Shown here piece by piece: positions 1-62,120 of a DNA stretch of 62,120 bases. Each line of letters opens with the position of its first letter. Positions within the stretch are counted from its first letter, which is position 1. The notes under the pieces were generated by a model. The model was not told the DNA's origin, did not search any database, and saw only the letters and a program-made list of their open reading frames with translations. The stretch lies in contig CAIOYH010000068.1 in NCBI GenBank assembly GCA_903862465.1, positions 66,280 to 128,399 on the forward strand. Reading direction: 5' to 3'. This DNA is from an uncultured bacterium (GTDB lineage Bacteria > Bacteroidota > Bacteroidia > Bacteroidales > CAIWKO01). A program made the translations under genes and the position numbers.

Positions 1-168
1 GTCCGGGTGCGCAGCAGCTCCGGTCGCTAAATTATGGGCATAAGCCGCTTTAAAAGCTTCCACTTCTGCCTTAAATTTTACATCATCCTCATAAACAGCA
101 GCTTCGTTTGTCAACACATAATCTACGGAGGCATACATTGTTTGGTCTGCCTGTTGTGGTCCTGTCAT
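1..168 (-). CDS. Hypothetical protein H1, N-terminal part only (runs off the left edge); predicted helical
   Basis: Not in the ORF track. ATG at 168 after an A-rich leader reads MTGPQQADQTMYASVDYVLTNEAAVYEDDVKFKAEVEAFKAAYAHNLATGAAAHPD with no stop to base 1; consensus promoter at 208-238. Confidence 0.65.
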   Translation of the reverse strand, partial: MTGPQQADQTMYASVDYVLTNEAAVYEDDVKFKAEVEAFKAAYAHNLATGAAAHPD

Positions 169-207
169 AATATTTTTTTTTAATGAATAACTTCTATTTT
201 GAAAATG

Positions 208-238
208 CAAAAATACTACTATTTTCATTATCTGCAAA
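208..238 (-). promoter_or_regulatory. Bacteroidota housekeeping promoter for H1
   Basis: Minus strand TTTG (238-235), 19-nt spacer, TATTTTTG (215-208): matches the -33/-7 consensus TTTG-N19-21-TAnnTTTG. Confidence 0.7.
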
Positions 239-342
239 AAAATATCAATAATTTTTTTAAAACATTTTTATTCATTCATAATCAACAACATATAACCATA
301 TTCCGTATGTAAAATAACTACTTTAATGCCAAATTCAACCCT

Positions 343-577
343 ATCAATGTACGTTTTATGACAATCAATGTACATAAAATGACGATCAATGTACGTTTTA
401 TGACAATCAATGTACGTTAGATGGCAATCAATGTACGTAAAATGGCGATCAATGTACGTAAAATGACGATCAATGTACGTAAAATGACGATCAATGTACG
501 TGAGATGACGATCAATGTACGTGAGACGACAATCAATGTACGTGAGATGACAATCAATGTACATTAAATGACGATCA
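343..577. repeat. Tandem array A1: 11 x 21 bp, consensus ATCAATGTACGTAAAATGACG
   Basis: ATCAATGTAC starts at 343, 364, 385 ... 553 (exact 21-bp steps), with a partial unit at 574; substitutions only. Confidence 0.97.
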
Positions 578-629
578 GTTTTCGTCTCTCATCACATAGA
601 AGTCAAAACTCGACTCCAAATAGACATTC

Positions 630-1271
630 TTAAAACTTCACAAAAAAAGCCAAAACCCCCAACACCACCAAAACGCCTCCTGTGATGAGGCGTTCGTGAT
701 GTTCGAGGAAATGGGAGTTTATGCGCTGTGTGCCTTTTATGCCTATATAGACTAGCACCAACATCAGCATGACGGTGGTTAGGGTATATACCGCCGAAAC
801 AATAAAGATGCCGTTCCAACCTATCAAACCGGCTTGAAAGTAATAGGCTTCGATTTCGATGCAGGGCGTCAAAAACATGGCTAGGCTCAAACTGCTGAGG
901 ATGGCAACCTTCGATTTGGTGTTGCTGCGGCTTTTGGGCATGCCGTGTTCGTGATGATGATGGTGGTGGTGATGGTTCGAGATAAAATTCACGATGATAT
1001 ACACCAAGCCTATTCCCACTAAAATGGCGGGCGCGATATAGGTCATGATTACGTTATAGCTGTCGGCGAGTTTGATGCCCACAAAGCCTACAATGATGCC
1101 AATTATCACGGTGCTCAGGGTATGCGCAAAGCCCGTGATGGCGGTGGCGCCCAAGGTTTCGCTCACAGTCCATTTCTCTGTTTTGCCAATGGCGATGAGC
1201 GGTATCCAATGGTTGGGAATGGAGGCATGTATCAAACTCAAGAGAAGACTGCCGATGAATATTTGCCACAT
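630..1271 (-). CDS. His-rich multi-pass membrane protein, nickel/cobalt transporter-like (HoxN/NixA/RcnA/UreH-like superfamily)
   Basis: About 6 hydrophobic segments; N-terminal HASIPNHW motif; HHHHHHHHEH loop; PCIE motif. Confidence 0.65.
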   Translation of the reverse strand: MWQIFIGSLLLSLIHASIPNHWIPLIAIGKTEKWTVSETLGATAITGFAHTLSTVIIGIIVGFVGIKLADSYNVIMTYIAPAILVGIGLVYIIVNFISNHHHHHHHHEHGMPKSRSNTKSKVAILSSLSLAMFLTPCIEIEAYYFQAGLIGWNGIFIVSAVYTLTTVMLMLVLVYIGIKGTQRINSHFLEHHERLITGGVLVVLGVLAFFVKF

Positions 1272-1295
1272 AATGTTGTGTTTTTTTGTTAATGA

Positions 1296-2273
1296 TTAAA
1301 GCGGTTTTTCCACCAAGAAATAAACTCCCGTGTTGATGACGCCTTCTTCTTTTATGTTGAAATTGCTTTGTTGAAACAGTTTGCGCCATCCTTTTGGGGA
1401 GGTCAACGATAAGCAAAATAGATTAAAGACCGAGAAAGTAGCAGCACTCGGAACAAAAACGACGAGCAAGAATTTGCCGCCCGGTTTCAACACTCTGTTG
1501 ATTTCTTTCAATCCGTCGAGTTTGTATTTGCCCAAATGGTCCATCATATAGGAGCTGATGGCAGCATCGAAGGTGGCGGTGGCGAACGAAATGTCGGTGA
1601 TGTCGCCTTGTTTGATTTCGACGCGGTCTTGGATGCCTGCAATTTTCACATTGCGTTCCAAGAGGGCTTTGCCTCCGTTTTCGATATAGTCGGAATCGAA
1701 ACGGTCGAAGGCAACGATGTGGCTGTTTTTCATCACTTTCGATAATTCGAGCGTGGTGCGTCCCGACCCGCAACCGGCATCGAGAATCAAATCGTTGTCG
1801 CCCGCAAACAAATCTACAAAAGGCAGGGTCATATAGGCGTCTCTCTTCGACTTCCGGAGCATATAATTCCCGGCAAACAAATTCAAGCTTATCAGAAAAA
1901 AGATTAAAGAAAGCCACACCAAGTTGGGATTGTAATAATATACCCATATAGTTGCCATCAAGAAAACACTGCCGATGAGCCAATAGATGTTCATCCATCC
2001 ATAGGACCATCCAAAATAGAGTTTGCCTTCGAGTTTGCGCATCTTGCGCTTTTCAAATAAATTGTATTTCAGTTTTTCGGGCGAGATAAAATACGCCGAG
2101 ATGAGCAGGGTGCACGCAATGATGATATGCGCTAATGCAAATAAAAATACCATGCCCGAGAAGACTTTCAATTGTGGCAGATGGATGTAAATCATCACTG
2201 CTACGATAATTCCTACCACGCCCATGATCCATGGATGACCATGACCTTTTCCTTTTTTTTCTGTTGTTTTCAT
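1296..2273 (-). CDS. Class I SAM-dependent methyltransferase with N-terminal transmembrane domain
   Basis: LDAGCGSGRT motif I, GDITDISF and LKPGGKF motifs; about 4 TM segments in the first 135 aa. Confidence 0.85.
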   Translation of the reverse strand: MKTTEKKGKGHGHPWIMGVVGIIVAVMIYIHLPQLKVFSGMVFLFALAHIIIACTLLISAYFISPEKLKYNLFEKRKMRKLEGKLYFGWSYGWMNIYWLIGSVFLMATIWVYYYNPNLVWLSLIFFLISLNLFAGNYMLRKSKRDAYMTLPFVDLFAGDNDLILDAGCGSGRTTLELSKVMKNSHIVAFDRFDSDYIENGGKALLERNVKIAGIQDRVEIKQGDITDISFATATFDAAISSYMMDHLGKYKLDGLKEINRVLKPGGKFLLVVFVPSAATFSVFNLFCLSLTSPKGWRKLFQQSNFNIKEEGVINTGVYFLVEKPL

Positions 2274-2337
2274 AAGTTTGTTTTTTTGGTTAAATCTCTT
2301 TGTGGCTTTGCAGCCGATTAGTAATTATGGTGAGATT

Positions 2338-3276
2338 TTAAGCCGGACGTATCGGAATCAGAATTTCGCGTTCTATGGTTTCGGATGGTTTGTGGGCAGG
2401 ATTTTCGGCATAAATTTCATAACCTACAATTTCTTTTATCGCATATCCGCTTTCGGGAATCCACCCATGACTGAAAAATGCAAGACTTTTTACCGTTGAA
2501 AACAAATTTCCCTGAAAGGCATAAGAGGCATAAAACCCATCGGGCACTTTCGTGAGACTTGCTTCGCGCGGCAATTTCTCCATGGCAGGAACCGTAATGC
2601 CCGCCCAATATCTGCATTTTTCAATTGAAGTGATAAAAGGAATATCCAACAACATGCCCACAAAGCGCGTTTCGGCGGTGAGCAATCCCCGCGGAGCCGC
2701 CCATTGGCATAGTTTGCGATAGGCAAGCGAAATGGCATCACTTTTATCTAAGCAGGTGCTTTGATATACCAAATCGAAGCCTTGCACTCTTTTTGTTGAA
2801 ATAATCACTTTATCGTTCCAATCCATGATTTCGTCCATTGAAAAATCTCGAATGCAAAGATCGTTGGTATTTATCAAAGAGGTTTTGCCATTCTTGCTAT
2901 TCGTTTTGCCTAAGTTGCGATATTGTTCGTTGGATAATTGTCTGTATTCTATAGCACTTACGTCAAAGAAGTTTTTGAAAGCACGCGAAAAGGTGGAAAG
3001 GGAGGTGAATCCGCTCCTATCGGCGAGGTCGGAAACGGGCACATCGGGAAAAACTCGCAAGTAATGCGCTATGCGTTCCAAGCGCAAACGGATGATATAT
3101 TGTTTGGGAGTTTCGCCCACAAAATGCGAAAACATGCGCTGAAAATGAAAGGGCGAATAATGGGCTACATCTGCCAATCGTTGCAAGGAAAGGTCACCTT
3201 CGAGGTTGATTTGAATATATTCCAACACTTTTCGGATATAGATTCCTGTGGCTTTGTCGTCTTCGGTGTGGTGCAT
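2338..3276 (-). CDS. AraC-family transcriptional regulator with C-terminal GyrI-like ligand-binding domain
   Basis: N-terminal double HTH (LSLQRLADVAHYSPFHFQRMF; SGFTSLSTFSRAFK); GyrI-like C-terminus (KCRYWAGITV, GYEIY). Confidence 0.9.
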   Translation of the reverse strand: MHHTEDDKATGIYIRKVLEYIQINLEGDLSLQRLADVAHYSPFHFQRMFSHFVGETPKQYIIRLRLERIAHYLRVFPDVPVSDLADRSGFTSLSTFSRAFKNFFDVSAIEYRQLSNEQYRNLGKTNSKNGKTSLINTNDLCIRDFSMDEIMDWNDKVIISTKRVQGFDLVYQSTCLDKSDAISLAYRKLCQWAAPRGLLTAETRFVGMLLDIPFITSIEKCRYWAGITVPAMEKLPREASLTKVPDGFYASYAFQGNLFSTVKSLAFFSHGWIPESGYAIKEIVGYEIYAENPAHKPSETIEREILIPIRPA

Positions 3277-3329
3277 GGATGTTGGTTTTTTGATGTTTGC
3301 TGTTACATTATATATATTGTATGATTACA

Positions 3330-4223
3330 TCATTTCTTCTTCGCATAAAATCCTTCGATGTTTTTCCAACGTTTGTGCGACCATAGCCAATATTGAGGGG
3401 CGCGCAAAATCGTTTTTTCCAAACATTCGATATAGGAATTCATGATAAACCCATATTCGCATTGCTGCGGATTGTCGGTGATTTTGATGAGATGGATTGT
3501 GTAGGTGCCTTTCTTTACGCGAATCATATCGGCATACACCACGGGGAAATTGTAGTCTTTGGCATATTTTTCGGCGCCATACATAAACTCGGTTTCTTTA
3601 TGAAGAAACATAACCGGAAAGCCTTTCTTGACGCCCCCGGGATATTGATCTGCCAAAAATAGACTAGCAGTGAGGTGGTCTTTATCTTTAGCAAACTCTT
3701 CTTTGATGTTGTTGGCATGGATGATTTTCATGCCTGTTTTGCTACGTTTGTTATTAATCAAAACATTCAACACGGCATTCGACAACGGTTTGCCAACGCC
3801 GATGGCTAAATGCGGAAACAACAAGTTGAGCGAATAAATCAACAATTCCCAATTGCCATAATGCGCCGACATGAAGATAACGCTTCTGTTTTCGGCGGCA
3901 TATTGTTCCATGATTTCGGGATTATCGCAGGATAGATGGCGCAACAGACCTTTTCTGCTTATGGTTAGATATTTTACGGTTTCCAAAAACATATCCGACA
4001 AATGCATATAGAATTGTTTCGCGATTTTGTGAGTATCCACCTCCGCGGGGAAGCTGCCTTTTAGGTTTTGCATCACCACCTTCTTGCGATAGCCAAACAC
4101 ATAATATAACATCACAAACATGAATTTCGAAACGCCATACAGCACCCACATCGGCAGCAGAGAAAACAACAGCAGCACGAAAAAAAGGAGATAATTTAGA
4201 CATTTAGAAATGAAAGTCATCAT
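3330..4223 (-). CDS. Lipid A late acyltransferase family protein (LpxL/HtrB-like)
   Basis: SAHYGNWE catalytic motif, FLADQ, QYWLWSHKRWK; N-terminal membrane anchor. Confidence 0.9.
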   Translation of the reverse strand: MMTFISKCLNYLLFFVLLLFSLLPMWVLYGVSKFMFVMLYYVFGYRKKVVMQNLKGSFPAEVDTHKIAKQFYMHLSDMFLETVKYLTISRKGLLRHLSCDNPEIMEQYAAENRSVIFMSAHYGNWELLIYSLNLLFPHLAIGVGKPLSNAVLNVLINNKRSKTGMKIIHANNIKEEFAKDKDHLTASLFLADQYPGGVKKGFPVMFLHKETEFMYGAEKYAKDYNFPVVYADMIRVKKGTYTIHLIKITDNPQQCEYGFIMNSYIECLEKTILRAPQYWLWSHKRWKNIEGFYAKKK

Positions 4224-4378
4224 GAGGGATGTTTATATTTATGATCTAAGAGTATTTTGCAAAGATAGGGAGATTTTTTTAATGGTTAAATTGTTCTATG
4301 GTTTTATTGTTGATTTGAAATATAGGTATGTTGGGAATGATTTTTATTCTTTAGTTCGTTATGAAAAGTCTTTCTTTT

Positions 4379-4470
4379 GGGACTAAAGTCCCTTAGAGTG
4401 TTTTTATTACTTGCCCTAGCCTTAAGGCTAGGGTAATTCAAAAACGTCTTGTTTGCCGGGCTTTAGCCCG
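4379..4470. repeat. Three-hairpin REP/REPIN-like extragenic element
   Basis: GGGAC-TAAA-GTCCC (4379-4392), central CCCTAGCC-TTAA-GGCTAGGG stem (within 4411-4436) and CGGGC-TTTA-GCCCG (4457-4470). The outer hairpins are near-inverted copies of each other. Confidence 0.7.
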
Positions 4471-4505
4471 AAATATATTCTTTATTTTTATTTTTCAAAG
4501 TGTAT

Positions 4506-4958
4506 TTATTCTTTATTTTTCGAATCCATGATGATAGTTACCGGACCGTCGTTAATCAAAGAAACTTGCATGTCGGCGCCAAATTCTCCTGTAACAACTT
4601 TTGCGGTGATTTTGCTTTGCAAAATTTTGATAAACGCCTCGTAAAGCGGAATAGCGATATCAGGTTTTGCTGCGCGAATATAGGAAGGACGATTGCCCTT
4701 TTTTGTGCTCGCATGAAGTGTAAATTGACTGATGAGCATCGCCTCACCGCCTATTTCATTCACCGAAAGATTCATCACACCCTGTTCATCAGCAAAAATA
4801 CGCAGATTGGCAATTTTTGCACACAACCATTCGCTGTCCTCATCCGTATCGGCATCTTCAATGCCTAATAAGATTAGGAGACCTTTGCTGATAACACGGG
4901 TTTCAGCATGATTGATAAGTACTGAGGCTTCAGATGCTCGTTGAATGACAATACGCAT
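4506..4958 (-). CDS. dtd: D-aminoacyl-tRNA deacylase
   Basis: MRIVIQR start (ATG 4958, preferred over 4991), SQFTL and NDGPVT motifs. Confidence 0.97.
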   Translation of the reverse strand: MRIVIQRASEASVLINHAETRVISKGLLILLGIEDADTDEDSEWLCAKIANLRIFADEQGVMNLSVNEIGGEAMLISQFTLHASTKKGNRPSYIRAAKPDIAIPLYEAFIKILQSKITAKVVTGEFGADMQVSLINDGPVTIIMDSKNKE

Positions 4959-4979
4959 AGTTGATTTATCTATATAAAA

Positions 4980-5036
4980 ACATAGACACATAAAATTCTT
5001 CTTAATAGAAAAACCTATGTGCCTATGTGTCTATGT
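4980..5036. repeat. Extragenic inverted repeat (13-bp arms) between fumC and dtd
   Basis: ACATAGACACATA (4980-4992) is the exact reverse complement of TATGTGTCTATGT (5024-5036); an extra CTATGTG half-copy lies beside it. Confidence 0.7.
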
Positions 5037-5048
5037 GGTAATAATACC

Positions 5049-6431
5049 TTATATCATCTTTTTAGGGTCAACCCATTGTGTAAATTGTTCGTCGGTCACC
5101 AAACCTAATTGTATGGCAGCTTGGCGCAATGTTAGATTTTCTTTATGTGCTTTTTTAGCTATTTTGGCTGCGTTTTCGTAACCGATATGTGGGTTGAGCG
5201 CTGTAACCAACATCAAGGAGTTTTCCAAATGGTGTTGAATGTTCACTTCGCGCGCTTCGATACCAATGGCACAATTATCGGTGAAGGACACACTCGCATC
5301 GCCAATCAAACGTGCTGCCATCAGCAAATTATAAATCATGACAGGTTTGAACACATTGAGTTGGAAATGTCCGTTCATGCCTCCGATGTTGATAGCGGCA
5401 TCGTTGCCAATCACCTGAGCACACACCATCGTCATGGCTTCGCATTGCGTTGGATTTACTTTGCCGGGCATGATAGACGAACCGGGTTCGTTTTCGGGCA
5501 ACAACAATTCGCCGATTCCGCAACGTGGACCTGAACCTAACAAACGGATGTCGTGGGCAATCTTCATCAAGCTGATGGCAACGGTTTTCAACGCGCCCGA
5601 GGTTTCAACAATAGCATCGTGAGCCGACAAGCCTTCGTATTTGTTCGGAGCTGTGATGAAAGGCAAACCTGTTAGCGTAGCAATATGTTTTGCCACCAAT
5701 TCGGAATATCCTTTTGGGGTATTGATACCTGTTCCCACAGCGGTGCCGCCTAAAGCGAGTTCTGATAAATGAGGCAGGGTGTTTTTGATGGCAATAATGC
5801 CATGGTCAATTTGAGAAACATAGCCTGAGAATTCCTGTCCTAAGGTAAGCGGCGTAGCATCCATCAAGTGGGTGCGTCCGATTTTTACGATGTGTTGAAA
5901 TTCTTCCGACTTCTGCGCAAGCACATTTCTGAGCATTTCTAAACCCGGAATGGTAGTTGTTACAATCATTTTATACGCCGCAACATTCATCGCCGTAGGA
6001 AATGTGTCGTTTGATGATTGTGATTTGTTCACATCATCGTTGGGATGGATAAATGTTTTTCCATCGCCTAAGGTTCCGCCGCGTAGTACTTCGGCGCGAT
6101 TAGCCACCACTTCGTTCACGTTCATATTACTTTGTGTACCCGAACCTGTTTGCCAAACCACCAAAGGAAACTCAGCATCCAATTTGGAATCGAGAATTTC
6201 ATCACATACTTTGGCAATCAATTCGCATTTTTCGGCAGAAAGCACGCCCAAGTCGCGGTTGGTGATGGCAGCCGCTTTTTTTAGAATAGCAAAGGCTTCG
6301 ATGATTTCTTTCGGCATCTGTTGTCCGCCGATTTTAAAATTATCTTTTGAACGCTGGGTTTGTGCGCCCCAATATTTTTCGGCTGGTACTTCAACCGCAC
6401 CCATGGTGTCATGTTCAATACGTATTTTCAT
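5049..6431 (-). CDS. fumC: Class II fumarate hydratase
   Basis: [16 protein letters not shown] signature, [22 protein letters not shown]. Confidence 0.98.
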
Positions 6432-6576
6432 TTTTATAGATTTTTTTTTAGGTACAAACGTATGAATTTTTTCTCTATTACGATGAAAAAAATTGTACTA
6501 TTTTAATAAATATCAATTTTTTTATGTGTTTTTGACATGGATATGAAAAATTTTTAGTACTTTTACAAATAAAAAA

Positions 6577-8736
6577 ATGGCAAAAGAAAAATCATCCAAG
6601 GCTAAATCCAAAAACACCGGCACCACTTCGCTCGTGTTGAATGTTTTCTATAAACATCCTAGTGTGGCTTTGAATTATAAACAAGTATCGAAAGCACTCA
6701 ACATTAACGACAAAAGCGCCCGCGAACTTGTTATCAAACAACTTGATATTTTGGTCAGATGTAATAGTTTGATGGAAGACAAGCACGGCAAATACAAATT
6801 AAATCCCGAAAAGCATGCTTCCTATTTTCCGAAGAACACCTACGTGGTGGGCACGGTGGATATGAAATCAACAGGCAAAGCCTATATTATTTCGAGCGAG
6901 CTGACCGAAGATGCTTATGTGGCACCTTACAACACGAATCGTGCGCTGAATGGCGACACGGTGAAAATATTATTGTTGCCACGCCGCAGCGGCAAAAAAC
7001 CCGAAGGACAGGTGGTGGAAATCATCAAACGCGCCAAAGAGAAGTTTGTGGGCATATTGCAGGTGAGCAAATATTATTCGTTTTTGATTCCCGATAGTCA
7101 TAGTGTCAATGTAGAGATTTTTATTCCGAACGATAAAATCCTCACAGCGAAACATGGCGACAAAGTGTTGGTGAAAATCACCGAATGGCCCGACAATTCG
7201 AAAAATCCTTTTGGGGAAGTCATCAGTGTGTTGGGCAAGCCGGGCGAAAATCAGGTGGAAATGCAATCTATCATCGCTGAATATGGTTTTCCGTTGAAAT
7301 TTCCCGACAAGGTGGAAAAAGATGCGGCAAATATCCCCCTCACCATATCCAAAGAAGAAATAAAAACCCGTCGCGATTTCCGTCAAATTTTTACTATCAC
7401 AATTGATCCCGAAGATGCCAAAGACTTTGACGATGCCATTTCTTTACAAAAATTAGCCAACGGCAATTGGGAAGTGGGCATTCATATTGCCGATGTGTCG
7501 CATTATGTGAAAGAAAACACCGAGCTTGATCAGGAAGCTTATGAACGCGCCACATCTATTTATATGGCTGACCGCGTGGTGCCCATGTTGCCCGAAGTTT
7601 TGTCGAACAATGTATGTTCGTTGAAACCTCATGAAGACAAACTCTGTTTTTCGGCAGTTTTCGAAATGACCGATGGGGCGCAAATTGTGGGACAATGGTT
7701 CGGAAAAACCATCATCAACTCCAATCATCGTTTCAATTATGAAGAAGTGCAACTCATCATCGAAACGGGACAGGGACTGCATTGCGACGAAATTGCTACC
7801 TTCAATCGCCTGGCAGGCATTTTGCGTGAAAAACGTTTCGCCAACGGCTCTTTTGCTTTCGACACCGAGGAGGTGCGCTTCAAATTGGACGAAACAGGTA
7901 AACCGATCGAAGTTTTTATCAAGCAACAAAAAGATTCCAACAAATTGATTGAAGATTTCATGTTGTTGGCAAATCGCAAAGTGGCTGAATTGATTGGGCA
8001 TCCCGCCAACAACGCCATTCCGAAGACTTTTGTATATCGGATTCACGATAAACCTAACCCCGAAAAGCTGCATACGTTCACGCAATTTGTGGCGAAGTTG
8101 GGATATAAAATCAACGCAAAATCGAACAAAGCCATCGCCGATTCGTTCAACACCCTGTTCGAAAACATCAAAGGCAAAGGCGAAGAAAATATGATCAACC
8201 AACTCGCCATCCGCACCATGGCAAAGGCGGTTTATTCTACGGATAATATAGGTCATTATGGTTTGTCGTTTAAATATTATGCGCATTTCACCTCGCCCAT
8301 CCGTCGCTATCCCGATTTGATGGTGCATAGGTTGTTGGAGCGTTATATGCAAAATTTGCCTTCGGTGGATCAAGTCGTTTATGCCGAAAAATGCAAACAT
8401 TGTTCGGAGATGGAAAAATTGGCTGCCGACGCCGAACGCGCTTCTATCAAATATAAACAAGCTGAATTTATGCTCGACAAAATTGGACAGACGTTTCAAG
8501 GCAAAATCAGCGGGGTGAGCAAGTGGGGCATTTATGTGGAAATCATCGAAAACAAATGCGAAGGCATGGTGTCCATACGCGATATGGAAGACGATGCCTA
8601 TTATATAGATGAAGAAAACTACGTGGTGATTGGGCAATACAGCGGCAAACGTTATCGCTTGGGCGACACGGTGAAGATACGGGTGAAGAAAATCAGTTTG
8701 GCGAAAAAGCAGATTGATTATGTGTTGTTGAAATGA
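6577..8736 (+). CDS. rnr: Ribonuclease R
   Basis: TIDPEDAKDFDDA catalytic motif, HFTSPIRRYPDL, C-terminal S1 domain. Confidence 0.97.
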   Translation: MAKEKSSKAKSKNTGTTSLVLNVFYKHPSVALNYKQVSKALNINDKSARELVIKQLDILVRCNSLMEDKHGKYKLNPEKHASYFPKNTYVVGTVDMKSTGKAYIISSELTEDAYVAPYNTNRALNGDTVKILLLPRRSGKKPEGQVVEIIKRAKEKFVGILQVSKYYSFLIPDSHSVNVEIFIPNDKILTAKHGDKVLVKITEWPDNSKNPFGEVISVLGKPGENQVEMQSIIAEYGFPLKFPDKVEKDAANIPLTISKEEIKTRRDFRQIFTITIDPEDAKDFDDAISLQKLANGNWEVGIHIADVSHYVKENTELDQEAYERATSIYMADRVVPMLPEVLSNNVCSLKPHEDKLCFSAVFEMTDGAQIVGQWFGKTIINSNHRFNYEEVQLIIETGQGLHCDEIATFNRLAGILREKRFANGSFAFDTEEVRFKLDETGKPIEVFIKQQKDSNKLIEDFMLLANRKVAELIGHPANNAIPKTFVYRIHDKPNPEKLHTFTQFVAKLGYKINAKSNKAIADSFNTLFENIKGKGEENMINQLAIRTMAKAVYSTDNIGHYGLSFKYYAHFTSPIRRYPDLMVHRLLERYMQNLPSVDQVVYAEKCKHCSEMEKLAADAERASIKYKQAEFMLDKIGQTFQGKISGVSKWGIYVEIIENKCEGMVSIRDMEDDAYYIDEENYVVIGQYSGKRYRLGDTVKIRVKKISLAKKQIDYVLLK

Positions 8737-8751
8737 ACAAAAACCTGCATA

Positions 8752-9059
8752 CATATTGCAGGGGTATGACATAGTCATCCCACAAATGTAAAATCATATT
8801 GCAGGGGTATGACATAGTGTTCGCGGAAACCCGCGGACATATTGCAGGGGTATGACATAGTGCTCGCGGAAACCTGCGGACATATTGCAGGGGTATGACA
8901 TAGTGCTCGCGGAAACCCGCGGACATATTGCAGGGGTATGACATAGTGTTCGCGGAAACCCGCGGACATATTGCAGGGGTATGACATAGTGTTCGCGGAA
9001 ACCCGCGGACATATTGCAGGGGTACGACATAGTGTTCGCGGAAACTTGCGAGCATATTT
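8752..9059. repeat. Tandem array A2: 43-bp period, 24-nt arm CATATTGCAGGGGTATGACATAGT plus hairpin GTTCGCGGAAACCCGCGGA
   Basis: CATATT at 8752, 8795, 8838, 8881, 8924, 8967, 9010, 9053. Six near-identical units; the first unit keeps the arm but has a different 19-mer. Confidence 0.97.
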
Positions 9060-9266
9060 CTAAATTTGACAAAAAACCAAAAGCCGCATTTAGCGCCATT
9101 TTCAGAGCGGTCAAAATAAAAACAGTCACTTGAAGAACAATATTTATACATATATAAAAATTTGCATCTTTGTCCTAAATATTTGCTCGTTTACCAAGTT
9201 TTTTCTCATATTTGGCGTTATACATATTACGCATGCTCTTATTATTCATTAATAAATAAATGCCTT

Positions 9267-9863
9267 ATGAAAAAACTAATTTTCTTCGCAATTGTATCTT
9301 ATTTGGTATTCACTTCCTGCACTCACCATTGTGCAGATTTCAATGCCGACATCCTCAGTTGGATGCCCTATAAAGTGAACGACACCATTTCTTTAAAAAA
9401 GAACAATCAAATTATTAAATTTGTTGTCACCAACACATTTATCAACCACACAGATAAATATTCCAAATCCTCCATGCGCAAATGCGGAGAATGTGACAAT
9501 TATTTTGGACTTGAAGCGGGTGATGCTAACACCTATATTTATTATGAGTCCTTCAGTGACCAAGACATCTCCCAATTATCTTTCAAAATTAAAGATAATG
9601 ACATGTCGGCAAACACTTATGATGGATTGAAAAACAAAACGCTGTTAAGCTCCATAACTATTGATACTGTTACGTATCAGGATGTGTTAGTCCTGTCGGG
9701 CGATGCTATCCTGCCCAACAATATTTGGAAAGTAGTTCTTGCTAAAAACAAAGGAGTTGTTGCCGCATACTATGGCGATTCGATAATGATCACACAGAAA
9801 AACATGATTAAATCAACAAGTGTGGAGGACTATAATTTGGTGAATGTTGATAATTGCAAGTAG
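9267..9863 (+). CDS. Hypothetical lipoprotein
   Basis: MKKLIFFAIVSYLVFTSC signal with lipobox (ATG 9267 preferred over the longer ORF-track start). Confidence 0.75.
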   Translation: MKKLIFFAIVSYLVFTSCTHHCADFNADILSWMPYKVNDTISLKKNNQIIKFVVTNTFINHTDKYSKSSMRKCGECDNYFGLEAGDANTYIYYESFSDQDISQLSFKIKDNDMSANTYDGLKNKTLLSSITIDTVTYQDVLVLSGDAILPNNIWKVVLAKNKGVVAAYYGDSIMITQKNMIKSTSVEDYNLVNVDNCK

Positions 9864-9947
9864 TTAGAATAGAAAAATTAGCGTTCGGCTTGTTGTTATA
9901 ATTCCACACAAAAACAATTTAGCAATATAACATTAAACAATAATCCC

Positions 9948-11444
9948 TTACTCTATCTTTCCCCCATCATAACTAATCTCCATGCCATCTTCAAAACGAA
10001 TGGTAATTATTTTCAAACCTTCATAGTCATAAATTGTCCAATCGCCTTCTTTTTGTCCCATAATATATTTTCCTTTTTCGCGCACTTTGCCATTGTCCCA
10101 ATAGGTGATATATTCTCCATTTAGGTTGCCTTCGGTGTAACTACACGAAAAATTCACCTCGCCCGTGGAGAAATAATATTTCCATTCGCCTTCGCGCAAA
10201 CCTTCCTGATAGGAGCCTACTTCCTTTTCGTCGCCCACTTGATAGGTCCACGGTCCGTCTTGTTTGCCTTCCACATATTCCCCTTCGAGAATCACGTTGC
10301 CCGAATCGGAAACTTCTTTATAATGTCCGTTTAAAACGCCCTTGGTGAGGTTATCTTCCTTGCGCAAATTTCCCGATTCGAAATACCATTTCCATTTGCC
10401 ATCGGGTTTGCCATTGGTGGCATAGATACCCGTTTGCTCCACTTTGCCGTCTTTATAATAAAATTTCCAAGCACCCTGCCGCAAACCGTTTTTATACTCT
10501 CCTTCGGCTTCTTTTTCGCTCGATTCATAAAACTCTTTCCATAAGCCCTGACGCAAGCCTTTTTCATCAACAATACCTTCGCCCACGATGATACCATTTT
10601 TGTAAACATAGGATTTCACCACTTGCCCTTCAGGCGAAAACTCGCGCCGTATGCCTTCGGGAATATCTTCTTTATAACTTTGTTGAATCTTCACCTTACC
10701 ATTTTTGTAATAATCGGTTTTAACGGTCAAGGTCTGCAATTCGGGAGCGTCATCTATCAAAATATCATTCTCATATTTCAAGATGGAAGTTAGATTGCCT
10801 TTGTTATCATATTCTTTGAAGTAGCCATCTTTTTTTCCATAGTTATAGACGCCTTCCGATTTTATTCTCTCATTTCCATAAAATGTCTTCCAAACCCCAT
10901 GCTCCAAACCATCGCGAAAACGATTTATCTTTTCGGTGTTGATGACATAGCCGCGTTTGTAATCTATCAAAGTGGTGATGCTGCCATCAGGCGAATATTC
11001 TATGCCCAATCCTTCTTCTCTACCATTGATGAAATTTACTTTTGATTTAATTTTTCCATTGGGATACAGATGATAGCTCGTGCTGTCTTTCACATCGTTT
11101 TTAAAATACTCTTCTATGGTTTCTGTCTTCAAATAGGTAGTCCGAAAACCATTCTTCTTGCCCAATTTATAGTTGATACATAGATTCAATTTTCCCGAAT
11201 CGCTATAAAACTTCCAAGTGGAATCTAATTCAAAATTTTTTCGAAACCCTTCTGATTTGATGACGCCATTTTCAAAATAGGTTTTCCAATAGCCGTTGGG
11301 TTTTCCATCTTTCATGGTGCCTTCGCTTGATATTTTTCCCGAAGGATAATAAAACGTGTTGTAGCCATTTTTTGTGATGGTGTCTTGAGCAAAGCTGCCA
11401 AAACTTAGAAACAAGATAAAAATCAGGAAGACATTTTTTTTCAT
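9948..11444 (-). CDS. Secreted MORN-variant/YwqK-like repeat protein
   Basis: Signal peptide; many G-x-W-x-x-Y/F-Y-x-x-G repeats. Confidence 0.85.
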   Translation of the reverse strand: MKKNVFLIFILFLSFGSFAQDTITKNGYNTFYYPSGKISSEGTMKDGKPNGYWKTYFENGVIKSEGFRKNFELDSTWKFYSDSGKLNLCINYKLGKKNGFRTTYLKTETIEEYFKNDVKDSTSYHLYPNGKIKSKVNFINGREEGLGIEYSPDGSITTLIDYKRGYVINTEKINRFRDGLEHGVWKTFYGNERIKSEGVYNYGKKDGYFKEYDNKGNLTSILKYENDILIDDAPELQTLTVKTDYYKNGKVKIQQSYKEDIPEGIRREFSPEGQVVKSYVYKNGIIVGEGIVDEKGLRQGLWKEFYESSEKEAEGEYKNGLRQGAWKFYYKDGKVEQTGIYATNGKPDGKWKWYFESGNLRKEDNLTKGVLNGHYKEVSDSGNVILEGEYVEGKQDGPWTYQVGDEKEVGSYQEGLREGEWKYYFSTGEVNFSCSYTEGNLNGEYITYWDNGKVREKGKYIMGQKEGDWTIYDYEGLKIITIRFEDGMEISYDGGKIE

Positions 11445-11457
11445 AGCGCAGCTATCG

Positions 11458-12390
11458 TTATTTTTTCTTATTATTTGATATTTCCAACATCCGCAGAATC
11501 GGAATTTTGCCTTTTTCGATGATATGCAAAGGTAAGATAATTTCGGGAGTTTCGTTTTCTAAACATGCTAATAACTTTTCGAGGGTATTCAATTTCATGT
11601 ATTCGCAATCGTTACAACTACAGGTTTCATCGTTAGAGGCTATGATAAATTCTTTTTCGGGCGCCGCTTTTTTCATTTGATGAACGATACCTGTCTCGGT
11701 GGCGACGATATATTTCTTAGCATTATCCTGAACAATAAATTTCATCATCGCAGCCGTGGAACCAACAAAATCGGCTATTTCCAAAATGGTAGCTTTACAT
11801 TCGGGATGCGCAATGAGTTTAGCTTCGGGATGAGCAAGTTTCAAATGTATGATAGCTTCTTGATTGAGCATGTCATGAACCTTGCAGCTTCCATCCCACA
11901 ACAGCATATTTCTGCCCGAAATTTTGTTGATATATCCACCTAAATTCTTATCGGGCGCAAAAATCAAAGGCTGATTTTCAGGAAATGAATTCACGATGTC
12001 AACGGCATTTCCCGAAGTGCAAATAACATCCGACAAAGTTTTCACCTCAGCAGAGCAGTTGATATACGAAATAACTTTATGGTCTGGATATTTTTCTTTA
12101 AAAGCTTTAAAATCTTCAAATTTACACGAATCGGCTAAAGAACATCCGGCATTTATGTCAGGTAATAAAACTTTTTTGTCAGGATTTATTATCTTTGCAG
12201 TTTCTGCCATAAAATGAACGCCGGCAAACACGATGATATCAGCATCGGTCGCTGCAGCTTTTTGGGAAAGACCTAAACTGTCTTCAACAAAATCGGCGAT
12301 ATCTTGTATGGCAGGGATTTGATAAAAATGAGCCAATATAACAGCGTTTTTTTGTTTTTTAAGTTGCAGAATTTTGTCTTGAATTGTCAT
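11458..12390 (-). CDS. nadA: Quinolinate synthase A
   Basis: AHFYQ, FAGVHFMAETAK, AGCSLA, YINCSA, GSCKVH, HPEC, CEYMK motifs. Confidence 0.98.
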   Translation of the reverse strand: MTIQDKILQLKKQKNAVILAHFYQIPAIQDIADFVEDSLGLSQKAAATDADIIVFAGVHFMAETAKIINPDKKVLLPDINAGCSLADSCKFEDFKAFKEKYPDHKVISYINCSAEVKTLSDVICTSGNAVDIVNSFPENQPLIFAPDKNLGGYINKISGRNMLLWDGSCKVHDMLNQEAIIHLKLAHPEAKLIAHPECKATILEIADFVGSTAAMMKFIVQDNAKKYIVATETGIVHQMKKAAPEKEFIIASNDETCSCNDCEYMKLNTLEKLLACLENETPEIILPLHIIEKGKIPILRMLEISNNKKK

Positions 12391-12429
12391 GTGAAACGTA
12401 ATTTTTATGCAATGATACGAAGATTTTTT

Positions 12430-12875
12430 TATACCTTATTTATTTATCTTAATAATATATATTTTTATAAAAATAATTATTCTTCTTACTATAGAGTTGT
12501 TAGTACTGTTAGAAAGTCGCTGAAAAAAACTTGCAAAAACCACTTATTAAAAATTACTAACAAAAATGCAAGAGTTATTAGAACGTAAAATTGTAAAAAT
12601 TAATATACTAAAAATTTATCAACAATGATGTGAAAATGTCTGTAGGTGAAAAATTTTATTTAATTTTACCTTGAAAACTTGTTGACAATTTTTGGTAAGT
12701 TTTTGAGGAGCGAACTTATCAAAAGATAAACCAACTTATCAAAGGTTTTGAACATTTGAATTGTTGAAAAAATAAAAGCTTGGCTTTGAAAAAAGTATAA
12801 AAAAAACGTTCTAAAAGAGGGTTAAAAATCAAGAGTATAAAAATAAATAAACAAATAAGTTACTAACAATCGCAA
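12430..12875. other. Candidate replication origin (oriC): AT-rich divergent intergenic region with DnaA-box-like 9-mers
   Basis: TTACTAACA 12554 and 12860, TTATCAACA 12616, TGTTGACAA 12680, TTATCAAAA 12716, TTATCAAAG 12736, TTTTGAACA 12746, TGTTGAAAA 12762, TGTTAGTAC 12498; very AT-rich tract 12430-12490; parS pair 20 kb away. Confidence 0.5.
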
Positions 12876-12879
12876 ATTA

Positions 12880-13320
12880 ATGGAAACAATAGGAATTGGA
12901 TGTGATCATGCAGGCTACGATTTGAAAGAAATCATGAAACACTATTTGGAATCAAAAGGCTATAATGTAAAGGATTACGGAACATCGAGTAACCAAAGTG
13001 TGGATTATCCCGATTTTATTCATCCATTGGCTTCCGATATTGATAAAGGAGTTTATCAAAGAGGTATTATTATATGCGGCAGCGGAAATGGCGTTTCGAT
13101 GACGGCAAATAAGTATATGAATGTTCGGGCTGCCTTATGTTGGAAGGCGGAAATTGCCGAAATGGCGCGCTTGCATAATGATGCCAACATTCTATCTCTT
13201 CCTGCACGTTATATAACTGTTGATGAAGCAAAGCAAATTGTAGATATATTTCTCCACACCGCTTTCGAAGGCGGACGACATAAAGTTAGAGTTCAAAAGA
13301 TAAAAAACATTATTGTATAA
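12880..13320 (+). CDS. rpiB: Ribose-5-phosphate isomerase B
   Basis: IGCDHAG, VDYPD, CGSGNG, HNDAN, FEGGRH motifs. Confidence 0.98.
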   Translation: METIGIGCDHAGYDLKEIMKHYLESKGYNVKDYGTSSNQSVDYPDFIHPLASDIDKGVYQRGIIICGSGNGVSMTANKYMNVRAALCWKAEIAEMARLHNDANILSLPARYITVDEAKQIVDIFLHTAFEGGRHKVRVQKIKNIIV

Positions 13321-13323
13321 GAT

Positions 13324-14706
13324 ATGAGCGACAAACAAAAAGAATTTTCACGGAAAGCCGAAAACAAAGCGTTCGACAAAACGCATCGGAAGATTTTAAA
13401 TTTCAATATTGGTAAATACGACGCTGCCGTGCTTCGCGGCAAAGAACAATTCGCAAATCTGCCCTTGGCGAAGCAGCGCATATCGGTGATAAAACATCGT
13501 GCGGTGAACGATATGGAAGATTATTTGAAAGAGTTTGAATATAATTTCACCAAAAACGGCGGCAAGGTGATTTGGGCACAAAATGCTCAGGTTGCCATCG
13601 AAGAAATTGTGAAGATATGTGTGAAAGCCGAAGCCACCAAGATAGTGAAGTCAAAATCTATGGCAACGGAGGAGCTCGATTTTAATGAGGAATTGGAAAA
13701 ACATCACATAGAATCGGTGGAAACAGATTTGGGCGAATATATAGTGCAGATTGCCGGCGAAAAACCCTATCATATCATCACCCCGGCGATGCACAAATCG
13801 AAAGAGGATGTGGCAAAGCTTTTCAATGAGAAGTTTAATTTGCCTATTGAAAGCACTCCCGAACAAATCACGGCTTTTGTGCGCGAACTGTTGCGCGATA
13901 AGTTTGTCAATGCTGAAATAGGTGTTTCGGGTGTCAATTTTATTTTGCCCGATGTGGGCGCAATTGCGCTGACGGAAAACGAAGGCAATGCCCTGATGTC
14001 GGTTTCTTTCCCCAAGATACATATCGCGATAGCAGGTATTGACAAAATCATTCCTTCGATGAAAGATTTGGGATTGATTTGGCCCGTGTTGGCAGCTCAT
14101 GGCACAGGGCAGAACATTACCGTGTATAATTCCATCCTTTCCGGTCCGCGCCAAGAAGGCGAAACAGACGGACCCGAAGAGATGTATGTGGTGTTGTTAG
14201 ACAACGGACGCTCCAACCTGTTGGCACAAAAAGACCAAAAGGTGGCGTTCACGTGCATACGCTGCGGCGCTTGTTTGAATGCCTGCCCTGTGTATAAAAA
14301 CATTGGTGGACACACCTACGACGTGGTATATACCGGTCCTATCGGCTCAGTGGTTACGCCTCACATCAGCGGTATGAAAGAATACAAACATTTGAGTTTC
14401 GCCTCATCGCTCTGCGGAAAATGTACGGAAGTGTGTCCGGCAGGCATTAAATTGCATAAACTATTGCTCTATAACCGACGCGACGTGGTGGAACAACATC
14501 TATCGCGCTACATGGATAGAATTGTGATGTATGGTTGGAAAAAAGCCATGCTCAACCGTTGGATACTCGACAAACCCAGCGCGAAAATGAAGAACTCGGT
14601 CATCCGTTTGTTTTTCCGCAAAGCTTGGGGTCCGCGCCGCGATGTGCCTGTGGTGCAACCCAAATCGTTTAATCAGATGTGGAATGAAATGAAGGGCATA
14701 AAATAA
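13324..14706 (+). CDS. lutB: LutB/LldF-family lactate-utilisation iron-sulfur protein
   Basis: ETDLGEYIVQ, HIITPAMH, TENEGNA; two 4Fe-4S motifs (CIRCGACLNACP, SLCGKCTEVCP). Confidence 0.93.
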   Translation: MSDKQKEFSRKAENKAFDKTHRKILNFNIGKYDAAVLRGKEQFANLPLAKQRISVIKHRAVNDMEDYLKEFEYNFTKNGGKVIWAQNAQVAIEEIVKICVKAEATKIVKSKSMATEELDFNEELEKHHIESVETDLGEYIVQIAGEKPYHIITPAMHKSKEDVAKLFNEKFNLPIESTPEQITAFVRELLRDKFVNAEIGVSGVNFILPDVGAIALTENEGNALMSVSFPKIHIAIAGIDKIIPSMKDLGLIWPVLAAHGTGQNITVYNSILSGPRQEGETDGPEEMYVVLLDNGRSNLLAQKDQKVAFTCIRCGACLNACPVYKNIGGHTYDVVYTGPIGSVVTPHISGMKEYKHLSFASSLCGKCTEVCPAGIKLHKLLLYNRRDVVEQHLSRYMDRIVMYGWKKAMLNRWILDKPSAKMKNSVIRLFFRKAWGPRRDVPVVQPKSFNQMWNEMKGIK

Positions 14707-14712
14707 CCCCGA

Positions 14713-15198
14713 ATGAAAAAGATTTTGGCTTTCGATTGTGATCTGACGGAGGATTATAGTGCCATTGCGCTCAGCACTCATCTGAAAGATTACAAACTTT
14801 GTTGGAATCTGAATACGGTTTTAGATATCAATCTGCAAAAAAATACCAATTTCGTTTCCTCCAAAAAGAAACCAAACCTCGAAGAATATTCTTTTTTTTA
14901 TCATGAGGATAAAGAACAGAGAAGCGTTCTCTGTCTATTGGCAAACAAAAAAAACAATGTGTTGCTGTTGGATAAAATGCCCGAGACTGACTTTCTGCTG
15001 CTGATAAAAGGCAAGATGAGTGCCGATAAAATCAAAGCGATGATAAAAACCATCCGCAGCATCACCAACATATTGACCGCTTTTGTCATCAACATGGCAA
15101 AATATAGCGAAATGAATAGCTTGCTGAGCGATTTGGAACTACATTGCATTCAGGTGTTGCCGAAAGAGGAAAAGAGGCGGGGGAAGGAAGGGGTTTAG
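14713..15198 (+). CDS. IPExxxVDY-family protein
   Basis: LKDYKLCWNLN and MPETDFLL motifs typical of this Bacteroidota family. Confidence 0.75.
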   Translation: MKKILAFDCDLTEDYSAIALSTHLKDYKLCWNLNTVLDINLQKNTNFVSSKKKPNLEEYSFFYHEDKEQRSVLCLLANKKNNVLLLDKMPETDFLLLIKGKMSADKIKAMIKTIRSITNILTAFVINMAKYSEMNSLLSDLELHCIQVLPKEEKRRGKEGV

Positions 15199-15315
15199 TT
15201 TTTTTTGTGGAAAACAATTTTAAGGTCCAACCAACAGCAGGTATAGATGATGATGGTATATTCATAAATACATCCGAAATCGTACTTGAAATGGTCTTGC
15301 TGATCGAAACCCTCC

Positions 15316-15527
15316 AATGCAGTTGTATATGCCCATCCCTGCCGAGGGTGATGCACTAATACAGTTGTCGGGGATAGTTCCGCACGAGCGGAATGCTCCA
15401 ATACAGTTGTCGGGGATAGTTCCGCACAAGCGGAATGCTCCAATACAGTTGTCGGGGATAGTTTCGCACGAGCGGAATGCCCCAATACAGTTGTATAGGA
15501 TAGTTTCGCACGAGCGGAATGCTCCAA
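15316..15527. repeat. Tandem array A3: 42-bp period, consensus AATACAGTTGTCGGGGATAGTTCCGCACGAGCGGAATGCTCC
   Basis: Units at 15358, 15400, 15442, 15484, plus a divergent unit at 15316; internal hairpin TTCCGC-ACGA-GCGGAA (stem substituted to TTTCGC in the last two units). Confidence 0.95.
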
Positions 15528-15595
15528 GTACGATTTCAACCCTCATTTCCATTAGCAACTCCAAGCCTATAAGCCATTTACATTTATTTAGATAA

Positions 15596-15697
15596 AATCT
15601 CCTAAAAATAAATATCTCAAATCTGCCTGCAGGAGTTTATATCATTAAAATTCTTCCCGATAAAAGCAGGTTTCGGCAGAAGGTTATTAAAGAATAA
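15596..15697 (+). pseudogene. Orphan T9SS type-A C-terminal sorting-domain remnant
   Basis: Reads NLLKINISNLPAGVYIIKILPDKSRFRQKVIKE*, the typical CTD ending, but has an in-frame TAA at 15593 and no start codon. Confidence 0.7.
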
Positions 15698-15753
15698 AGA
15701 TTAATAACTAAAGAAAATTTAGTACTTTTGCAATACATTTAAGCAAGCAAAGC

Positions 15754-16086
15754 ATGAATACACAACAAATGAATCGGAACAGTCCCCTTATGATAACCAT
15801 AAAACAATTGGTGCATAATGTAGCACCCAATGCTAAAGTGATAGTGTATGGTTCGTATGCGCGTGGGGAACAAACAAGCAATTCGGATGTAGATCTGTTG
15901 ATATTGCTCGATAAAAATATCGTAACGTTTAAGGAGGAACAACAAATTAAGTCGCCTTTATATGATTTAGAATTTGAAACGGGACAGATTATTAGTCCGC
16001 TTATATTATCTCAAATTGCTTGGGAACAAAGGCACCGTATCACCCCGTTTTATGATAATGTTTCTAAAGAAGGAATAGAATTATGA
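15754..16086 (+). CDS. MNT (minimal nucleotidyltransferase) antitoxin
   Basis: YGSYARG...SDVDLL motif, 110 aa, 4-bp overlap with the HEPN gene. Confidence 0.92.
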   Translation: MNTQQMNRNSPLMITIKQLVHNVAPNAKVIVYGSYARGEQTSNSDVDLLILLDKNIVTFKEEQQIKSPLYDLEFETGQIISPLILSQIAWEQRHRITPFYDNVSKEGIEL

Positions 16087-16481
16087 ACTCTGACGACATA
16101 AAAGAACTAGTTGCATATCGTCTCCAACGGTCGAAAGAGACCAAAGCCGAAGTGCCGACTTTAATAAAACTTGGATATTATAACACGGCGGTCAACAGAA
16201 TTTATTATGCCTGTTTTTATGCCGTAAATGCTTTATTACTGAAAGATGGAATAGCAGCCAAAAGGCACGATGGAGTGCGACAAATGTTAGGATTACACTA
16301 CGTTAAAACAGGTATGATACCCAAAGAGCTTGCCAAGTATTATACAGATTTATTTGATAGGCGCCAAACGGGGGATTATGATGATTTCCTTGACTATGAC
16401 AAAGAAACGGTTGAAGAATTGTATAAACCCGCCAATGATTTTATCAAGGCGATTGAAGACATAATCTCTACTAAAATGTAA
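16083..16481 (+). CDS. HEPN-domain toxin (MNT-HEPN toxin-antitoxin pair)
   Basis: AVNRIYYACFYA, KRHDG and RQTGDYD motifs; coupled to MNT. Confidence 0.9.
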   Translation: MNSDDIKELVAYRLQRSKETKAEVPTLIKLGYYNTAVNRIYYACFYAVNALLLKDGIAAKRHDGVRQMLGLHYVKTGMIPKELAKYYTDLFDRRQTGDYDDFLDYDKETVEELYKPANDFIKAIEDIISTKM

Positions 16482-16530
16482 AAAGAAAACCACCGACCTC
16501 CAGATTAAAAACCTGCAAATCGGTGGCTAT

Positions 16531-16560
16531 TGTAGGGGCAGAAAATCTTCTGCCCCTACA
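16531..16560. repeat. GTAG-type REP palindrome / possible bidirectional terminator
   Basis: TGTAGGGGCAGAA-AATC-TTCTGCCCCTACA, a perfect 13-bp stem between convergent genes. Confidence 0.8.
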
Positions 16561-16571
16561 GGTTTTTTATC

Positions 16572-17606
16572 CTATATCTCCCAAGTGTCGCCGCTATTAA
16601 GCAAATCGTCCACGTTGCGGATTTTGGTGTTTTCTTTGGCGTTCTTAATTTGTTCTTCTACCATATCGTCGTAGGTAGAATACATTGCTGAACGGATGAC
16701 GCCCATAGCCACAGGAAAATGTGGTAAGGACATTTTGGCTAACATCAGATGCATGGATGGGTCTTGTGAATATTGATCGTGAATCAACAGATCTTCTTCG
16801 GTAACGCCATTTTCGCCGATAGTTACTACTTCCAAACCGCCCTGAGCTAAACGCAAACCTTTTTCACGGTTCTTGCCAAAAATCATGGCTTCGTTGTTTT
16901 TTAGATAGATTTGGTTGTCGTCTCGGAGGTCTTTTGAAGTGATTTGGGTGTGGGCAGCGTCGTTATAAATCACGCAATTCTCCAAGATTTCAATCACTGA
17001 AGTGCCGTCGTGGCGTGCTGCTTCGAGCATCACTTCGGTCATAATTTTCACGTTGGTGTCCACCGCTCTTGCAAAGAATGTGCCTTGGGCACCCAAGACC
17101 AATTCGCCAGGGTTAAAAGGATGTTCAATGGTTCCTTGTGGAGATGTTTTGGTGACGCTGCCTATGGGCGAGGTGGGCGAATATTGTCCTTTGGTCAATC
17201 CATAAATCTGATTGTTGAAGAGCATGATGTTCACATCCACATTGCGACGTATGGTATGTATGAAATGGTTTCCGCCAATAGCCATGGAGTCGCCATCGCC
17301 TGTAGCTATCCAAACGCTCAGATGTGGATTGGACACTTTTACACCCGTAGCAATAGCATTTGCACGACCATGGATGCCATGAAAGCCATAGGTGTTAACA
17401 TAATAAGGAAAGCGCGATGAGCAGCCGATACCGGACACCATGCAGAAGTTTTCTTTGCGATATCCAATTTTAGGAAACACGTTGGCAACCGAAGCCAAAA
17501 TAGCATGACCACCACAACCCGGGCACCATTTGACCATTTGGTCGCTTACGAAATCAGTTTTTGTTAAAGGAACCCTTGAACGTTCTACTGTTAAATTTTC
17601 TTCCAT
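16572..17606 (-). CDS. korB: 2-oxoacid:ferredoxin oxidoreductase beta subunit (TPP-binding)
   Basis: WCPGCG, SGIGCSSR, HGRA, GDGDSMAIGGNH, NNQIYGLTKGQYSPT; substrate specificity not determinable. Confidence 0.93.
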   Translation of the reverse strand: MEENLTVERSRVPLTKTDFVSDQMVKWCPGCGGHAILASVANVFPKIGYRKENFCMVSGIGCSSRFPYYVNTYGFHGIHGRANAIATGVKVSNPHLSVWIATGDGDSMAIGGNHFIHTIRRNVDVNIMLFNNQIYGLTKGQYSPTSPIGSVTKTSPQGTIEHPFNPGELVLGAQGTFFARAVDTNVKIMTEVMLEAARHDGTSVIEILENCVIYNDAAHTQITSKDLRDDNQIYLKNNEAMIFGKNREKGLRLAQGGLEVVTIGENGVTEEDLLIHDQYSQDPSMHLMLAKMSLPHFPVAMGVIRSAMYSTYDDMVEEQIKNAKENTKIRNVDDLLNSGDTWEI

Positions 17607-17609
17607 ATC

Positions 17610-19460
17610 TTATATCTCCTTTAAAATTTGATTAAACTTATCTGACAATTCAGAAACATTGAAAGGCAAGCCCTGAACTTTGTTATATTGTGTGTAGTTA
17701 TATTTCGGGAAATTTATTTTCAGATATTGAACAAATTGACCGGAATTGAGTTCGCACACTACTATTTGTTTGTATTTGCTTAGAATTTCTTCAGTGTTTT
17801 TAGGCAATGGCATGATATATTTGAAATGACAATGAGAGATTTTCTTTCCTTCATTAATCAAATCTTCTACAGCTGTGTGAACAGCGCCATAAGTGCCGCC
17901 CCAACTAACGACTAACAAATCGCCTTCAGCAGCACCTGTCACTTCTTGCAAAGGAAGGGTGTCGGCAACTTTCATCACTTTGTTGTAGCGCAAATCGGTC
18001 ATCAATTGATGATTTGCAGGATCCATGCTTACGTTGCCAATGCCGTTTTCTTTTTCCAAACCTCCTACCCTATGGCGCAAACCTTCGGTTCCGGGCAATG
18101 CCCATTTGCGTACCAAGGTATTTGGGTCTCTTTTGAAAGGTTGAAAGTCTTTATCGTTAGCTTCAGCAATGGGAGGTGTGATGGAAGCAAGGCTAGCAGT
18201 TTTAGGAATACGGAAAAGTTCGGAGCCCTGACCGATATAACCATCGGTGAGTAATATGACGGGCGTCATGTGTTCCATAGATATTTTTGCCGATTCATAA
18301 GCAGCGTAAAAACAATCGGAAGGAGAAGCCGCAGCCATAACCACTAATGGACATTCGCCATTGCGACCATACAATGCTTGCATCAAATCGGATTGCTCTG
18401 ATTTGGTAGGCAATCCTGTGGAAGGTCCACCGCGTTGCACGTTGACAATAACCAAAGGCAATTCGGTGATAACAGCCAATCCCATTGCTTCACTTTTCAG
18501 CGATAAACCGGGACCGGAAGTGGTGGTGAGAGCCATAGAGCCCGCATAACTTGCACCGATAGCCGAACAAATACCGGCAATCTCGTCTTCTGCTTGAAAT
18601 ACTTTTGCTCCTAAGTTTTTGTATTTCGATAATTCCATCAATATCTCGGTTGCAGGGGTGATAGGATATGAACCTAAAAACAATGGTCTGCCCGAACGTT
18701 CGGCAGCCGCTAGGAAGCCCCAAGCAGTTGCGATGTTACCTGAAATGTTGCGATAGCGACCTTTATCTAATGCAGCAGCAGGAACATTATAAGTGATGCT
18801 CATGGCTTCCACAGTTTCGGCATAGTTATAACCAGCCATTAAAGCCAATTTGTTAGCTTCAACAATAATAGGTTTCTTTTTAAATTTCTTGGCAAAGAAA
18901 TCGAAAGCTTTATCTTGTTTCCAATTAAACATGAAATACATCATACCCAAAGCAAACATATTTCTTGATTTTTCGGCAGTTTTGTTGTCGAGATTCAAAG
19001 ATGCCAAGGCTTCTTTGGTCAAGGTGGTGATAGGCGCTTGGATGACGTTATAATCGCTCAAACTTCCATCTTCAAGAGGATTCACCGTGTAACCCGATTT
19101 TTCGAATACCTTATCATTATAAGTATCATAATCGGTGATAATGGTTGCACCTTTTTTTGCCCATTTTAAATTTGATTTCAAAGAGGCAGGGTTCATTGCT
19201 ACTAACACATCACACATATCGCCGGAGCTATAAACACGTTTGTGCCCAATATGAACCTGAAAGCCCGAAACACCGGCTATGGTATTGATTGGTCCACGAA
19301 TTTCCGCCGGATAGTCGGGGAAGTTAGCTAAATCGTTGCCTTCGAGGGCAGCGGTATCAGAAAAAAGGTTGCCTGTAAGTTGCATGCCATCACCAGAATC
19401 GCCCACAAATTTTACAACAACGTCTTCTTTCGTTATCACATCATTTTTCTTTTTTGTCAT
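17610..19460 (-). CDS. korA: 2-oxoacid:acceptor oxidoreductase alpha subunit (fused gamma domain)
   Basis: GDSGDGMQLTG, YPAEIRGP, YPITPATE, QAEDE, TSGPGLSLK, QRGGPSTGLPTK; ATG 19460 preferred. Confidence 0.93.
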   Translation of the reverse strand: MTKKKNDVITKEDVVVKFVGDSGDGMQLTGNLFSDTAALEGNDLANFPDYPAEIRGPINTIAGVSGFQVHIGHKRVYSSGDMCDVLVAMNPASLKSNLKWAKKGATIITDYDTYNDKVFEKSGYTVNPLEDGSLSDYNVIQAPITTLTKEALASLNLDNKTAEKSRNMFALGMMYFMFNWKQDKAFDFFAKKFKKKPIIVEANKLALMAGYNYAETVEAMSITYNVPAAALDKGRYRNISGNIATAWGFLAAAERSGRPLFLGSYPITPATEILMELSKYKNLGAKVFQAEDEIAGICSAIGASYAGSMALTTTSGPGLSLKSEAMGLAVITELPLVIVNVQRGGPSTGLPTKSEQSDLMQALYGRNGECPLVVMAAASPSDCFYAAYESAKISMEHMTPVILLTDGYIGQGSELFRIPKTASLASITPPIAEANDKDFQPFKRDPNTLVRKWALPGTEGLRHRVGGLEKENGIGNVSMDPANHQLMTDLRYNKVMKVADTLPLQEVTGAAEGDLLVVSWGGTYGAVHTAVEDLINEGKKISHCHFKYIMPLPKNTEEILSKYKQIVVCELNSGQFVQYLKINFPKYNYTQYNKVQGLPFNVSELSDKFNQILKEI

Positions 19461-19529
19461 GGTTTTAAAAAATTTTTGCAAAGGTATAAGTTTTATATTT
19501 AATGGAGGGATTTTTTCAAGTTTATTTAT

Positions 19530-19560
19530 AAAAAAAGGGCTATGAAATTTATCATAGCCC
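19530..19560 (-). terminator. Intrinsic terminator of the susCD operon
   Basis: GGGCTATGA/TCATAGCCC stem followed by a T-run on the minus strand. Confidence 0.85.
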
Positions 19561-19583
19561 CTTTTTAGTAATAAAATTAGAGA

Positions 19584-21014
19584 TTAATTTTTATCCCAGA
19601 AAAGCTTGGTTGCAACGTCATCACCACCAATTGCAGAAGCTGCAGCTGAGCGATTAGCTCCATTCAAAGTTTGTTCTTCAATAGGATAGGTATATCTAAC
19701 AGGAATGTCGGATACTGCGTCAGCAGGAGCAACAAGAGCAGGAAAATCAAGTTTACGCCATGAGGTCCATGCTTCGAAACCACGATTGTATAAAGCCAAC
19801 CATTTTTGTTCGCCGATACATTGTTTGTAGTTTGCCGCAGCATAAGCAACTGCCGGGTTCGCCAAATAGGTGGTAGCATCAGCTGATGTACCTCCCCAAT
19901 AGGTGATAGAAGCTGTGATAGCATCGTCATAATGAGTTGCTGCAGTTCCACCAACAGAATAACCTACTGCGGCAGCTTCTGCTAATAAAAATTCTACTTC
20001 GGAATAGTCCATAATCATACCTTCAAAAGTAGGAGTTTGAATCAGGTCAGCAACGTGAGAATATGAATTGTAAGCATTAGTCATGCCGTTTTCGCCACCA
20101 ACATAAGCACCACCAATCTGTGTAAAATAGAATGGAAGTCTTGGATCGCTTAAAGTATTCATCCTGTCAACGATAACACTAGTGGGAATAAAATCGTGTC
20201 TGCCACTAGCTACTAAATCATTATAAACAGGATTTGTGTTGGGTTGAGCAGCCAAATAAACCAAACGTGCGTTGTCGCCATTCGAAGTAAAAACTCCACC
20301 TGCAACAGCATCTTCAACGGTGGTTTGTGCGAAAGCGCTTTGTGAAGGGATGTCTGATAAAAGCAGTCCCATTCTAAGTTTTAATGAATTCGCAAATTTA
20401 AGCCATAAAGCGACATCACCTTGATACATATTGTCGGCATCGCCAAAGCTTCCATTGGTAGGATCCATGTCGGCTATAGCAACATTAAGACGAGCAATCA
20501 AATCTTTGTAGATGGTTAGTCCGTCATCATATTTAGGCAATGGTGTAGCAATGTCGAGAGCTTCTGTATAAGGAACATCTCCAAAGGTTTCCACTAGGAC
20601 GCTCCATGTATAAACACTCATAACTTCAACAATTGCTAAACGATTCTTTTTTACATTGGGACTTGGATCGGCACCATAAGATGTTTCGGTAATAATTCTA
20701 GAAGATTCTTTAAAATCTTTTAAAACATCACGGTAAAGAACATCCCAATGATTGTCGGGAATGGTACGGGTAGTTAAATCATAATTGCTTTCATCTAAAT
20801 ACGTAGTTTCTGTCCAATACTGAACAAACAGCCTGTAAACATTTTCGTTCACATTTGTGCTAACCATTTGGTCGAATAGGTTTTTCTGAGCTCCTGTAAA
20901 TAGCGATTCGCCAGTTACGTTTGTGGGATCTTTGGTGTTTTCATTTAAGTCTCCTAGTTTTTTGCAAGCAGAAAACATTAGAAGAGCCAACAATAAGATT
21001 ACTATTTTTTTCAT
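19584..21014 (-). CDS. SusD/RagB-family nutrient-binding outer-membrane lipoprotein
   Basis: Lipobox FSAC; FGDVPYTEAL, EVEFLLAEAA, QKWLALY...EAWTSWRK motifs; directly downstream of SusC. Confidence 0.95.
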   Translation of the reverse strand: MKKIVILLLALLMFSACKKLGDLNENTKDPTNVTGESLFTGAQKNLFDQMVSTNVNENVYRLFVQYWTETTYLDESNYDLTTRTIPDNHWDVLYRDVLKDFKESSRIITETSYGADPSPNVKKNRLAIVEVMSVYTWSVLVETFGDVPYTEALDIATPLPKYDDGLTIYKDLIARLNVAIADMDPTNGSFGDADNMYQGDVALWLKFANSLKLRMGLLLSDIPSQSAFAQTTVEDAVAGGVFTSNGDNARLVYLAAQPNTNPVYNDLVASGRHDFIPTSVIVDRMNTLSDPRLPFYFTQIGGAYVGGENGMTNAYNSYSHVADLIQTPTFEGMIMDYSEVEFLLAEAAAVGYSVGGTAATHYDDAITASITYWGGTSADATTYLANPAVAYAAANYKQCIGEQKWLALYNRGFEAWTSWRKLDFPALVAPADAVSDIPVRYTYPIEEQTLNGANRSAAASAIGGDDVATKLFWDKN

Positions 21015-21025
21015 AGTTTTAAAAA

Positions 21026-24000
21026 TTAGAAGGTGAATTTAACATTAAGACTGAAATCGCGAGTTGATGGTAATGAACCAACAGAATATCCTTGTATGTT
21101 ACCGGCACCTAAGCCTGATTCGGGGTCAGCATACGGTAAATTTTTGAAGATAATCCATGGATTAGAAGCAACAGCTGCAACGGTGAATCCGCTGATGAAG
21201 CATTTTTTAAACACTTTGCTTGGCAATGAATACGCTAAAGAAACTTCTCTGAGTTTTACGAAAGTTGCATCATAAATGAAAGCTTTATCAGGATTTCTAG
21301 CATAACCAAATGCTCCATAACTGCCGGCATTTATTCTAGTAACGTTTGGAGTGGATGATCCGTCAGGAAGAATGTTTACACCTTCGTTGATAAAACCACC
21401 ACTTGTGGACGCGTAACCTTGTGAATGGTCAGCAGGATTCACCCATACGATTGGGTCGCGAACTGCATTTCCCAAGTCGTTGGTGTAAGCAGTTTCGGGA
21501 TATATACCTGTTGCAAGTCCGTAATACATATCTAAAGAGAATATATCGCCACCTTTTTGTACATCAATCAAGAAGCTTAGATTCCAATTGCCCAATGTAA
21601 ACGAGTTAGAAATACCACCGGTCCAATCAGGATTTACGTTGCCAATAATATTATCAGAAGTACCTGTTTTTAAATATCTGCCGTTTGCAGCATTCACAAC
21701 TCTGTTGTTGTCTTTATCATAAATAAAATCTGTACCGTAAATAACGCCATAAGGTTGACCAACTTGTGCATTAAGCGTAACGCCACCTTGGAAAGAACCT
21801 AATTGGAGATTATCAACACCTTCGAGTAAGGAAATAACTTTGTTGTAGTTTTTTGCCCAGTTTACAGTGATGTCCCATTTGAATTTTTTGCATTTAACAG
21901 GAGTGGCATTCAAAGCAACTTCGATACCTGAGTTTTGGATTTCACCTGCATTAATCATTTTGAAGGTATAACCTGTGGCTACAGATACTGCTAGAGGCAA
22001 AATTTGGTTTTTGGTGTTGGTTTTGTAAACGGCTAGATCAAAACCGATTCTTCTTCCAAAGAAATACATTTCGAGACCACCTTCGATGCTGCTTGTTTTT
22101 TCAGGTACTAATTCTGAATTTTTCTTGGTACCAGCTACTGATGTTATCGGAGATCCCATTGGGGTTATGATGTTATAATTGTCAGCCAATTGATCGAAGC
22201 TTGCGCTGTTGCCAACCATAGCATAGTTCAAACGAACTTTTCCGAAAGATAACCATTTTGAATCTGGCAAAAGGTGTGAAAATACCCAACTACCGGCTAC
22301 TGATGGATAAAAATAAGAGTTTTTATCTTTTGGTAAAGTGGATGATTGATCTCTACGTAATGTTACGTCTAAATAAAGCATGCTTTTGTATCCTAAGGAA
22401 ACGCTTCCATAAATACCATTAACGCCTACTTTAGATGCCAATTCTTTTGACAATGGCAATGGACCTATACTGTTTTGAAGTGAATATAATTCAGGAACAG
22501 CTAATCCACCATTGGTAGAAGAAATGATACGACTGAAATTGGTTCTTCTGATATTTAATCCTAAAACACCTTTTATATTAAAGTTCTTCGAAAAATCATG
22601 ATGGAAATTGCCCATGAGGTCATAGTTATATTCGCTGAAAGTAATATCTCTTCTCATATAACCGGAACCTTGTTCGCTACGACCGATGCTACCATCAGAA
22701 CCGGTACCGATTCCAAAAGGTGTGGCGATGCTTCCAACAGCTCTGCGTTCTTCTTGCAATTCATTATAGGAATCGGCAGAGAAACGACCAAAAATATCAA
22801 ACCAATTGGTTACTTTATAATTTACGGACATATATCCTACGAAACGATTTCTGTTGTCGCTTTCATAGTTCTTGTAACGTGTCCAATAAGGATTATCCCA
22901 ATAAATTGGTTTTGCATCTGTTGGATCTGCATAGTTCCAAGTGATGTTTCTTCCGGTAAGATCATACATGTCTTTTTGTTGTTGATAGTCCACATTGGTT
23001 TCCATCCATTGGCGGAAGGAGGTCATGATGTTGTCGCTATAACCGGTTGAGTTACGTCCTAAGCCTTTGGTGGTGCTAAAATTACCCGAACCCGATACGG
23101 TTAAGCGGTCATTTACGTTCCAAGTTCCATTTAATAAGATATTGTTCTTATTTAATTTGCTGTTTGGAAGCAATCCTTTTTGGGTGAAATTAGTATAAGA
23201 TAAACGATACGAACCTTTGGCGCCTGAATTATCTATAGCCACAGAATTTGTAAATGTAACCGGTTTTTGGAAAAAGGTAACAGGTCCGTTTTCGGCGGCA
23301 ACCCAAGGTGTTGCTTTTAAATAATTGGGTGATTCTGGATCAACGGCATCCCATTGGTAAACCATAAGATCAGGATTAAAAGCAGGTCCATAAGAGGCAT
23401 CATCAATAACGTTTGACCATTGCTCCATAATTCCATCATGATTAAGATCTGCTTCTGTCCAATAAAGTCCGTAACCTGCACCATATTGTTTTTGGTAGGT
23501 TGGGAATGTGCTTTTGTCAACCCATCCCACGGTAACACCGGAATTTAAGGTAACGCCACAGAATTTCTTTTTGCCTTCGGTTGTGCTTACAGTTGGGGCA
23601 CCTTTTTTGGTTGTTATCATGATAACACCACCAGCAGCACGCGAACCATAAAGAGCTGTTGCAGCCGAGCCTTTCAATACGTTGATAGATTCAATGTCAT
23701 CAGGGTTGATGTCGGAGGCAGCATTTCCATAATCGTATCCAATTCCGCCTTGTGATTGTCCCGAAGAGTTGTAGGTGCTGTTGTTTACAGGAACACCATC
23801 AACAACAAACAGAACCTGATTGTCGCCGGTTAATGATTTGCTACCACGCAAAAGCACGTTGGTTGAACCGCCCATGTTGGTAGTTTTTTTAACTTGAACT
23901 CCGGAAACTTTTCCTGATAAGGCATTGATGAAGTTGTCGGTTTTGATAGTCGAAACTTGATCGCCTTTGATTTCTTGTGTGGAATAACCCAAAGATTTCT

Positions 24001-24349
24001 TTTCTCTTGAAATACCTAGAGCGGTTACAACCACTCCTTCGATGTTCATAACGTCGGTTTCCAATACAATGTCGATTGTTGTTTTTCCACCGAGTGTTAC
24101 TTCTTGCGGTTTCATCCCAACGAAAGATACAACGAGAACGTCGTATTTAGCCGGAACGGAGAGGGTGAATTTCCCATTGGCATCGGTAACAGTTCCAATG
24201 GTTGTGCTTTTGACTACAACAGTTACGCCGGGTAAGGTGGTGCCATCGTCTTTGCTGGTCACCGTGCCCGTAACAGTTTTCTGTTGTGCAAAAGCCATCT
24301 GTAATCCTGAAAATAGCAGAACTACGCATAGAAATGTAAATTTTCTCAT
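21026..24349 (-). CDS. SusC/RagA-family TonB-dependent outer-membrane transporter
   Basis: N-terminal carboxypeptidase-regulatory-like domain; plug motif DINPDDIESINVLKGSAATALYGSRAAGG; C-terminal Phe. Confidence 0.97.
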   Translation of the reverse strand: MRKFTFLCVVLLFSGLQMAFAQQKTVTGTVTSKDDGTTLPGVTVVVKSTTIGTVTDANGKFTLSVPAKYDVLVVSFVGMKPQEVTLGGKTTIDIVLETDVMNIEGVVVTALGISREKKSLGYSTQEIKGDQVSTIKTDNFINALSGKVSGVQVKKTTNMGGSTNVLLRGSKSLTGDNQVLFVVDGVPVNNSTYNSSGQSQGGIGYDYGNAASDINPDDIESINVLKGSAATALYGSRAAGGVIMITTKKGAPTVSTTEGKKKFCGVTLNSGVTVGWVDKSTFPTYQKQYGAGYGLYWTEADLNHDGIMEQWSNVIDDASYGPAFNPDLMVYQWDAVDPESPNYLKATPWVAAENGPVTFFQKPVTFTNSVAIDNSGAKGSYRLSYTNFTQKGLLPNSKLNKNNILLNGTWNVNDRLTVSGSGNFSTTKGLGRNSTGYSDNIMTSFRQWMETNVDYQQQKDMYDLTGRNITWNYADPTDAKPIYWDNPYWTRYKNYESDNRNRFVGYMSVNYKVTNWFDIFGRFSADSYNELQEERRAVGSIATPFGIGTGSDGSIGRSEQGSGYMRRDITFSEYNYDLMGNFHHDFSKNFNIKGVLGLNIRRTNFSRIISSTNGGLAVPELYSLQNSIGPLPLSKELASKVGVNGIYGSVSLGYKSMLYLDVTLRRDQSSTLPKDKNSYFYPSVAGSWVFSHLLPDSKWLSFGKVRLNYAMVGNSASFDQLADNYNIITPMGSPITSVAGTKKNSELVPEKTSSIEGGLEMYFFGRRIGFDLAVYKTNTKNQILPLAVSVATGYTFKMINAGEIQNSGIEVALNATPVKCKKFKWDITVNWAKNYNKVISLLEGVDNLQLGSFQGGVTLNAQVGQPYGVIYGTDFIYDKDNNRVVNAANGRYLKTGTSDNIIGNVNPDWTGGISNSFTLGNWNLSFLIDVQKGGDIFSLDMYYGLATGIYPETAYTNDLGNAVRDPIVWVNPADHSQGYASTSGGFINEGVNILPDGSSTPNVTRINAGSYGAFGYARNPDKAFIYDATFVKLREVSLAYSLPSKVFKKCFISGFTVAAVASNPWIIFKNLPYADPESGLGAGNIQGYSVGSLPSTRDFSLNVKFTF

Positions 24350-24717
24350 AAGCTTTGTTTTTTGGTTAGTGTTTGGTTAGTGTTTGTTTTAATTGATTTT
24401 TCTTGTGTTTTTTGTTTTTGATACGTTTTTTACTACATAATTGACGAGATTAATTAATACTAAATTTAGTTATAAGCCTTGTCGTTGGGGGCGTTCAGGT
24501 AAAAATGACGTCGCTAACGAAATGCAAATTTAAGCAATATGAACACGTAATGCTATATGTTTTACGGATTTTTATTAAAAAAGTTTTGAACACCCTCTAA
24601 ATGTCTCAAAAATAACATGAATTTTTCAGGAATCTGTTGCTAAAATTTGTTCGGATTATAGGTCTATATTGTTGAAAACGTGTTGAAAAATATTTTTTTA
24701 TTTCCCGAGAAAAATAT

Positions 24718-24748
24718 TTTGCCAATAGAAAAATACTTCGTAATTTTG
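24718..24748 (+). promoter_or_regulatory. Consensus Bacteroidota promoter for H2
   Basis: TTTG (24718-24721), 19-nt spacer, TAATTTTG (24741-24748). Confidence 0.75.
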
Positions 24749-24807
24749 CGCGGTGATATATATCATATAATATTATTAATTAAAAAAAGAAAGGAGACAA
24801 AAAAACT

Positions 24808-25512
24808 ATGGGAAACGTTTCTGGAGTAGTTACTCCAACAAACAAAACAAATTTTGAAGAAGCGGTTGCAGCCGCTGCGGCAGAATTGCCATTTTTGAAA
24901 AGCGCCACTAAGAAGGAACGTATGGAGCTAGTGAAAATGGGTTTAAAAAACACAGGCTTTGTCAATGCTGTTTACACTGGCATTGGTGCTCACTTGGGCA
25001 TATTGCCTTCGGATTTTAATATGGCAGCATTCACCGAAGACATCAAGTTGAAACAAGAGTTGCCATATCTCAAACAACTCTTGGTAGGGTTGGTTGAAAA
25101 AATGGACGATACCGATTTGTTGTTGGGCAACGACTTGATGGTAGCGGCTCTTTATGTTTATTCATTGATGAAGGTAGCAGCAAAAAATAATGCTGAAATC
25201 AAAACATTGGTGGATGAAATTGCAGAAAATTGGATAAACTCAGGCAAAAAGAAAGCAAACACCGTTTTCTCGATTGCTTCTAGCAGCACGATCACCGTTG
25301 CTAATGTTGTTGCTTCTAAGTCATTTTTGAACAACGGAATCACGCTATTAAAATTAAAAGTAGGCGCTGATCTTGTTTCAAAATTTCCTTTAGCAGATCC
25401 TATTACCGTTGACCCGGGGAATTCAGTAAAAATTCCTAAGGGTTGGACGATTATTGAAGTTACGAATCTTAGCGGAACGGCGGCAGGTAGCTTTTCCATT
25501 AAGATTAAGTAA
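24808..25512 (+). CDS. Hypothetical protein H2 (helical N-domain + beta-sandwich-like C-domain)
   Basis: 234-aa ORF with its own promoter and terminator; no signal peptide; amphipathic helices to about aa 150, then beta-rich. Confidence 0.85.
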   Translation: MGNVSGVVTPTNKTNFEEAVAAAAAELPFLKSATKKERMELVKMGLKNTGFVNAVYTGIGAHLGILPSDFNMAAFTEDIKLKQELPYLKQLLVGLVEKMDDTDLLLGNDLMVAALYVYSLMKVAAKNNAEIKTLVDEIAENWINSGKKKANTVFSIASSSTITVANVVASKSFLNNGITLLKLKVGADLVSKFPLADPITVDPGNSVKIPKGWTIIEVTNLSGTAAGSFSIKIK

Positions 25513-25541
25513 ATACGTGAGGTTATTTTAATCTTTAGTGG

Positions 25542-25578
25542 CAAATTCGCATCCTTTGGGTGCGAATTTGTTATTTTA
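25542..25578 (+). terminator. Intrinsic terminator after H2
   Basis: CAAATTCGCATCC-TTT-GGGTGCGAATTTG stem, then TTATTTT. Confidence 0.8.
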
Positions 25579-25601
25579 TGGAGTTCCTTTTAGGAAATAT
25601 T

Positions 25602-26107
25602 GGAACTATATAGGTGCATTGCCGGAGCAATATAAGTGCATTGCCGGAGCTATATAGGTGCATCGTTGGAGCTATATAGGTTCATCGCCGGAGCTTTATA
25701 GGTGCCTCGTCGGAGCTATATAGGTTCATCGTCGGAGCTATATAGGTGCATCTTTGGAGCTGTATAGGTGCATTGTCGGAGCTATATAGGTTCATCGTCG
25801 GAGCTATATAGGTGCATCTTTGGAGTTATATAGGTGCATCGTTGGAGCTATATAGGTTAATCGCCGGAGCTTTATAGGTGCCTCGTCGGAGCTATATAGG
25901 TTCATCGTCGGAGCTGTATAGGTGGATCTTTGGAGTTATAAAGGTGCATCTTTGGAGTTATATAGGTGCATCGTCGGTGCTATATAGGTTCATCGTCGGA
26001 GCTACATAGGTGTGTCGTTGGAGCTCTATAGGTGCATCGCCGGAGCTATATAGGTGTGTCGTCGGAGCTACATAGGTCTATCATCGGAGCTATGTAGATG
26101 ATAAATT
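25602..26107. repeat. Tandem array A4: 22 x 22 bp (plus degenerate ends), consensus GGAGCTATATAGGTGCATCGTC
   Basis: Unit starts every 22 bp from 25602 to 26086; core palindrome CTATATAG; no indels; units 3-7 are echoed by units 11-15. Confidence 0.98.
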
Positions 26108-26227
26108 AGATTAGGTGGGGACTTCATTTGTCTTCGAAGTAATATAGTGGGAAAAATTCCTGCCTCTACCTATTATATATATAAACCGCAATACCTACCC
26201 TCTTCCAATTAATTTCAGAAAAAAGAA

Positions 26228-26258
26228 TTTGCAATGACGCCGATTTTTTGTAATTTTG
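26228..26258 (+). promoter_or_regulatory. Consensus promoter for the DUF4175-like/ybeY operon
   Basis: TTTG (26228-26231), 19-nt spacer, TAATTTTG (26251-26258). Confidence 0.7.
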
Positions 26259-26310
26259 CAATCAACCTAAAATATTGTAAGGGGAAGTTCGTTTAAATAC
26301 AAAAAAATAC

Positions 26311-29300
26311 GTGGCAGAACACAACAACATATTGATTGAGAAACTAGATGGTTTCATAAAAAAATATTACAAAAACCAATTGCTGAAGGGGCTGATACTT
26401 TTCGTATCGTTTCTATTGGCAATGTTTTTGGTGGTATCGCTGCTCGAATATTTCGCCTATTTCAACACGGTGGTGCGCACCGCCTTGTTTTATACCTATA
26501 TTGTGGCAAACGCTGTGGTGCTGTGGCGCTTCATTGTGATACCGATTTTCCATCTCTATAAAATAGGAAAAACCATCTCCTACGAGCAAGCCGCCAACAT
26601 CATCGGCAAATTTTTCCCCGAGATAAACGACAAACTCCTCAACACACTGCAACTGCAACGCCTTTCGATGCAAGAAACCTCAAGTTCCGAATTGTTAGAG
26701 GCAAGCATCCATCAAAAAATAAAGAAACTAAGCCCCATACCCTTTGTGGCTGCAGTTGATTTCAAAATCAACAGGAAATATCTAAAATTTTTGCTGCCTC
26801 CGGTCGCTGTGTTGGTGGTCATATTGATTGCTGCCCCCGCCATCGTCACCGAGTCGTCGAACAGAATCATCAACTACACCACCTTTTTTGAAAAACAAGC
26901 CCCCTTCAATTTCCAAATTCTCAACAAAAACCTAGAGGCAATTCAGCAACAAGATTTTCAACTCGATGTGAAGATGACCGGCAACGACATTCCGAATGAG
27001 ATTTTTTTGGTGGCAAATCAAAATGAATTCAAGCTTACCAAAGAAAACATAGTGTTGTTTCATCATACCTTTAAAAATATACAGAAATCGCAAACTTTTT
27101 ATCTGAAAGGAAATGGGTTCCGCTCCAAAGACTACACCATTTCGGTGATACCCAAACCGATTATTCTCGATTTTGAATTGCAGCTCAACTACCCCGCCTA
27201 CACAGGCAAAAAAAGCGAAACCCTTGAAAATTCAGGCGACCTGACCGTTCCATGTGGAACCAATATCGCGTGGAAAATAAAAACTAAAGACACAAAAAAA
27301 CTCTTTTTTCAATTTATTGATAAAGGATTTTTCTTGCAGCCGGGTTCCGAAAATCAGTTTGCTTACAATCAGCTTTTCTTCGTCACTCAAAACTATTCGG
27401 TGGCAACCTACAACGAGTTCATCAAAAATCCCGATTCATTGTCTTATTCCATAAATGTGATACCCGATGCCTATCCTTATATTGATTTGACGGAGTATCG
27501 CGATTCGCTTTACACGAGTCGCCTCTACTTTAAAGGGATGATTAAGGATGATTATGGTTTCAACAAACTATTGTTTAAATATCGGAAAACCAAAATTGAT
27601 AAGGAAAGCGATGCGGAGCAAATGAAGAGTATTGCGATTACGAAAGGCATGAACCAACAGGACTTTTATTATTATTTTGATATAGCGGAATTGGGCGTTG
27701 AGGCGGGTGATGATATTGAATATTATTTTGAAGTATGGGATAATGATGCCATAAAGGGCAGCAAAGCTACGCGTTCGCAGAAAATGGTTTTTAAAGTTCC
27801 TACTTTGGATGAAATTCAAAAAGAAACCGAACAAAACAACGAAGACGTCAAGGATAAGATGGACCAAGCCATCAAAGATATCAGTCAATTGCAAAAGCAA
27901 ATCGAGGAGATGAACAAGAAAATGTTGGACAAAAAAACCTTGAATTGGCAAGAACGCAAACAAATTGAAGACCTGCTCAACAAGCAACAGCAGATGCAAA
28001 AAAATGTGGAAGAATTGAAAAATCAGATACATCAAAACAACATCAAGGAGAAACAATTTAACACTGTTGACCAAAATATATTGGATAAAGAAAAGCAATT
28101 GGAAGATTTGTTTAACAAACTCATGACCGACGACATGAAGGATATGTTCAAGCAAATGCAAGAAATGATTGATAAGCTCGACAAGAACAAGGTGAACGAT
28201 ATGTTGGACAAAATGAAGCTCTCCAACAAAGATATTGAAAAGGAACTTGATCGCAACTTGGAACTATTCAAACAACTTGAGTTTGATAAAAAGATGACCG
28301 AAACGATAGATAAGCTTCAGAAACTTTCAGATCAACAGCAGAAGCTTTCGGAGCAGACCAAAGACGAAACCAATAAGCAAGAGGACTTGTTGGAGAAACA
28401 AAAGGAAGTCAACGATCAGTTTAACGATGTGAAAAAGGACATTGACAAACTCAACTCTCTCAACAAAGAACTTGAAGACAAAAAAAACTTAGAGAAAACG
28501 GAAGAAAAACAGGATGCCATTCAACAAGAGCTCAACAATAGTCAGAATAGCCTGCAAAACAACAAACGCAAAAACGCCTCAAAGTCGCAACTAAATGCAT
28601 CGGAGCAGATGAAGCAGATGGCGGATGAGATGAAAAAGAATAAAGAAGAAATGGAGCAAGAAGCCGCAGAGGAAGACGAAAAGGCGCTGCGAGCCATTTT
28701 AGAAAACTTGGTGAATGTTTCGTTTGGACAGGAAGCGCTAATTGGCAAGCTTCAGACCACTAATGTTGCGGATCCAAAGTTCACCAATATTATGGATAAG
28801 CAAAAAGAGTTGAAGGATGATTTAAAAATGATTGAAGATTCCTTGCTTGCTTTGAGTAAACGACAGGTGGCAATTCAGCCAATTGTGAATCGAGAAATAA
28901 CGCTGATAAACGACAATGTGGGCAAAAGCCTAGAGTATCTTCAGGATAGAAATGTATCTTATGCACAATCTACGCAACAGTATGTGATGACATCTGTAAA
29001 CAATTTGGCATTGATTTTAGCTGAATCTTTGCAGCAAATGCAACAACAAATGCAATCGAAATCCTGCAAATCCGGTAAGAGTAGCAAGTGCAACAAACCG
29101 GGAAGTGGAAAGCCCTCGGCAGCCACCATGAAACAAATGCAGGAGAAATTGAACAAACAGATGGATGCATTAAAGAAGCAAATGGAAGATGGGAAAAAGA
29201 AAGGCGAAACAGGGAAAAAGGGCGAAAACGGACAGCAATCTACAAGTGAGCAATTAGCTCGCCTGGCTGCGCAACAGGAAGCCATTCGCCAAATGATGAA

Positions 29301-29667
29301 GCAATATGGCGACGAATTGAAAAAAGAAGGTGTTGGCAATGATGGAAAGGTGAGTGATATGATGAAACAAATGGAACAAACGGAAACAGATCTCGTGAAT
29401 AAAATGCTGAATTCGGAAACTATGAAACGGCAGCAAGAAATTTTAACACGGCTGTTAGAGTCCGAAAAGGCTGAGAAAGAAAGAGAATTGGATGATAAAA
29501 GAGAATCAAATGAATCAAAAATCAAAAATTATAGTAACCCAAATCAATTTTTCGAGTATAAAAGATTAAAATCAAAAGAACTCGAATTGCTCAAAACAAT
29601 ACCCGTAACTTTAACCCCATTTTTTAAGTATAAAGCGAACGAGTACTTTTATAATTTTGCAGATTGA
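26311..29667 (+). CDS. Large membrane-anchored coiled-coil protein (DUF4175-like)
   Basis: GTG start; N-terminal TM segments, Ig-like middle, long Q/E/K coiled-coil C-terminal half. Confidence 0.8.
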   Translation: MAEHNNILIEKLDGFIKKYYKNQLLKGLILFVSFLLAMFLVVSLLEYFAYFNTVVRTALFYTYIVANAVVLWRFIVIPIFHLYKIGKTISYEQAANIIGKFFPEINDKLLNTLQLQRLSMQETSSSELLEASIHQKIKKLSPIPFVAAVDFKINRKYLKFLLPPVAVLVVILIAAPAIVTESSNRIINYTTFFEKQAPFNFQILNKNLEAIQQQDFQLDVKMTGNDIPNEIFLVANQNEFKLTKENIVLFHHTFKNIQKSQTFYLKGNGFRSKDYTISVIPKPIILDFELQLNYPAYTGKKSETLENSGDLTVPCGTNIAWKIKTKDTKKLFFQFIDKGFFLQPGSENQFAYNQLFFVTQNYSVATYNEFIKNPDSLSYSINVIPDAYPYIDLTEYRDSLYTSRLYFKGMIKDDYGFNKLLFKYRKTKIDKESDAEQMKSIAITKGMNQQDFYYYFDIAELGVEAGDDIEYYFEVWDNDAIKGSKATRSQKMVFKVPTLDEIQKETEQNNEDVKDKMDQAIKDISQLQKQIEEMNKKMLDKKTLNWQERKQIEDLLNKQQQMQKNVEELKNQIHQNNIKEKQFNTVDQNILDKEKQLEDLFNKLMTDDMKDMFKQMQEMIDKLDKNKVNDMLDKMKLSNKDIEKELDRNLELFKQLEFDKKMTETIDKLQKLSDQQQKLSEQTKDETNKQEDLLEKQKEVNDQFNDVKKDIDKLNSLNKELEDKKNLEKTEEKQDAIQQELNNSQNSLQNNKRKNASKSQLNASEQMKQMADEMKKNKEEMEQEAAEEDEKALRAILENLVNVSFGQEALIGKLQTTNVADPKFTNIMDKQKELKDDLKMIEDSLLALSKRQVAIQPIVNREITLINDNVGKSLEYLQDRNVSYAQSTQQYVMTSVNNLALILAESLQQMQQQMQSKSCKSGKSSKCNKPGSGKPSAATMKQMQEKLNKQMDALKKQMEDGKKKGETGKKGENGQQSTSEQLARLAAQQEAIRQMMKQYGDELKKEGVGNDGKVSDMMKQMEQTETDLVNKMLNSETMKRQQEILTRLLESEKAEKERELDDKRESNESKIKNYSNPNQFFEYKRLKSKELELLKTIPVTLTPFFKYKANEYFYNFAD

Positions 29668-30155
29668 TGAAAAAGCATACAATAAAAATAAAATCAGATT
29701 TACAAGAAATTCACGAAGTTGAAAAATTTGTGGAGGATATATGCGATTATTACAACATAAATAATTCGTATTTCGGAAACATTATTGTTGCAATCACTGA
29801 GGCTGTTGAGAATGCCATACAACATGGAAATAAAAATGACGCGGCAAAACGTGTAAGCATCCTATTTGATTCCACCAAAAAAGGAATTTCTTTTACCATA
29901 GAAGACGAAGGAACAGGCTTTGACTCAAGTATTATTCCTGACCCTACCAATATTGAATTTAAATTAGAGAAAAAAGGTACAGGTATCTTTTTAATGAAAA
30001 CGCTCGCCGATGAAGTTTGTTTCAGCGAAAACGGACGAAAAGTCAAACTTATTTTTAATATTTCTTCAATCAACCCGGAGGTGTATATAACAAGAAAACA
30101 ATATGTTGAAGAGTATTTAAAAAACAAAAAAGGTATATTCGAAAAGAACAAATAA
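29667..30155 (+). CDS. RsbW-like anti-sigma/HATPase_c ATP-binding protein
   Basis: TEAVENAIQHGN (N box), IEDEGTGFD (G1), GTGIFLM (G2); TGATG coupling to the upstream gene. Confidence 0.88.
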   Translation: MKKHTIKIKSDLQEIHEVEKFVEDICDYYNINNSYFGNIIVAITEAVENAIQHGNKNDAAKRVSILFDSTKKGISFTIEDEGTGFDSSIIPDPTNIEFKLEKKGTGIFLMKTLADEVCFSENGRKVKLIFNISSINPEVYITRKQYVEEYLKNKKGIFEKNK

Positions 30156-30160
30156 TATTA

Positions 30161-30616
30161 ATGACTCTCAACAAAATAAACTTCTTTGCTCAAAACGTAT
30201 CCCAACCTGTCAAAAAGAAAAAATTGATCCGTGCATGGCTTTTACTTTTACTACAAAAAGAAGTTGAATCCTTATCATCTGTCGAAATTAATCTTATTTT
30301 TTGTGATGATGAATACCTATACCAACTGAACACCAAATATTTAAAGCACACAACACTTACTGATATTATTACCTTTGATTATTCGGAAGACAATCATCTA
30401 AAAGCGGATGTGTTTATAAGCACTGAAAGAGTTAAAGAGAACGCGAAACTATTCTCACAAACCTTTACGGATGAGATTTCACGGGTCATGGCTCACGGAC
30501 TATTGCATGTGTGTGGCTATAAAGACAAAACGGCGAAAACAAAAGCGATTATGACTGAAAAAGAGAATTTTTATTTGGATTTACTAAATGATTTTACAAA
30601 CCAAAGCAATGCTTAA
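30161..30616 (+). CDS. ybeY: rRNA maturation endoribonuclease YbeY
   Basis: TDIITF and HGLLHVCGYKD zinc motif. Confidence 0.95.
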   Translation: MTLNKINFFAQNVSQPVKKKKLIRAWLLLLLQKEVESLSSVEINLIFCDDEYLYQLNTKYLKHTTLTDIITFDYSEDNHLKADVFISTERVKENAKLFSQTFTDEISRVMAHGLLHVCGYKDKTAKTKAIMTEKENFYLDLLNDFTNQSNA

Positions 30617-32471
30617 AATTGGTAAAGCAAATAATGTTTTTTCTCTAACGACTCTACTTCTACTTTTTTCTATACTCGTAGTATTGCGATTTATTTATCC
30701 TCCTACAAATGTTCTTTCTTGGGATGTTTTCGGTTATTATTTATATCTTCCTTCGAAATTTATTTACCATGACTTAGGGCTTTCGGACCAAACGTGGCTT
30801 AACAAACTGATAGCTCATTATAATTCTACTGCAACCTTGTATCAAGCCTATATAGGACCTACAGGGAAATGGGTAATGAAGTATTCTATGGGTATGGCGA
30901 TTTTATATATGCCGTTTTTCTTTTTGTCACATGCGTTAGCCCCTATTTTGGGCTATCCTGCTGATGGATTTTCGCTGCCATATCAATATGGAATTGCTAT
31001 TGGTGCCTTGATTTATACTTTTGTAGGGTTGGTGTTTTTTAGAAAGATTTTGTTGCATTATTTTAGTGACAAAACAGCAATGCTAGTCATGCTTCTCACA
31101 GTTTTGGGAACAAATTATTTGAATCAAGCTAGTGTAGGGAATCTTTTAAGCCATAATTTCCTTTTTTCTTTTGTTGCCGCACTTGTATGGTTTACCATTA
31201 AGTGGCATGAGAAGCAAAGACTTATTTACATGCTACTTATAGGCATGCTATCAGGGATAATAACCTTAGTTCGACCGAATGAGGGGGTATGTATCATAAT
31301 TCCGTTTTTATGGGGTGTATTTAATAAGGAAACCTTGGTCGAAAAGCTAAAATTGATTTGGAAAAATAAATTACAAGTAAGCGTTGCAATACTTGCTTTT
31401 GTATTAGTACTTCTTCCCCAATTCTATTATTGGAAAAAATATACGGGCAGTTATATATTTTATAGCTATCCCAATCCTGGCGAAGGACTTGATTTGTTAT
31501 CACCACACATTTCTAATTTCTTATTCAGTTTTAGGAAGGGATGGTTTGTTTACACTCCTATGGTAATATTCTCATTGGTAGGGTTGGTTAATTTATATAG
31601 AAAACGGAGAGAGATTTTTTTCCCAATTCTTGTTTATTCATTAGTATCCTTTTATTTGATTTCGAGTTGGACGTGCTGGTGGTATGCTGGTGGATGCTAT
31701 AGCCAAAGAGCTATTATTTCTTTATTCGTTGTGTTGGCAATTCCTTTAGGATTTTTTATTGAGAGATTAATAGAAATGAAGTGCTATTTAAAATATGTAA
31801 TTTATATTCTTATTGTTTTTATTGTAGGGTTAAATTGTTTTCAATTTTGGCAATTTCAAAAGGATATTTTAAAACATGATGGCATGACAGAAAAATATTA
31901 TTTAGCGATTTTTGGAAAAACAAAAGCTCCCACAAATGCTTCAGAAATGCTTCTTGTTGATAGGTCGGTCACAGGGATTGAATATATGACAAATCCCGAG
32001 AAATATTACAAAAAGATTATTGGTGTTTATGATTTTTCGAAAAAAACCCCTGAAACAAACGAGCATTATACTAAAGACCCAAGTGATTCGAATAGTTATT
32101 GTCTAGCTATGGATAGTTCCCTTTGTTATTCGCCAGGTCCTAGTATTAAGTACAAAAACATAACAGGCGAATATTATGCTTGGATAAGAGCAAAAGTTGA
32201 GTATAAATATTCGAAAAATTATGACGACGAAAACGCTCTTCTTGTGGTTACATTTGACCATAAGGGAGGTTCGTATAAATATTTCGCAGGAGAACTGAAT
32301 TGTACAGATTCTTTAATAACCTCATGGACAAGCAAAACATTTGATTATCAAACTCCTGAGGTAAGAGACATCAACGATGAATTAAAAGTATATGTATGGC
32401 ATAGAGGAAAGAAAGCTGTATATATTAAGAGTATTAGTGTTGAAGTTTATGAACCAATCATAAGTAACTAA
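30609..32471 (+). CDS. Multi-pass membrane protein, GT-C glycosyltransferase-like
   Basis: Lumenal SWDVFGYYLYLP loop, about 11 TM segments, WTCWWYAGGCYSQR motif; soluble C-terminal domain. Confidence 0.65.
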   Translation: MLKIGKANNVFSLTTLLLLFSILVVLRFIYPPTNVLSWDVFGYYLYLPSKFIYHDLGLSDQTWLNKLIAHYNSTATLYQAYIGPTGKWVMKYSMGMAILYMPFFFLSHALAPILGYPADGFSLPYQYGIAIGALIYTFVGLVFFRKILLHYFSDKTAMLVMLLTVLGTNYLNQASVGNLLSHNFLFSFVAALVWFTIKWHEKQRLIYMLLIGMLSGIITLVRPNEGVCIIIPFLWGVFNKETLVEKLKLIWKNKLQVSVAILAFVLVLLPQFYYWKKYTGSYIFYSYPNPGEGLDLLSPHISNFLFSFRKGWFVYTPMVIFSLVGLVNLYRKRREIFFPILVYSLVSFYLISSWTCWWYAGGCYSQRAIISLFVVLAIPLGFFIERLIEMKCYLKYVIYILIVFIVGLNCFQFWQFQKDILKHDGMTEKYYLAIFGKTKAPTNASEMLLVDRSVTGIEYMTNPEKYYKKIIGVYDFSKKTPETNEHYTKDPSDSNSYCLAMDSSLCYSPGPSIKYKNITGEYYAWIRAKVEYKYSKNYDDENALLVVTFDHKGGSYKYFAGELNCTDSLITSWTSKTFDYQTPEVRDINDELKVYVWHRGKKAVYIKSISVEVYEPIISN

Positions 32472-32495
32472 TACAAATTCATAAAAATAAAACAT

Positions 32496-32511
32496 TGTTT
32501 CACGTGAAACC
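32496..32511. promoter_or_regulatory. parS centromere site 1
   Basis: TGTTTCACGTGAAACC, 15/16 match to the palindrome TGTTTCACGTGAAACA, 5 bp before the mnmG start. Confidence 0.9.
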
Positions 32512-32516
32512 TTTTT

Positions 32517-34391
32517 ATGTTATTAAAGAAATATGATATAATTGTTGTTGGGGCTGGACATGCAGGATGTGAAGCAGCATCTGCTGCAGCAACTATGGGG
32601 TCGTCAGTTTTATTAATAACAATGAATTTGAATTTAATCGCTCAAATGTCATGTAATCCTTCTATAGGTGGCGTTGCAAAAGGTCAAATTGTCAGAGAAA
32701 TAGATGCGTTGGGGGGCAAAACCGGAATTATTACGGACGAAACAATGATACAATTTCGTATGCTAAATCGTTCCAAAGGACCTGCAATGTGGAGTCCTCG
32801 TGCGCAATGTGATAGAATGAAATTTTCTGAAAGATGGCGGTTGACTCTTGAAAAAAATCCTAATATAGACTTTTGGCAAGATAGTGTGCAGAAGGTCGTC
32901 ATTAAAAATAATAAAGTTGTTGGAGTTGAAACATTACTCGGAATAAGAATATTAGGAAAAGCTGTTGTTCTTACCAATGGGACATTTTTAAATGGGTTGA
33001 TTCATATCGGTGAAAAGAATTTCAGCGGAGGACGTATGGGAGAACAGGCATCTTTCGGAATAACAGAGTCGTTGGTTATGGCAGGTTTTGTTACAGACAG
33101 GTTGAAAACAGGGACTCCTGTTCGGGTTGATGGCAGGACAATAGATTTTAATAAACTTGAAGAACAACCGGGAGATTTAATTCCAGAAAAATTTTCTTTC
33201 ACAAAAACAAATTTCCTAAAAAAACAAAGAAGCTGTTACTTAGCCTATACAAATGCTGATGTACATTCGCTCTTGAAAGGAGGGTTTGAAAAATCACCTT
33301 TGTTCAATGGTATTATTAAAGGGAAAGGACCTAGATATTGTCCGTCTATCGAGGATAAAATTGTAAGGTTTGCAGAAAAAGAAAGACATCAACTTTTTGT
33401 TGAACCAGAGGGTTGTGATGGCATAGAATACTATATTAATGGATTTTCTTCTTCTTTGCCCGAGGAGGTTCAGTTAAACGCTTTGAGAAAAGTATCAGGG
33501 TTTAAAAAAGCCAAGATTTTTAGACCGGGTTATGCTATCGAATACGATTACTTTCCACCGACTCAACTCAAGGCGACGTTAGAAACAAAAGTTGTTGAGA
33601 ATTTATATTTTGCGGGACAGATTAATGGAACAACGGGTTATGAAGAAGCCGCAGCACAGGGTTTGATGGCTGGAATAAATGCGCATAATAGAAATTTAAA
33701 AAAACCCGAATTTATATTAAAACGTTCAGAAGCATATATCGGAGTTTTAATTGACGATCTAATTACTAAGGGTGTTGATGGGCCTTATCGAATGTTTACA
33801 TCTCGCGCTGAATATAGAATATTATTACGGCAAGATAATGCTGATTTACGATTGACTAATTTGGGGCATAGGTTGGGTTTGATATCTGAAAAAAGAAACC
33901 AAGAGTGTGAAAAAAAAAGAACTCAAATTGGACAGTTAATACAATTCATTAAAAAAGAAACCATATTGCCATCCCAAATTAATGATTTATTATCGAGTGT
34001 TGGAACTCCTCAGATATCTCAGGGAACAAAAATTTATAACATATTATTGAGACCTCAAATTGACATACAATCTTTGTTACAGTGTTCTACGGAATTTAAG
34101 CAATTTGTGCAAGAAAAGAAATTGCAATCGCAAGAAATTTTGAATCAAACAGAAATTCTTATTAAATACAAATCTTATATAGATAAAGAAAAAGAAATTG
34201 CTGAAAAAATAATTAAACTAGAAGAAATTAAATTACATGATGACTTTAATTATAAAGAATTAAAAGCCTTGTCTATTGAGGCTAGAGAGAAGTTAAGTAG
34301 AATAAAACCAAAAACAATTGGACAAGCATCTAGAATTAGTGGTGTTTCTCCATCAGATGTAACTATACTTTTAGTACATTTGGGGCGATAA
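32517..34391 (+). CDS. mnmG: tRNA U34 carboxymethylaminomethyl modification enzyme MnmG (GidA)
   Basis: VVGAGHAGCEAA, MSCNPSIGG, GPRYCPSIEDK, GQINGTTGYEEAAAQG motifs. Confidence 0.99.
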   Translation: MLLKKYDIIVVGAGHAGCEAASAAATMGSSVLLITMNLNLIAQMSCNPSIGGVAKGQIVREIDALGGKTGIITDETMIQFRMLNRSKGPAMWSPRAQCDRMKFSERWRLTLEKNPNIDFWQDSVQKVVIKNNKVVGVETLLGIRILGKAVVLTNGTFLNGLIHIGEKNFSGGRMGEQASFGITESLVMAGFVTDRLKTGTPVRVDGRTIDFNKLEEQPGDLIPEKFSFTKTNFLKKQRSCYLAYTNADVHSLLKGGFEKSPLFNGIIKGKGPRYCPSIEDKIVRFAEKERHQLFVEPEGCDGIEYYINGFSSSLPEEVQLNALRKVSGFKKAKIFRPGYAIEYDYFPPTQLKATLETKVVENLYFAGQINGTTGYEEAAAQGLMAGINAHNRNLKKPEFILKRSEAYIGVLIDDLITKGVDGPYRMFTSRAEYRILLRQDNADLRLTNLGHRLGLISEKRNQECEKKRTQIGQLIQFIKKETILPSQINDLLSSVGTPQISQGTKIYNILLRPQIDIQSLLQCSTEFKQFVQEKKLQSQEILNQTEILIKYKSYIDKEKEIAEKIIKLEEIKLHDDFNYKELKALSIEAREKLSRIKPKTIGQASRISGVSPSDVTILLVHLGR

Positions 34392-34407
34392 TGTTTCACG
34401 TGAAACT
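34392..34407. promoter_or_regulatory. parS centromere site 2
   Basis: TGTTTCACGTGAAACT immediately after the mnmG stop, 15/16 match. Confidence 0.9.
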
Positions 34408-34414
34408 ATAAAAA

Positions 34415-35308
34415 ATGGAACAAATAAATACCTGTGCAATTTGTGGAAAAGGCAACTTTTCTGTTTACTTAGAAAGCAGCGATTATTTTTTAAGTAAAGA
34501 AAGGTTTACTATTGTAACCTGCGACAATTGTGAATTTTTGTTTTTGAATCCACGCCCCGATGCGGTGGAAATTTCTAACTATTATAAATCGGAAGAATAT
34601 ATTTCTCATTCAAATACAAAAAGAGGAGTAATAAATAAAGTTTATCATATTGTTCGGAAAAGAAATCACAAAAAAAAATACAACTTAATTCAAAATCTCA
34701 AAAATAAGGGGACACTTCTAGATATAGGTTGCGCTACTGGGGAATTTATAAATTACTGTAGGAATAACGGATGGACAGTAGCGGGTGTTGAACCTGACGA
34801 GGATGCTCAAAAGTTTGCAAAAACACAATATAATTTAAATGTGTACCCCGAAAGTTTATTAAAAGAAATTCCAACAAATAAATTTGATGTGATTAGTATG
34901 TGGCATGTTTTAGAGCATGTTCATCTACTTGAGCAGAGAATTATGCAGCTTAAAATGTATTTAAAAAACGATGGGGTTGCTATTATTGCAGTGCCAAATG
35001 CAGCGTGTAAGGATGCGGAAATTTATAAAGAGTTTTGGGCGGGGTATGATTTGCCGCGCCACCTTTATCATTTTACAAAGAAATCAATTTTAGAACTTTT
35101 TAAAAAAAACGACTTTGCTTTAATTGAAACCATACCTATGAAATTCGATTCGTATTATATTAGTATGTTGAGCGAAAAATATAAAACGGGGACGGGCAAT
35201 GTGGTAAAGGCGTTTTTAAATGGTTATAAATCGAACAGGTGGGCAAAAAGAAATAATAACAATTATTCAAGCCAGATATTTATATTAAAGAAGAATAACG
35301 TCAAATAA
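34415..35308 (+). CDS. Class I SAM-dependent methyltransferase with N-terminal Zn-ribbon-like Cys pairs
   Basis: CAIC...CDNC, LDIGCATG, WHVLEH, PRHLYHF motifs. Confidence 0.88.
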   Translation: MEQINTCAICGKGNFSVYLESSDYFLSKERFTIVTCDNCEFLFLNPRPDAVEISNYYKSEEYISHSNTKRGVINKVYHIVRKRNHKKKYNLIQNLKNKGTLLDIGCATGEFINYCRNNGWTVAGVEPDEDAQKFAKTQYNLNVYPESLLKEIPTNKFDVISMWHVLEHVHLLEQRIMQLKMYLKNDGVAIIAVPNAACKDAEIYKEFWAGYDLPRHLYHFTKKSILELFKKNDFALIETIPMKFDSYYISMLSEKYKTGTGNVVKAFLNGYKSNRWAKRNNNNYSSQIFILKKNNVK

Positions 35309-35425
35309 AGCGTTTAAACAAAATATGTCCCCACTGTAATATGTATTGCTGTTTTATTTAAAAAAACCTTTCAGGCGCTTTAATTTTAAGCCAAAATTTC
35401 TCAACAAGTTACAGTTTGAAAAACA

Positions 35426-38400
35426 ATGATTGAAAAAAAGAGTATCTTAAAAAGAATTTTTTTAGTTTTAGGCGTTGTCGTATTTTTAGTCTTTGTAAAT
35501 CTAATTTTAAAAAAACAGTTTTTGTCTTCACAAAATGATAGTGAGACGAAAACTAAGAATATTGAAAATATATTAAGAGAGAAAGAAAAACTTTCAATTA
35601 ATAATTTAGAAAAACTTGTCAGCAAGTCCGAAAATAATTTAGCGTATCTTTTATTTAGTGATAAAAACTTGTCAAGGCTATATGATGACGAAAAGATTTC
35701 TTTCTTTTTGTATAGAAGCGATAGCTTAGTCTATTGGTCAAGTAATACTGTTTCGTTGGATTCAATTCAACAGGATAAGATATCTGACAGTTGTTTTGTT
35801 AAATTATCAAACGGGTGGTACGAATTAATAAAGAGGGGAAAAGGCAATCTTATTGTCATTGCAGCAATTTTAGTTAAATCTGAATATAAATACGAAAACG
35901 ACTATCTTCTTAATGACTTTAATGATGATTTCTGTATTTCAGCAGAGAATGCAACGGTTTCTAAAACAGGGAAGCAATTTATAATAAAAAATTATGAAGG
36001 AAAATCACTTTTTTCCATAGCATATAAAACCAATCCATTTTTAAGCAATTTGCTTGAGATTATTATTTTTATTCTTTATCTTTATGCATTTTTAGCATTA
36101 TTGTATTTGGTGTACTTAATGTGTTTCGTTTGTTTTATTAATCCGTCACAAGTAGGCTTTAGAAAGCTTGCTTTTTTAATATTAATTGTGATTGCAAGGA
36201 TATTGCTTTTTTATTTCAAAATTCCTCATGATTTATACAATTTCAAAGTATTTAGCCCGATATATTTTGCGTCATCAGAATGGTTGCCATCACTTGGCGA
36301 TCTTTTAATAAACACAATAATACTTTTCACTATTGCAGTGTTTTTATACAAGAACCCGTTTTACGAACAGATTAAAATACTCAATAAATGGATTTCGATA
36401 CTTCTTTCTTTTTCACTTTTTATTTTCTCTGCGCTTCTGTTTTTCTTTGTTATTGACCTACTTCATTCAATCGTTATTGATTCTACAATTTCATATAATT
36501 TGAATCAGCTTTTTGCAATTAATTTCTTAAGCATATTAGGCTTTTTCATCATTTCGCTTACTATTGTATCTTATTTTTTGATAAGTCACTCGATTATTGA
36601 CTTTTTATTTTATTCAACTAATAAAATTATTCACTTATTGACTGGAGTTCTTCTTGCATGTCTTCTTCTTTTTATACTTCATCCGTATAATTCATTTCAT
36701 GACATACAAATTATACTTTGTTTTGTTGTTTTCAATGGTATTTATTTATTCTTTCGATTTAGCAAGGGCAATAAATTTCTTTTTTATGAAATTGTAATTT
36801 ATTTACTATTGTTTACGTATTTGACATATTATACTATAAATAAATGTAATACTATTAAGGAAATAGAAAAGAGGAAGTCATTCGCACAAAAATTGTCTTC
36901 AGGAGAGGACCCTTTAGCTGAATATATTTTTCGTAATACTCAAAAAGATATTTTAGCGGATAGCATTTTAAAGCAGAAACTCGCCAAGCATTTATTAACT
37001 GAAAATGATATAAGTGATTATGTTACTAAAAAGTATTTTTTTGGATATTGGGATAAGTATAAAATACAAATAACAGTTTGCAATAATTATGATTGCCTGC
37101 TTATTGAACAAACCCAGGAAAAACGAAATTGTATTATGTATTTTGATGATTTGATACGAAGTCTCGGTAAAAACACAAGTTGTAAAAATCTATTCAGTAT
37201 TAACGATGGAAGTGGGGGAAACAATTATGTTTCGAAATTTGAATTTAATGTGGATTCTTCGTCTATTTTCGTATTTATAGAATTGAATTCGAAGTTTATT
37301 CCGAAAGACTTGGGTTATCCAGAACTGCTAATTGATAAAAAACTTTTTATTAATACAGACTTATCGAGTTATTCTTATGCAAAATACGTGAATAATACAT
37401 TGATTGATGCTTATGGAAAGTATTACTATTCATCATCCTTTTTTGTTCAAGATTCTAGAAGTATAGAGGAAACGTATGTTTTCAATAAAGATGGGTATAA
37501 TCATATGTTATATAAGATTGACAACAATTCATTTCTAATAATAAGTAAAAAAAACGGGAATGTGCTTGATACCCTTGCGCCCTTTTCAATAATCTTTACT
37601 ATATTTTGTATCACACTAATATTCGTTTTAGTCATTTCTAGTTTTTCATCTAATGTAAAACTTATACAATTTGATTTTAGAAATCGGTTACAAGTTTCAA
37701 TGGTTTCTATTATTTTAGTTTCCTTTATAATTATTGGAATTTCAACTTATTATTTTATTAGGAATTTAAATGACAACAAAAACACTGATATTTTAAGCGA
37801 AAAAGCCATGTCAATTCTTCTTGAGTTACAACCGGGTATGTATGAATTCGATACGATAAACAATGATCAGCAAATGGCGTTGTCTAATCGGTTGAATAAA
37901 CTGTCAAACGTGTTTTTTACTGACATAAATGTATTTGATATAAAAGGAGATTTGATTGCGTCGTCTCGTTCTCAAATATTTACAGAGGGCTTAATTTCAA
38001 AGAAAATGAACTCCTTAGCTTACCGTCAAATGATTACTGAGAAAACGACACAGTTTATACAAAAAGAGAAAATAGGGAAATTGGAATATTTCTCTGCTTA
38101 TGTTCCTTTTTATAATAGAAAAGGGAAGGTCTTGTATTATGTAAACCTACCCTATTTTGCGAAAGAAAGTGAGTTAAAAAAAGAGTTCTCCTCTTTTCTT
38201 ATAGCATTTATAAATATCTACCTATTCTTGATAGCAATGACGGTATTAATTGCATTGTTCGTAGCAGGACGAATTACTCGTCCCCTAAATATTATTCGAG
38301 AAAAGATTAGCAATTTGAAACTTGGCATCAAAAATGAAAAGATTAATTGGCCAAGGAGGGATGAAATTGGCAGTCTAATTTCTGAATACAATAGAATGAT

Positions 38401-39127
38401 AGATGAACTCTCAAATAGTGCAGGACTTCTTGCTCGTTCAGAAAGAGAAATTGCATGGCGCGAGATGGCAATGCAAGTAGCTCATGAAATAAAAAATCCA
38501 TTAACCCCAATGAAATTGAGTGTACAATATTTAGATAAAGCATGGAAAGATAAAGCACCTGATTGGGAAATACGGCTTGAGAGGTTTACTAAAAATATGG
38601 TGGAACAAATAGATTCGCTATCTACTATTGCCTCGGAATTTTCTTATTTTGCAAAGATGCCTGAGCCTCATAATGAAATTATTTCTCTTACTGATATTGT
38701 AAAAAGTTCCGTAGAAATTTTTAAATCTAATTCAAATATCAATGTTTATTTAGTTTATAGCACACTAGAAAACATTAAAATATTTGCTGACAAAAAGCAA
38801 ATAATGAGGATATTAAATAACCTATTAAACAACGCAATACAAGCGATTAAAAGTAATATCCAAGGAAATATCGAAGTGGGAATTTCTACACGTGAAGGGA
38901 AAGTACTTATTTATATCAAGGATAATGGCGAAGGGATCCCGGATGAAATGAAAGATAAAATTTTCATTCCAAATTTCTCTACAAAATCTGAAGGAATGGG
39001 CTTAGGTTTAGCGATTGTAAGTAGTATAATTGAGAATTATGATGGACGAATTTGGTTTGAATCAAATACTGAAGAAGGAACAACCTTTTTTATTGAATTG
39101 CAACTATATGAATCTGGTAAGGATTAA
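35426..39127 (+). CDS. Large multi-TM sensor histidine kinase (HAMP, HisKA, HATPase)
   Basis: DEIGSLISEYNRM (HAMP), AHEIKNPLTP (H box), NLLNNAIQA, DNGEGI, FSTKSEGMGLGL; no cognate response regulator adjacent. Confidence 0.93.
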   Translation: MIEKKSILKRIFLVLGVVVFLVFVNLILKKQFLSSQNDSETKTKNIENILREKEKLSINNLEKLVSKSENNLAYLLFSDKNLSRLYDDEKISFFLYRSDSLVYWSSNTVSLDSIQQDKISDSCFVKLSNGWYELIKRGKGNLIVIAAILVKSEYKYENDYLLNDFNDDFCISAENATVSKTGKQFIIKNYEGKSLFSIAYKTNPFLSNLLEIIIFILYLYAFLALLYLVYLMCFVCFINPSQVGFRKLAFLILIVIARILLFYFKIPHDLYNFKVFSPIYFASSEWLPSLGDLLINTIILFTIAVFLYKNPFYEQIKILNKWISILLSFSLFIFSALLFFFVIDLLHSIVIDSTISYNLNQLFAINFLSILGFFIISLTIVSYFLISHSIIDFLFYSTNKIIHLLTGVLLACLLLFILHPYNSFHDIQIILCFVVFNGIYLFFRFSKGNKFLFYEIVIYLLLFTYLTYYTINKCNTIKEIEKRKSFAQKLSSGEDPLAEYIFRNTQKDILADSILKQKLAKHLLTENDISDYVTKKYFFGYWDKYKIQITVCNNYDCLLIEQTQEKRNCIMYFDDLIRSLGKNTSCKNLFSINDGSGGNNYVSKFEFNVDSSSIFVFIELNSKFIPKDLGYPELLIDKKLFINTDLSSYSYAKYVNNTLIDAYGKYYYSSSFFVQDSRSIEETYVFNKDGYNHMLYKIDNNSFLIISKKNGNVLDTLAPFSIIFTIFCITLIFVLVISSFSSNVKLIQFDFRNRLQVSMVSIILVSFIIIGISTYYFIRNLNDNKNTDILSEKAMSILLELQPGMYEFDTINNDQQMALSNRLNKLSNVFFTDINVFDIKGDLIASSRSQIFTEGLISKKMNSLAYRQMITEKTTQFIQKEKIGKLEYFSAYVPFYNRKGKVLYYVNLPYFAKESELKKEFSSFLIAFINIYLFLIAMTVLIALFVAGRITRPLNIIREKISNLKLGIKNEKINWPRRDEIGSLISEYNRMIDELSNSAGLLARSEREIAWREMAMQVAHEIKNPLTPMKLSVQYLDKAWKDKAPDWEIRLERFTKNMVEQIDSLSTIASEFSYFAKMPEPHNEIISLTDIVKSSVEIFKSNSNINVYLVYSTLENIKIFADKKQIMRILNNLLNNAIQAIKSNIQGNIEVGISTREGKVLIYIKDNGEGIPDEMKDKIFIPNFSTKSEGMGLGLAIVSSIIENYDGRIWFESNTEEGTTFFIELQLYESGKD

Positions 39128-39212
39128 TCAAACAAGTAAGTTCCTCATTAAGAACAGATAATTCAACGGACTTAACATTTAGGGTTTAGGGCCAAACAGC
39201 TGTCACGTAAAT

Positions 39213-40094
39213 CTATTTTTTGATAAAATGCTTTATCAAATATACAAATAGAACAACTGTAAAAAACGAAAACATAGCATACACTATGGCCGGTTTTTCC
39301 ATCGCAACATCTCTTAAAATAGTTCCTGCTATAAGCAATGCCAAGGCTGTATTATGCAGTCCAACTTCTATAGCAATAGTAAATTGATCAGAAAAAGATA
39401 ATTTAATCAATCTTGCTATTATAAAACCAACCAACATCGCCATAAAGTTAAGCAACAACATAAAAGGAATAATCTGTACTGTTTCAACTAAAGTAATTCC
39501 CGTACCACCACTTGTTTTGCCTAAAAAAATCTTTAATGTAAACACCAATGCTAACAATACGGGTAAGATAAACTTCAAAGGGCGTTCTGTTTTTAGTGCT
39601 ACCCTTTCTTTTTTCATACGGATTATAATACCAATACCTGCTGGAACAATAGTTATCATGAATATTTGCAAAATAGTTTCTAGTACCGGAAGCCGAATAT
39701 CTTTGCCAACACCCATAAAGACATATAAAGCAAGATTGGTCATGAGAGGAATGCTAATCAGGGTGATGAAGCTGTTGATCGTCGTCATGGAAATCGCCAA
39801 TGGAACATTCCCTTTAAACAAATGCGTGATTAAATTTGAAGAAGCACCACTTGCACATAGAGAAACGATGACGATGCCGACCTTTTCAGAATCTGTCAAG
39901 GCAGAAATCCATGCAATGCAAAAGGCTATAATTGGAATAATAAACAGTTGGACAGTCAAAGCGGTTATTAAAGATCGCGGATGCATAAAAATCCCTTTAA
40001 AATCAGAAATCCTAAGAGACAAACCTATGCCGAGCATTATCAATGCCAACACAAGGTTGATAAGAATATCTATGAAATTATATGCTACGAACAT
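39213..40094 (-). CDS. Bile acid:sodium symporter (BASS) family transporter
   Basis: MLGIGLSL, SNLITHLFKGNVPLA and IEVGLHNTALA motifs; about 9 TM segments. Confidence 0.9.
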   Translation of the reverse strand: MFVAYNFIDILINLVLALIMLGIGLSLRISDFKGIFMHPRSLITALTVQLFIIPIIAFCIAWISALTDSEKVGIVIVSLCASGASSNLITHLFKGNVPLAISMTTINSFITLISIPLMTNLALYVFMGVGKDIRLPVLETILQIFMITIVPAGIGIIIRMKKERVALKTERPLKFILPVLLALVFTLKIFLGKTSGGTGITLVETVQIIPFMLLLNFMAMLVGFIIARLIKLSFSDQFTIAIEVGLHNTALALLIAGTILRDVAMEKPAIVYAMFSFFTVVLFVYLIKHFIKK

Positions 40095-40124
40095 CTCTCT
40101 AAGTTTTTATTTATTGACGCTATT

Positions 40125-41024
40125 TCAAAACGTTTTCGCTCTAACAAAAGTGCCTAAAGGTAAATCATTGCCAGATTTATCCTTGAAATATAATTCTCCA
40201 TATTCTTCATGTTGGATGTTTTTGACAAATGATGTCAATAAATTATGTGCTACAAGAGCCGAAAACCCCATAGAATATAGATTTACGACTATGAAAGCTT
40301 TTTCGGGATTCAGCAATTCGGAACAATGTGCCATGAGTTCGTTGATTTGTTCTTCCAATACCCATTTTTCCCCGTCGGGACCTCTGCCATAAGCAGGAGG
40401 ATCGAGAATGATGCCTTCATATTTGTTTCCTCGACGATGCTCTCGTTTCACATATTTCATTGCATCTTCAACCACCCAACGAATACCATGCAAACCGGAG
40501 GCTTCCATGTTTTCATGGCTCCAATTGACCACTTGTTTAACGGAATCAACATGAACGACTTCAGCACCCGCAGCTTTTGCAGCAAGAGATGCACCGCCGG
40601 TGTATGCAAAGAGGTTTAGAACCTTTGGTTGCGTCACTTTTATATCTGTTATGGAATCAAAAATGTAATTCCAATTGTCCGCTTGTTCGGGAAAGATGCC
40701 AAGATGTTTGAAGGATGTCAAACCAAGGCGAAAGCGGAGTTTCATTTGTTTATAGGTATAGTTGATAAACCACTGTTCTTTCATTTTTTTGAGCATTACC
40801 CATTGTCCTTTTTCGCTATTACGTTCTTTGTCGGAAGATTTGATAAACATAGCGTGGGTCAAGCTGTCCCATTCGGTGGGCGAAAGGGTTTTGTTCCAAC
40901 AGGCTTGCGGTTCCGGGCGAGAAATAGTGAATTCGCCGAAGCGTTCGAGTTTTTCGTATCCACCGCTATCTATAAGTTCATAATCGGACCAACCGGAGGT
41001 TTGTATCAATTTAAAATTATTCAT
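40125..41024 (-). CDS. SAM-dependent methyltransferase, RlmI/RlmK-like
   Basis: GIFPEQ, VLNLFAYTGG, VDSV, ILDPPAY motifs. Confidence 0.85.
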   Translation of the reverse strand: MNNFKLIQTSGWSDYELIDSGGYEKLERFGEFTISRPEPQACWNKTLSPTEWDSLTHAMFIKSSDKERNSEKGQWVMLKKMKEQWFINYTYKQMKLRFRLGLTSFKHLGIFPEQADNWNYIFDSITDIKVTQPKVLNLFAYTGGASLAAKAAGAEVVHVDSVKQVVNWSHENMEASGLHGIRWVVEDAMKYVKREHRRGNKYEGIILDPPAYGRGPDGEKWVLEEQINELMAHCSELLNPEKAFIVVNLYSMGFSALVAHNLLTSFVKNIQHEEYGELYFKDKSGNDLPLGTFVRAKTF

Positions 41025-41027
41025 GTG

Positions 41028-42272
41028 TTATCGTGTTGGATTATACATAGTGCCGGCAAAAATAATTGAATTATAGGTGTTTTCTTTAATAAAAAACATA
41101 AAAGGATGATCTATTTTTAGCTCCAAAACTTTGGCAGGAACAGTTTTCAGGCGGATAATAACAGCGGTAGCAGCAGCAGCTTCTGTTCCGGCTTCGTTTA
41201 CATGTATGAATGTCTTGTGGACCACTTTGCTGATTTTTAAATTTTTTTTGCCCGTCATTCCACTAAAATCAGCAGCATCAGAAAAGGCATCATTCATTCC
41301 CATTGATTTGAGCATGGCACTTAATTCAAACTCGGATTCAATAGTAAAAGTAGGTAAATGAAGTTTGACTTTGGCAGGGGATAGCTTGTCGAGGATATTG
41401 GAGTAACACTCTATATTCAATTGTTTTTGAAGTTCAACTAATCCATCTTTTGAACTTGGCAGTATCAGCAACATAGATAATTTGGCTTTAGCGCACGGCA
41501 CTTCGATAGCGGTGTAGGTCTTATCCTGATAAAGCTTGTACATGTTTTCTGCAATCATAAAATCTGACACAACAGAATCGACTTCATTGACAAAAAAGCC
41601 TTCTTTTTTTGTAGCGTTTTCATTAAAAGGCATATCCCAAGCTGCCTTAAAATAGATAGCGTTGACCAATACAAGACGGGTAAGTTGGTCAATCATGCCC
41701 TGAGGGATTAGGTCTTTTATCTTTTGATTGGTTTGTTGTTCTACCCAAGTGTTGATTTGGATACGACTTTTCTCAGGGTCTTTGATAAAATCGAGGAGTT
41801 TAAGTTCGGAGTTGAATTTGCTGCGAAGGATTTCAATATAAGCAGGTTTAAACTTAAAATCTTTTTGTGCCCAAATGGAGTTTGCCGTATAGATGGAGAG
41901 AAGGTCGGGCGCATTTAAACTGTTTATATAGCGAAGAAATGCGTTGTATTTATTGTACAAATCAGTGTTATTTGAGCCAAAATGAAACACATCATTTATT
42001 TGTTTTTCGGTCTCGCTTCGTGCACCGGCATACATCATGGCGATGGCAACAGAAATACTGTAAGGAGAGAAAAAGGTGTTTTGCGACTTGCTATTGATAT
42101 TTTTAAATAAGTCTAAGGCAAAACGATTGTTATTCTTACAAAGTTCTGCATCGGGAGGTGTTGTCTCGTTTATTGGGGTAACGGGGTTGTTTTTATCTTG
42201 AACACTTCGACAGCCTATCACGAGAGAAAATAAAAGGATTGAAGACAAAATAAGGATAAACGGGTTTTTCAT
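41028..42272 (-). CDS. Lipoprotein serpin (inhibitory-type hinge)
   Basis: Lipobox VIGC; FFSPYSIS, LVNAIYFK, hinge NEAGTEAAAAT, DHPFMFFI. Confidence 0.95.
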   Translation of the reverse strand: MKNPFILILSSILLFSLVIGCRSVQDKNNPVTPINETTPPDAELCKNNNRFALDLFKNINSKSQNTFFSPYSISVAIAMMYAGARSETEKQINDVFHFGSNNTDLYNKYNAFLRYINSLNAPDLLSIYTANSIWAQKDFKFKPAYIEILRSKFNSELKLLDFIKDPEKSRIQINTWVEQQTNQKIKDLIPQGMIDQLTRLVLVNAIYFKAAWDMPFNENATKKEGFFVNEVDSVVSDFMIAENMYKLYQDKTYTAIEVPCAKAKLSMLLILPSSKDGLVELQKQLNIECYSNILDKLSPAKVKLHLPTFTIESEFELSAMLKSMGMNDAFSDAADFSGMTGKKNLKISKVVHKTFIHVNEAGTEAAAATAVIIRLKTVPAKVLELKIDHPFMFFIKENTYNSIIFAGTMYNPTR

Positions 42273-42321
42273 GTTGCGTATTTAGAGATTGGCAAAATTA
42301 ATTTAATTTGAATAATTAGCG

Positions 42322-44130
42322 CTATTCTTTCTTTTCGAAATAGTTTATTAAGATTTCCGCTCTTTGTTTTCCTACTATCGCTTTCAGGTCTTCAAAAGAA
42401 GCTTTTTTGATGTTTTGTACAGATTTCAGCTTGCGTAAGAGCTTTTGTGCAGATTCGTAACCAATACCATCAATATCGGTTAATAAGGATTTTATGGTTG
42501 CTTTTTGTCGCTTGTTTCTATGATGGGTAATGCCAAAACGATGGGCTTCATCGCGGAGTTGTTGTATCAATTTGAGCGTTTCTGATTTCTTATCAATATA
42601 AAGAGGAATAGAATCTCCGGGGAAATAAATCTCTTCAAGTTTTTTTGCGATACCAATAATAGGTATTTTTGTGGAGAGTCCAAGCTTTTCGAGGCTCGAC
42701 ACGGCAGAACTTAACTGCCCTTTGCCCCCATCCACAATAATAAGCTTTGGTAAGGCTTGGTCCTCGTCGAGCAAGCGTTTGTAACGCCTATACACCACCT
42801 CTTCCATCGAAGCAAAGTCATTAGGACCTTCTACGGTTTTGATGTTAAAATGACGGTATTCGTTTTTGGCAGGACGCGCATTTTTAAACACTACCATGGC
42901 TGCCACAGGATAGGTTCCTTGTGTGTTAGAATTGTCGAAACATTCAATATGATCGGGCAGCGTATTCAAATGCAAATCCTTCATGGCTTGTTCCATAATG
43001 CGGTTCACATGCCTGTCGGGATCAACAAGTTCCTTCTGTTTTTCTTTATCAAGTTTAAAATATTTTGCATTGCGAAGCGACAAATCTAAAAGGTTCTTCT
43101 TATCTCCTTTTTGAGGAATCGTTATTTTTACATTGGGAATCTTTATGCTCAAATCAAAAGGAATAATAATCTCCGAAGAATTACTTTTCATACGTTCGCG
43201 CAAATCGGCAATGGCAAACTCCAAGAGCTGGACATCGGTTTCATCCAATTTCTTTTTTAATTCAACAGTATGAGCTTGAACAATGGCACCATCTACAACC
43301 TTCAAGAAATTCACAAAAGCCGATTGTTCATCGTAAATAATACTAAATACATCCACATTGCTAATGCTTGAATTCACCACCGTTGATTTGCTTTGATATT
43401 TTTCGAGCAATTCAATTTTTTCTTTCACGTATTGTGCACGTTCGAATTCATAGTCCGCGGCATACGCTAACATCGTCTTCTTTAATTGCTGCTGCACACT
43501 ATTGATATTTCCTTTGATAATTTCCTTTATATTCGCAATAACGGCATTGTAATCCTCTTCTTCTTGAAGCCCTTCGCAAGGTCCTTTGCAGTTGCCGATA
43601 TGATATTTCAGGCAGAGTTTATGCCGTTTGCGTTTGATGTTTTCTTCCGATAAATTGAAACTGCAGGTGCGAATTTGAAAGAGTTGATACACCAATTCGA
43701 GCAAGGTATTCATCATACGAACGGATGCGTAGGGACCAAAATATTCGGAGCCATCTTTGATGAGATTGCGGGTAACAAGTATGCGCGGAAATCGTTCGTT
43801 TTTGATGCAAATCCACGGATAGGTTTTGTCATCCTTCAGCATCACATTATAACGCGGCTGATATTTTTTAATCAGGTTGTTTTCTAACAGTAGCGCGTCA
43901 TATTCGGTGTCAACAATAATATATTTTATTTCGACTATCTTTTTGACCAATACGCTTAGCTTGCCCGAACTAACTGCCTCCGTTTTGAAATAGCTACGTA
44001 CACGTTTTTTAAGGCTTTTGGCTTTGCCGATATAAATAATAGTTCCCTGTTTGTCGTAATACTGATACACCCCGGGTTTGTCGGGAAGCGTTTTCAGTGT
44101 TTGGCGAATATGATCGGAGATAGGAAGCAC
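42322..44130 (-). CDS. uvrC: Excinuclease ABC subunit C
   Basis: PGVYQY, YIGKAKSL (GIY-YIG), ECFDNSN, DGGKGQL, RDEAHRF, HhH C-terminus; GTG start abutting the gldH stop. Confidence 0.98.
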   Translation of the reverse strand: MLPISDHIRQTLKTLPDKPGVYQYYDKQGTIIYIGKAKSLKKRVRSYFKTEAVSSGKLSVLVKKIVEIKYIIVDTEYDALLLENNLIKKYQPRYNVMLKDDKTYPWICIKNERFPRILVTRNLIKDGSEYFGPYASVRMMNTLLELVYQLFQIRTCSFNLSEENIKRKRHKLCLKYHIGNCKGPCEGLQEEEDYNAVIANIKEIIKGNINSVQQQLKKTMLAYAADYEFERAQYVKEKIELLEKYQSKSTVVNSSISNVDVFSIIYDEQSAFVNFLKVVDGAIVQAHTVELKKKLDETDVQLLEFAIADLRERMKSNSSEIIIPFDLSIKIPNVKITIPQKGDKKNLLDLSLRNAKYFKLDKEKQKELVDPDRHVNRIMEQAMKDLHLNTLPDHIECFDNSNTQGTYPVAAMVVFKNARPAKNEYRHFNIKTVEGPNDFASMEEVVYRRYKRLLDEDQALPKLIIVDGGKGQLSSAVSSLEKLGLSTKIPIIGIAKKLEEIYFPGDSIPLYIDKKSETLKLIQQLRDEAHRFGITHHRNKRQKATIKSLLTDIDGIGYESAQKLLRKLKSVQNIKKASFEDLKAIVGKQRAEILINYFEKKE

Positions 44131-44604
44131 TTAGTTGGTTTTTTTGGCTTTTCTGATAATCAATCCAACATCCATAATGTCGCTTAGTTCAATGATGGGC
44201 ATCACATTCTGTACTTCGAAGATATAGGTTCCTTTTTCAGGGAAAGTAACATCCGTCATCACTGGATAGGTGATATCCCATAGGTCGCCGGCACCCTCGC
44301 CTTTGAATGTTCCGTCGGTATTGCGCAAGAACACATTATGGTCTTTGGTGCGCATATCTCCGGCAGGATAGGTGGAGGTTACATTTACGCGGATATTCGC
44401 ATAAGGATAGTAGCTTGTGTGGCGAATGGCGAGCGTTACATCATAATTCGTTGTAACATCTTCGATGGGCACATCAAATTTGATAACATTGGTGCGTTTC
44501 CATTTATAGTTTTCGATGTCTATATATTTTTCGAAAACTTTTTGTTTTGAGCAGGATGCGAGCATCATCATAACAATGATACTTAAATAAATATATTTTT
44601 TCAT
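44131..44604 (-). CDS. gldH: GldH-family lipoprotein
   Basis: Lipobox LASC; YPYANI, FKGEGAGD, DVGLII motifs. Confidence 0.85.
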   Translation of the reverse strand: MKKYIYLSIIVMMMLASCSKQKVFEKYIDIENYKWKRTNVIKFDVPIEDVTTNYDVTLAIRHTSYYPYANIRVNVTSTYPAGDMRTKDHNVFLRNTDGTFKGEGAGDLWDITYPVMTDVTFPEKGTYIFEVQNVMPIIELSDIMDVGLIIRKAKKTN

Positions 44605-44673
44605 GGCTGGTAATGAATTTTGATGTAAATTTACACTGTTTTTTTGAATCCAATAGAAATTTTATTAAAAAAA

Positions 44674-45300
44674 ATGAAGAACCAAAAATTTTATGTGGTT
44701 TGGAAAGGTCGAAATCCGGGGATTTACTCCTCTTGGGACGACTGCGAAGTCCAAATTATCAAGTTCGAAGGTGCTGCATATAAGGCTTTTGAAACACGCA
44801 TCGACGCGGAAGTTGCTTATGCAGGCAACAGTAATGCCTTTATTTATAAAAAGACAAATATAGCAACAACAAAAAGTTCGAAAGTGAAGGGGAAACCCAA
44901 TTTGAAAAGTATCAGCGTGGATGCGGCATGGAACACCAAGACAAAAATAATGGAATATCAAGGCGTGGTGACCAACACGAAGGAGTTGATTTTTCGCAAA
45001 GGTCCCTTTCAGGATGCCACCAATAATATCGGAGAGTTTTTGGCAATAGTGCATGGCTTGGCACTGTTGAAACAACGGAACAGCGATTTGCCTATTTATA
45101 GCGATAGCATGACCGCCATCAAATGGGTGAAAGATGCTTATGCCAACACCAAATTGTTGGAAACCGATAATAATTCCGAGATTTTCGAACTGATTGAACG
45201 GGCAGAGTTTTGGCTCAAGAACAACACCTATACTACGAAAATATTGAAATGGGAAACAGAAGCATGGGGCGAAATTCCTGCCGATTTTGGAAGAAAATAA
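44674..45300 (+). CDS. rnhA: Ribonuclease HI with N-terminal hybrid-binding (viroplasmin/Cauli_VI) domain
   Basis: FYVVWKGRNPGIYSSWDDC; VDAA, TNNIGEFLA, YSDS, WGEIPADFGRK; ATG 44674 preferred. Confidence 0.95.
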   Translation: MKNQKFYVVWKGRNPGIYSSWDDCEVQIIKFEGAAYKAFETRIDAEVAYAGNSNAFIYKKTNIATTKSSKVKGKPNLKSISVDAAWNTKTKIMEYQGVVTNTKELIFRKGPFQDATNNIGEFLAIVHGLALLKQRNSDLPIYSDSMTAIKWVKDAYANTKLLETDNNSEIFELIERAEFWLKNNTYTTKILKWETEAWGEIPADFGRK

Positions 45301-45317
45301 TATAAACAACGAACGAA

Positions 45318-46052
45318 ATGTGTTACAGTATCGCTTTTTTAGAACATCGTCAGCAGAAATATGCCGAACGCTATAAAGAACTTTTGCCGCCCGATTGGAG
45401 CGAAAGAACTTCGCCCATAGATATGCCCACTTACTATTTTGTAAGTGGTTTTTCGCATCCGCTTTTGCCTATCATCAAACACGATGGCATGTTTCTTTTT
45501 GAATGGGGATTGATTCCTTTTTGGATAAACGACAGTCATGCTGCCAAAGATATTCAAAACAAAACCCTGAATGCCGTGGGCGAAACGGTGTTTCAAAAGT
45601 CTTCGTTTCGCAAGTGCATCGTTTCGCAGCGGTGTTTGTTGGGTGTTACGGGTTTTTATGAATGGCACGAAATACATAAGGCGAAATATCCCTATTTTAT
45701 TCACACCAAAAGCAACGACATCTTTTCTTTGGGATGTGTTTACAACAGGTGGGTGGACAAAACCACAGGCGAAATCCGCAACACCTTCAGCATACTCACC
45801 ACCGCAGCAAATCCGCTGATGGAGCGCATCCACAATACTAAAAAGCGTATGCCGTTGATTCTTGCTCCACAAGATGAACTGAAATGGATAAACCCGACCT
45901 TGACTCGCATAGAAATATCTTCCTTGTTACAGCCTTATAATGCAGAAGATATGACCGCCTACACAGTTTCGAAAGCTGCAAACAATGTGAGAAACAATCG
46001 GAATGTTCCTGAAATTATGGAACGGGTGGAGTATGGGGAATTGGAAGGGTGA
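45318..46052 (+). CDS. SOS response-associated peptidase (SRAP, YedK/HMCES family)
   Basis: Catalytic Cys2 (MCY), WGLIPFW, LNA, GFYEW, IHNTKKRMP. Confidence 0.93.
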   Translation: MCYSIAFLEHRQQKYAERYKELLPPDWSERTSPIDMPTYYFVSGFSHPLLPIIKHDGMFLFEWGLIPFWINDSHAAKDIQNKTLNAVGETVFQKSSFRKCIVSQRCLLGVTGFYEWHEIHKAKYPYFIHTKSNDIFSLGCVYNRWVDKTTGEIRNTFSILTTAANPLMERIHNTKKRMPLILAPQDELKWINPTLTRIEISSLLQPYNAEDMTAYTVSKAANNVRNNRNVPEIMERVEYGELEG

Positions 46053-46060
46053 GTCAATTA

Positions 46061-46098
46061 GTTAATTGGGGAATTGAGTTAATTGGGGTTTGAGGATA
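46061..46098 (+). repeat. 38-bp dispersed repeat, copy 1
   Basis: 33/38 identical to 61231-61268; internal AATT spacing of 8-9 bp. Confidence 0.75.
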
Positions 46099-46311
46099 TG
46101 AATTCCTTCGCGTGGTTACACGAATGCTTTCGTATTACAAAGTGAAAGTTTTTATACGTCCTTGAAATAAAAAGAAAGAAGAATACGTGGTATTTTCGTG
46201 AATTTAGTAAGAAAAATGAGATTTTTCTCTTGTATTTCTTGAGAAATACTTAATTTTATGCCCTCAAATAAACAGATTTTATGTAAGTAGGTTTCCCAAA
46301 ATTGAATTTTT

Positions 46312-48915
46312 ATGAAAAGAATAATTCTAGCACTATTATTTCTTCCAACTGTTGCATGGGCACAGGTTCAAGACGATTTTTCTGATGCGAATTTCACGGC
46401 AAATCCTGCATGGCATGGCGATAGTTCGCAATTTCAAATTTCCACCTATTCCAATTCTTCTTGGAGCGACGCGCCCCGCCTGCAATTGGATGGGACTGTT
46501 GCCGACACTTCTTGTTTGTATATAGCCACATCCTTGCCGACGCTGAATAATATGGAGTGGGATTTTTGGGTACGATTGACGCTGAACACCTCGAAGTCGA
46601 ATAATTGCCGCGTGTATTTGGTTTCCGATAAGGCGAACTTACATGGAAGCCTCAATGGGTATTTTGTGATGTTTGGCGACGATGAGAACGACCAACTTGA
46701 TAGTATTTCTTTATGGGAACAAAATGGAAACATCACGCAAAAGTTAATAGCAGGTCATCATTGTTTCACGGGAACATCTTCTTCTTACGGCATTAAAGTG
46801 CAACGTGATAATGCAGGGGTTTGGTCTTTGTTTGCAAGTCAAAACGGCTCTACAAACTATACGTTGGAGGGATCGTGCCTCGACAATACCTTCACGAGTT
46901 CGTCCTATTTTGGTATTTATTGCAAATATACTAGCACAAATAAGACAAACTTTTATTTTGATGATATCTATATCGGACCAAAGATAGTGGACACTGTGCG
47001 CCCTACGGTTCTGTCTGTAAACGTTATTTCTGCGAATCAAATTGATATCACCTTTTCGGAGAATGTGGATCCTATTACGGCGGAAACAGTCACCAATTAT
47101 AATGTTTCAACCTTTAGCTTTCCGCTATCTGCTGCCGTGGAGGGCTGTGTGGTGCATTTGGTGTATGCTTCTGCGTTTTTAGCCGGGAACACCTATACTA
47201 TGGGCATTGCAAATGTTCGAGATTGCGCTGCGAATCCCATGCTTCCTGTTTCTGTTCCTTTTAGCTTTTATAAAACGCAAGGATATGATATTGTGATAAA
47301 CGAAATAATGGCAGACCCCGACCCGCCTATGGGTTTGCCCAATTATGAGTACATTGAGTTGTTTAATAAATCGGCATATCCCATTAATATAAACCATTGG
47401 AGCCTCGACATCAATACTTCGCATGCTAGTTTGCCGAATGTCACTTTGGCGCCCAATGCTTATGCTATCATTTGCGATGAAGAAGCTGAGGATTTATTTC
47501 TTCCGCACGGTACCACTATCGGCATCCCCTCACTTTCGCTTACCAATACAGGCGCCACTATCGCCCTGCGCAACGCAGCGGGAAGCCTAATCCATTTTGT
47601 CACTTATTCCGACGCTTGGTATCAAAACGCTAACAAAGCGGATGGCGGATGGTCTTTGGAGCAAATTGACGCCAACAATCCCTGCGGGGGCATTGCCAAT
47701 TGGAAGCCATCCACAGATCCAAGTGGCGGGACTCCCGCTCGGCTTAATTCCATTATGGGTAGCAATCCCGATATCTCTCCTCCGAAATTAATCAGAGCTT
47801 CTGCATCACGGTATGAACCCCTGCATGCCAAGCTATTCTTCGACGAGCCATTGGACAGTGCTTTTATGGACAATCTTACGAAATATGAAGTGGATAATGG
47901 TATCGGGAATCCACTTTCCATAGTGTTTAGCAAACCTGATAACGCCTCTGCCACGCTTTTCTTTTCGCAGGAGCTTCTCCCCCATATTGTTTACACCCTT
48001 CGCATAAGCGATAGCATTTTTGATTGCTCGGGCAACAAAATCCCTGCGAATTCAACGGTTCGGTTTGCGCTGCCCGAACTTCCCGACTCAGGTGATTTGG
48101 TCATCAATGAGGTGCTTTCGAATCCAAAGGACGATGGCGTTGACTTTGTCGAGGTTTATAATCGTTCCGAAAAGGTGTTGGATTTTATGGATATAAACCT
48201 AGCATCTATGGATGATACGCGCATCATTACCAACGATAACTTCTTGATTTTTCCGAAGGATTATGTGGTTTTGACCACCAATCCCGATAAAGTGAAAGAG
48301 CAATATACAAGCCCCAATCCCTATTCGTTTATCAAGATGGAGTCCTTGCCAACCTATAATAATGATGAAGGGACCGTTATGTTGACCACCAAGGCAGATG
48401 CCGTGATAGATGCCATGACCTATACTGCCGATATGCATTTCCCGCTGCTGAACACCACGGATGGCGTATCCTTGGAACGCATAGATTTTAATCGTCCCGC
48501 AAGCGACATCACGAATTGGCATTCGGCGGCAGAGACAGTGGGTTTTGCTACGCCTGCTTATGAAAACTCGCAATTCTTTCCCGAGAATTTTGAGGATGAC
48601 ATGGCAGTTTCTGTTGAACCTGAAATTTTTTCACCCGATAATGATGGGTATAACGATATATTGAACATCAATTGTCAAGCGGCAAGTCCGGGTCGCGTGG
48701 TTTCTATAATAATTTACGATGCAAAAGGACGCCTAGTGAAGTCGCTTGTGAAGAGCAAAATGATGTCAGAAAAGGCTAGCTTTTCGTGGGATGGCACTCG
48801 GGACGATGCCACCAAGGCGAACATTGGAATTTATGTGATTTATGTGGAGAGTTTCGATTTGAGCGGTTCGGTGAAACATTATAAACGCACGGCGGTGTTG
48901 GCAACGAAGTTCTAA
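46312..48915 (+). CDS. Secreted lamin-tail/Ig-like (Big_5) protein with type-B T9SS C-terminal domain
   Basis: Signal peptide; two VINEIM/VINEVL...EYIEL/DFVEVYN lamin-tail motifs; C-terminal FSPDNDGYND...WDG...GIYVI. Confidence 0.85.
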   Translation: MKRIILALLFLPTVAWAQVQDDFSDANFTANPAWHGDSSQFQISTYSNSSWSDAPRLQLDGTVADTSCLYIATSLPTLNNMEWDFWVRLTLNTSKSNNCRVYLVSDKANLHGSLNGYFVMFGDDENDQLDSISLWEQNGNITQKLIAGHHCFTGTSSSYGIKVQRDNAGVWSLFASQNGSTNYTLEGSCLDNTFTSSSYFGIYCKYTSTNKTNFYFDDIYIGPKIVDTVRPTVLSVNVISANQIDITFSENVDPITAETVTNYNVSTFSFPLSAAVEGCVVHLVYASAFLAGNTYTMGIANVRDCAANPMLPVSVPFSFYKTQGYDIVINEIMADPDPPMGLPNYEYIELFNKSAYPININHWSLDINTSHASLPNVTLAPNAYAIICDEEAEDLFLPHGTTIGIPSLSLTNTGATIALRNAAGSLIHFVTYSDAWYQNANKADGGWSLEQIDANNPCGGIANWKPSTDPSGGTPARLNSIMGSNPDISPPKLIRASASRYEPLHAKLFFDEPLDSAFMDNLTKYEVDNGIGNPLSIVFSKPDNASATLFFSQELLPHIVYTLRISDSIFDCSGNKIPANSTVRFALPELPDSGDLVINEVLSNPKDDGVDFVEVYNRSEKVLDFMDINLASMDDTRIITNDNFLIFPKDYVVLTTNPDKVKEQYTSPNPYSFIKMESLPTYNNDEGTVMLTTKADAVIDAMTYTADMHFPLLNTTDGVSLERIDFNRPASDITNWHSAAETVGFATPAYENSQFFPENFEDDMAVSVEPEIFSPDNDGYNDILNINCQAASPGRVVSIIIYDAKGRLVKSLVKSKMMSEKASFSWDGTRDDATKANIGIYVIYVESFDLSGSVKHYKRTAVLATKF

Positions 48916-48918
48916 ATT

Positions 48919-49608
48919 TCATCCTGTGGTGCATGCCATGGCAGCCACAGAGATTTTTACATCCGAAATGGTGAGCAATTGGTTGACACAGGCTTCGATG
49001 GTAGCACCCGTGGTGATGACGTCGTCCACCAACAAAATATGTTTCCCTTTCAGGCTTGCGGTATCGGTGATGGCAAATATCTCTTTCACATTTTCCCAAC
49101 GTTTGAAACGGGACTTTTTGGTTTGAGTTTTTGAGGCTGTGGTTCGAACTAAAGTCTTGGTGTCGCAGGGAATCCGCATGGCTGTTGACAGACCTTTTGC
49201 AAAGATTTCGCTTTGGTTGAAGCCTCTTTTGCGTTTCTTTCTTTTGTGCAAAGGAACAGGAATCACCACCTCAACATCTTTGAAGAAAGCAGATTGCAAC
49301 AAATCCTTGCCGTAGGATTCCCCTATATAGGTGCCGATTTCTGTTTTGCCGTTGTATTTGAATTGATGGATTAAATTTTGAACGTTCCCGCCTTTTTTGA
49401 AATGATATAAGGCAGCCACATGCGCAATCGGTACCCTTCCCCAAAAATTCTTAGCGAGCGGATTGTCATCATCGAGATGATAATTGGTTTTGGGCAAATG
49501 AAATTGACAGATAGCACATAGGACATCTTCATGTTGCGACAAGGATGCATTGCAAGCATAGCAGAATCGAGGATAAATCAGGCAGAGGAAGTCGTAGAAG
49601 AGGGACAT
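48919..49608 (-). CDS. comF: ComF-family phosphoribosyltransferase-like protein
   Basis: CYAC/CAIC zinc finger, PVPLH, RGFNQS, LLVDDVITTGAT. Confidence 0.93.
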   Translation of the reverse strand: MSLFYDFLCLIYPRFCYACNASLSQHEDVLCAICQFHLPKTNYHLDDDNPLAKNFWGRVPIAHVAALYHFKKGGNVQNLIHQFKYNGKTEIGTYIGESYGKDLLQSAFFKDVEVVIPVPLHKRKKRKRGFNQSEIFAKGLSTAMRIPCDTKTLVRTTASKTQTKKSRFKRWENVKEIFAITDTASLKGKHILLVDDVITTGATIEACVNQLLTISDVKISVAAMACTTG

Positions 49609-49693
49609 GATTGATGGATATGTTTTATATCAAGATGGAACTTCCTTTAATAAAAAGAGATTGCGTGAATTTATTTGTTAACCACTTTCGTTT

Positions 49694-50617
49694 TCATGCT
49701 TCAAGATGTAACTCGAATTGTTCAACTTTGATTTTCTCTTTTAAGCCGTGATTATGTTGAGAAAAGTTGGTTGTGTTGAAGTTGCAAACAAGTGCTTCTA
49801 CAACTGTCCGCCTGTTCTCAATGCTACCTCCGTTATGATAAAAGTGGTCTTTTGTAACAATATTGAACTTGTTCCAATATTTAGTTATCATTTCGTTTTC
49901 TCTCCAATCATTATGGTGCCAAGTTGAAAGGATGAATTTTGCCTTTGTTTTGCTGAGCAGATTGAATAAAAGTTCTTCGTCTTGTTCTGTCCATCCGTTA
50001 TAATAGTCAACATGTCGTCCGAAGTAGGGAGGGTCGCAATAAATAATATCCTGCTCTGTTGCAAGAGGAATAATGTCGGCAAATGATTTATTGTAAAAAA
50101 CCCATGTAGGTTCAGGTTGTATAATCTGTGATACTAAAGAAAGTTGATTTGTAATTTTGGTTATGTATGCTTGTGCAAACCTGTCAGGTTTTTTGCAAAA
50201 AGGAATGTTCCAATTCCCTTTACCTCCAAACCTCATCATTCCGTTGAACCCTGCACGAGAAAGAAAAATGAAATCATACGGTGAAAATTCACCGCTGTTG
50301 AAACGTGTCCGAACGTTTAAATAATGCTCGTATCCATTGTTATCTGCTTTACTTAAAATTTCACCTTCCTGTTCTAAGTAGTTTCTCATTAAAGGAGCTG
50401 TGATGATATTTTGTTGGACACCTTTATAGAAGTTAATAATATGAGGATTTGTGTCGTTAAGTATAGCTTCCTTGAAGCCTGAATTAAATGCAACAACACC
50501 TGTTCCCAAAAATGGTTCTATCCACTTGCCTGATACTTTTGGTGCAAGTTCCATAATCCAAGGAACTAACTTGGTTTTTATGCCTTGACTTTTTATGGGA
50601 GGAATAATAACTTTCAT
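49694..50617 (-). CDS. Dam-family N6-adenine DNA methyltransferase, M.EcoRV-like
   Basis: PPIKSQGIKTKLVP, EPFLGTG, YCDPPY, STWHHN; closely resembles M.EcoRV as I recall it. Confidence 0.93.
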   Translation of the reverse strand: MKVIIPPIKSQGIKTKLVPWIMELAPKVSGKWIEPFLGTGVVAFNSGFKEAILNDTNPHIINFYKGVQQNIITAPLMRNYLEQEGEILSKADNNGYEHYLNVRTRFNSGEFSPYDFIFLSRAGFNGMMRFGGKGNWNIPFCKKPDRFAQAYITKITNQLSLVSQIIQPEPTWVFYNKSFADIIPLATEQDIIYCDPPYFGRHVDYYNGWTEQDEELLFNLLSKTKAKFILSTWHHNDWRENEMITKYWNKFNIVTKDHFYHNGGSIENRRTVVEALVCNFNTTNFSQHNHGLKEKIKVEQFELHLEA

Positions 50618-51531
50618 TTAGTCTTCTTATTAGAGGTTCTAGCAACAATTTTATCCCAAAGGTCAGATTTGCCTTTAAATTCCAAGAAATCTTTAAGAGT
50701 TGTTATTTTTATTAGTTTGCCGTCTCTCATCATAGTGGCTGAACCATGATTTATCCAATACTCATCAAACCATTCTTCGCCTAATTGGCTAAAAATACCG
50801 TTTTCATTTTTGAGGTCGGCAATGTCGAATATTGAACCAATATTGGCAGTATTTCCAGAACCTTGTTTGTCGCTTGCAATTTTCCATTTCTCCGCAGCGA
50901 AAAAATCAAAATCCTTAATAACCGATGTAATAGATTTAAGGTTTTTTACGGTAGTAACCTCACGTTCTCCTACTTTCTTATTAGGTTTGTCATATTCTTC
51001 TAACAGGTCTTGAACTTGATAAATTTCTGTTTCGGGAAAGTCTTCGCTAAGGTCTGTTCTTGTATAAATAACACCTAAACAATAATGCCCTGTATATTGA
51101 TTGTATGGAAACTGAATATTTTTAGATTTGTCCCTTTCTTTGAAATATGCTCCATGACTACCTAGGGTAAAACCTGCTGTTTTATGGTTTCGTCTGAAAG
51201 TCGTTTTGATATCAACAGCAAATTTCACTTCTTCATTTTTCTTGTGAACAAAAGAGAGGTCAGGATACCAATTTTGTTTTTCGGCAAGAATAAGCTTATA
51301 ACCGATACTGTCGGCAAATTGCAATATTTGAGGAAAGATATGTATTTCAAGAATCTTTGAAACGATTTTTGTGTCGGAGGAGATAGTATAAATATTTTTG
51401 TAAACATCAATGAATCCTTTTACAGACCAATCGCCATTATCGGTAGAAACGTACTTTTCGAGCTTGTCAGCGAATTTGTCAAGCTCTGTTTTAAAGTGCA
51501 ATTTATAATTGTTTTTTTCTATTATATCCAT
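50614..51531 (-). CDS. Type II restriction endonuclease, EcoRV-like
   Basis: SDTKIVSKILE, QNWYPD, VDIKTT (PD-DxK), FTLG, GSGNTANIGS motifs matching EcoRV elements. Confidence 0.9.
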   Translation of the reverse strand: MDIIEKNNYKLHFKTELDKFADKLEKYVSTDNGDWSVKGFIDVYKNIYTISSDTKIVSKILEIHIFPQILQFADSIGYKLILAEKQNWYPDLSFVHKKNEEVKFAVDIKTTFRRNHKTAGFTLGSHGAYFKERDKSKNIQFPYNQYTGHYCLGVIYTRTDLSEDFPETEIYQVQDLLEEYDKPNKKVGEREVTTVKNLKSITSVIKDFDFFAAEKWKIASDKQGSGNTANIGSIFDIADLKNENGIFSQLGEEWFDEYWINHGSATMMRDGKLIKITTLKDFLEFKGKSDLWDKIVARTSNKKTK

Positions 51532-51535
51532 GTTA

Positions 51536-51543
51536 CAAAAGTA
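51536..51543 (-). promoter_or_regulatory. -7 promoter element of the R-M operon, possibly giving a leaderless mRNA
   Basis: TACTTTTG on the minus strand; its final G (51536) is 5 nt before the A of the endonuclease ATG (51531). Confidence 0.55.
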
Positions 51544-51819
51544 ATAAAAATATTAATTCGTTTCATTGTTTTTTTTAGTTGTCCCAAACCTTCAGAATAG
51601 TAACCACCTTTAGGTTAAACGGCAAAAACCACTTCTATTTATTGCTCCATTCTTTCTATAATTCTATATATAAACAAAATTCTTCCACAAAGATACATAT
51701 TTCTAATCACATCCTATCAACTAATTTTACGAATCAAACTAAAAATGAAATCTGTCATTAATTCAGTTTTTAAAAAGTGCTTATTTTTAAAGCGTATTAT
51801 TTTTTTGTACTAAAATGCA

Positions 51820-52380
51820 TTAATCCTTAAATTCAAAAACTAATCGAAAACGTGAATTCCCAACATCATCTTTATATAATTCTTTCTTTTCAATAAAGCT
51901 TGGCGTTAATTTACTACGAAGGTAAAATCCTAAAAAGGCAATTGTAAATGAAACGGCGATAAACAATATCCCAATTAAAAGTACAATTATGAATCTAATG
52001 GTCTCCATACCTTCCGCAGATACTAAAAGTTGTTGAATTCCAGGAAAAAGTCCATATAATCCGGCAATACATGCCCAACCATAATATCGAGCTTTATGTG
52101 TTGCTGCAAAATAAATCATGGGTGCGGTCCAAATAATTCCTACGAAACTTTGCGATAAAACTAATAATAGAATCAAAATAGAAAGTAGAACAAGAAATAG
52201 AATGTGTAAAAATTTATATTTTGTCAAAGCCCGAGCCGATGGCTGAGACTGTATAATGCTTGCAATTTTTAGTCCCCCATGAAATTCTTGATTTAGCTCT
52301 TCGTAAATTGCTTGCTTCGAAACACCAAGTTTGATTTTTTCTTGCGCTAGTTTTTTAATTTGCTTATTATCAATTGTCAT
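51820..52380 (-). CDS. Hypothetical membrane protein (about 4 TM)
   Basis: 186-aa AT-rich ORF; soluble N-terminus followed by hydrophobic segments. Confidence 0.75.
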   Translation of the reverse strand: MTIDNKQIKKLAQEKIKLGVSKQAIYEELNQEFHGGLKIASIIQSQPSARALTKYKFLHILFLVLLSILILLLVLSQSFVGIIWTAPMIYFAATHKARYYGWACIAGLYGLFPGIQQLLVSAEGMETIRFIIVLLIGILFIAVSFTIAFLGFYLRSKLTPSFIEKKELYKDDVGNSRFRLVFEFKD

Positions 52381-52587
52381 TCAATAATTATTTTTTCAAA
52401 GTTAAACAAAAATACGTGGCTAAAGTGTTATTGTCTTTTTCTAGCATTGTCTATAAGTCTTTTATTTATACTATAAGCTAACATAAAGCCATCCAATTTC
52501 ATCCCCTTTTATATCCCAACAAAATTACTTATTTTTCAATCAACTCCTATTTTATTTTACATTAAATATTTTGCATCCCCTATAAGG

Positions 52588-53145
52588 AAAATGTTAGGTA
52601 TTATAACGGCAACCATTATCGTTATAATGACTACCATTATCGTTGTAACGGCAACCATTATCGTTATAACGGCAACCATTATCGTTATAACGACTACCAT
52701 TATCGTTATAACGGCAACCATTATCGTTATAACGACTACCATTACCATTGTAACGACTACCATTGCCATTATAACGACTACCATTATCGTTATAACGACT
52801 ACCATTGCCATTATAACGACTACCATTATCGTTATAACGACTACCATTGCCATTATAACGACTACCATTAACATTATAACGACTACCATTATCGTTATAA
52901 CGACTACCATTATCGTCATAACGACTACCATTATCGTCATAACGACTACCATTATCGTTATAATGACTACCATTGCCATTATAACGACTACCATTGCCAT
53001 TATAACGACTACCATTGCCATTATAACGACTACCATTATCGTTATAACGACTACCATTGCCGTTATAACGACTATCATTAAAATTATAACGCCTAACATC
53101 ATCGTTGTAACGACAATGCTAGGCGTTGTAATTCCTAAATATTTT
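52588..53145. repeat. Tandem array A5: 22 core + 4 degenerate units of 21 bp, consensus ACCATTATCGTTATAACGACT, with inverted termini
   Basis: ACCATT every 21 bp from 52612 to 53053; palindrome CGTTATAACG in the main variant; ends AAAATGTTAGGTATTATAACG (52588) and CGTTGTAATTCCTAAATATTTT (53124) are near-inverted copies. Confidence 0.98.
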
Positions 53146-53175
53146 TTTTAAATTTAAACCGTAGGAAGGTTTTGT

Positions 53176-53946
53176 TTACAGTACAACAAAATAAATCCAG
53201 TCGCCAAAGTTGTAGTTAGAAGAATCTATACCATCGGCAACTTGAAAGATGCGTTTATGCGTTTTGGTGCTTGCCGAACGTGTTGCGGGTTCTTCCACAT
53301 TGGTGACAATAGTGCCGCCACCTGCTTTGCGGGGAATGGTCAGGATACTTGCTTCGCGCATGCCGTAAATGCCTCCCACCTTTAAACCGCATAGCACAAA
53401 TTCGGTTTCCAAGCCAAAAAGAGGTTCCATCCAGATTTCGGGTGGAACACCTTTTTCAGTAGTCAAACCATATTGGCGAATATAGCCTGCACGAAGGTCC
53501 ACTGCTTTTGTGCTAACCCAAACTTCGCCATTGCCCAAAGGATAGGCGTCGAATATTTTATTGGTAGCGCTTTTTGGTGATTTCAGATAATAGCCGGCAA
53601 TCTTAACCATATTAATGCCCAAATTGATATCTCCCGTTGCAATTGCTTTTGCACGGGCAGCAGTTTGAATAAAAAATGCATTGGCATTGTAGCCCGTGCA
53701 CAATAGATTCATCTTTGAATTTACCAATTCTTTGGTGGATGTTGGTGGAATCATCTTGAATTTGTTATGTTCGGTATTCGTGTTGGTGCCCAACAGATGC
53801 ATGTCTGTATCATCGTGGGGAATGTCTGCCAACTCTGTTATACCGGTAGTGTTTTGGCGCGCTGCCTTCGCCACATTTTCTTCAACCGGGTCTTTGGGAT
53901 TTGCCAAAAGAACAACAATTGAATTTGCTGATTTTAATTCTGTCAT
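53176..53946 (-). CDS. Hypothetical protein H3 (helical N-domain + fibronectin type III-like C-domain)
   Basis: 256-aa ORF; helical N-half ending GDINLGINMVKIAGYYLK, then beta-strands (GEVWV...YIRQY...W...FVLCGLKVGGIYGMR) with an Fn3-like pattern; -7 element TACATTTG at 54026-54019. Confidence 0.8.
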   Translation of the reverse strand: MTELKSANSIVVLLANPKDPVEENVAKAARQNTTGITELADIPHDDTDMHLLGTNTNTEHNKFKMIPPTSTKELVNSKMNLLCTGYNANAFFIQTAARAKAIATGDINLGINMVKIAGYYLKSPKSATNKIFDAYPLGNGEVWVSTKAVDLRAGYIRQYGLTTEKGVPPEIWMEPLFGLETEFVLCGLKVGGIYGMREASILTIPRKAGGGTIVTNVEEPATRSASTKTHKRIFQVADGIDSSNYNFGDWIYFVVL

Positions 53947-54420
53947 AATTGTACGTTTTTAAGGTTTAAAAAATTTGATTTAACTTTATTATTGATTTTA
54001 ATATTGATTATAGATATACAAATGTAATACAAAAAAGAATTTTGCGTAGGATTATTCCTATAAGTTATGAACACATTTTCAACCATAATGTGTATTTATA
54101 AAATAAAGTAAATCAATAAAATATTTCATATCACTACCTAAACAACTGACCAGATGCCTTATTTTTATAGTTATATCTGAAAAGAAAAAAGAAAAAAAAC
54201 ATTCCAAAAAAGACATAAAATGATTTTTTGCAGTAATAAATACCAATATAAAATGAGAATGAATGTAGTGAAAAAAAGATGGCTGCGGACCCTATAATTC
54301 ATAAAAAATGTGTACTTTCGTGTCAAATTTAAAAACAAAAGAAAGAGCAAGCGTAGTGGGATAGGAATTTCGCCTTATGTCCTACATCTATCTCAATCAA
54401 AGCATCCTAAAAACCAAGAA

Positions 54421-55329
54421 ATGAAACTGAAAACCTTAGTGACGCGCCAAGCCAACGATATCGCTTTTATCGTGGGCAACGGCATCAATAGATATCCCAA
54501 CAATCCTGCCGCCATTTCTTGGGATGATTTGCTTATCAATTTGTGGGATAAGTTTTCGTTTCGAACCATATCGGAGGTGCCAACAGGGATTTCGGTTACG
54601 GAGTTCTACGATTTGCTCGACATTGAAAGCACCAACAGCTTTGCCACCACGATGAATATTCAAAAAGAGGCGTGCAAGCTGCTTGAAACGTGGTCGGACA
54701 AACCCCATCATAAAATATTCTTAGAGAAAGCGCGCAGCATCAACGCCCCCGTGTTGACCACCAATTTCGATATGATATTACCCACTGCCCTCAATCTAAA
54801 GCAGTTTTATACCGACAGCAATGGCACGTTTACGGATTACTATCCGTGGACCACCTATTTTGGCGACCGCCAACTGTCCTCGCCCACCGATGGTTTTGGG
54901 GTTTGGTTCATCAATGGCTTCCTGAAATATCACCGCAGCATTCGCTTGGGACTTTCGCATTATATGGGTTCGGTGGAGAAAGCCCGAGGCTATCTGCACA
55001 AAGGTGACGAAACGCGGCTGTTTAGTGGCAAAGATGTTGAAAATTGGAAAGGAAACAACACGTGGTTGCATATTATTTTCAACAAATCCATTTGCATCTT
55101 CGGGCTTGGCTTGGAGGAAAACGAGGTGTTTTTGCGTTGGCTGTTGATTGAAAGGGCGAAATACTTTAGGAAATTTCCCGACCACAAGAAGAAAGGTTGG
55201 TATGTGACCAACAAACCGCGTAAGCCTGACGAGAAATATAAAGGCAAAAAATATTTCTTCGAAGGATTGGGCTTCGAAATTATTGAAACCGACGACTACG
55301 ACAGCATCTATAAAGCCCCTTGGGAATAA
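54421..55329 (+). CDS. SIR2-like (SIR2_2-type) domain protein, candidate anti-phage effector
   Basis: FIVGNGIN...ISWDDLL, VLTTNFD and IFGLGL motifs follow the sirtuin-fold order; ATG 54421 preferred. Confidence 0.65.
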   Translation: MKLKTLVTRQANDIAFIVGNGINRYPNNPAAISWDDLLINLWDKFSFRTISEVPTGISVTEFYDLLDIESTNSFATTMNIQKEACKLLETWSDKPHHKIFLEKARSINAPVLTTNFDMILPTALNLKQFYTDSNGTFTDYYPWTTYFGDRQLSSPTDGFGVWFINGFLKYHRSIRLGLSHYMGSVEKARGYLHKGDETRLFSGKDVENWKGNNTWLHIIFNKSICIFGLGLEENEVFLRWLLIERAKYFRKFPDHKKKGWYVTNKPRKPDEKYKGKKYFFEGLGFEIIETDDYDSIYKAPWE

Positions 55330-55551
55330 GCGGAAGGGCGCATCGAATTGATTCTGAATAGCGCTGCTCATAATGCTTATTATTTCTGTGGATAAAAAAC
55401 CCTAGTAAAAACACTTTCTTTTTTACTGTGGAAGAGGTTTATGTGCCTCAAAAAAATGTTTATAAAAAAAATATTTTTCATATTTTGCACCGCATATTGA
55501 AATAATATATAATTTTACTTTTTATTTCAAACAACGTTAATTCCTAGTAAA

Positions 55552-58500
55552 ATGGACAAGAAAAAATTGATTTTCACATCCCTAATCGGATTTTTTGTGA
55601 TTCTGACCATCGTGTTAATCGTCAGAACCAAATCGCAAGCTATTATAAAAGTTAATCCAGCCTTCCGCGAATATGTTTCGGCATTCACTTCGGGGGTGAT
55701 TTCTACGGAATCCACCATCAAAGTGCGCCTCAATTTCGATATGGCTGACTCTTCGAAATTCGAGAAAGAAATCGAAGAAAATTTGTTTAGTTTCTCGCCC
55801 AGCATCAGCGGAAAAGCCTATTGGATAGATACCCGCACGGTGGAGTTCCGACCCGACAAACGCTTGGAAGCCGACGAACTCTTCACGGCGAAATTTTTTC
55901 TATATAAATTGATGAAGGTGCCCGACAGCATGAAGACCTTTGTGTTTCAGTTTCACACGGCGAAGCAAGCCCTCGAGGTGAGTGTGGACAATCACAAAGC
56001 CTATAACCATAAGAACCTTCAATGGGAAAAGATTACGGGCACTTTGGTCACAGCCGATGCCGCCGAAATTGCGGATGTGCAAGAATTGTTGCAAGCGAGC
56101 CAAGGCGACAAAAAGCTGAAAGTGAAAGTGACCGCAGGGAGCGACAAAAAGTCATTTTCTTATACCATAGATAGTGTGAAGCGTGGCGATAAAGAATCCA
56201 CAGTAGAAATATCGTATGATGGCAAGCCCATAGAATCGAAAAGTAAAGGCAGTGTCACGGTGGATATCCCGTCAATCAATGATTTCAAATTACTGAAGAT
56301 ACAAACCATCCAATCGCCCGAACAGTTTATCAAACTGCAGTTCTCCGACCCTTTGTATGAAGAACAAGACCTCACGGGCATCATCACCATGGCAAAAACC
56401 AAGGATTTGAAATTTGTTGTCGAGGATAATATCATCCGCGTTTACGCCCCGCTTGCCTTGGGCGGCAGCGATATGATTACGATAGATAAATCGGTGAAAA
56501 ATGTCAATTGCAAAGAGTTGGGCAAGATAATGGTTGACACGGTTACGTTTGATGATATCAAACCGAACATCCGTTTGTTAGGAGAAGGAACGATACTGCC
56601 GAGCACCAATGGGTTGATATTTCCGTTTGAAGCGGTGAACGTGAACACGGTGGATGTAAAGATTTTTAAGATTTACGAAAGCAATGTGGCGCAATTTCTT
56701 CAAGTGAATAATTTGGAAGGCGAACGCGAGCTGAGCCGCGTGGGCAAATTGATAGTGAAGAAGTCCATTCCATTGCAATCTACCAAATCGGAAGTGTTGA
56801 ATTATGGCAATTGGAATCGCTATTATATTGACCTTGCCGATCTGATTAAAGCCGAGCAGGGTGCCATCTATAAGGTAACATTAAGCATCCGAAAAGCCTA
56901 TTCCACCTACGGAAGTTGCGCCGAAAAGGAAGGCTCGGAAAAAGTGGATGAAAACATGACCGCTTCTTGGGACGAAAGCGTGGAAGCAGAACCCGAGAAT
57001 TGGTATTATTACGATTACAATGGCGATTATTATGATGATGAAGGCGATTACTATGATTATGATTGGTATCAACGCGACGACCCTTGCGAAGAATCCTATT
57101 TCAACAACAAGACCGTTAGCAGAAATATCTTGGCTAGCGACATTGGCATCATTGCCAAAGTGGGCACCACGGGCGAGTTGAACATATTCACCACGAATTT
57201 AGTTACTGCCAAACCCATGTCGAATGTGTCTATCACCGTGCTCGACTATCAAAGCAAAGAACTCAACAAAGTGGAAACCGATGCCGATGGCAAAGTAGTC
57301 ATACAGTTGAAGAAAGTGCCTTTTCTGATTGTTGCCAAAAAGGGTGAACAACGCGCCTATCTGAAACTCGTTGGCGGTTCTTCTTTATCTTTAAGTATGT
57401 TTGATGTGGGGGGAGAAGCCGTGCGCAAAGGCATCAAGGGCTTCTTATATGGCGAAAGGGGCGTGTGGCGTCCGGGCGACTCTATCTATCTCACTTTTAT
57501 TTTGGAAGATAAACTACATAAGCTTTCGCCCGAAACGCCTGTGATTTTCGACTTGACGAATCCCCGTGGACAGAAGGTGCAACATATCGTGAAGACCACG
57601 TCCGTAAATGGCTTTTATGATTTCCGCACTGCCACCGACCCGAGTGCTTTGACAGGCTATTGGACTGCCAATGTTCGCGTAGGAGGTTCCGATTTCAGCA
57701 AATCATTGAAGATAGAAACCGTTAAGCCCAACCGTTTGAAGATAAAGTTAGATTTCACCTCGGAGAAAATCACCAAAGAAACCAAGGGCGTGTTAGAATC
57801 CAAATGGTTGCATGGTGCCATTGCTAAGAATCTTAAAGCCGATATATCCATGGTACTGAATCGCACGACAACGGCTTTCGAGAAGTATTCAACCTATGTA
57901 TTTGACGATCCTTCGAAGAAGTTCTATGCTGAAACCTATAAGATTTTTGATGGCAAACTCGACGATCAAGGCAAAGCCGATATCTTCCCCGACATCAGCA
58001 TTGACAACACTGCTCCGGGTGTGCTTCGTGCTAACTTCGAAGCCCGCGTGTTTGAGCAAGGTGGCGACTTTAGTGTGGATCAGTTTTCATTCCTTTATTA
58101 TCCTTTCAAGAGTTATGTGGGTGTCTATATTCCCGAAGGAGATAAGAATTCGCGCATGCTTTATACCGATAAAGACTATACAATGAAATACGTGAACCTT
58201 GATATGAAAGGCAGTCCGATTTCATCCAACAAAGTGAAGGTGGATATCTACAAAGTAGGATGGCGTTGGTGGTGGGACAACTCAGGCAATGATGTGGCTG
58301 ATTTCGTTCGTAGCGTGTATAACGAACCGTATAAATCGTATGAACTCACCGTTGCCCAAGGCAAGGGACAGTTTATCGTGAACATTCCCGATGGCGATTG
58401 GGGACGTTATTTTATTCGCATCACCGATAAAGAAAGCGGACACAGCACGGGCAAGATCGTCTATTTCGATTGGCCCGGATGGGCATCTCGTTCCAGCGAA

Positions 58501-61161
58501 GGCAAGGAAGGTGCTGCCATGCTGATGTTCTCTGCTGATAAAGATAAATATAAAGTCGGTGATGAGGTGAAACTCACCATCCCCACTAGCGAAGGCGCTC
58601 GGGCATTGATAACCTTAGAAACAGGCTCCAAAGTATTAAAATCCTATTGGGTGAATACCGAAAAAGATCAAACGATATTCTCATTCACTGTGACTGAAGA
58701 GATGGCTCCCAACATCTATGTGGGCGTAACCTTGATACAACCCCACGGACAAACCGCCAACGATTTGCCTATCCGTCTCTATGGCATCATCCCCATATTG
58801 GTGGAAGACCCCAACACCCATTTGCGACCTGTAATTAAAATGCCTGATGTGTTGCGACCCGAAGAAAACGCAAGCATCACCATCAAAGAAGAAACAGGCA
58901 AAGCGATGACCTACACCGTAGCCGTGGTTGACGAAGGCTTGTTGGATTTAACCAAATATAAAACGCCCGACCCATGGAACTATTTCTACGCACGGGAAGC
59001 GCTCGGCGTGAAATCATGGGATTTATACGATTATGTGATGGGCGCTTATGGCGGTCAGTTAGAACGCATCCTCAGCATTGGCGGGGGCGATGATGGCGGC
59101 AGCGGCGAAGGCAAGAAAAACGCCAACCGTTTCAAACCTATGGTGAAGTTCTTTGGTCCGTTTGCTTTGGGTAAAGGCGCGTCCAACACCTACAACTTCA
59201 AAATGCCGCAATACATCGGCTCCGTCCGCGTGATGGTGATTGCAGGACAGGATGGCGCCTATGGTTCCGCAGAGAAAACCGTTGCCGTACGCAAGCCATT
59301 GATGTTGCTTGCCACCCTGCCTCGCGTAGTGGGTCCCGGCGAAACGGTATCTTTGCCTGTGAGTGTGTTTGCTATGGAAAAATATGTCAAGAACGTAAGC
59401 GTGAAGGTTACCACCAACGATATGTTTACTATCATGGATAAAAACAGCAAGGCAATAACCTTTAGTGAAATAGGCGACGAATTGGTCACCTTCCAACTGA
59501 AAGTGAAAGATGCTATGGGTGTAGGTAAAGTGCGTGTTACTGCCGTTAGTGGAAAAGAAACCGCTGCTTTCGATATCGAAATTGATGTGCGCAACCCCAA
59601 TCCCGAAGTCACCGAAGTGCTGTCAGAGATAGTGAAAACGGGACAATCATGGAACACCAACTTCACTCCCGTGGGTATAGCAGGTACCAACAAATGCGTG
59701 ATAGAAGTGTCGGGCATTCCTCCTATCAACCTCGAGAAACGCTTGAAATATTTGGTGCATTATCCCTATGGATGTATAGAACAAACCACCTCCTCGGTGT
59801 TTCCGCAGTTGTATCTTTCCGATTTGATGGATGTGGATGAGGTGATGAAAAACACTATCGAACGCAACATCAAGGCAGGTATCAATCGCATCAACTCCTT
59901 CCAAACGTCCTCGGGCGGCTTTTCTTATTGGCCCGGCTCTTACGAAGCGGACGAATGGGGCACATGTTATGCCGGACAATTTCTGTTAGAAGCTAAAGAA
60001 AAAGGCTATACGGTTTCGTCTGTCATGCTGAAGAAATGGGAGAAATATCAGAAACGGAAATCTTTGGAGTGGACGTCTTCTTATACGAAATATTATTACA
60101 ACTATGATTTGGTGCAAGCCTATCGCCTTTACACCCTCGCGCTAGCAAAATCGCCCGAACTCGGTGCCATGAATCTCTTGAAGGAACAAAAGAACCTGTC
60201 GGCGCAAACCAAATGGCGTTTGGCTGCAGCGTATCAATTGGCAGGGCAAAGCGATGTGGCGAAACAACTCATTGCGGGAGCCTCCACCTATATCAAACCC
60301 TACAAAGAGATGGCATTCACCTACGGCAGCGACGAACGCGACCGTGCCATGATCGTAGAAGCATTAACCTTGCTCGACCAACGCACCAAAGCAGCGCCCA
60401 TCGTCAAACAAATATCCGAACGACTGAGCAAAGACCAATGGATGAACACCCAATCAACCGCCTACTGTTTGATGGCGATATCGAAATTTGTGAAAGCCAC
60501 CAGCGGCAACGGCAGCATAGATATTTCCTATTCGGTGAACAACGGCACCCTGATACAAAAGAAATCCGACAGACCTGTTTGCACCATTGATTTGGGCATC
60601 AAAAACCCTATACAAAAAGCAAAGCTTAAGATCAAGAACAACGGCAAAGGGCTGTTGTATGCTCGCCTCATCATGACAGGCATCCCCGCAGCAGGCGACG
60701 AAAAAGCTACGGACAACAATCTCAAGATTGAAGTGCTCTACAAAACCCTCAAGGGAGATAAGATTGACCCCGTGAAGTTGGAGCAAGGCACCGACCTCAT
60801 CGCCGAGGTGACCATCACCAACCCGGGCTTGATGGGATTCTATTATAACATGGCGCTGTCGCATATTTTCCCTTCGGGATGGGAAATCCACAACACCCGC
60901 ATGGACAATTCGTATGGAACGCTCACCATGTCCTCTTACGACTATCAGGACTTCCGCGACGACCGCGTTTATACTTTCTTCAGCATAGGCACCAACGAAA
61001 AAAGAACCTACAAAGTGCTGCTCAACGCTAGCTACCTCGGGCGTTTCTATCTGCCAACGGTTAGCTGCGACGCCATGTATGACGATGGCATCTATGCCCG
61101 CACCAAAGGGATGTGGGTAGAAGTAGTGCCGTTTGCCGATAAGGCGACCGCGAAGAAGTAG
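55552..61161 (+). CDS. Bacterial alpha-2-macroglobulin (MG2/YfhM-like)
   Basis: N-terminal TM anchor; YGERGVWRPGD; thioester motif YPYGCIEQTTS; DFRDDRV; 1869 aa. Confidence 0.96.
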   Translation: MDKKKLIFTSLIGFFVILTIVLIVRTKSQAIIKVNPAFREYVSAFTSGVISTESTIKVRLNFDMADSSKFEKEIEENLFSFSPSISGKAYWIDTRTVEFRPDKRLEADELFTAKFFLYKLMKVPDSMKTFVFQFHTAKQALEVSVDNHKAYNHKNLQWEKITGTLVTADAAEIADVQELLQASQGDKKLKVKVTAGSDKKSFSYTIDSVKRGDKESTVEISYDGKPIESKSKGSVTVDIPSINDFKLLKIQTIQSPEQFIKLQFSDPLYEEQDLTGIITMAKTKDLKFVVEDNIIRVYAPLALGGSDMITIDKSVKNVNCKELGKIMVDTVTFDDIKPNIRLLGEGTILPSTNGLIFPFEAVNVNTVDVKIFKIYESNVAQFLQVNNLEGERELSRVGKLIVKKSIPLQSTKSEVLNYGNWNRYYIDLADLIKAEQGAIYKVTLSIRKAYSTYGSCAEKEGSEKVDENMTASWDESVEAEPENWYYYDYNGDYYDDEGDYYDYDWYQRDDPCEESYFNNKTVSRNILASDIGIIAKVGTTGELNIFTTNLVTAKPMSNVSITVLDYQSKELNKVETDADGKVVIQLKKVPFLIVAKKGEQRAYLKLVGGSSLSLSMFDVGGEAVRKGIKGFLYGERGVWRPGDSIYLTFILEDKLHKLSPETPVIFDLTNPRGQKVQHIVKTTSVNGFYDFRTATDPSALTGYWTANVRVGGSDFSKSLKIETVKPNRLKIKLDFTSEKITKETKGVLESKWLHGAIAKNLKADISMVLNRTTTAFEKYSTYVFDDPSKKFYAETYKIFDGKLDDQGKADIFPDISIDNTAPGVLRANFEARVFEQGGDFSVDQFSFLYYPFKSYVGVYIPEGDKNSRMLYTDKDYTMKYVNLDMKGSPISSNKVKVDIYKVGWRWWWDNSGNDVADFVRSVYNEPYKSYELTVAQGKGQFIVNIPDGDWGRYFIRITDKESGHSTGKIVYFDWPGWASRSSEGKEGAAMLMFSADKDKYKVGDEVKLTIPTSEGARALITLETGSKVLKSYWVNTEKDQTIFSFTVTEEMAPNIYVGVTLIQPHGQTANDLPIRLYGIIPILVEDPNTHLRPVIKMPDVLRPEENASITIKEETGKAMTYTVAVVDEGLLDLTKYKTPDPWNYFYAREALGVKSWDLYDYVMGAYGGQLERILSIGGGDDGGSGEGKKNANRFKPMVKFFGPFALGKGASNTYNFKMPQYIGSVRVMVIAGQDGAYGSAEKTVAVRKPLMLLATLPRVVGPGETVSLPVSVFAMEKYVKNVSVKVTTNDMFTIMDKNSKAITFSEIGDELVTFQLKVKDAMGVGKVRVTAVSGKETAAFDIEIDVRNPNPEVTEVLSEIVKTGQSWNTNFTPVGIAGTNKCVIEVSGIPPINLEKRLKYLVHYPYGCIEQTTSSVFPQLYLSDLMDVDEVMKNTIERNIKAGINRINSFQTSSGGFSYWPGSYEADEWGTCYAGQFLLEAKEKGYTVSSVMLKKWEKYQKRKSLEWTSSYTKYYYNYDLVQAYRLYTLALAKSPELGAMNLLKEQKNLSAQTKWRLAAAYQLAGQSDVAKQLIAGASTYIKPYKEMAFTYGSDERDRAMIVEALTLLDQRTKAAPIVKQISERLSKDQWMNTQSTAYCLMAISKFVKATSGNGSIDISYSVNNGTLIQKKSDRPVCTIDLGIKNPIQKAKLKIKNNGKGLLYARLIMTGIPAAGDEKATDNNLKIEVLYKTLKGDKIDPVKLEQGTDLIAEVTITNPGLMGFYYNMALSHIFPSGWEIHNTRMDNSYGTLTMSSYDYQDFRDDRVYTFFSIGTNEKRTYKVLLNASYLGRFYLPTVSCDAMYDDGIYARTKGMWVEVVPFADKATAKK

Positions 61162-61183
61162 CGGAGGTGTGGATGAATAATAT

Positions 61184-61217
61184 AAAAGGCTTGATTCCGG
61201 GAGGAGTCAAGCCTTTT
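61184..61217 (+). terminator. Intrinsic terminator after the alpha-2-macroglobulin gene
   Basis: AAAAGGCTTGATTCC-GGGA-GGAGTCAAGCCTTTT hairpin. Confidence 0.85.
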
Positions 61218-61230
61218 GTTTTGTTGATAG

Positions 61231-61268
61231 GTTAATTGGTTGATTGAGTCAATTGAGGTTTGAGGATA
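61231..61268 (+). repeat. 38-bp dispersed repeat, copy 2
   Basis: 33/38 identical to 46061-46098. Confidence 0.75.
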
Positions 61269-61310
61269 GCGGATGCAAGGGATGGAAGCTGTGCAAAACC
61301 AGGATGGAAA

Positions 61311-61748
61311 TTACTTGAACTGTGAGAAAATAAATAAAATAGTTATTCCAATGCTTAACCAAATAAAAGAAAATAACGCAAAAAAGCCAGAGCGACGTTT
61401 CATTTCATTAATTTTATCAGTACCTATATCCATATATGTTTTAATAATCATCATGTTTCTTTTTTTATAATTAAAAAATAGTATATGACTCAGCATAAAG
61501 AAAACCATTAAAACACTCCCAATAATTACTGAAAAATCGTCAAAATTAAAACACTTCTGATTTATTGAATCGGTAATTGGCTTTATAATTATTGTAAAAC
61601 CAATTAGTATTGGAATAATAATAACCATTAGGCAAATTGATAATAGTATTTCACCATGATATTTTGAATCCACTTCATCACGTGAGTTTTTGCTATACAT
61701 AAAAAACCCAAAATAAAGCTTTTCGTAAAAAGTTATTATTCTTTTCAT
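61311..61748 (-). CDS. Hypothetical membrane protein (3 TM)
   Basis: AT-rich ORF with three hydrophobic segments; ATG 61748 preferred over TTG 61778. Confidence 0.6.
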   Translation of the reverse strand: MKRIITFYEKLYFGFFMYSKNSRDEVDSKYHGEILLSICLMVIIIPILIGFTIIIKPITDSINQKCFNFDDFSVIIGSVLMVFFMLSHILFFNYKKRNMMIIKTYMDIGTDKINEMKRRSGFFALFSFIWLSIGITILFIFSQFK

Positions 61749-61776
61749 ACTCTTAAAAATTTCCTCAAAAGTAAAC

Positions 61777-61812
61777 AAAAAAGGCTTCCCTAATTAAGCG
61801 AAGCCTTTTTTT
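61777..61812 (-). terminator. Intrinsic (likely bidirectional) terminator after H4
   Basis: AAAAAAGGCTTC...GAAGCCTTTTTT hairpin. Confidence 0.85.
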
Positions 61813-61838
61813 TATTTCTCGGTAGAAATAGATTTTAA

Positions 61839-62120
61839 TTATAATGGAATGGTAGCTATATCCGAACGGATACCAATTTCTTCGTCGTTTAAGACTAAGA
61901 AGACATAATATTGACGTTGTTCGGATGTGGCTCCGCCAATATTTGGACGTGTGTCAATGGTATGAGGATGGGTAACATGTTTTAAATAAGTGAAAGCTGT
62001 TTCACTTCCGCGTTTGCAATAAATATTGCCACCTTCGGCATGTTCTAATGTAAATTTAATGTCCACACCGTTAGGTGCGACAGCCAATTTAACCGTAGTT
62101 TTTACGGTCATAGGGTCGAA
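61839..62120 (-). CDS. Hypothetical protein H4, C-terminal beta-sandwich part (start lies beyond the right edge)
   Basis: Frame is open to the window edge (FDPMTVK...); GGNIYCKRG...YLK...DTRP...EQRQYY...DEEIGIRSD looks like a real Fn3-like C-terminal domain; followed by a terminator. Confidence 0.7.
   Translation of the reverse strand, partial: FDPMTVKTTVKLAVAPNGVDIKFTLEHAEGGNIYCKRGSETAFTYLKHVTHPHTIDTRPNIGGATSEQRQYYVFLVLNDEEIGIRSDIATIPL

Follow-up and report, generated by a model that had tools for sequence, protein, structure and literature searches.

Direct-repeat arrays of a shared period beside small orphan genes in a freshwater Bacteroidota genome

Three non-coding tandem arrays, A1, A4 and A5, each lie beside an unannotated gene in the window (the whole stretch of 62,120 nucleotides analysed here, from the MAG of an uncultured freshwater (lake) Bacteroidota), raising the question of whether gene and array belong together and, if so, in what capacity. 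The original prediction saw a recurring cassette of orphan gene plus array, in which each divergent protein would bind or maintain its own array. We found the pairing to be real and the arrays to be part of a much larger population, most of which has no such gene.

Arrays and genes of the window

Tandem Repeats Finder (TRF) recovered all three arrays, none of which is assigned a strand. Their units are mutually unrelated, as predicted, and the palindromic cores attributed to them do occur there (TACGTA/GTAC in A1, CTATATAG in A4 and CGTTATAACG in A5). A1 (343-577; period 21, 11.2 copies, 87% matches) lies upstream of the gene H1, 174 bp from its ATG at position 168. The window holds the 5' end of this 298-aa gene (1-168, minus strand), the remainder extending to the left (whole gene, C68:65554-66447), and a putative Bacteroidota-type -7 box read from the sequence (TAtTTTTG, 208-215, minus strand) stands between A1 and the start codon. 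By per-position conservation, the A1 units keep the core ATCAATGTACGT and differ from one another at 3-5 positions; in the orthologous arrays of genomes G010 and G011, whose proteins are 97% identical, both the core and the variable positions are the same.

H2 (24808-25512, plus strand) encodes a 234-aa orphan protein of family K17, and a putative -7 box of the same type, likewise read from the sequence (TAATTTTG, 24741-24748, plus strand), lies 60 bp upstream of its start codon. An RNA contig of a strain variant spans 24948-25245, inside H2. A4 begins 89 bp downstream of the stop codon (TRF 25602-26097, with degenerate units continuing to ~26107; period 22, 22.5 copies, 82% matches; conserved core GGAGCTATATAGGT by the same per-position measure). 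Between the stop codon and A4 lies an intrinsic-terminator-like hairpin with a U-run (25537-25582, plus strand; RNA fold -28.7 kcal/mol, z = -4.8), a site that a terminator scan also finds. The unit in G010 is identical to that of A4, yet is present in just 11.6 copies versus 22.5.

A5 (TRF 52601-53114, or 52588-53145 with degenerate units; period 21, 24.5 copies, 87% matches) lies downstream of H3 (53176-53946, minus strand), its edge 30-61 bp from the stop codon, and conserves the core TTATAACGACTACCATT, again by position. H3 is a 256-aa orphan protein of family K04, and its putative -7 box (TAcaTTTG, 54020-54027, minus strand), read in the same way, lies 74 bp upstream of the start codon. 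The next co-directional gene after A5, an ORF for a 186-aa membrane protein (51820-52380, minus strand), has no Pfam or PADLOC match and belongs to no array-linked family. In G011, a gene piece cut by the contig is 86% identical to H3 residues 144-256 and adjoins a unit that differs from that of A5 by one change, and contig C81 carries a second copy of A5 together with the final ~125 bp of a gene resembling H3. At the right edge, the contig end, which is also the window end, cuts H4 (61839-62120, minus strand), a family K10 gene of which the C-terminal 93 aa remain; its 5' end and upstream array are expected to lie past the contig end.

None of H1-H4 has a Pfam match. Read directly, the sequence places a putative Bacteroidota-type -7 box (TAnnTTTG) 40-75 bp before the start of every complete gene, and none of these genes encodes a signal peptide, as had been proposed. 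The four genes come from separate families, all of them multi-copy, whose proteins are helical at the N-terminus and rich in β-structure at the C-terminus; homology among the four families could not be demonstrated. The proposed helical-plus-β layout itself fared unevenly. It is borne out for H3, whose AF2 model (pLDDT 78) joins a helical bundle to an Fn3 domain confirmed by Foldseek and a profile search; K04 is tied by hhalign to K03, K05 and K09 (prob 90-98), and via these to K08 and K12, in a helical-bundle-plus-Fn3 superfamily. It also holds for the H1-type families (H1 itself being of family K14/K02), which combine a helical N-terminus with a prealbumin-like (SpaA / CarboxypepD_reg-type) β-sandwich, H1 giving a weak SpaA (prealbumin-like) profile match and K01 and K02 giving CarboxypepD_reg matches. 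In the AF2 model of H2, the helical N-terminal domain (residues 1-145) is confident, but the β-rich C-terminus is of low confidence, and no fold match was found for the model; H2 has four homologues among 5.8 billion proteins.

Two further arrays in the window had not been counted before. A2 (8751-9058, no strand; TRF period 43, ~6-7 copies) and A3 (15351-15527, no strand; TRF period 42, 4.2 copies) both contain an internal hairpin and are orphan arrays: A2 is flanked by an RNase R gene (Pfam RNB) and a lipoprotein gene and has no family gene next to it, and A3 lies upstream of a nucleotidyltransferase/HEPN gene pair (Pfam).

A genome-wide population with a common period

A1, A4 and A5 are members of a class of non-coding direct-repeat arrays found throughout the genome, with periods of 21 bp (two helical turns) or 42-43 bp (four), and are unexceptional among 365 strong arrays (486 at a looser threshold), not special cassettes. 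The population occupies 2% of the genome and is 93% intergenic. Its period spectrum has one sharp spike at exactly 21 (360 arrays; the neighbouring periods 20 and 22 have 22 and 12) and another at 42-43 (~80 arrays at 41-43), and periods 31-32 and 52-53 are nearly absent. Copy number peaks at 10-12 for period 21 and at 5 for period 42, so that the total length is equal (medians 235 and 242 bp; usual length ~200-280 bp). Period-21 arrays thus show a distinct length mode, unlike arrays of other periods, whose lengths merely decay; 64 arrays lie at contig ends, and the upper limit of array length may therefore be an assembly artefact.

The arrays share a period of 21 (or 42), whereas the unit sequence is private to each. 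Dyad arms of at least 5 bp occur in 26% of units versus 10% of shuffled units, and arms of at least 6 bp in 40% of period-42 units versus 7% of shuffled ones. The arrays do not code for protein, and they show neither strand bias nor polarity along their length; variable positions inside the units cluster weakly.

Gene-array linkage and its limits

Some 13% of all genes in the genome flank an array. Against this baseline, array-flanking was found for 5/5 genes of the H2 family, 17/23 of the H3 family, 4/4 testable genes of the H4 family and 16 of the 23 H1 paralogues collected with jackhmmer. Enrichment beside arrays extends to about 15-20 families (Fisher p down to 1.6e-7); of 150 full-length family loci, 107 lie within 600 bp of an array, and 26 of the other 43 are at contig ends. 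Roughly a third of all arrays are tied to at least 15 small orphan-protein families, which combine a helical N-terminal domain with a C-terminal β-sandwich and four of which are those of H1-H4; H4, suggested earlier as a fourth member, indeed belongs to a fourth array-linked family.

The side on which the array lies is fixed for each family: upstream for H1 (in every paralogue that has one) and H4 (140-310 bp upstream in 4/4 paralogues of the genome), downstream for H2 (5/5 paralogues) and H3. In family K01, 11/11 arrays are upstream with a period of 41-43. Homologous families can sit on opposite sides of their arrays, and H2 orthologues differ in period (22, 43 and ~21). In other genomes, as the check proposed with the original prediction would have it, every testable locus has its array in the same position, namely 12/12 for H1 (homologues in the genus whose upstream sequence is long enough, period-21 array upstream), 3/3 for H2 (the syntenic orthologues in G010, G017 and G005), 16/16 for H3 (homologue loci across 7 MAGs, array downstream) and 11/11 for H4 (loci in the genus, array again 140-310 bp upstream). 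Arrays also persist beside homologues at ~25-40% protein identity, including in unrelated metagenomes. Moreover, the occupant of the H2 syntenic site differs from genome to genome: some have an H2 module there, others a K02 module, an array without a gene or a pseudogene whose array has decayed, and in others the site is empty. Gene and array come and go jointly at this site. Family presence in the genus is patchy (H3 in 7/18 genomes, H1 in 7/18, H4 in 5/18). Taken together, the linkage of gene and array is real, and the pairing seems to be undescribed so far.

The linkage is far from exclusive. No recognised family gene lies within 600 bp of 255 of the 365 arrays, which partly bears out the concern that arrays might be as common beside random genes: 152 of the 255 lie inside contigs, and their neighbours are ordinary or housekeeping genes in every strand configuration, convergent included. 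Orphan arrays match gene-linked ones in length and homogeneity, and are distributed among convergent, tandem and divergent regions (17/60/23%) much as long intergenic regions are in general (16/62/21%). Many fragments of family genes are present, and arrays next to short fragments are still long and still homogeneous. In addition, arrays with just 30-190 bp of flank are duplicated elsewhere without the gene, in 2-3 dispersed copies. The expected co-variation of array and protein was seen among the closest paralogues, in which a contiguous core is retained and the rest of the unit altered (H1 and an 88% paralogue share TACGTACA); however, below ~80% protein identity unit similarity equals random, with exceptions both ways, and permuting the family labels gave no significant signal of family-specific motifs (p = 0.13 and 0.06). 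Orphan arrays, survival after gene loss, gene-free copying and the lack of robust co-variation are evidence against a strict cognate pair. Of the original interpretation, the gene-array pairing is supported and the strict cognate pair is not; nor did searches of viral contigs and with PADLOC yield evidence of the suggested role as phage decoys.

Proposed protein-binding platforms and competing explanations

Our tentative reading is that the arrays are DNA platforms to which protein would bind at many sites, spaced by two turns of the helix. A less probable, though by no means negligible, account is that they are selfish or neutral minisatellites, produced by a lineage-specific slippage or recombination 'ruler' of 21 bp in dispensable intergenic DNA, family linkage being due to block inheritance or duplication and to young, fast-evolving genes that reside in such DNA. 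The abundance of orphan arrays, equal to gene-linked ones in quality and placed like long intergenic DNA, would fit this account, as would the arrays that outlast or are copied without their genes, the 22.5 versus 11.6 copies in close relatives and the apparently near-neutral evolution of units with no family-wide motif detected. Yet the side of the array is strictly, and the period largely, family-specific despite complete unit turnover, and arrays are retained beside homologues down to ~25-40% protein identity. A mode of 10-12 copies in place of monotonic decay speaks against neutral length drift, and enriched dyad symmetry, LytTR genes embedded in some modules and the site that pairs a pseudogene with a decayed array also argue against it. 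A common period and total length with private sequences, the absence of strand bias and polarity, and the presence of arrays in every type of intergenic region could alternatively reflect sequence-independent structural DNA, in which in-phase bends every two turns would give a putative curved or superhelical segment of ~230 bp, recognised by a general nucleoid protein and serving as an insulator, boundary or upstream activating element. We consider this unlikely: the scarcity of other whole-turn periods (10-11, 31-32 and 52-53 bp) indicates a 21-bp ruler and not simply curvature, periods 20, 22 and 43 occur alongside 21 and 42, and curvature alone leaves the family-specific linkage, geometry and period unexplained.

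Slightly less probable again is a mobile cassette, in which gene and array, or an array with short flanks, would hop between intergenic hot spots, the array being the site recognised by a recombination function acting in trans. The varied occupancy of the H2 syntenic site, the dispersed array-plus-flank copies, the patchy families and the numerous gene fragments are consistent with such movement, but no recombinase or transposase is consistently near, the boundaries compared lack terminal inverted repeats and target-site duplications, the viral contigs searched hold no relatives, and private sequences would require sequence-independent recognition. Least plausible, and in our view improbable, is action at the RNA level: as in type III toxin-antitoxin pairs or guide-RNA arrays, the array would be transcribed, and 21-nt units processed from the transcript would bind to, or exert control over, the neighbouring protein or the mRNA for it. 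Upstream-type families do show an array-to-gene order resembling ToxIN, dyads could form hairpins, and a terminator-like site lies between array and gene in 27% of upstream-type modules versus 18% of controls. Against this, the arrays of H2 and H3 are downstream, with a strong terminator between H2 and A4 (among downstream-type modules, 45%, H2 included, have a terminator-like site between gene and array), convergent regions also hold arrays, and there is neither strand bias nor a fixed orientation relative to the gene. Unit complementarity to the own gene is no greater than in controls, Rfam gives no match, the proteins do not resemble ToxN/AbiQ, and none of the arrays is covered in the RNA data searched.

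As protein-binding platforms, the arrays would each display ~11 identical sites along the same helical face, which a sequence-specific protein encoded by the module would bind cooperatively; the resulting nucleoprotein complex may control the adjacent promoter or gene. The geometry of the protein would set the spacing, and the site sequence would drift and be homogenised within each array; a spacing so fixed, with drifting, homogenised sites, would explain a common period with private sequences. For two-part modules, which include those of the window, the presumed binder is the helical domain of the orphan protein, although Pfam, profile and fold searches recognised no DNA-binding domain in the orphan proteins; the acidity of the H1-type families (pI 5.3-6.2) also counts against this reading. 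Elsewhere in the genome, a stand-alone LytTR-type regulator probably fills the role in some modules, and an AraC-type regulator possibly does in a few others. Also in favour of platforms are the spikes in period and the common total length, the family-specific side and period, the linkage inside this genome and beyond it, the series of states at the H2 site, the excess of dyads, the cores kept by the closest paralogues, the non-coding nature of the arrays and the terminator-like sites of downstream-type modules. Further points against them are the orphan arrays, the long arrays beside gene fragments, the copies made without the gene, the loss of unit similarity as proteins diverge, the non-significant motif test, the weak clustering of variable positions, the opposite sides taken by homologous families and the possible assembly artefact in array length.

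Small LytTR-like genes lie inside modules elsewhere in the genome in 7/8 cases, and a LytTR gene plus an array stands before each of the four K13 genes. LytTR regulators bind 9-bp direct repeats with 12 bp between them, i.e., a 21-bp period, and the spacing of their sites is strictly conserved, whereas the repeat sequence is poorly conserved between systems (PMC6193735). The LytTR genes in these modules, along with this known mode of binding, support a reading at the DNA level.

Arrays and orphan genes in the window

Tandem Repeats Finder (TRF) recovered all three arrays on which the original prediction was built: A1 (343-577; period 21, 11.2 copies), A4 (25602-26097; period 22, 22.5 copies) and A5 (52601-53114; period 21, 24.5 copies). 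The palindromic cores claimed for them were likewise found in the sequence, and the three units are mutually unrelated. The window also contains two orphan arrays of longer period. A2 (8751-9058; period 43, ~6-7 copies, 97% matches) has the RNase R stop codon on one side and a lipoprotein gene on the other, adjoins no family gene, and bears a small hairpin (CGCGG-AAAC-CCGCG) in each of its units. A3 (15351-15527; period 42, 4.2 copies) carries a TTCCGC-ACGA-GCGGAA hairpin. It lies ~230 bp upstream of overlapping nucleotidyltransferase (15754-16086) and HEPN (16083-16481) genes, a pair that constitutes a toxin-antitoxin-like MNT/HEPN module. 

The window corresponds to C68:66280-128399 of a 4.23-Mb, 230-contig genome, its right edge being the contig end, and what remains is chromosomal sequence of an ordinary kind, with genes for RNase R, MnmG, a TonB-dependent receptor, a histidine kinase and an α2-macroglobulin. 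Immediately beyond A1, as seen from H1, positions 630-1271 encode a membrane protein that looks like a metal transporter; one of its loops is rich in histidine (HHHHHHH), and it has a weak match of DsbD_2 type. Positions 34000-38000 are AT-rich (27-30% GC versus 40% for the genome) and span a methyltransferase gene (34415-35308) together with most of a HAMP/HisKA histidine kinase gene (35426-39127; 1233 aa).

The orphan genes of the window are H1 (1-168, minus strand; the start of a 298-aa gene running past the left window edge), H2 (24808-25512, plus strand; 234 aa, complete), H3 (53176-53946, minus strand; 256 aa, complete) and H4 (61839-62120, minus strand; only the 3' part of a gene that the contig end truncates). 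Pfam gave no match for any of them, and no homology within this set was detected by BLASTP, jackhmmer or hhalign. By sequence reading they are devoid of transmembrane segments, the membrane protein after A5 being an unrelated 186-aa gene. In the predicted structure of H3 (pLDDT 78), residues 21-116 form a helical bundle, and the β-sandwich that comes after it was assigned by both Foldseek and profile search to the fibronectin type III (Fn3) fold; the helical half gave no informative PDB match. In the H2 model, a helical domain (residues 1-145) is confident and a β-rich tail is of low confidence, and the model yielded neither a fold match nor an informative PDB match. The shared fold of the original prediction remains putative. 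Two members of the H2 family (g0538 and g2084, ~160 aa) consist of the helical domain alone, lacking the β-rich tail, and both have a downstream array. Since these helical-only proteins keep their arrays, the helical domain would seem to be the part of the H2 family that is tied to the array. Weak matches were obtained for two H1-type families, K01 and K02 (CarboxypepD_reg), and for H1 itself (prealbumin-like, SpaA). The charge of the families differs as well, the Fn3 superfamily being basic (pI about 9) and the H1-type families acidic (pI 5.3-6.2).

A role as a phage decoy, proposed in the original prediction, found no backing, and a phage origin or a defence system was rejected: IMG/VR contained no relatives of the H3 family, PHROGs and BFVD returned generic Fn3 matches only, and PADLOC gave no meaningful match. 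In a small lake-water metatranscriptome (run X13), the sole match was a 322-nt contig that is ~96% identical to the 298 nt at positions 24948-25245, inside the H2 coding sequence. An H2 variant is hence probably transcribed in the environment, although DNA may have been carried over into the RNA library.

A period-locked array class linked to orphan-protein families

We scanned the whole genome for tandem arrays using TRF. The arrays are best viewed as one class, found throughout the genome and with a phasing of two helical turns, about a third of which is tied to orphan-protein families. Precisely 360 arrays have a period of exactly 21, compared with 22 at period 20 and 12 at period 22; periods 42, 43 and 41 account for 56, 19 and 7 arrays, respectively, and periods 31-32 and 52-53 for almost none. 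The class as a whole (periods 20-22, 41-43, 63 and 84) amounts to 486 arrays and 87.5 kb, i.e., 2% of the genome, and is 93% intergenic. When only strong arrays are considered (at least 3 copies and at least 60 bp), there are 365 in 4.2 Mb, five of them in the window. Periods 7 (48 arrays) and 14 (57 arrays) are also unusually frequent in the genome; no 7-bp or half-period substructure was found in the units, those of period 21 included.

Array length is bimodal, with a chance-like tail at 2-3 copies and a separate mode at 10-12 copies, whereas the frequency of arrays of other periods falls steadily with length. Period-42 arrays peak at 5 copies, which gives an equal total length (medians of 235 and 242 bp). 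This is a short-read assembly in which 64 arrays touch contig ends, so the ceiling near 300 bp may be technical; such a ceiling does not explain why arrays of 4-8 copies are few. Dyad symmetry is enriched in the units without being universal, as 26% of units, versus 10% of shuffled ones, have arms of 5 bp or longer, and 40% of period-42 units, versus 7%, have arms of 6 bp or longer. Arrays oriented on their adjoining gene displayed no strand skew and no polar growth or decay. We considered and rejected the idea that the arrays are coding heptad repeats (21 bp being 7 codons): open frames numbered 4.0 of 6 against 3.7 in shuffled units, real arrays keep only 2.1 of 6 frames open over their length, and some of the periods seen (20, 22 and 43) are not multiples of three. 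An identity as promoter elements was also rejected, the arrays being spread over convergent, tandem and divergent regions in the manner of long intergenic regions generally.

To relate the arrays to genes, we used a rough gene call of our own (3,307 genes), in which 13% of all genes flank an array within 400 bp. The four families of the window stand out from this background. An adjoining array accompanies 16 of the 23 members of the H1 family (within 723 bp), always upstream; all 5 members of the H2 family, always downstream; 17 of the 23 members of the H3 family, with two subfamilies on opposite sides; and, upstream, 4 of the 4 testable members of the H4 family (5 in total). Whole-proteome clustering extended this pattern: ~20 clusters, made up of proteins 200-320 aa long, are enriched next to arrays (lowest Fisher p 1.6e-7), the array side being consistent within each cluster. 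By profile comparison, K04, the family of H3, joins K03, K05, K08, K09 and K12, and K14, that of H1, joins K02. All 11 K01 arrays have a period of 41-43, and most other families are at period 21. The period is thus largely family-specific; the rule is not absolute, because H2 orthologues have periods of 22, 43 and about 21. Running the family HMMs over all six frames of the genome returned 150 full-length family loci. At 107 of them an array is no more than 600 bp away; of the 43 loci that remain, 26 are at most 700 bp from where their contig ends. The neighbourhoods follow one pattern, namely one family gene and one array, with the remaining neighbours unrelated to each other.

The same linkage was observed in other genomes. 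An array lies 26-290 bp downstream of H3-type genes in 16/16 testable loci (7 MAGs; arrays of the period-21 class), 150-345 bp upstream of H1 in 12/12 loci with sufficient upstream sequence, and upstream of H4 in 11/11 testable loci, and each of the three H2 orthologues (in the related genomes G010, G017 and G005) has one. Hence the recurring combination of orphan gene and phased array that was originally predicted is supported statistically, by family enrichment over the 13% background, as well as across genomes, and the support extends to the family of H4, which had been put forward as a possible further member. In a wider search, the profile of the H3 superfamily matched 14,682 of 1.84 billion representative proteins; hundreds of these matches are full-length, at about 205-256 aa, and all five distant representatives with usable DNA have an upstream array, of period 21, 84 or 105. 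Within the genus, the families are patchy (H1 in 7/18 genomes, H3 in 7/18 and H4 in 5/18), and array density, in small samples of relatives, is 0-5 per 100 kb. The H3 family was absent from 43 sampled genomes outside the genus, and no arrays were seen in one sampled genome of another genus (60 kb) or one of another family (40 kb). Metagenomic contigs bearing the family are mostly under 3 kb; those with helical-plus-Fn3 members (L085-L093) are mostly 1-3 kb and often end within an array. Together with the 64 arrays at contig ends, this indicates that arrays systematically break short-read assemblies around these genes, leaving the genes under-assembled in MAGs.

Inheritance, drift and independent persistence of arrays

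A syntenic site, between the TonB-dependent receptor gene and a DUF4175 gene, allowed us to compare the fate of one locus across genomes. In the window, the site contains H2 and 22.5 units of 22 bp. G010 has H2 (96% identical) with an identical unit in 11.6 copies, though both copy numbers come from short-read assemblies and may be collapsed. In G017, H2 (50% identical) is accompanied by an unrelated period-43 array, and in G005, H2 is interrupted by a stop codon and followed by short degenerate pieces of array. In G011, the site is occupied by a gene of K02 type (H1-like) that has a separate array upstream; an orphan array remnant alone is found in G003, and in five other genomes the site is empty, the flanking genes lying 170-330 bp apart.

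Units are inherited along with the gene and drift afterwards. At 97% protein identity, units keep their core and vary at positions that also vary within A1; at 86%, one of 21 positions has changed; and below ~80%, unit similarity is at random level. The closest paralogues have a contiguous core in common, TACGTACA for H1 and its 88% paralogue and GAAATAACGAACG for the paralogues g0144 and g2232. The trend has exceptions both ways. Family-specific 6-mers were not significant overall in a label-permutation test (p = 0.13 and 0.06), and the family-wide motifs GCCAWAA, GGTGCCG and AACGAT, which we had spotted by eye, were rejected on this ground; AACGAT alone was nominally significant in H3-type arrays (4/16 units, p = 0.035, uncorrected for 12 groups). 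The expectation that array sequence would co-vary with the protein therefore held among the closest paralogues and failed below ~80% identity and in the 6-mer permutation test.

A large portion of the arrays has no recognised partner: for 255 of the 365 strong arrays, no recognised family locus lies within 600 bp. For 96 of these, a contig ends no more than 700 bp away and one flank is thus unseen; another 152 are internal to contigs, beside ordinary genes (frr, phoU and lipoprotein genes), in every strand configuration and in proportions matching long intergenic regions generally. Gene-less arrays match gene-linked ones in length and homogeneity, and long homogeneous arrays are also kept beside short C-terminal gene fragments. 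Several arrays occur in 2-3 dispersed copies whose common flank is only 30-190 bp and does not include the gene. A5 has a twin of this kind: C81:3162-3586 contains 11.3 copies of the A5 unit next to the final ~125 bp of an H3-like gene, at 63% amino-acid identity, and the two array consensus sequences are identical despite the diverged gene fragment. Three dispersed arrays (C152:3942-4193, C152:53607-53858 and C190:368-619) have one common unit in exactly 12.0 copies each, with common flanks of ~160 bp upstream and ~90 bp downstream, the latter ending at a conserved TAtcTTTG -7 box. As the genes beyond these flanks are unrelated, the array and its promoter-like flank form a dispersed repeat in its own right. 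Taken together, the gene-less, fragment-linked and dispersed arrays demonstrate that arrays can persist and spread without an intact neighbouring gene, and they count against a strict cognate gene-array pair.

Candidate mechanism and relation to known systems

What the arrays do can be approached from their neighbours. K11, a family that recurs beside several modules (a module being a family gene and its adjoining array), is an AraC-type regulator. The genome also has eight LytTR-like genes that are small and stand-alone, seven of them inside modules. The order in these modules is either LytTR, array and K13/K06 gene, or LytTR, K08-type gene and array, and a LytTR gene and an array precede all four K13 genes. 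LytTR regulatory systems use 9-bp direct repeats 12 bp apart, i.e., a 21-bp period, the repeats being poorly conserved in sequence between systems and strictly conserved in length and spacing (PMC6193735). The arrays bear this signature at a far larger scale, which supports a DNA-level, protein-binding reading of them. That AraC or LytTR regulators serve every array in trans was rejected, as the genome has only 10 genes of the former type and 9 of the latter; the four window loci are without a LytTR gene, and nine LytTR genes cannot serve 365 private arrays. RNA-level models have little support, because a strong terminator follows the H2 stop codon, between H2 and A4, a terminator-like site separates gene and array in 45% of downstream-type modules (versus 32% after ordinary genes), array units show no excess complementarity to their own gene, and Rfam gave no match for the arrays. 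Antisense or guide targeting of the own gene was rejected on the same complementarity result. RNA contigs break at arrays, and the metatranscriptome is consequently silent on array transcription.

Of the mechanisms weighed, phased multi-site protein-binding platforms are the leading candidate, a reading we hold tentatively and at somewhat less than even chances. Its main rival, which we regard as rather unlikely, is that the arrays are period-locked selfish or neutral minisatellites. Bacterial VNTRs and minisatellites, such as the MIRU loci of mycobacteria, are intergenic and vary in copy number between close relatives, and ordinary VNTRs have many different periods in one genome. The present arrays resemble them in being intergenic and in differing in copy number between strains (22.5 versus 11.6 units for A4, as counted in short-read assemblies that may have collapsed them), but differ in being locked to a single period, in favouring a certain total length and in their link to specific gene families. 

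A more far-reaching version of the binding-platform reading, possible but doubtful, is that these are unrecognised chromosomal two-part elements of uncultured Bacteroidota, and probably other phyla, present in at least 100 copies per genome. In such an element, a small helical-plus-β-sandwich protein and a private ~11-site array at exactly two turns would form a self-contained, fast-diversifying nucleoprotein specificity pair, a predicted bacterial counterpart of the co-evolution of satellite DNA and its binding proteins. Its role would fall outside known regulators, partition, toxin-antitoxin and defence, and it would be gained, lost and decay as a unit, its arrays also persisting and spreading alone.

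As to scale, the gene-plus-repeat arrangement involves 2% of this genome and a protein superfamily whose metagenomic members number in the thousands. If the arrays are protein-binding platforms, they would provide a sizeable new collection of orthogonal protein-DNA recognition pairs whose spacing rule is built in, and would amount to a further, new level at which the genome is organised or regulated in a major environmental phylum. A molecular ruler acting in replication or recombination would come to light if they are period-locked minisatellites.

The arrangement was not found in Pfam, PHROGs, PADLOC, Rfam, PDB or the full-text literature searched, and the arrays with their genes do not fit LytTR systems, iteron/Rep origins, ParR/parC, type III toxin-antitoxin or CRISPR. 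CRISPR and TIGR-type arrays alternate repeats with unique spacers and have cas or tas genes close by; here the units are contiguous and free of spacers, the ~23 window genes scanned with Pfam gave no cas or Nop-domain match, and Rfam returned nothing. In type III toxin-antitoxin systems (ToxIN, CptIN, TenpIN), repeats of 34-45 nt in 2-5.5 copies always lie upstream of an endoribonuclease toxin gene and are co-transcribed with it. The modules resemble these systems in having a short tandem array of locus-specific sequence directly by a small protein gene. They differ in having 21-bp units in ~11 copies on either side of the gene (downstream for H2 and H3), a terminator between H2 and its array, and proteins of Fn3 or prealbumin-like fold, and no ToxN/AbiQ-type toxin was matched by PADLOC or Pfam.

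Iterons, the direct repeats of ~19-22 bp bound by Rep proteins (F, R6K, pSC101, P1), are phased at ~two helical turns beside the gene of their binder, are specific in sequence to each replicon and mark one replication origin per replicon. The arrays are like iterons in their phasing near two turns and their private sequence; unlike iterons, they number in the hundreds per chromosome and run uninterrupted, head to tail, among ordinary chromosomal genes, and DnaA boxes with an AT-rich origin setting would hardly be expected at 365 places. No Rep or winged-helix signature was matched by Pfam in the adjoining proteins, H3 being a helical bundle with Fn3. In type II partition centromeres (parC-ParR of R1 and pSK41) and sopC of F, with its 43-bp repeats, repeats of 11, 20 or 43 bp are cooperatively bound by a small dimeric protein encoded alongside, giving a higher-order nucleoprotein scaffold. 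The loci described here, in contrast, are chromosomal and massively multi-copy, with the array upstream or downstream of the gene. No ParM/ParA-type motor gene is a conserved partner near any family locus, in agreement with the Pfam scans of window genes, and no ribbon-helix-helix or HTH signature was detected.

LytTR systems (HdrRM and BrsRM of Streptococcus mutans, and the AgrA and ComE type) have the 21-bp direct-repeat period in common with the arrays, and in both the regulator gene adjoins its repeats, as the LytTR-containing modules illustrate (PMC6193735 for the known systems). Pfam found no LytTR domain in H1-H4 or the scanned neighbours, none of the genome's nine LytTR genes is in the window, and the membrane inhibitor protein expected of such a system was not found with H1-H4. 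In the known systems, two repeats lie directly upstream of a -35 box and the partner is a membrane inhibitor protein (PMC6193735). Here, by contrast, the arrays run to 6-25 contiguous units over about 230 bp or more; those of H1, H2 and H3 have 11-25 contiguous units, not two, at a period of 21-22 bp, with A4 placed downstream of H2 and A5 downstream of H3, each some 200 bp away from the following gene, and the partner is a cytosolic helical-plus-β-sandwich orphan protein.

Follow-up and report, generated by a model that had tools for sequence, protein, structure and literature searches.

Bacterial tandem repeats of constant size and variable sequence were reportedly called enigmatic by Subirana and Messeguer (J Bacteriol, 2020), and have been in print since 2020 without a known function or partner. 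VNTR or minisatellite loci, such as the mycobacterial MIRU, have arbitrary periods that differ by locus. The arrays of type III toxin-antitoxin pairs comprise two to six units of about 34–45 nt, and the private pairing of an array with a protein, with a unit length linked to the protein family, is a hallmark of these pairs. Arrays phased by the helical turn are also found on replicons: sopC of plasmid F consists of 12 repeats of 43 bp, and SopB binds the 16-bp inverted repeat within each (PMC3177203); Rep binds iterons that are spaced at about 22 bp (reviewed in PMC4980987). Subirana and Messeguer (Int J Mol Sci, 2021) described repeats of 20–21 (20–23) nt with constant size and variable sequence, and guessed at a protein whose polymerisation on DNA would call for a constant size, or at small RNAs (PMC8161180). 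The 52-nt satellites of Bacillus coagulans, a related type, were reported to be transcribed (PMC8625621).

The window analysed here, a stretch of 62,120 nucleotides, is part of the 4.23-Mb genome of an uncultured Bacteroidales in which 356 tandem arrays were counted.

Five tandem arrays in the window

Five arrays with fixed periods had been described in the original prediction, and TRF recovered all five at the positions given below, with periods of 21, 43, 42, 22 and 21 bp and 0% indels in each. Direct reading of the sequence confirmed the strict register of the units, which vary by substitution only, and located a palindrome or hairpin in the units of all five arrays.

Array 1 (343–577) contains 11.2 copies of a 21-bp unit (87% matches, 0% indels) with a higher-order 63-bp pattern on top; its unit, ATCAATGTACGTAAAATGACG, contains the palindrome TACGTA. 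The array lies 115 bp upstream of a minus-strand orphan gene of 318 aa, the 5' part of which occupies positions 1–228 and which runs past the left window edge (C68:65551-66507 in the genome). This gene is a member of family F12, in superfamily S2 (a helical region plus a prealbumin/CarboxypepD_reg-like beta-sandwich), and an array is found upstream of 3/3 F12 members.

Array 2 (8751/8795–9058) starts 14 bp past the RNase R stop codon, in an interval that is hypervariable among strains. TRF gives a period of 43 with 5.8 near-perfect copies, preceded by a variant first unit, for about seven units in all. The first unit shares its 24-nt head with the others but continues in an unrelated tail of equal length, and the array has two tail variants of 19 nt each; the main units carry the hairpin or dyad CGCGG-AAACC-CGCG.

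Array 3 (15311–15527) opens with a variant founder unit from about 15311, and TRF reports 4.2 copies of period 42 at 15351–15527. The unit is formed by a constant head, CCAATACAGTTGT, a 24-nt tail with the dyad TTCCGC-ACGA-GCGGAA, and a final element ATGC. No module-type gene (the orphan families described below) adjoins this array. The adjoining gene (15754–16086) encodes a Pol-beta-superfamily nucleotidyltransferase (Pfam NTP_transf_2) with an overlapping 132-aa partner ORF. This gene qualifies the earlier statement that no polymerase is encoded here, although its size and its partner ORF suggest that it is a putative MNT-type antitoxin and not a templated polymerase.

Array 4 (25602–26097; period 22, 22.5 copies, 0% indels) has the unit GGAGCTATATAGGTGCATCGTC, which contains the palindrome CTATATAG. 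It begins 90 bp after the stop codon of a plus-strand orphan gene of 234 aa (24808–25512; family F23), for which a Pfam search gave no match. The ortholog in genome G017 encodes 237 aa and is followed by a 43-bp array instead of a 22-bp one. The next gene (DUF4175, 26311–29667) has a TAnnTTTG promoter motif that lies on the 3' side of array 4.

Array 5 (52601–53114; period 21, 24.5 copies, 0% indels) has the unit TTATAACGACTACCATTATCG, and a 10-bp palindrome, CGTTATAACG, arises across the unit junctions. The array begins 62 bp past the stop codon of a minus-strand orphan gene of the S1 family (53176–53946), and a terminator-like hairpin with an 18-bp stem (53088–53127, minus strand) lies between that stop codon and the array body. 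The 256-aa product is predicted by AlphaFold2 (pLDDT 85) to consist of an N-terminal helical bundle and a C-terminal Fn3 domain.

Period spectrum, unit sequences and linked gene families

The period spectrum of the genome was counted on arrays with at least four copies. The most frequent periods among the 356 arrays were 21 (n = 224), 42 (n = 47) and 43 (n = 18), accompanied by 20 (n = 9), 41 (n = 4) and 22 (n = 3); periods of 10–11 were found in none and periods of 31–32 in one. The class formed by periods 20–22, 41–43 and 63 includes 307 arrays totalling 72 kb, or 7.3 arrays per 100 kb and 1.7% of the genome DNA, a density that far exceeds chance and that of other Bacteroidota. The genome-wide test of periods proposed with the original prediction is strongly positive, with peaks at 21 and 42–43 and nearly nothing elsewhere, and because periods concentrate at these values the unit length of the arrays is constrained. 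Exactly 21 bp is the period of 95% of the short class. Plain dimers of 21-mers account for 16/53 of the 42-mers, and the remainder form a genuine 41–43 class (approximately 41:4, 42:33, 43:20) whose mean of about 42.3 is four turns at 10.5–10.6 bp. The absence of indels, used earlier as an argument for register, holds for the five window arrays, but 25% of arrays genome-wide contain indels; the argument is weakened because an indel in a single unit shifts phase without altering the period. The original interpretation was upheld in part, and the proposal that selection keeps binding sites on one helical face is compatible with the findings. The split between 42 and 43 fits about 10.5–10.6 bp per turn, whereas units of one, three or five turns, the single array of period 31–32 aside, never occur. 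Since only two and four turns occur, something besides a same-face rule must determine how large a unit is, and the likeliest candidate is the physical extent of the reader of the array.

The units are mostly private in sequence, to one array or to a small family of arrays. Among 222 period-21 units 90 were singletons, and the sequence families hold at most six members; Gibbs sampling gave no strong motif common to the units (information content 6.25, compared with 5.2–5.4 in shuffled units), and no common leader was found adjoining the arrays. Dyads with a stem of at least 6 bp were present in 9.5% of 21-mers, 39% of 42-mers and 60% of 43-mers, against nulls of 2.5%, 12% and 10%, respectively. 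Overall, dyads occur in only 9.5–23% of 21-mers and 39–60% of 42/43-mers, and most 21-mers have no clear dyad.

That the arrays encode heptad peptide repeats of 7 or 14 residues can be considered effectively refuted. Both 21 and 42 are divisible by 3, and in arrays 1, 2, 3 and 5 one strand or both can be read through as an ORF; almost any 21-mer repeat, however, is open in some frame by chance. The same class includes periods of 43, 22, 20 and 41, and 293/307 arrays are intergenic and not embedded in longer ORFs. A period-3 signal was absent from the variable positions (0.515, null 0.515), and because these positions lack codon periodicity the arrays are non-coding.

Several orphan gene families are tied to the arrays. 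An adjacent array was found for 28/35 members of family 1, 11/16 of family 2, 7/7 of family 4 and 6/11 of family 6. Period class tracks gene family: family 2 is paired solely with genuine 41–43-bp arrays (11/11), and S1 never is (0/36; Fisher p = 5.7e-11). In the structural models the longest helices are two of about 60 residues in family 2 and one of 33 residues in S1. Where both neighbours of an array are known, a recognised module-family gene adjoins 88/209 arrays. Relaxed HMM searches of the neighbours of the remaining arrays, which include window arrays 2 and 3, found no hidden module-family members. The module proteins gave no matches in Pfam, PHROG or NCBIfam and show no recognisable nucleic-acid-binding fold in the models; in Foldseek searches S1 matched Fn3 alone, and family 2 had no meaningful match. 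S1 proteins are mildly basic (median pI 8.9), and those of family 2 are not (6.1). A tblastn search with an S1 protein found no match in 72,556 plasmids and 50,697 phages, and the genomic surroundings of the arrays are chromosomal housekeeping genes.

The arrays are limited to relatives that carry the expanded orphan families, with their helical bundle and Fn3 domain or beta-sandwich. The 700 kb around the RNase R gene in 80 other Bacteroidota yielded just one weak array (21 × 3.2). Eight arrays were found in 473 kb sampled from S1-bearing relatives and none in 518 kb sampled from four S1-free relatives that lack the linked gene family; the arrays occur in a sub-clade of the genus, and those 518 kb represent other members and a sister genus. 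Across ten genomes, two of them from other families of the order, 24/30 S1 loci had a 21-, 42-, 63- or 84-bp array within 1.5 kb.

This distribution also bears on the original suggestion that a fixed-length template is copied by an enzyme acting in trans, which was not sustained: the presence of a reverse transcriptase does not follow the arrays across 31 relatives. Array-rich genomes G013 and G014 (23–27 S1 genes) have zero RVT_1 matches, and array-free G002, G007, G015 and G018 carry reverse transcriptases. We regard it as very unlikely that the arrays arise by copying or slippage under an intrinsic 21-nt ruler, whether exerted by a reverse transcriptase, by a RAYT-type enzyme or during a step of the replisome or of repair. 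Such a ruler would suit a period common to unrelated sequences, and RVT_1 (one gene) and Y1 transposase (four genes) are both encoded in the genome, although neither tracks the arrays; a REP-like double hairpin is present in 23 copies, 12 of them within 150 bp of an array (4.2 expected). Only 14/307 arrays have a REP-like copy nearby, however; the window contains none, and neither do the contigs on which the Y1 transposase genes lie. From a strict 21-nt ruler one would expect 42 and not the common genuine 43, it leaves the family-specific period class unexplained, and the arrays share no leader. A REP/RAYT system was rejected, as the arrays are tandem direct repeats and the Y1 contigs lack REP-like copies; CRISPR arrays were rejected as the units abut head to tail without spacers.

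Turnover, position and candidate roles of the arrays

Sequence and copy number turn over rapidly between close strains at constant unit length. At the array 3 locus, where flanks are 96–97% identical between strains, G000 and G010 have the unit head in common and 24-nt tails that are unrelated, equal in length and each provided with its own dyad; in G011 the locus carries a different 42-bp unit again. The stems of two of the array 3 tail variants differ by a change from CC/GG to TT/AA, which looks compensatory from the sequence. Array 4 has 22.5 copies in the window genome and 11.6 in G010.

Free variation of copy number between strains would be expected of functionless or selfish minisatellites, in which the period is inherited from arrays duplicated with the module genes and kept by concerted evolution, with nothing reading it. 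In 53/89 pairs of arrays with the same unit an abutting flank is common to both on one side, from which it follows that segmental duplication has spread the arrays. Relic arrays adjoin gene remnants; to its right, array 5 has a flank that matches the flank of a gene-less array at C81:3162. The 42-mers that are dimers of 21-mers (16/53) are what higher-order homogenisation predicts. Neutrality should nevertheless produce a spread of periods because fixed indels would accumulate, yet 95% of the short class holds to exactly 21 bp while units have diverged to randomness between paralogs at 50–70% protein identity. Equal-length tails have been swapped for unrelated sequence at 96% flank identity, and arrays are retained beside S1 genes in more than one family of the order. 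Array G+C (39.7%) equals the genome average, whereas intergenic DNA would ordinarily be expected to be more AT-rich. Overall we consider this explanation unlikely.

The position of the arrays relative to the neighbouring genes was assessed by scanning for promoter and terminator consensus sites, a method of low sensitivity. Where the array precedes a module gene, TAnnTTTG, the -7 motif of Bacteroidetes, was found between array and gene in 41% and on the far side in 13%, which is the background level. Where the array follows a module gene, terminator-like sites were found between gene and array in 15% and beyond the array in none. As they lie upstream of promoters or past terminator-like sites, the arrays sit outside the predicted transcript of the neighbouring gene. 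The side of the gene that is occupied varies with subfamily, and no base-composition skew relative to the gene strand was found across arrays. Position, skew and dyads may be read as signs of a role at the level of DNA rather than RNA.

A role as RNA would require transcription of the arrays' own, possibly antisense; the product would bind or sponge the module protein like a type III antitoxin or CsrB, or be cut into 21- or 42-nt units. This is a doubtful alternative, given a promoter motif that is at background upstream of the arrays, a terminator-like site in the spacer of only 1/70 upstream arrays (1%), the absence of strand bias and the location of arrays on either side of the gene. The window has no Rfam match, the predicted protein fold is unlike ToxN/AbiQ, and the 2:1 unit lengths and the 42/43 split have no obvious rationale in RNA. 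Some features do suit it: hairpins in many of the 42/43-nt units, those of window arrays 2 and 3 included, the compensatory-looking stem change between the array 3 tails, and the pairing of a private array with a private protein whose family the unit length follows. Transcription was also proposed by Subirana and Messeguer, who report it in the case of the 52-nt class (PMC8161180, PMC8625621).

The most likely mechanism, which we favour tentatively, is that the arrays are phased sites in double-stranded DNA on which a protein assembly forms. The location outside predicted transcripts, the lack of strand bias, the enrichment of dyads and the 42/43 split are all compatible with binding sites on one helical face, although a pure same-face rule falls short. 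The arrays would act as double-stranded DNA in which each unit, of two or four helical turns and often with a short dyad, is one docking site, and a protein would assemble in register along the array, unit after unit. This protein could be the adjacent fast-evolving orphan product, in which a helical bundle is joined to an Fn3 domain or a beta-sandwich; a shared host factor is the other candidate. Unit length would be fixed by selection on the register of assembly, while unequal crossing-over, gene conversion between arrays and cassette replacement would produce the very fast turnover of sequence and copy number. The locked periods, the non-coding nature of the arrays, their place outside the predicted transcripts, the tie of period class to gene family, the confinement to one lineage and the fast turnover at fixed length are shown by the analysis; binding by a protein, the identity of the binder and what a complex would do are inferred. 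A further and rather improbable proposal is that array and orphan gene together form an unrecognised chromosomal module of a protein and its private DNA array, in which the size of the protein would set the unit (about 21 bp for S1 with Fn3, 42–43 bp for the long-helix family 2) and both would co-diversify in response to diversifying selection, as in systems of identity, incompatibility or conflict.

Should the spacing indeed be read by a protein assembly, the arrays would represent a phased nucleoprotein element of a kind new to bacterial chromosomes; should it be read by nothing, so strict a conservation of length calls for a new mutational explanation. This genome is an extreme case that makes the function of the repeats testable, as candidate partner proteins adjoin the arrays. 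Two further handles are available: the period class (21 or 42–43 bp) by protein family, and strain pairs in which sequence was swapped and length kept.

Comparison with described repeat systems

Like VNTRs, the arrays are intergenic tandem repeats with strain-variable copy number (array 4), but unlike them one period class is common to about 300 loci.

In type III toxin-antitoxin systems (ToxIN, CptIN, TenpIN), as here, a tandem array of short units adjoins a small protein gene, array and protein are private and seemingly co-varying, and each protein family has its own characteristic unit length. The arrays differ in having the promoter motif between array and gene and not 5' of the array, and in the near absence (1/70) of a terminator-like site between array and gene. 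They may also lie downstream of the gene, and they comprise 10–24 units of 21 nt. A ToxIN-like system was rejected on the misplaced promoter motif and the rarity of the terminator in low-sensitivity scans, and on the lack of a ToxN/AbiQ fold by Foldseek.

Centromere and iteron arrays are likewise direct repeats phased at about two or four turns and private in sequence to each replicon, with a variable copy number and an adjacent gene for the binder, which here is a candidate only. Their units carry a dyad each; here dyads are enriched but present in only a part of the units. In contrast to these, no ParA/ParB, Rep, RHH or wHTH protein was found here; the neighbouring protein is predicted to be a helical bundle with Fn3, and the arrays number in the hundreds, scattered on the chromosome among housekeeping genes. 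A partner of the ParB, ParR, RHH or Rep type was rejected on the lack of Pfam, NCBIfam and PHROG matches, the chromosomal context and the absence of tblastn matches in the plasmids and phages searched.

The closest likeness is to the repeats of Subirana and Messeguer, and the arrays show all five of the properties of that class that were tested (size, sequence, non-coding nature, double size and patchiness). A size of 20–23 nt is common to many arrays per genome (21, 22 and 21 in the window), and there are several small families per genome with no sequence conservation between them. The repeats are non-coding and patchy in taxonomic distribution, and a minor double-size class is present, of 42–43 here and 40–41 in theirs (PMC8161180). 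The present case differs in its host, an uncultured Bacteroidales genus, and in its unusual density of 7.3 arrays per 100 kb. The 2021 study reported no link to neighbouring genes, and its text lacks the words adjacent, flanking and intergenic (PMC8161180), whereas here the arrays are tied to expanded orphan families, with a period class that tracks the family. This link between array and gene appears to be new and, if true, the reading of protein and array as one module would explain the 'enigmatic' constant-size repeats of many bacterial phyla.

Periods and composition of the tandem arrays

The five tandem arrays of the window were resolved by Tandem Repeats Finder (TRF) with periods of 21 bp (array 1, 343-577, 11.2 copies), 43 bp (array 2, 8751/8795-9058), 42 bp (array 3, 15351-15527), 22 bp (array 4, 25602-26097, 22.5 copies) and 21 bp (array 5, 52601-53114, 24.5 copies), each with 0% indels. 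Direct reading of the sequence showed a strict register and variation by substitution only, in agreement with the original prediction of these five periods and of an absence of indels. All five arrays are intergenic. A weak 21-bp repeat of 2.6 copies at 57005-57059, inside an alpha-2-macroglobulin gene of 1869 aa (55552-61161), is coding and unrelated to them.

The source genome, of which the window is C68:66280-128399, is an uncultured Bacteroidales MAG of 4.23 Mb in 230 contigs (39.6% G+C), in which SusC-type receptors and TAnnTTTG promoter motifs were found and whose RNase R has as its best named match 'uncultured Bacteroidales bacterium' (79% identity). Genes were called with an in-house ORF heuristic. 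TRF detected 1179 repeat clusters across the whole genome, and 356 arrays had 4 or more copies with a score of 100 or higher. The genome-wide tabulation of periods proposed with the original prediction yielded peaks at 21 bp (224 arrays), 42 bp (47) and 43 bp (18), with minor periods of 20 bp (9), 41 bp (4) and 22 bp (3). Periods of 10 and 32 bp were absent, 11 and 31 bp occurred once each, and no comparable peak was seen at other lengths. The observation made in the window is confirmed and extends to the whole genome, and the period is a multiple of 21 bp, not of 10.5 bp. The class with periods of 20-22, 41-43 or 63 bp comprises 307 arrays totalling 72 kb, 98 of which adjoin contig ends in this short-read assembly; the 21-bp arrays have a median of 10 copies and the 42/43-bp arrays one of 5-6, and 72-78% of the class is free of indels. 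In 700 kb of RNase R neighbourhoods from 80 other Bacteroidota, only a single weak case was seen, indicating that the periodicity is real, extreme and lineage-specific.

The 42-bp class has two components. Of 53 42-mers, 16 proved to be dimers built from diverged 21-mers, comparable to higher-order patterns of 63 and 84 bp seen at other loci, and the remainder are genuine. The genuine long class, defined as 41-43-bp units with unrelated halves, is made up of roughly 4 units of 41 bp, 33 of 42 bp and 20 of 43 bp (mean about 42.3). Four turns of 10.5-10.6 bp fits better here than twice a rigid 21 bp.

Most arrays (293/307) lie outside longer ORFs, and coding heptad repeats were ruled out, since variable positions carry no period-3 signal (0.515 both in the arrays and in the null). 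Intrinsic DNA curvature was also ruled out: A/T autocorrelation at lag 10-11 within units was absent, or if anything slightly negative. The arrays are not AT-rich, their G+C content of 39.7% being the genome average. Elsewhere in the window, an AT-rich region at 34000-38000 (G+C 27-30% vs 40%) includes the beginning of a HAMP/HisKA/HATPase sensor kinase gene (1233 aa, 35426-39127), which adjoins mnmG (32517-34391) and a methyltransferase gene.

A Gibbs search covering unit rotations and both strands ruled out a motif common to all units; the score of 6.25 bits, against 5.2-5.4 in shuffled units, is explained by small unit families. The 222 period-21 units examined form many such families, the largest of 6, with 90 singletons, which rules out a single dispersed element copied genome-wide. 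Dyads are enriched in the units: stems of at least 6 bp occur in 9.5% of 21-mers (null 2.5%), 39% of 42-mers (12%) and 60% of 43-mers (10%). By computation and direct reading, each of the five window units has a palindrome or hairpin: TACGTA in array 1, the hairpin CGCGG..CCGCG in array 2, the dyad TTCCGC..GCGGAA in array 3, and the palindromes CTATATAG and CGTTATAACG in arrays 4 and 5, respectively.

Orphan gene families beside the arrays

The nearest ORFs on both flanks of every array were clustered, and several paralogous families of small orphan proteins were strongly enriched beside arrays. Array neighbours include 28 of 35 members of family 1 (about 205-256 aa), 11 of 16 of family 2 (about 320 aa), all 7 of family 4 and 6 of 11 of family 6, with the same enrichment in families 10, 11, 12 and 13. 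HMM iteration and hhalign joined the short and long forms of family 1 with F10 and F11 into superfamily S1 (47 members, 35 beside an array), and F6, F12 and F5 into superfamily S2, to which F2 is weakly linked; F4, F13/16 and F23 stayed separate. Pfam, PHROG and NCBIfam gave no match for these module families except a weak CarboxypepD_reg signal in S2.

Three window arrays have such a neighbour. Array 5 follows an S1 gene on the minus strand (53176-53946) at 62 bp from its stop codon, array 4 follows an F23 gene (24808-25512) after 90 bp, and an S2/F12 gene that begins at position 228 and continues past the left edge has array 1 at 115 bp upstream. Neither array 2 nor array 3 has a module-family neighbour; array 2 is flanked by RNase R and a lipoprotein-like ORF, array 3 by an IPExxxVDY-family gene and a nucleotidyltransferase. 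Genome-wide, of 209 arrays whose two neighbours are both known, only 88 adjoin a module-family gene, compared with 15% of all intergenic gaps, and relaxed HMM searches among the neighbours of the remaining arrays found no hidden family members.

AlphaFold2 modelled an S1 protein (pLDDT 85) as an N-terminal helical bundle with a C-terminal Fn3 domain, and a family-2 protein (pLDDT 88) as two helices of about 60 residues with a beta-sandwich. In Foldseek searches of PDB and BFVD, S1 matched nothing but Fn3 domains, and family 2 had no meaningful match. By sequence, 11 metagenome proteins came closest to the window's S1 protein; matches in a profile search of 1.84 billion proteins were dominated by multi-Fn3 giants. 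Sequence searches for a plasmid or phage origin gave no matches. A further protein of the window (46312-48915, 867 aa) combines lamin-tail, Big_5 and CHU_C (type IX secretion) domains.

The period class follows the gene family. Arrays beside family-2 genes are all of the genuine 41-43-bp class (11/11), 10 of them upstream of the gene; beside S1 genes none of 36 is, 35 having periods of 20-22 bp and one being a 21-mer dimer (Fisher p = 5.7e-11). S1 members of about 205 aa have their array 120-175 bp upstream; for most longer members (about 225-256 aa) it lies 27-190 bp downstream. Within S1, protein identity and unit similarity are uncorrelated, except in the closest pairs, which keep 14-15 of 21 positions.

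The association was also found in relatives. The S1 profile has 49 copies in the source genome, 35, 35, 30, 27, 23, 23, 18 and 9 in eight members of the genus, 0-1 in nine further members, none in the sister genus, and 3-4 in two genomes from other families of the order. A 21-, 42-, 63- or 84-bp array, each with its own unit, lies within 1.5 kb of 24 of 30 S1 loci in ten genomes, both distant ones included. Four S1-free relatives had no array in 518 kb sampled, against 8 arrays in 473 kb from four S1-bearing relatives; at equal density the chance of zero would be about 1.5e-4.

Consensus-based scans were made for promoters and terminators. Where the array is upstream of the gene, the Bacteroidetes -7 motif TAnnTTTG is present in the array-gene spacer in 41%, compared with 13%, the background level, on the far side. 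Where it is downstream, 15% have a terminator-like site in the gap that separates the stop codon from the array and none has one past the array (all-gene control 5%), and a promoter motif for the next gene then follows in 30%. At array 5, a hairpin with an 18-bp stem sits exactly between the S1 stop codon and the array. Taken together, the scans place the arrays outside the transcript of the module gene and argue against a ToxIN-like layout. That the arrays act through RNA is considered unlikely: they have no strand bias in base composition relative to the gene and, within the window, no match to an Rfam family. Transcription is reported for the 52-nt repeat class of Bacillus coagulans (PMC8625621). 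Among intergenic regions, the arrays have no preference for the promoter or terminator side (tandem, divergent and convergent shares equal the background).

Turnover at constant length and spread of the arrays

Array loci were compared with those of related genomes (G000, G005, G010, G011 and G017). At the array 4 locus, G010 (flanks 91-94% identical) has the same gene and 22-bp unit with 11.6 copies vs 22.5 in the source genome; in G017 the orthologous 237-aa gene is followed by a 43-bp array of 5.6 copies and different sequence, G011 has a different 21-bp array of 12.4 copies and no ortholog of the gene, and G005 has a degenerate 21-bp array of 3 copies. The interval 8737-9947, between RNase R (6577-8736) and a MORN-repeat gene (9948-11444), is a strain-variable hotspot. 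It holds the 43-bp array and a lipoprotein-like ORF (198-233 aa) in the source genome, the array alone in G011, with its two unit variants differently ordered, and an insert of 3.4 kb in G010 (RNase R 99% identical), where a different 21-bp array has 14 copies. This insert also carries a 319-aa orphan gene, whose product looks like a helical region with a beta-sandwich, and, judged from sequence, a TPR-like gene and a VapBC-like pair. In G017 and G005 the interval is only 841 bp, and TRF listed no array at their loci.

At the array 3 locus, G000 and G010 (flanks 96-97% identical) have in common the founder unit, the head CCAATACAGTTGT and a closing ATGC, whereas their tails, both exactly 24 nt, are unrelated and have a dyad each; stem changes that separate two of the tail variants (CC/GG vs TT/AA) look compensatory. 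G011 has a third, unrelated 42-bp unit there. Array 2 likewise consists of two unit variants with a common 24-nt head and unrelated 19-nt tails. In G011 the array 5 ortholog is built from the same unit; in G010 about 6 of the 21 unit positions differ, and both orthologs reach a contig end. From these comparisons, sequence and copy number change faster than the flanks, and length stays exact to the base. As rival accounts of the arrays, neutral descent with concerted evolution is judged improbable and a mutational ruler very improbable.

Two further features lie near array 3. An open stretch at 15620-15697 (+), NLPAGVYIIKILPDKSRFRQKVIKE*, with no gene body in front, looks like the last part of a C-terminal sorting domain for type IX secretion and may be what is left of a gene disrupted at this locus. 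Directly downstream of the array, at 15754-16481, a nucleotidyltransferase (Pfam NTP_transf_2/Polbeta, 110 aa) overlaps a 132-aa ORF; the two look like an MNT/HEPN-type toxin-antitoxin pair.

Units recur at 2-6 loci. Of 89 pairs of arrays with the same unit, 53 also have in common 80-350 bp of flank on one side, directly abutting the array, which shows that arrays spread by segmental duplication. To the right of array 5, the flank (spacer and the S1 gene's 3' end) is matched by that of a gene-less array at C81:3162; some 'orphan' arrays are thus relics of modules. An arrangement of one home array by a gene and away arrays elsewhere was suggestive (18 of 31 clusters vs 14.2 expected) and not significant (p = 0.12). 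A common leader of CRISPR type was ruled out: an initial cluster of 167 flanks arose artificially from adjacent repeats, and cleaning left just small families of flanks, due in part to a REP-like double hairpin, AAGTCGGAGTGCGACTCCAAGTCGCGCCCCGACT. This element has 23 genome copies, 22 of them intergenic (loci L187-L194 among others, including C152:4194-4443, C190:118-367, C23:44141-44390 and C184:23463-23712). Twelve copies lie within 150 bp of an array (4.2 expected), only 14 arrays have one nearby, and none was found in the window or near any of the four Y1 transposase genes.

The original prediction had offered helical-face phasing or a fixed-length template copied by an enzyme acting in trans. 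The genome has four Y1 transposase genes and a single RVT_1 reverse transcriptase gene (C180:14046-14663, in a 440-aa open frame). Across 31 relatives, presence of the reverse transcriptase does not follow the arrays. Neither a reverse transcriptase nor a RAYT, both present in the genome, correlates with the arrays, which removes the only concrete candidates for a template and leaves that branch unsupported. The original interpretation is partly supported: the constraint on length stands, and helical phasing is plausible but incomplete as an account.

Explanation and comparison with known systems

The best explanation, put forward tentatively, is that the arrays, as double-stranded DNA, offer a protein assembly phased sites for docking. 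Unit length would then be set by the size of the reader and by helical register. Subirana and Messeguer suggest for their class of bacterial repeats, constant in size and variable in sequence, either a polymerising protein that needs a constant size on DNA or transcription of small RNAs (PMC8161180).

In form, the arrays are like iterons (PMC4980987) and like sopC, which has 12 repeats of 43 bp with a 16-bp inverted repeat in each unit (PMC3177203). On testing for membership, they did not belong to partition or replication systems, type III toxin-antitoxin loci, CRISPR or REP/RAYT. They have every defining feature of the Subirana and Messeguer class, described as non-coding repeats that are 20-21 (20-23) nt long across many phyla or, in Firmicutes, 52 nt long, with several families per species and a few repeats of 40-41 nt; neighbouring genes are not mentioned in the 2021 text (PMC8161180). 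To this description the present arrays add the coupling to gene families, a period class that follows the family, a genuine 42-43-bp class, and tail swaps of equal length between near-identical strains.

Follow-up and report, generated by a model that had tools for sequence, protein, structure and literature searches.

What does a long row of short direct repeats do when it lies directly behind the terminator of a small chromosomal gene? This question is raised by a locus in a 4.2-Mb MAG of an uncultured freshwater member of the Bacteroidota, in which the gene for a 234-aa protein, here called H2, is followed by an array of 22-bp repeats. We analysed the 62,120-nt stretch of DNA around this locus (hereafter the window) together with related genomes, asking whether gene and array belong together and, if so, at which level the array might act.

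Results

The window contains a promoter, a 234-aa ORF, a terminator and a non-coding array, in that order, confirming all four parts of the arrangement proposed in the original prediction. A pattern match placed a Bacteroidota-type promoter on the + strand at 24718–24748, consisting of a −33 TTTG, a 19-nt spacer and a −7 TAATTTTG; it is one of seven matches to the pattern TTTG-N19-TAATTTTG in 62 kb. On the same strand follow the 5′ UTR (24749–24807, read from the sequence), with GGAG at 24793–24796, and the H2 gene (24808–25512, from the ORF and its translation), whose start codon is the ATG at 24808. RNA folding predicts an intrinsic terminator between H2 and the array, with a hairpin and a T tract at about 25537–25581 (+ strand). 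The calculated hairpin has an 18-bp stem (−24.4 kcal/mol, z = −5.8) and is followed by a U-rich tail; a simple consensus terminator scan did not flag it. The array itself starts about 21–25 bp past the T tract and occupies 25602–26107, as obtained from Tandem Repeats Finder and from reading the units in register, with no strand assigned.

The site is bordered by SusC/SusD on one side and by a DUF4175 gene and a HATPase_c_2 protein on the other. A gene for a SusC-like TonB-dependent receptor (21026–24349, − strand; Pfam Plug and CarboxypepD_reg) forms the left flank of the insertion site, and the DUF4175 gene (26311–29667) is the downstream neighbour. The promoter motif of the latter (26228–26258, + strand), found by pattern match and conserved in genomes that lack H2 at this site, belongs to the context outside the cassette and lies ~120 bp downstream of the array.

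Tandem Repeats Finder reported repeats at 25602–26097 with a period of 22, 22.5 copies, 82% matches and the consensus GGAGCTATATAGGTGCATCGTC. Read in register, the array extends to 26107 and comprises 22 good units plus a last, degenerate one. Each 22-bp unit consists of a conserved core of ~14 bp (GGAGCtATATAGGT) and a variable linker of ~8 bp, with a TATATA step occurring once per unit. The window has 22 matches to a 17-nt core (0.11 expected by chance), all of them within the array, in phase and on the + strand, and the array sequence occurs only once in the 4.2-Mb genome. The claim that the array is non-coding was borne out, as no ORF of at least 50 aa exists on either strand between 25545 and 26310, the palindrome CTATATAG in the unit gives TAG on both strands, and the 22-bp period passes through all three reading frames; these observations rule out a protein repeat. 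Nor does the locus resemble a CRISPR array, since the units abut without spacers and an Rfam search returned no CRISPR family at threshold, nor any other credible match. We dropped dyad symmetry as evidence: the unit palindrome has arms of 4 bp, shuffled units reach this about as often, and arms of at least 5 bp are found in only 25% of the 21-bp arrays in the genome.

Units 3–7 of the array are duplicated as units 11–15. Units 5 and 13 are identical, as are units 6 and 14, while the pairs 3/11 and 4/12 differ at one position each and 7/15 at two, in agreement with the higher-order duplication described originally. A second duplication, of three units, is seen in the identity of units 6 and 9 and of units 7 and 10. 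A strain with a 96% identical H2 (G010) has 12 units, compared with 23 here, with the repeat unit unchanged; between that array and the one in the window, the units at the 3′ edge are colinear and the interior is rearranged. Copy number in the array thus changes fast. The proposal that the array is actively homogenised gained no support: block duplication accounts for the pattern of units, and gene conversion is not required.

H2, a cytoplasmic protein, belongs to a family that had not been described before and in which the C-terminal domain is optional. It has no signal peptide, and searches of Pfam, NCBIfam, PHROGs and PADLOC, and of the PDB by sequence, gave no match. An AF2 model built from an alignment (pLDDT 87.5; the single-sequence model, with a pLDDT of 47, was unusable) predicts a helical N domain of about residues 10–145, including one helix of 53 residues, and an 8-strand jelly-roll-like C domain (residues 152–231). 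In Foldseek the C domain weakly matched cupin/jelly-roll folds and the N domain matched nothing, and no recognisable DNA-binding fold was found among the best 50 PDB matches listed. The family numbers 687 cluster representatives, with up to six copies per genome, and the dN/dS of H2 is 0.18–0.21. Short relatives (about 158 aa), which are without the C domain, likewise have 3′ arrays, and between H2 alleles the N domain has diverged more than the rest. Being the part common to the array-linked forms, the N domain is suggested by these comparisons as the partner of the array. We found no H2 homologs in phage, plasmid (72,556 plasmid records) or viral collections and no further H2 loci in a metagenome scan, and hhalign detected no homology between H2 and the other array-linked families of the genome. 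One metatranscriptome contig falls within the H2 ORF of a related strain.

The association between gene and array extends to the whole family. In the genome, each of the five H2-family genes is followed by an array no more than 400 bp from its 3′ end, compared with 6.3% of all genes (P about 1e-6). Elsewhere, about 18 of 20 independent full-length H2 relatives have a 3′ array, and the remaining two have a degenerate array in one case and a relic in the other. The arrays lie consistently on the 3′ side of the gene, across genera and down to 21% identity, and contain ~6–23 units with a period of 21–22 bp, or dimers of 42–44 bp, near two helical turns. The period follows the H2 protein clade, being 22 or 43–44 bp in nine of nine close-clade arrays and mostly 21 bp in distant members. 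Only about three array units remain beside a pseudogenised H2 copy in G005, and there are none beside another copy, which contains two stops. The proposal that H2 and the array form a cassette thus withstood the refuting test set for it: among relatives H2 nearly always had a 3′ array, and the array of the window never occurred without H2. Judged from these comparisons, H2 and its array appear to be one two-part cassette.

As had been predicted, the site also occurs empty: in five same-genus genomes, susC and the DUF4175 gene adjoin without H2 or array; homology of the window with these genomes resumes at about 26243. At the homologous site, G011 has a different gene-plus-array cassette. In the L010 strain, the flanks are 92–100% and 90–97% identical to those of the window, yet its H2 shares only 60–73% nucleotide and 65% aa identity (dS 1.25), and its array unit is unrelated to that of the window. 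Matching of this kind between allele and unit is equally expected from plain linkage and descent, with no need for co-evolution. On its left side the hypervariable block begins at about 24747: the promoter stretch of H2 is 92% identical to L010 and identity falls right after it, dropping from 92–100% to 68% in the 5′ UTR. The right edge falls within a cassette tail (26108–26243, no strand assigned), placed by identity to L010 and by empty-site homology, which is 70% identical to L010 and reaches 83–97% from about 26200. The H2 gene and the array have thus been replaced jointly, as one divergent allelic cassette, and the H2 promoter lies within the part conserved between allelic cassettes.

Discussion

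We infer that the array would act at the DNA level, and we assign a probability of about 0.4 to the explanation that it offers its own H2 protein, of which it would be the cognate partner in cis, a row of docking sites phased along duplex DNA. The N domain of H2 would read each core and linker on double-stranded DNA, and many copies of H2 would assemble along the same face of the helix into a nucleoprotein track, as on iteron or centromere arrays, with every allele or paralog having a 'code' of its own. Such a track might serve in titration or autoregulation of H2, in local chromosome marking or in self-recognition. Near the H2 promoter we found no extra unit within three mismatches of the 17-nt core, so simple autoregulation is not indicated. 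For an operator, a place 3′ of the gene and past its terminator would be unusual. The lack of a recognisable DNA-binding fold in H2 and the chance-level palindrome of the unit also weigh against this explanation.

The arrays could instead be made by a general process with a 21-bp period, such as slippage, unequal exchange or a ruler acting in trans, and could gather in recombination-prone intergenic spots where H2-type genes are swapped along, with no contact between protein and array. We regard this as unlikely, but as an alternative to be taken seriously in view of how common such arrays are. The genome contains about 441 tandem arrays in 4.2 Mb, mostly of 21, 42 or 43 bp and each with its own sequence; in 277 of them the period is exactly 21, and in only five is it 22. 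This abundance, like the joint replacement of gene and array, was absent from the original prediction, which had called the locus the cleanest example of its kind: its parts were confirmed, but it is one among about 441 arrays. Only 80 of 334 arrays, about a quarter, adjoin a gene of an array-enriched family, implying that some process independent of such genes also makes or keeps arrays. Linkage alone would predict the match between allele and unit, and the different cassette at the G011 site suggests a hot spot. The constant 3′ side and the near-100% occupancy across genera, to 21% identity, are however hard to obtain by chance, and in each of eleven small-gene families, unrelated to one another or only distantly so, arrays are strongly enriched (34 of 40 and 7 of 7, for instance) and have a fixed orientation of their own. 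The shrunken arrays of broken genes also speak against this alternative.

A second alternative is that the array is transcribed, through read-through or from an unrecognised promoter, into 22-nt units that bind, sequester or are processed by H2, resembling a type III toxin-antitoxin locus or another ribonucleoprotein. The combination of gene, terminator and tandem repeat does recall toxIN, the strict privacy of the units is akin to the way in which type III antitoxins are specific to their cognate toxins, some other families of the genome have the array on the 5′ side, as in toxIN, and the sense strand is G+T-rich in six of eight close-clade arrays. We nonetheless consider an RNA partner improbable. 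In H2 loci the order is reversed, and a position behind a strong terminator predicts a deficit of array RNA rather than an excess. Folding gave no significant structure on either strand (z-scores −1.67 and +0.30), and 22-nt units are too short for the known type III pseudoknots. The Rfam search gave no match for the array, no ToxN/AbiQ-like fold was present among the best 50 PDB matches listed for H2, and none of the RNA runs searched matched the array, which is weak evidence and no proof of absence. An Argonaute-based small-RNA function was ruled out, since the genome has no Argonaute/Piwi domain. We thus favour a DNA over an mRNA reading of the array because a hairpin and T tract comparable to the H2 terminator occur in seven of eight close-clade loci, the pattern scan of the window found no −33/−7 promoter motif facing the array, and the array RNA does not fold significantly. 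No consistent strand skew was seen across the arrays of the H2 family.

If the array does act as DNA, its reader might be a host factor rather than H2, with the repeats serving as curved or flexible DNA, as an insulator, or as a promoter- or enhancer-like element for H2, DUF4175 or susC. Over hundreds of arrays the period is fixed near two helical turns and the sequence is free, as would suit such an element, and the TATATA step in each unit and the nearby DUF4175 promoter point the same way; in addition, segments of the P. gingivalis minisatellite BrickBuilt have promoter activity in both directions (PMC4596501). We give this possibility little credence. The gene past the array is not consistently co-directional in relatives and is convergent in L009, the five empty-site relatives have DUF4175 and susC without any array, and a common factor would leave unexplained both the fixed array side of each family and the joint replacement of unit and allele.

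A MITE-like or other transposable element with an internal minisatellite, in the style of BrickBuilt or PgRS, is very improbable: although P. gingivalis MITE-like elements hold tandem direct repeats of 22, 23 and 41 nt (PMC4596501) and the cassette looks inserted when compared with five related genomes, no terminal inverted repeats bound the block, and the unit is present at a single place in the genome, where a MITE family would share sequence over many loci. Searches of phage, plasmid and viral collections gave no homologs, and the allelic edges resemble homologous recombination in conserved flanks.

Returning to H2 as the reader of its own array, a protein of this kind would represent a new DNA-recognition domain. 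A deeply diverged gene and array between near-identical flanks is the usual signature of balancing or diversifying selection, as at specificity, immunity and recognition loci, and this allelic-cassette signature means that the module may mark unstudied strain-level biology in freshwater bacteria. A much broader proposal, which we put forward tentatively and consider rather doubtful, is that a large class of 'private-code' cassettes has gone unrecognised in Bacteroidota, each cassette made of a small cytoplasmic protein (a helical domain, with or without a beta-sandwich) and its own phased track. The class might include, as parallel versions, H2, DUF6261 and at least ten other families of this genome, with a new non-HTH helical DNA-binding domain and with each protein reading only its own track. 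The period of ~21–22 bp would then be the pitch of the protein assembly, and whole cassettes would be exchanged between strains as alleles under balancing or diversifying selection, in an addressable system for chromosome marking or for telling self from non-self. Should H2 indeed read its own array, single genomes would hold dozens of natural, mutually insulated protein–site pairs, useful for studying the evolution of specificity and as orthogonal parts for engineering, and it would become clear why some uncultured Bacteroidota give over ~2% of their genome to period-locked minisatellites. Such minisatellites interrupt short-read assemblies, and 107 of the 334 arrays in this MAG are located at contig ends.

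Comparison with known systems

Our search of the literature on 21-bp arrays in Bacteroidetes gave nothing directly relevant and found no published description of the pairing of H2 with an array; the nearest published case is that of the minisatellite MITEs of P. gingivalis. These MITE-like elements, BrickBuilt with 23-nt units and 464/PgRS with 41-nt units (PMC4596501), resemble the H2 array in being intergenic, spacer-less direct repeats (22–23 or 41 nt) with a copy number that varies between strains. Both host lineages are labelled Bacteroidales, the label for the window being taken from the records of related MAGs. They are, however, multi-copy, with one shared unit, a leader and a tail, and inverted-repeat ends, whereas the H2 unit is private to one locus, lacks TIRs and is tied to a protein family.

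DUF6261 (PF19775) is a family of proteins that match H2 in size (about 240–260 aa) and have a helical N-terminal domain of ~150 aa and up to 19 copies per genome. A private phased array lies within 200 bp of 12 of 28 sampled DUF6261 genes, with a 41/42-bp period and 5′ of the gene, unlike the 3′ arrays of H2. The two families are not detectably homologous (hhalign probability 0.3%; no PF19775 match for H2 in hmmscan), and no PF19775 match is present in this genome.

Type III toxin-antitoxin loci (toxIN, cptIN, tenpIN and abiQ/antiQ) share with the H2 cassette the compact combination of a tandem repeat, a terminator and a protein gene, and they too form fast-diverging families, in which protein and repeat are cognate partners, as we propose by analogy for H2. 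Their order is array, terminator, toxin, whereas that of the H2 family is gene, terminator, array, and their units are of 34–45 nt in 2–5.5 copies, compared with 21–22 nt in 12–23 copies. Unlike these loci, the H2 array is not predicted to give a structured RNA, and H2 has no endoribonuclease match by sequence, in PADLOC or among the best 50 PDB folds listed.

On theta-replicating plasmids such as R6K, pPS10, F and P1, a Rep initiator binds an array of 3–9 iterons. The H2 array consists, like iteron arrays, of direct repeats of ~17–22 bp in a ~22-bp phase, each built of a conserved core and a spacer that varies; in both cases the repeats are private in sequence and adjoin the gene for a protein of ~230–320 aa that reads them or, for H2, would read them. 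The differences are that H2 arrays are longer (12–23 units), that the module is chromosomal, at a susC/DUF4175 site with no evident origin features, with five family copies dispersed on contigs in the genome and no homologs among the 72,556 plasmid records, that the array follows the gene and its terminator, and that H2 matches no Rep protein (winged-helix RepA, pi or TrfA) by sequence or among the best 50 fold matches.

Plasmid centromeres, exemplified by sopC of F (12 × 43 bp) and parC of R1 (10 × 11 bp), are bound by many copies of a small cognate protein that form a nucleoprotein track. H2 is by comparison the sole gene of its cassette, with no ParA, ParM or TubZ motor and no ParB or ParR homolog, and its modules are dispersed on the chromosome and match nothing in the plasmid collection. 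What the H2 array has in common with centromere arrays is its length, its phasing, periods that include 43 bp and, if H2 reads its array as proposed, a specificity private to each system.

Layout of the H2 cassette and its protein

The original prediction placed a promoter, a 234-aa gene (H2), a terminator and a non-coding 22-bp array between 24718 and 26107, and all four could be located. A pattern scan finds a Bacteroidota-type promoter, TTTG-N19-TAATTTTG, at 24718–24748 on the + strand; this pattern has seven matches across the 62-kb window, another of which is correctly placed ahead of the DUF4175 gene. A GGAG motif read from the sequence (24793–24796, +) precedes the H2 ORF (24808–25512, +; ORF call and translation), which is followed by a terminator hairpin with an 18-bp stem and a U-rich tail (~25537–25581, +; fold −24.4 kcal/mol, z = −5.8) that a simple consensus scan passed over. 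The tandem array starts ~21–25 bp past this tail. Tandem Repeats Finder (TRF) delimits it at 25602–26097 (period 22, 22.5 copies, 82% matches); with the units read in register, it extends to 26107 and has 22 good units plus a 23rd that is degenerate. Its unit consists of a ~14-bp conserved core (GGAGCtATATAGGT) and a ~8-bp variable linker, and the core is found there 22 times in phase; it is absent from the rest of the window and of the genome. No ORF of at least 50 aa crosses the array, in keeping with its proposed non-coding nature. Unit-by-unit comparison also bears out the higher-order duplication that had been claimed: units 5 and 13 are identical, as are 6 and 14, while 3/11 and 4/12 differ at one position and 7/15 at two. 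A second, three-unit duplication is present inside the array (6=9, 7=10). The cassette is flanked on the left by a SusC-like receptor gene and its SusD partner (− strand) and on the right by the DUF4175 gene (+ strand).

H2 lacks a signal peptide and has no match in Pfam, NCBIfam, PHROGs, PADLOC or PDB sequences. An AF2 model from a 23-sequence alignment (pLDDT 87.5, confident) predicts helices over residues 10–145, one of them of 53 residues, a linker and an eight-strand β domain (152–231). The N domain is acidic (pI 5.0) and has no Foldseek match; the C domain, which is basic (pI 10.1), only weakly resembles cupin or jelly-roll domains and some small phage proteins that are uncharacterised. 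A single metatranscriptome contig, which derives from a related strain, falls within the H2 ORF.

H2-family genes are linked to downstream arrays

The H2 family has 687 representatives at 50% clustering, in a form of ~235 aa and one of ~158 aa that is the N domain only. Its distribution is patchy: within the genus it occurs in 10 of 18 genomes, and elsewhere in the order in few. The MAG holding the window (G000) encodes four H2 paralogs, a mix of both forms, each with an unrelated 21- or 42-bp array just beyond its 3′ end; a 3′ array thus accompanies every H2-family gene in G000, versus 6.3% of all its genes (P ~1e-6).

Close relatives with H2 but no array, or with the array but no H2, at equal frequency would speak against such a link, as the original prediction pointed out. 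Among independent full-length relatives from public assemblies and related genomes, ~18 of 20 carry a clear array 30–450 bp downstream, which persists even at just 21–26% identity. Of the remaining two, L022 at first seems an exception but carries an array of GTACTTCCGAAGTAC-type motifs in degenerate form; the other is a pseudogene in the related genome G005, with an in-frame TAG and ~3 units left. Arrays also lie beside most short-form members; one such short form, interrupted by two stop codons, lacks an array. At 7 of 8 close-clade loci, a hairpin resembling a terminator stands between gene and array. Period goes with protein clade: it is 22 or 43–44 bp in all nine relatives with at least 42% identity to H2 and mostly 21 bp in distant ones, these loci being phylogenetically related and the counts not independent. 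The gene–array link is real.

Gene and array are exchanged together at the susC–DUF4175 site

An empty site, suggested as a check, exists in five genomes of the same genus (G002, G012, G014, G015 and G016), where the susC ortholog (73–85% amino-acid identity) lies directly beside DUF4175 with a gap of ~215–320 bp and neither H2 nor array. Homology to the window's intergenic region stops near 24373 on the left and restarts near 26243 on the right. G010 carries an H2 of 96% identity and an array built of the same unit, but with 12 units versus 23; the last five are colinear with window units 18–23 and the interior has its own local duplications, so array copy number shifts on a strain timescale. 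At the same site, G017 has an H2 of 49% identity and an array of period 43 bp and unrelated sequence. In the G005 ortholog (L064, G005:C18), the TAG follows codon 113 of the gene (2074–2775) and the remaining units span 3058–3130, which could reflect joint decay of both parts or assembly error. In G011, the closest relative without H2 (DUF4175 98% identical), the site upstream holds a different cassette (L063, G011:C432): a 21-bp × 12 array (GTTCGCACGAGATTGGAAAGG; 2062–2320) lies 5′ of a 320-aa gene (2579–3541) from another family, which has an array-linked member in G000. Cassettes of this kind may have a hot spot here. Units very like GTTCGCACGAGATTGGAAAGG also occur in G000 (C47:17654–18129 and the start of C2).

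Most informative is the comparison with metagenome contig L010, which is 92–100% identical to the window from susC to 24746, H2 promoter included, drops abruptly to 60–73% over H2 and 83% at the terminator, and regains 90–97% from ~26257. Its array (unit GGTCAACTTAGGTAGGTGTAGC) does not align at all to that of the window, with one degenerate unit of window type remaining at its 3′ edge. Purifying selection acts on H2 (dN/dS 0.18–0.21, versus 0.02 for the DUF4175 gene), and dS between the two H2 alleles is 1.25 (saturated) despite near-identical flanks. From this identity profile and the saturated dS, the segment from ~24747 to ~26200 is an allele of long-standing divergence that has been exchanged through recombination within the conserved flanks, and the alignments imply that gene and array travel together. 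Matching of allele and unit is also expected from plain linkage, and we therefore do not claim co-evolution. H2 and its array are the two parts of one conserved cassette, and they are gained, lost and swapped, and decay, together.

Arrays and array-linked families across the genome

Contig C68, which holds the window, belongs to a MAG of 4.23 Mb in 230 contigs. Whole-genome TRF finds ~441 tandem arrays in G000 (93.6 kb in total), 277 of period 21, 40 of 42, 18 of 43 and just 5 of 22, with a unit sequence private to nearly every array. Contig ends hold 107 of 334 analysed arrays of the 21/42-bp class, showing that arrays break assembly; this class is a main cause of fragmentation in G000, and unit counts from short-read assemblies are consequently unreliable. 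Flanking-gene orientation resembles that at ordinary intergenic regions.

Eleven small-gene families in G000 are significantly enriched beside arrays (e.g. 34/40, 11/16, 8/14, 7/7 and 4/4 members). The array side is fixed in most of them, the largest having both, and inspected representatives appear from their sequences to have a helical N part and a β-sandwich-like C part. Profile comparison interlinks some families, none with H2; hhalign connects cl10 (four members, all with a 3′ array) with the family of 40 members (97.7%). Just 80 of the 334 arrays have neighbours from enriched families, so gene-linked modules leave part of the arrays unaccounted for. Elsewhere in the order (L066–L095), 12 of 28 DUF6261 genes, of which a genome may hold up to 19, have a private 41/42-bp array 55–195 bp upstream. 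DUF6261 is absent from G000 and has no detectable similarity to H2; its hhalign link to cl5, an array-linked G000 family of ~320 aa, is borderline (probability 46%, E = 2e-4).

The window holds further arrays. One of 21 bp × 24.5 (52601–53114) lies just 3′ of the 256-aa orphan gene P0004 (53176–53946, −), whose N-terminus resembles that of cl10 by eye. A 42-bp array (15351–15527; unit …GCTCCAATACAGTTGTCGGGGATAGTTCCGCACGAGCGGA) directly follows an IPExxxVDY-family gene (14713–15198; NCBIfam NF033205, E = 4e-21) and recurs at C15:10228–10455; some 42/43-bp arrays thus form families spread over several loci, in contrast to the 21/22-bp arrays, which are private. A 43-bp × 5.8 array (8751–9058, 97% matches) with a hairpin-like core CGCGGAAACCCGCG lies between convergent ORFs and may belong to another class than the 21-bp arrays, closer to REP or BIME elements. 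At 343–577, a 21-bp × 11 array whose higher-order period is 63 bp is situated 3′ to the gene of a His-rich membrane protein (630–1271, −; weak DsbD_2 match); a partner gene, should the array have one, may lie left of the window.

Possible roles of the array

In a tentative reading to which we assign a probability of roughly 0.4, the H2 N domain would dock on duplex DNA at a row of phased sites formed by the array, much as proteins do at iteron or centromere arrays. Gene and array might instead hitch-hike, sharing array-prone variable spots; the possible hot spot and the many arrays outside enriched families would suit this, the persistence of arrays beside distant H2 relatives would not, and we consider it rather unlikely. 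An RNA partner is improbable: the terminator ahead of the array favours a DNA-level element, towards which we also count that no promoter motif points into the array, RNA folding is significant for neither strand, Rfam gives no match, strand skew is inconsistent and G000 encodes no Argonaute. A cis element read by a host factor in place of H2 is likewise improbable. The palindrome argument is weak, since the unit's 4-bp arms are equalled or exceeded in ~39% of shuffled units and arms of at least 5 bp occur in only 25% of 21-bp arrays versus 10% of shuffles. That the cassette is a MITE is very improbable, as it fails the defining tests of a minisatellite-bearing MITE (PMC4596501). The original observation is confirmed, and its interpretation is supported in part. 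Gene and array are gained, lost and swapped together; the docking-row reading of the array stays tentative.

Comparison with known systems

The cassette fails the defining tests of a Rep-iteron module, a partition centromere, a type III toxin–antitoxin locus and a CRISPR array. We found no published description of gene-linked private arrays in a partial coverage of the literature, and the H2 cassette is no unique oddity but belongs to a broad phenomenon that is apparently undescribed. The nearest published objects are the BrickBuilt and 464/PgRS repeats of P. gingivalis, tandem direct repeats of 22, 23 and 41 nt (PMC4596501); these are multi-copy elements of shared sequence and have no tie to a protein family, whereas the H2 array is private and gene-linked.

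Follow-up and report, generated by a model that had tools for sequence, protein, structure and literature searches.

A recurrent cassette that unites an H3 gene, a private 21-bp tandem array and a promoter-like tail in a single genus of uncultured Bacteroidales from lakes

The window analysed here, 62,120 nucleotides from the genome of an uncultured lake Bacteroidales, contains a gene, H3 (residues 1–256, positions 53176–53946, minus strand), followed by a tandem array of 21-base units (52601–53114) and a tail with a promoter-like box (52454–52574, minus strand). As judged from sequence comparison, this combination of gene, private array and promoter-like tail is a recurrent cassette, apparently undescribed. 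The explanation of the whole that we consider best, and put somewhat on the probable side, is that of a non-coding array in a three-part accessory cassette, acting as DNA. The initial annotation had proposed that H3 and the array form a unit, an "H3 cassette", and this is borne out, as every testable homologue has a 21-bp-period array just downstream.

The array is non-coding and comprises 24.5 copies of a 21-bp unit (87% matches, TRF score 706); none of the other arrays of period 21, 42, 43 or 63 in the 4.2-Mb genome, about 375 in all, is longer. Read on the H3 strand, its consensus unit is GTCGTTATAACGATAATGGTA, with two chief variants that end in ATCG and GCCA. The units abut, with none of the unique spacers of a CRISPR array, and the head-to-tail arrangement of non-coding units of 10–100 bp is that of a minisatellite or VNTR. 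The same unit family is found at C81:3162–3399 (11.3 copies), at C10:101551–101806 (12.2 copies) and in L004 and L114; within the genome only these three arrays (24.5, 12.2 and 11.3 units) have it, the remaining ones being unrelated in sequence. The short-read contigs of runs X1–X4, on which a comparison of copy number between samples would rest, end inside the window array. The palindrome CGTTATAACG, placed in the main unit by the initial annotation, is real, with nine occurrences in the window, all within the array, versus 0.04 expected; however, just 9 of the approximately 24 units have it. The ATCG-type units contain a 12-bp palindrome, TCGTTATAACGA. The proposal of a dimer-binding array is weakened, because over half of the units depart from the palindrome and most arrays of the class have none. 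An Rfam scan of the window locus gave only sub-threshold miRNA-like matches, due to the palindromic repeat, and a scan of a paralogous cassette gave nothing.

Together, the arrays of this class, whose units are mostly unrelated, make up about 2–3% of the genome DNA. Two congeners have 82 and 50 of them per Mb; in two other relatives, samples of 250 kb and 400 kb contained none. Period-21 arrays are present in this genome (G000), in G010 and in G017, and absent from G009. A member of one of eight array-linked families lies within 1 kb of 93 of 373 arrays, and arrays are located between convergent genes (52) about as often as between divergent genes (49). Palindromes of at least 10 bp were rejected as a class feature, being present in just 15 of 234 units versus about 5 expected, and most arrays of the class lack self-complementarity. 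A common leader or tail for all arrays was likewise discarded: flank clustering mostly caught other short repeat classes, and only the tail of the H3 cassettes held. Other intergenic repeat classes, namely 8-bp arrays and GC-rich elements, are also present in the genome. An artefact of assembly at k = 21 was rejected since the arrays are degenerate with ordered variants, since periods of 20, 22 and 43 occur as well, and since the same arrays recur in independent MAG projects, JGI contigs and Logan contigs assembled at k = 31.

H3 is predicted to fold into an N-terminal four-helix domain (residues 1–118) and a C-terminal Fn3-like beta-sandwich (residues 132–254). AF2 modelled the whole protein with a pLDDT of 78.5 and the isolated N-domain with one of 92. 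A Foldseek search with H3 returned Fn3 only (E 3e-4) and a fold search with the N-domain alone returned no match (best E 1.5); as modelled, the four-helix domain is novel. Fold searches revealed no recognisable DNA-binding fold in H3. Neither H3 nor the 186- and 339-residue proteins have a match in Pfam, PHROGs, NCBIfam or PADLOC, and neither H3 nor the window array has one in the phage, plasmid and IMG/VR collections. The family contains 162 clusters among 1.84 billion representatives. With a dN/dS of 0.30–0.32, which is indicative of purifying selection, H3 is to all appearances a real gene. The window copy is neutral in charge (pI 6.9) and its paralogues have pI values of 8.7–9.5. By hhalign (probability 97–98%), H3 and three further array-linked families make up one superfamily: H3 aligns with a 208-residue family (97.9%, E 3.6e-13, 190 columns), which in turn matches families of 216 and 218 residues. 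Like its relatives, H3 combines a helical N-domain with an Fn3-like C-domain in the range of about 205–256 residues and sits beside a private 21-bp array. No homology to H3 was detectable for the window gene "H2" (24808–25512). About 73 nucleotides upstream of the H3 start codon, a promoter-like -7 box TACATTTG is located (54019–54026, minus strand), of the TAnnTTTG type that we take to be the Bacteroidetes-type -7 box, after the Bacteroides promoter consensus. An exact TAnnTTTG box is present 50–75 nucleotides upstream of the ATG in seven of the eight full-length H3 paralogues of the genome, the C74 paralogue having the near-match TACTATTG instead. This box and the others at the locus are promoter-like by motif match only. 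H3 was not found in the RNA runs; in the four metatranscriptomes that contain the organism, coverage is restricted to SusC/D, at a depth of 2–4.

The initial annotation had named the lack of an array beside H3 homologues among the observations that would speak against its proposal. Among 39 H3-like loci with enough downstream sequence (from this genome, other MAGs and metagenomes, scanned with a narrower alignment as profile), no gene lacks its array, which starts 29–170 bp after the stop codon, or 265 and 269 bp after it in two distant members. Fourteen of these loci are in this genome (14/14 with array). H3 gene fragments of 26–113 residues still keep the array, a truncated second copy of the window cassette is present at C81, and the order gene, hairpin or terminator, array is the same in all H3 loci. 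Taken at the level of sequence, the link between H3 and the array is real. Each H3-linked array has its own sequence, private to its cassette lineage. Where two H3 genes differ by a dS of 0.13 the array is still the same, at a dS of 0.66 the arrays are unrelated, and the L006 array, next to a 48-residue H3 fragment with 92% identity, has a unit in which 3 of the 21 positions differ. The array sequence thus appears to change at about the neutral rate.

Between gene and array, where the initial annotation had seen about 30 bp and no evident terminator, the distance is 62 bp by TRF, or 43 bp with degenerate units counted, and a terminator-like hairpin is present at the H3-proximal end of the array (53088–53127, minus strand). 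It has an 18-pair stem and a 4-nucleotide loop, is followed by ATAATTTTAA, and arises from the pairing of the last direct unit with a degenerate unit in inverted orientation. The hairpin region folds with an MFE of -48 kcal/mol for 141 nucleotides (z = -8.2), and the paralogues C5, C166 and C93 have at this position a canonical terminator, made of a GC-hairpin and T7-9. Right after the H3 stop, a conserved stretch, TAAACAAAACCTTCCTACGGTTT (53155–53175, minus strand), is predicted to form a small A-tract/T-tract stem-loop; it is common to the window, L114, L115 and C81, and the sequence beyond it diverges. The distal boundary segment, TACCTAACATTTTCCTTATAGGGGAT (52575–52600, minus strand), has one inverted degenerate unit and is the last stretch in common with the C81 copy.

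Inverted motifs do exist at the two ends, as had been noticed (ATGTTAGG at 52591, CCTAACAT at 53092 and ATGCTAGG at 53116), but they measure 8–16 nucleotides instead of 21–22 and derive from degenerate inverted units; the sole inverted pair of 22-mers at the array is AT-rich and matches at 77%. The window copy (C68) and the C81 copy remain similar beyond these motifs, into the 3' end of H3 and about 25 bp of the tail. Since homology between the copies continues past them, the "inverted termini" are best read as degenerate inverted copies of a partly palindromic unit, not as MITE ends. As a general feature of arrays, inverted partial units are weak, being found at 11 of 310 array ends genome-wide and at 1 of 310 in controls. 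The proposal of a MITE ending in the 21–22-mers finds no support on either point.

On the far side of the array, the tail carries the outward-facing promoter-like box TAATTTTG (52527–52520). It aligns to the conserved tail of other H3 cassettes, from which it departs beyond about 35 nucleotides, and a second copy of it is located at C84:56–212. The conserved tail is about 200 bp long, holds TTTG-N15-TATCTTTG, precedes unrelated genes, and is present in five other loci of the genome (G000) and in G010, G011 and G031. Strong matches to the tail number 19 in four genomes, and 16 of these have an array less than 400 bp upstream. Many H3 cassettes run on into this tail, which is part of the cassette. 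No promoter-like box is directed into the array, and no fixed gene partner was found beyond its far side. Next in the window is a gene for a predicted membrane protein of 186 residues (51820–52380, minus strand), with its own TAACTTTG box at 52404–52397. The sister genome G010 has other DNA in place of the segment around this gene, which is therefore possibly cassette cargo; a paralogue at C228:23914–24471 is likewise downstream of an array.

Of 18 genomes of the genus, 8 carry H3, against none of five from other genera of the family. The cassette was found only in a few uncultured lake Bacteroidales of this one genus. In G010, with flanks 97% identical, window positions from about 51760 to 54302 are swapped for 629 bp with a different 21-bp array, and the G010 contig ends 50 bp past the replaced segment. 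The breakpoints (about 51762 and 54303) show no obvious target-site duplication, G010 having another insert there and not an empty site. The window cassette neighbours an EcoRV restriction-modification pair, and around paralogous cassettes a TIR-TPR protein, an integrase and a DNA methylase are encoded, among others. By these comparisons the cassette is accessory, residing in variable, defence-island-like DNA and being gained, lost, truncated and swapped between close relatives.

Long open frames run over the array on both strands, 52591–53151 (plus strand, 186 residues) and 52557–53102 (minus strand, 181 residues), with the lengths and compositions originally described (I/T/V heptads and V/I/M/A/T, respectively). 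Both do begin with MLG, which is due to the inverted motif ATGTTAGG/CCTAACAT, the same one as in the "inverted termini". As the unit length of 21 is 3 × 7, any stop-free frame of the unit remains open along the whole array. The window unit has four stop-free frames out of six, as is commonest among the genome's 234 period-21 arrays, which average 4.2 versus 3.9 for shuffled units. Codon-phase variation across 195 arrays has no period-3 signal (observed 0.505, null 0.517, p = 0.98). The long frames are, by these comparisons, a by-product of a period divisible by three, and the window array is non-coding DNA. It is hardly credible that the array codes, be it for a hydrophobic V/I/M/A/T peptide made with H3 or for a DNGSRYN extension of H3 via stop read-through. 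Such an idea could draw on the long frames on each strand and on the DNGSRYN-heptad frame, the only array frame in phase with H3; but that frame lacks a start codon, two stops (TAA and TAG) and the hairpin lie between it and H3, and sibling arrays with periods of 20, 22 and 43 bp are unable to code as repeats. The co-transcribed toxic peptide of the initial annotation finds no support either: chance alone would give such open frames, the units do not vary in step with codons, the related L006 array would encode a peptide of another character, and the hairpin or terminator parts gene from array. Neither a start codon for the heptad frame nor codon-phased variation nor a peptide conserved between copies, as in protein-coding heptad repeats, was found.

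Non-coding alternatives may be weighed on the same observations. Highly improbable is a MITE-like, non-autonomous transposable element with inverted 8–22-mers as its ends, comparable to BrickBuilt of Porphyromonas gingivalis. The inverted ATGTTAGG/CCTAACAT at both ends are retained in the C81 copy, three arrays of one unit family are present in the genome, the locus is replaced in the sister genome, and BrickBuilt itself unites a 23-nucleotide minisatellite, leader and tail, terminal inverted repeats and promoter activity (PMC4596501). Against this, homology between copies overruns the motifs into H3 coding sequence and tail, the motifs are explained as degenerate inverted units of a partly palindromic repeat, and such ends are as rare as given above. 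Arrays of other cassettes are unrelated in sequence, unlike copies of a MITE family, and no obvious target-site duplication is seen at the breakpoints with G010, a site filled by a different insert. Terminal inverted repeats marking the ends of an element were thus not found, nor were many near-identical gene-free copies, as only three arrays have the unit and the cassette includes H3. Improbable, if less so, is that the array gives rise to a repetitive non-coding RNA, a processed antitoxin-like or sponge RNA partnering H3 in the style of type III toxin-antitoxin systems. A private repeat array beside a small, fast-evolving gene in a defence-island context would suit it, and the array RNA would be highly structured. 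However, the order gene, terminator, array is the opposite of toxIN, no promoter-like box is aimed into the array, self-complementarity is missing from most arrays of the class, and H3, with its Fn3 and helical fold, is not of the ToxN/AbiQ type; neither an operon with the array upstream nor a ToxN/AbiQ-type endoribonuclease was found (PADLOC, predicted fold).

That the array has no function, being a selfish or neutral minisatellite, is possible, though on the whole doubtful. In this reading a replication-slippage or recombination bias of the lineage makes and expands 21-bp arrays that hitch-hike with multi-copy accessory genes, their shared period reflecting common descent and concerted evolution. 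The drift of units at about the synonymous rate is in its favour, as are the 75% of arrays with none of the eight array-linked families nearby, the lack of any orientation preference toward neighbours, the array density, which is a genome property present or absent among congeners, and the other intergenic repeat classes of the genome. It is opposed by the array kept by 39 of 39 H3 genes, as under neutrality both halves should be lost, by the survival of arrays next to gene remnants, and by their constant position relative to stop codon and tail.

The favoured reading is a role of the array at the DNA level. The cassette consists of an H3-family gene with its own promoter-like box; past the hairpin or terminator, a 21-bp-period tandem array private to the cassette lineage; and a tail whose promoter-like box faces away from the array, toward whichever gene comes next. 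Unequal recombination or slippage would keep the array homogeneous (concerted evolution), which would conserve the length of the unit and let its sequence drift at a nearly neutral rate. The array would act as DNA, not as RNA or protein: as 21 bp are two helical turns, all units would be on the same face of the helix, making a phased multi-site scaffold or an intrinsically bent stretch beside the outward promoter, with H3, the cassette's own protein, as its most likely ligand. Several observations sit uneasily with this DNA-level role. H3 has no recognisable DNA-binding fold and its window copy is neutral, the near-neutral drift of units speaks against tight sequence-specific recognition, and most arrays are without such a gene. 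The promoter assignments rest on motif matches, the window tail has diverged from the conserved tail beyond about 35 nucleotides, and the equal frequency of convergent and divergent placement does not fit a general upstream activator. More speculative, and rather unlikely, is a stronger version, in which the four-helix and Fn3 protein and its private two-turn array would be a co-inherited specificity pair. The protein would polymerise in phase along the array and switch or insulate the outward promoter, thereby controlling the defence or membrane genes that follow, array length would provide heritable, reversible tuning, and the H3 cassette would be one family of an unrecognised class of two-component chromosomal modules in uncultured Bacteroidales. 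If so, the 21-bp period would be a structural need of a protein-DNA filament and not an accident of descent.

Among known systems, the iterons beside plasmid or phage rep genes (for example R6K, pPS10, P1) are direct repeats of 17–22 bp with a spacing of about two helical turns; each replicon has its own, located beside the gene of their binder; they number about three to nine, and their Rep proteins are winged-helix proteins. The H3 cassette shares the helical phase (21 bp) and the adjacency to a gene, binding of the array by H3 being putative. It differs in having up to 24 units, a four-helix and Fn3 protein with no winged-helix fold, dozens to hundreds of arrays per chromosome with 14 H3 loci in one of them, and a protein unmatched in phage, plasmid and viral collections. 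In type III toxin-antitoxin systems (toxIN, cptIN, tenpIN, AbiQ/antiQ) the array comes first, with two to six copies of 34–40-nucleotide units, and is transcribed and processed. The tandem array with a single small gene, the terminator between them, the defence-island context and the fast evolution are alike; in H3 cassettes the gene comes first, the units are of 21 bp in 4–24 copies and the H3 fold is unrelated to ToxN. Bacterial VNTRs or minisatellites (MIRU-VNTR) are imperfect head-to-tail intergenic repeats, homogenised within a locus, and the three arrays of the window's unit family resemble them in differing in copy number. Here, however, the period is locked over hundreds of loci of unrelated sequence, linkage to one gene superfamily is obligatory, and a conserved tail is attached. 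The BrickBuilt MITE (Klein et al. 2015, PMC4596501) has a 23-nucleotide unit whose imperfect copies number from 1 to 22.8; its 19 copies have one unit sequence throughout and no gene (PMC4596501). Like the H3 cassette, it combines a Bacteroidales host, an intergenic array with a unit of roughly two helical turns, conserved leader and tail flanks, small inverted ends, promoter elements in the flanks and spurious ORFs called by annotation pipelines (PMC4596501). In contrast, the H3 cassettes have a private unit per lineage and a protein gene always attached on one side, their inverted motifs are not element ends, and hundreds of arrays are alike only in period.

If functional, the cassette would be a new bacterial way of coupling a gene to a long, fast-evolving array of fixed two-turn period, and might represent a switch of a new type, in regulation or in defence islands. 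Should the arrays be selfish, it would still be unusual for a bacterial genome of 4 Mb to have several hundred minisatellites locked to a period. The presence of arrays in some species of the genus and their absence in others points to a lineage-specific trans-acting cause, which might be traced by comparative genomics. Gene callers will report long hydrophobic or low-complexity "proteins" on both strands of such arrays, and masking is advised.

The 21-bp tandem array that follows the H3 gene is a non-coding, gene-linked and concertedly evolving sequence, located inside a variable three-part cassette. It covers positions 52601-53114 as a single array of period 21, with 24.5 copies and 87% matches (TRF score 706); H3 itself is a minus-strand gene of 256 aa at 53176-53946. 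When the units are placed in register, two main variants are seen, ...CCATTATCG and ...CCATTGCCA, with a GGCAACC sub-variant clustered in the first six units. The unit is palindromic at 12 of its 21 positions. Nine occurrences of the 10-bp palindrome CGTTATAACG, which the initial annotation had remarked upon, are found across the 62-kb window, each of them within the array (0.04 expected), but only nine of the about 24 units carry it.

No evident terminator had been seen between H3 and the array; this was incorrect, as an 18-pair hairpin is located on the H3 strand at 53127-53088, 45 nt past the H3 stop codon, followed by ATAATTTTAA. The hairpin is formed by the last direct unit and one inverted degenerate unit. 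At the corresponding position, the H3 paralogues on contigs C5, C166 and C93 contain a canonical GC hairpin and a run of seven to nine thymines. The supposed inverted termini correspond to ATGTTAGG (at 52591) and its complement (at 53092), with a direct copy, ATGCTAGG, at 53116. These motifs do exist, as parts of degenerate, inverted units within the partly palindromic repeat. The terminal motif is retained in a second cassette copy (contig C81), where the similarity to the window's contig runs past the motif on both sides, and inverted partial units are found beside only 11 of 310 array ends genome-wide. The array does not have MITE-like boundaries.

The two long open reading frames, one on each strand, are present as described. 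The array period is three times seven, so a frame without a stop codon in one unit stays open across the whole array, and four of the six frames of the consensus unit are stop-free (heptads ITTTIIV and YNDYHYR on the plus strand, IMVVVIT and DNGSRYN on the minus strand). Four open frames is also the mode among 234 period-21 arrays of the window's genome, with a mean of 4.2 compared to 3.9 in shuffled units. Inter-unit variation in 195 arrays contains no codon-phase excess, the share of the most variable phase being 0.505 (permuted 0.517, p = 0.98); in the window's array it is 0.51. The peptide character changes in the related array L006, whose hydrophobic frame gains one lysine per heptad. With open frames expected from the period, no codon-phase signal and the peptide lost in L006, the array as a coding sequence, including the hydrophobic toxic peptide suggested initially, is not supported; the long frames are no evidence of genes. 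Sibling arrays with periods of 20, 22 and 43 bp are unable to encode repeats. The DNGSRYN/GNGSRYN frame is in phase with H3 (53102-53178, minus strand), with TAA and TAG stops in between and no start codon; with three frames available, we judge this to be an unremarkable coincidence.

The array is linked to H3. The window's genome contains 14 to 15 H3-like loci, and all 14 with sufficient downstream sequence have an array of 21-bp period, starting 33-147 bp past the stop codon. When other metagenome-assembled genomes, JGI metagenome contigs and congeners are included and at least 120 bp of downstream sequence is required, 39 of 39 loci carry such an array; the refuting observation named in the initial annotation, H3 homologues with no array beside them, was clearly not made. 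The distance from the stop codon to the array is 29-170 bp in 37 of these, and 265 and 269 bp in the distant members L021 and L029; in the four H3-like loci without an array, the contig ends within 110 bp. Many loci consist of just the last 26-113 codons of H3 plus the array. On contig C81, the H3 remnant abuts the stop codon of a glycyl-tRNA synthetase gene and is accompanied by 11.3 copies of the window array's unit.

Searches of Pfam, PHROGs, NCBIfam and PADLOC give no match for H3. Collections of phages, plasmids and viral contigs do not contain it, and among 1.84 billion representative proteins a profile search retrieves only 162 clusters. AlphaFold predicts a confident four-helix amino-terminal domain (pLDDT 92 when folded alone), for which structural searches return no match, and a carboxy-terminal beta-sandwich, for which the Foldseek matches are Fn3 domains only. 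Three other array-linked families of the same genome, of 208, 216 and 218 aa, can be joined to H3 with 97-98% probability (hhalign). The dN/dS ratios of 0.30 and 0.32, against the 93%- and 70%-identical homologues respectively, indicate that H3 is a functional gene.

Spacer, hairpin and unit are shared between the window and the 93%-identical homologue (dS 0.13); H3 fragments of 86% and 92% identity have units differing at one and three of the 21 positions, respectively; and in the 70%-identical homologue (dS 0.66) conservation extends only about 25 nt past the stop codon and is followed by an unrelated unit, GTGATTCGATTACATTACAAT. Judging from these comparisons, the unit sequence drifts at about the neutral rate. 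Units inside one array are 87-97% alike, and neutral drift combined with such likeness is the signature of concerted evolution, with unit length conserved and sequence not.

Clustering the flanks of all arrays gave mostly other short repeat classes and one real family, a tail of about 200 bp conserved on the distal side of the array in H3 cassettes (C212:12579-12842, C52:205-440, C81:2864-3162, C109:25464-25714 and C74:14305-14582) and present in the genomes G010, G011 and G031 (L116-L139). It contains a promoter-like pair directed away from the array, TTTG-N15-TATCTTTG, which we take to be of the Bacteroidetes -33/-7 type, and then two hairpins with compensatory changes; Rfam contains no match. 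It precedes unrelated genes, encoding a DNA methylase, a 363-aa protein, membrane proteins and lipoproteins. The three H3-richest genomes have eight, six and five copies, and an array of 21-bp period precedes 16 of 19 strong matches by less than 400 bp. One copy lies in a genome of another bacterial family, G031, which gives no H3 match: L119 (G031:C24) is 91% identical over 76 nt, follows a short 21-bp array at a distance of about 325 bp, and may reflect horizontal transfer. The window's own tail shares only its first 35 or so nucleotides (52575-52600) with this tail family. It includes, at 52527-52520, an outward TAATTTTG box, and contig C84 carries a second copy of the window's tail.

H3 is found in eight of 18 genomes of the genus, in 0-14 copies each, and in none of five genomes from the family's other genera. 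A TAnnTTTG box or near-match is located 50-75 nt upstream of the start codon of each paralogue. The window cassette adjoins an EcoRV restriction-modification pair and a SIR2-like gene, and paralogous cassettes adjoin a TIR-TPR protein, a tyrosine integrase and a methylase. In the sister genome G010, between flanks that are 97% identical, 51760-54302 (the region upstream of H3, H3, array, tail and a 186-aa gene) is replaced by 629 bp (positions 2177-2805 of L156, G010:C339:14800-17656) containing a different 21-bp array, about 12 copies of CTGTCTGATAAGAAGTACATG, which marks the site as a hot spot of cassette turnover. A soil metagenome contains a 93% H3 homologue with the window's array in different flanks. 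The 186-aa predicted membrane protein (51820-52380) has a paralogue at C228:23914-24471 (72% nucleotide identity), which likewise follows a 21-bp array module (array, 323-aa gene and 185-aa gene, in that order).

Arrays of this class abound in the window's genome (4.23 Mb, 230 contigs, 39.6% GC): of 510 TRF arrays with a score of at least 100, 236 have period 21, 75 period 42 and 25 period 43, with mostly unrelated units, and the window's array is the longest of the class. In genome samples, the congeners G010 and G017 have 82 and 50 per Mb, with none in 250 kb of the congener G009 or in 400 kb of G018, from another genus. The G009 sample (L054-L073) contains four 51-bp-period arrays, which may point to another period lock in this sister species. 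Literature searches returned no account of 21-bp arrays with such a period lock in Bacteroidota.

We infer that the array acts as DNA. Its period corresponds to two helical turns, which aligns all units along one helical face, and a phased protein-binding or bent-DNA scaffold beside the putative outward promoter is therefore preferred, with H3 as candidate ligand. Against this, H3 has no known DNA-binding fold and the window copy is not basic, the unit sequence drifts neutrally, members of the eight array-linked families are found within 1 kb of only 25% of arrays, and convergent gene pairs flank arrays as often as divergent pairs do. The main rival is a selfish satellite that a lineage-specific expansion bias would favour; the strongest point against it is that there is no H3 gene without an array. 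An RNA role resembling type III toxin-antitoxin loci would fit poorly with the order gene, terminator, array, with the lack of a promoter-like box directed into the array, and with a predicted H3 fold unlike ToxN.

Among described elements, the closest is the BrickBuilt MITE of P. gingivalis, a 23-nt minisatellite with leader, tail, terminal inverted repeats and promoter activity (PMC4596501). Unlike BrickBuilt, the H3 cassette carries a gene, has a private unit in each lineage and lacks element-defining terminal inverted repeats. Iteron-Rep pairs and type III toxin-antitoxin loci are similar in layout, but the cassette departs from both in defining features. It is classed as a gene-associated minisatellite cassette, and is rather unlikely to be a genuinely new two-component system.

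Other intergenic arrays in the window are located at 343-577 (21 bp x 11), 8751-9058 (43 bp x 5.8), 15351-15527 (42 bp x 4.2) and 25602-26097 (22 bp x 22.5); the 234-aa gene preceding the last has no detectable relation to H3. The only RNA signal on any array is a 72-nt metatranscriptome contig (run X7) at 15312-15366, overlapping the first unit of the 42-bp array and too weak to interpret. A third array of the window array's unit family, without adjoining H3-like sequence, is located at C10:101551-101806 (12.2 copies), 62 bp past a 589-aa gene and at the contig end. Genome-wide, array flanks (for example C163:70952, C142:1 and C150:10258) commonly contain other intergenic repeat classes: 8-bp-period TTGGAGCT/TGGTATTT runs, CTCCGTGT-type runs and a GC-rich structured element (GGCACGCGCGCAAGGGATTGGAACGGAAAGCCC...).
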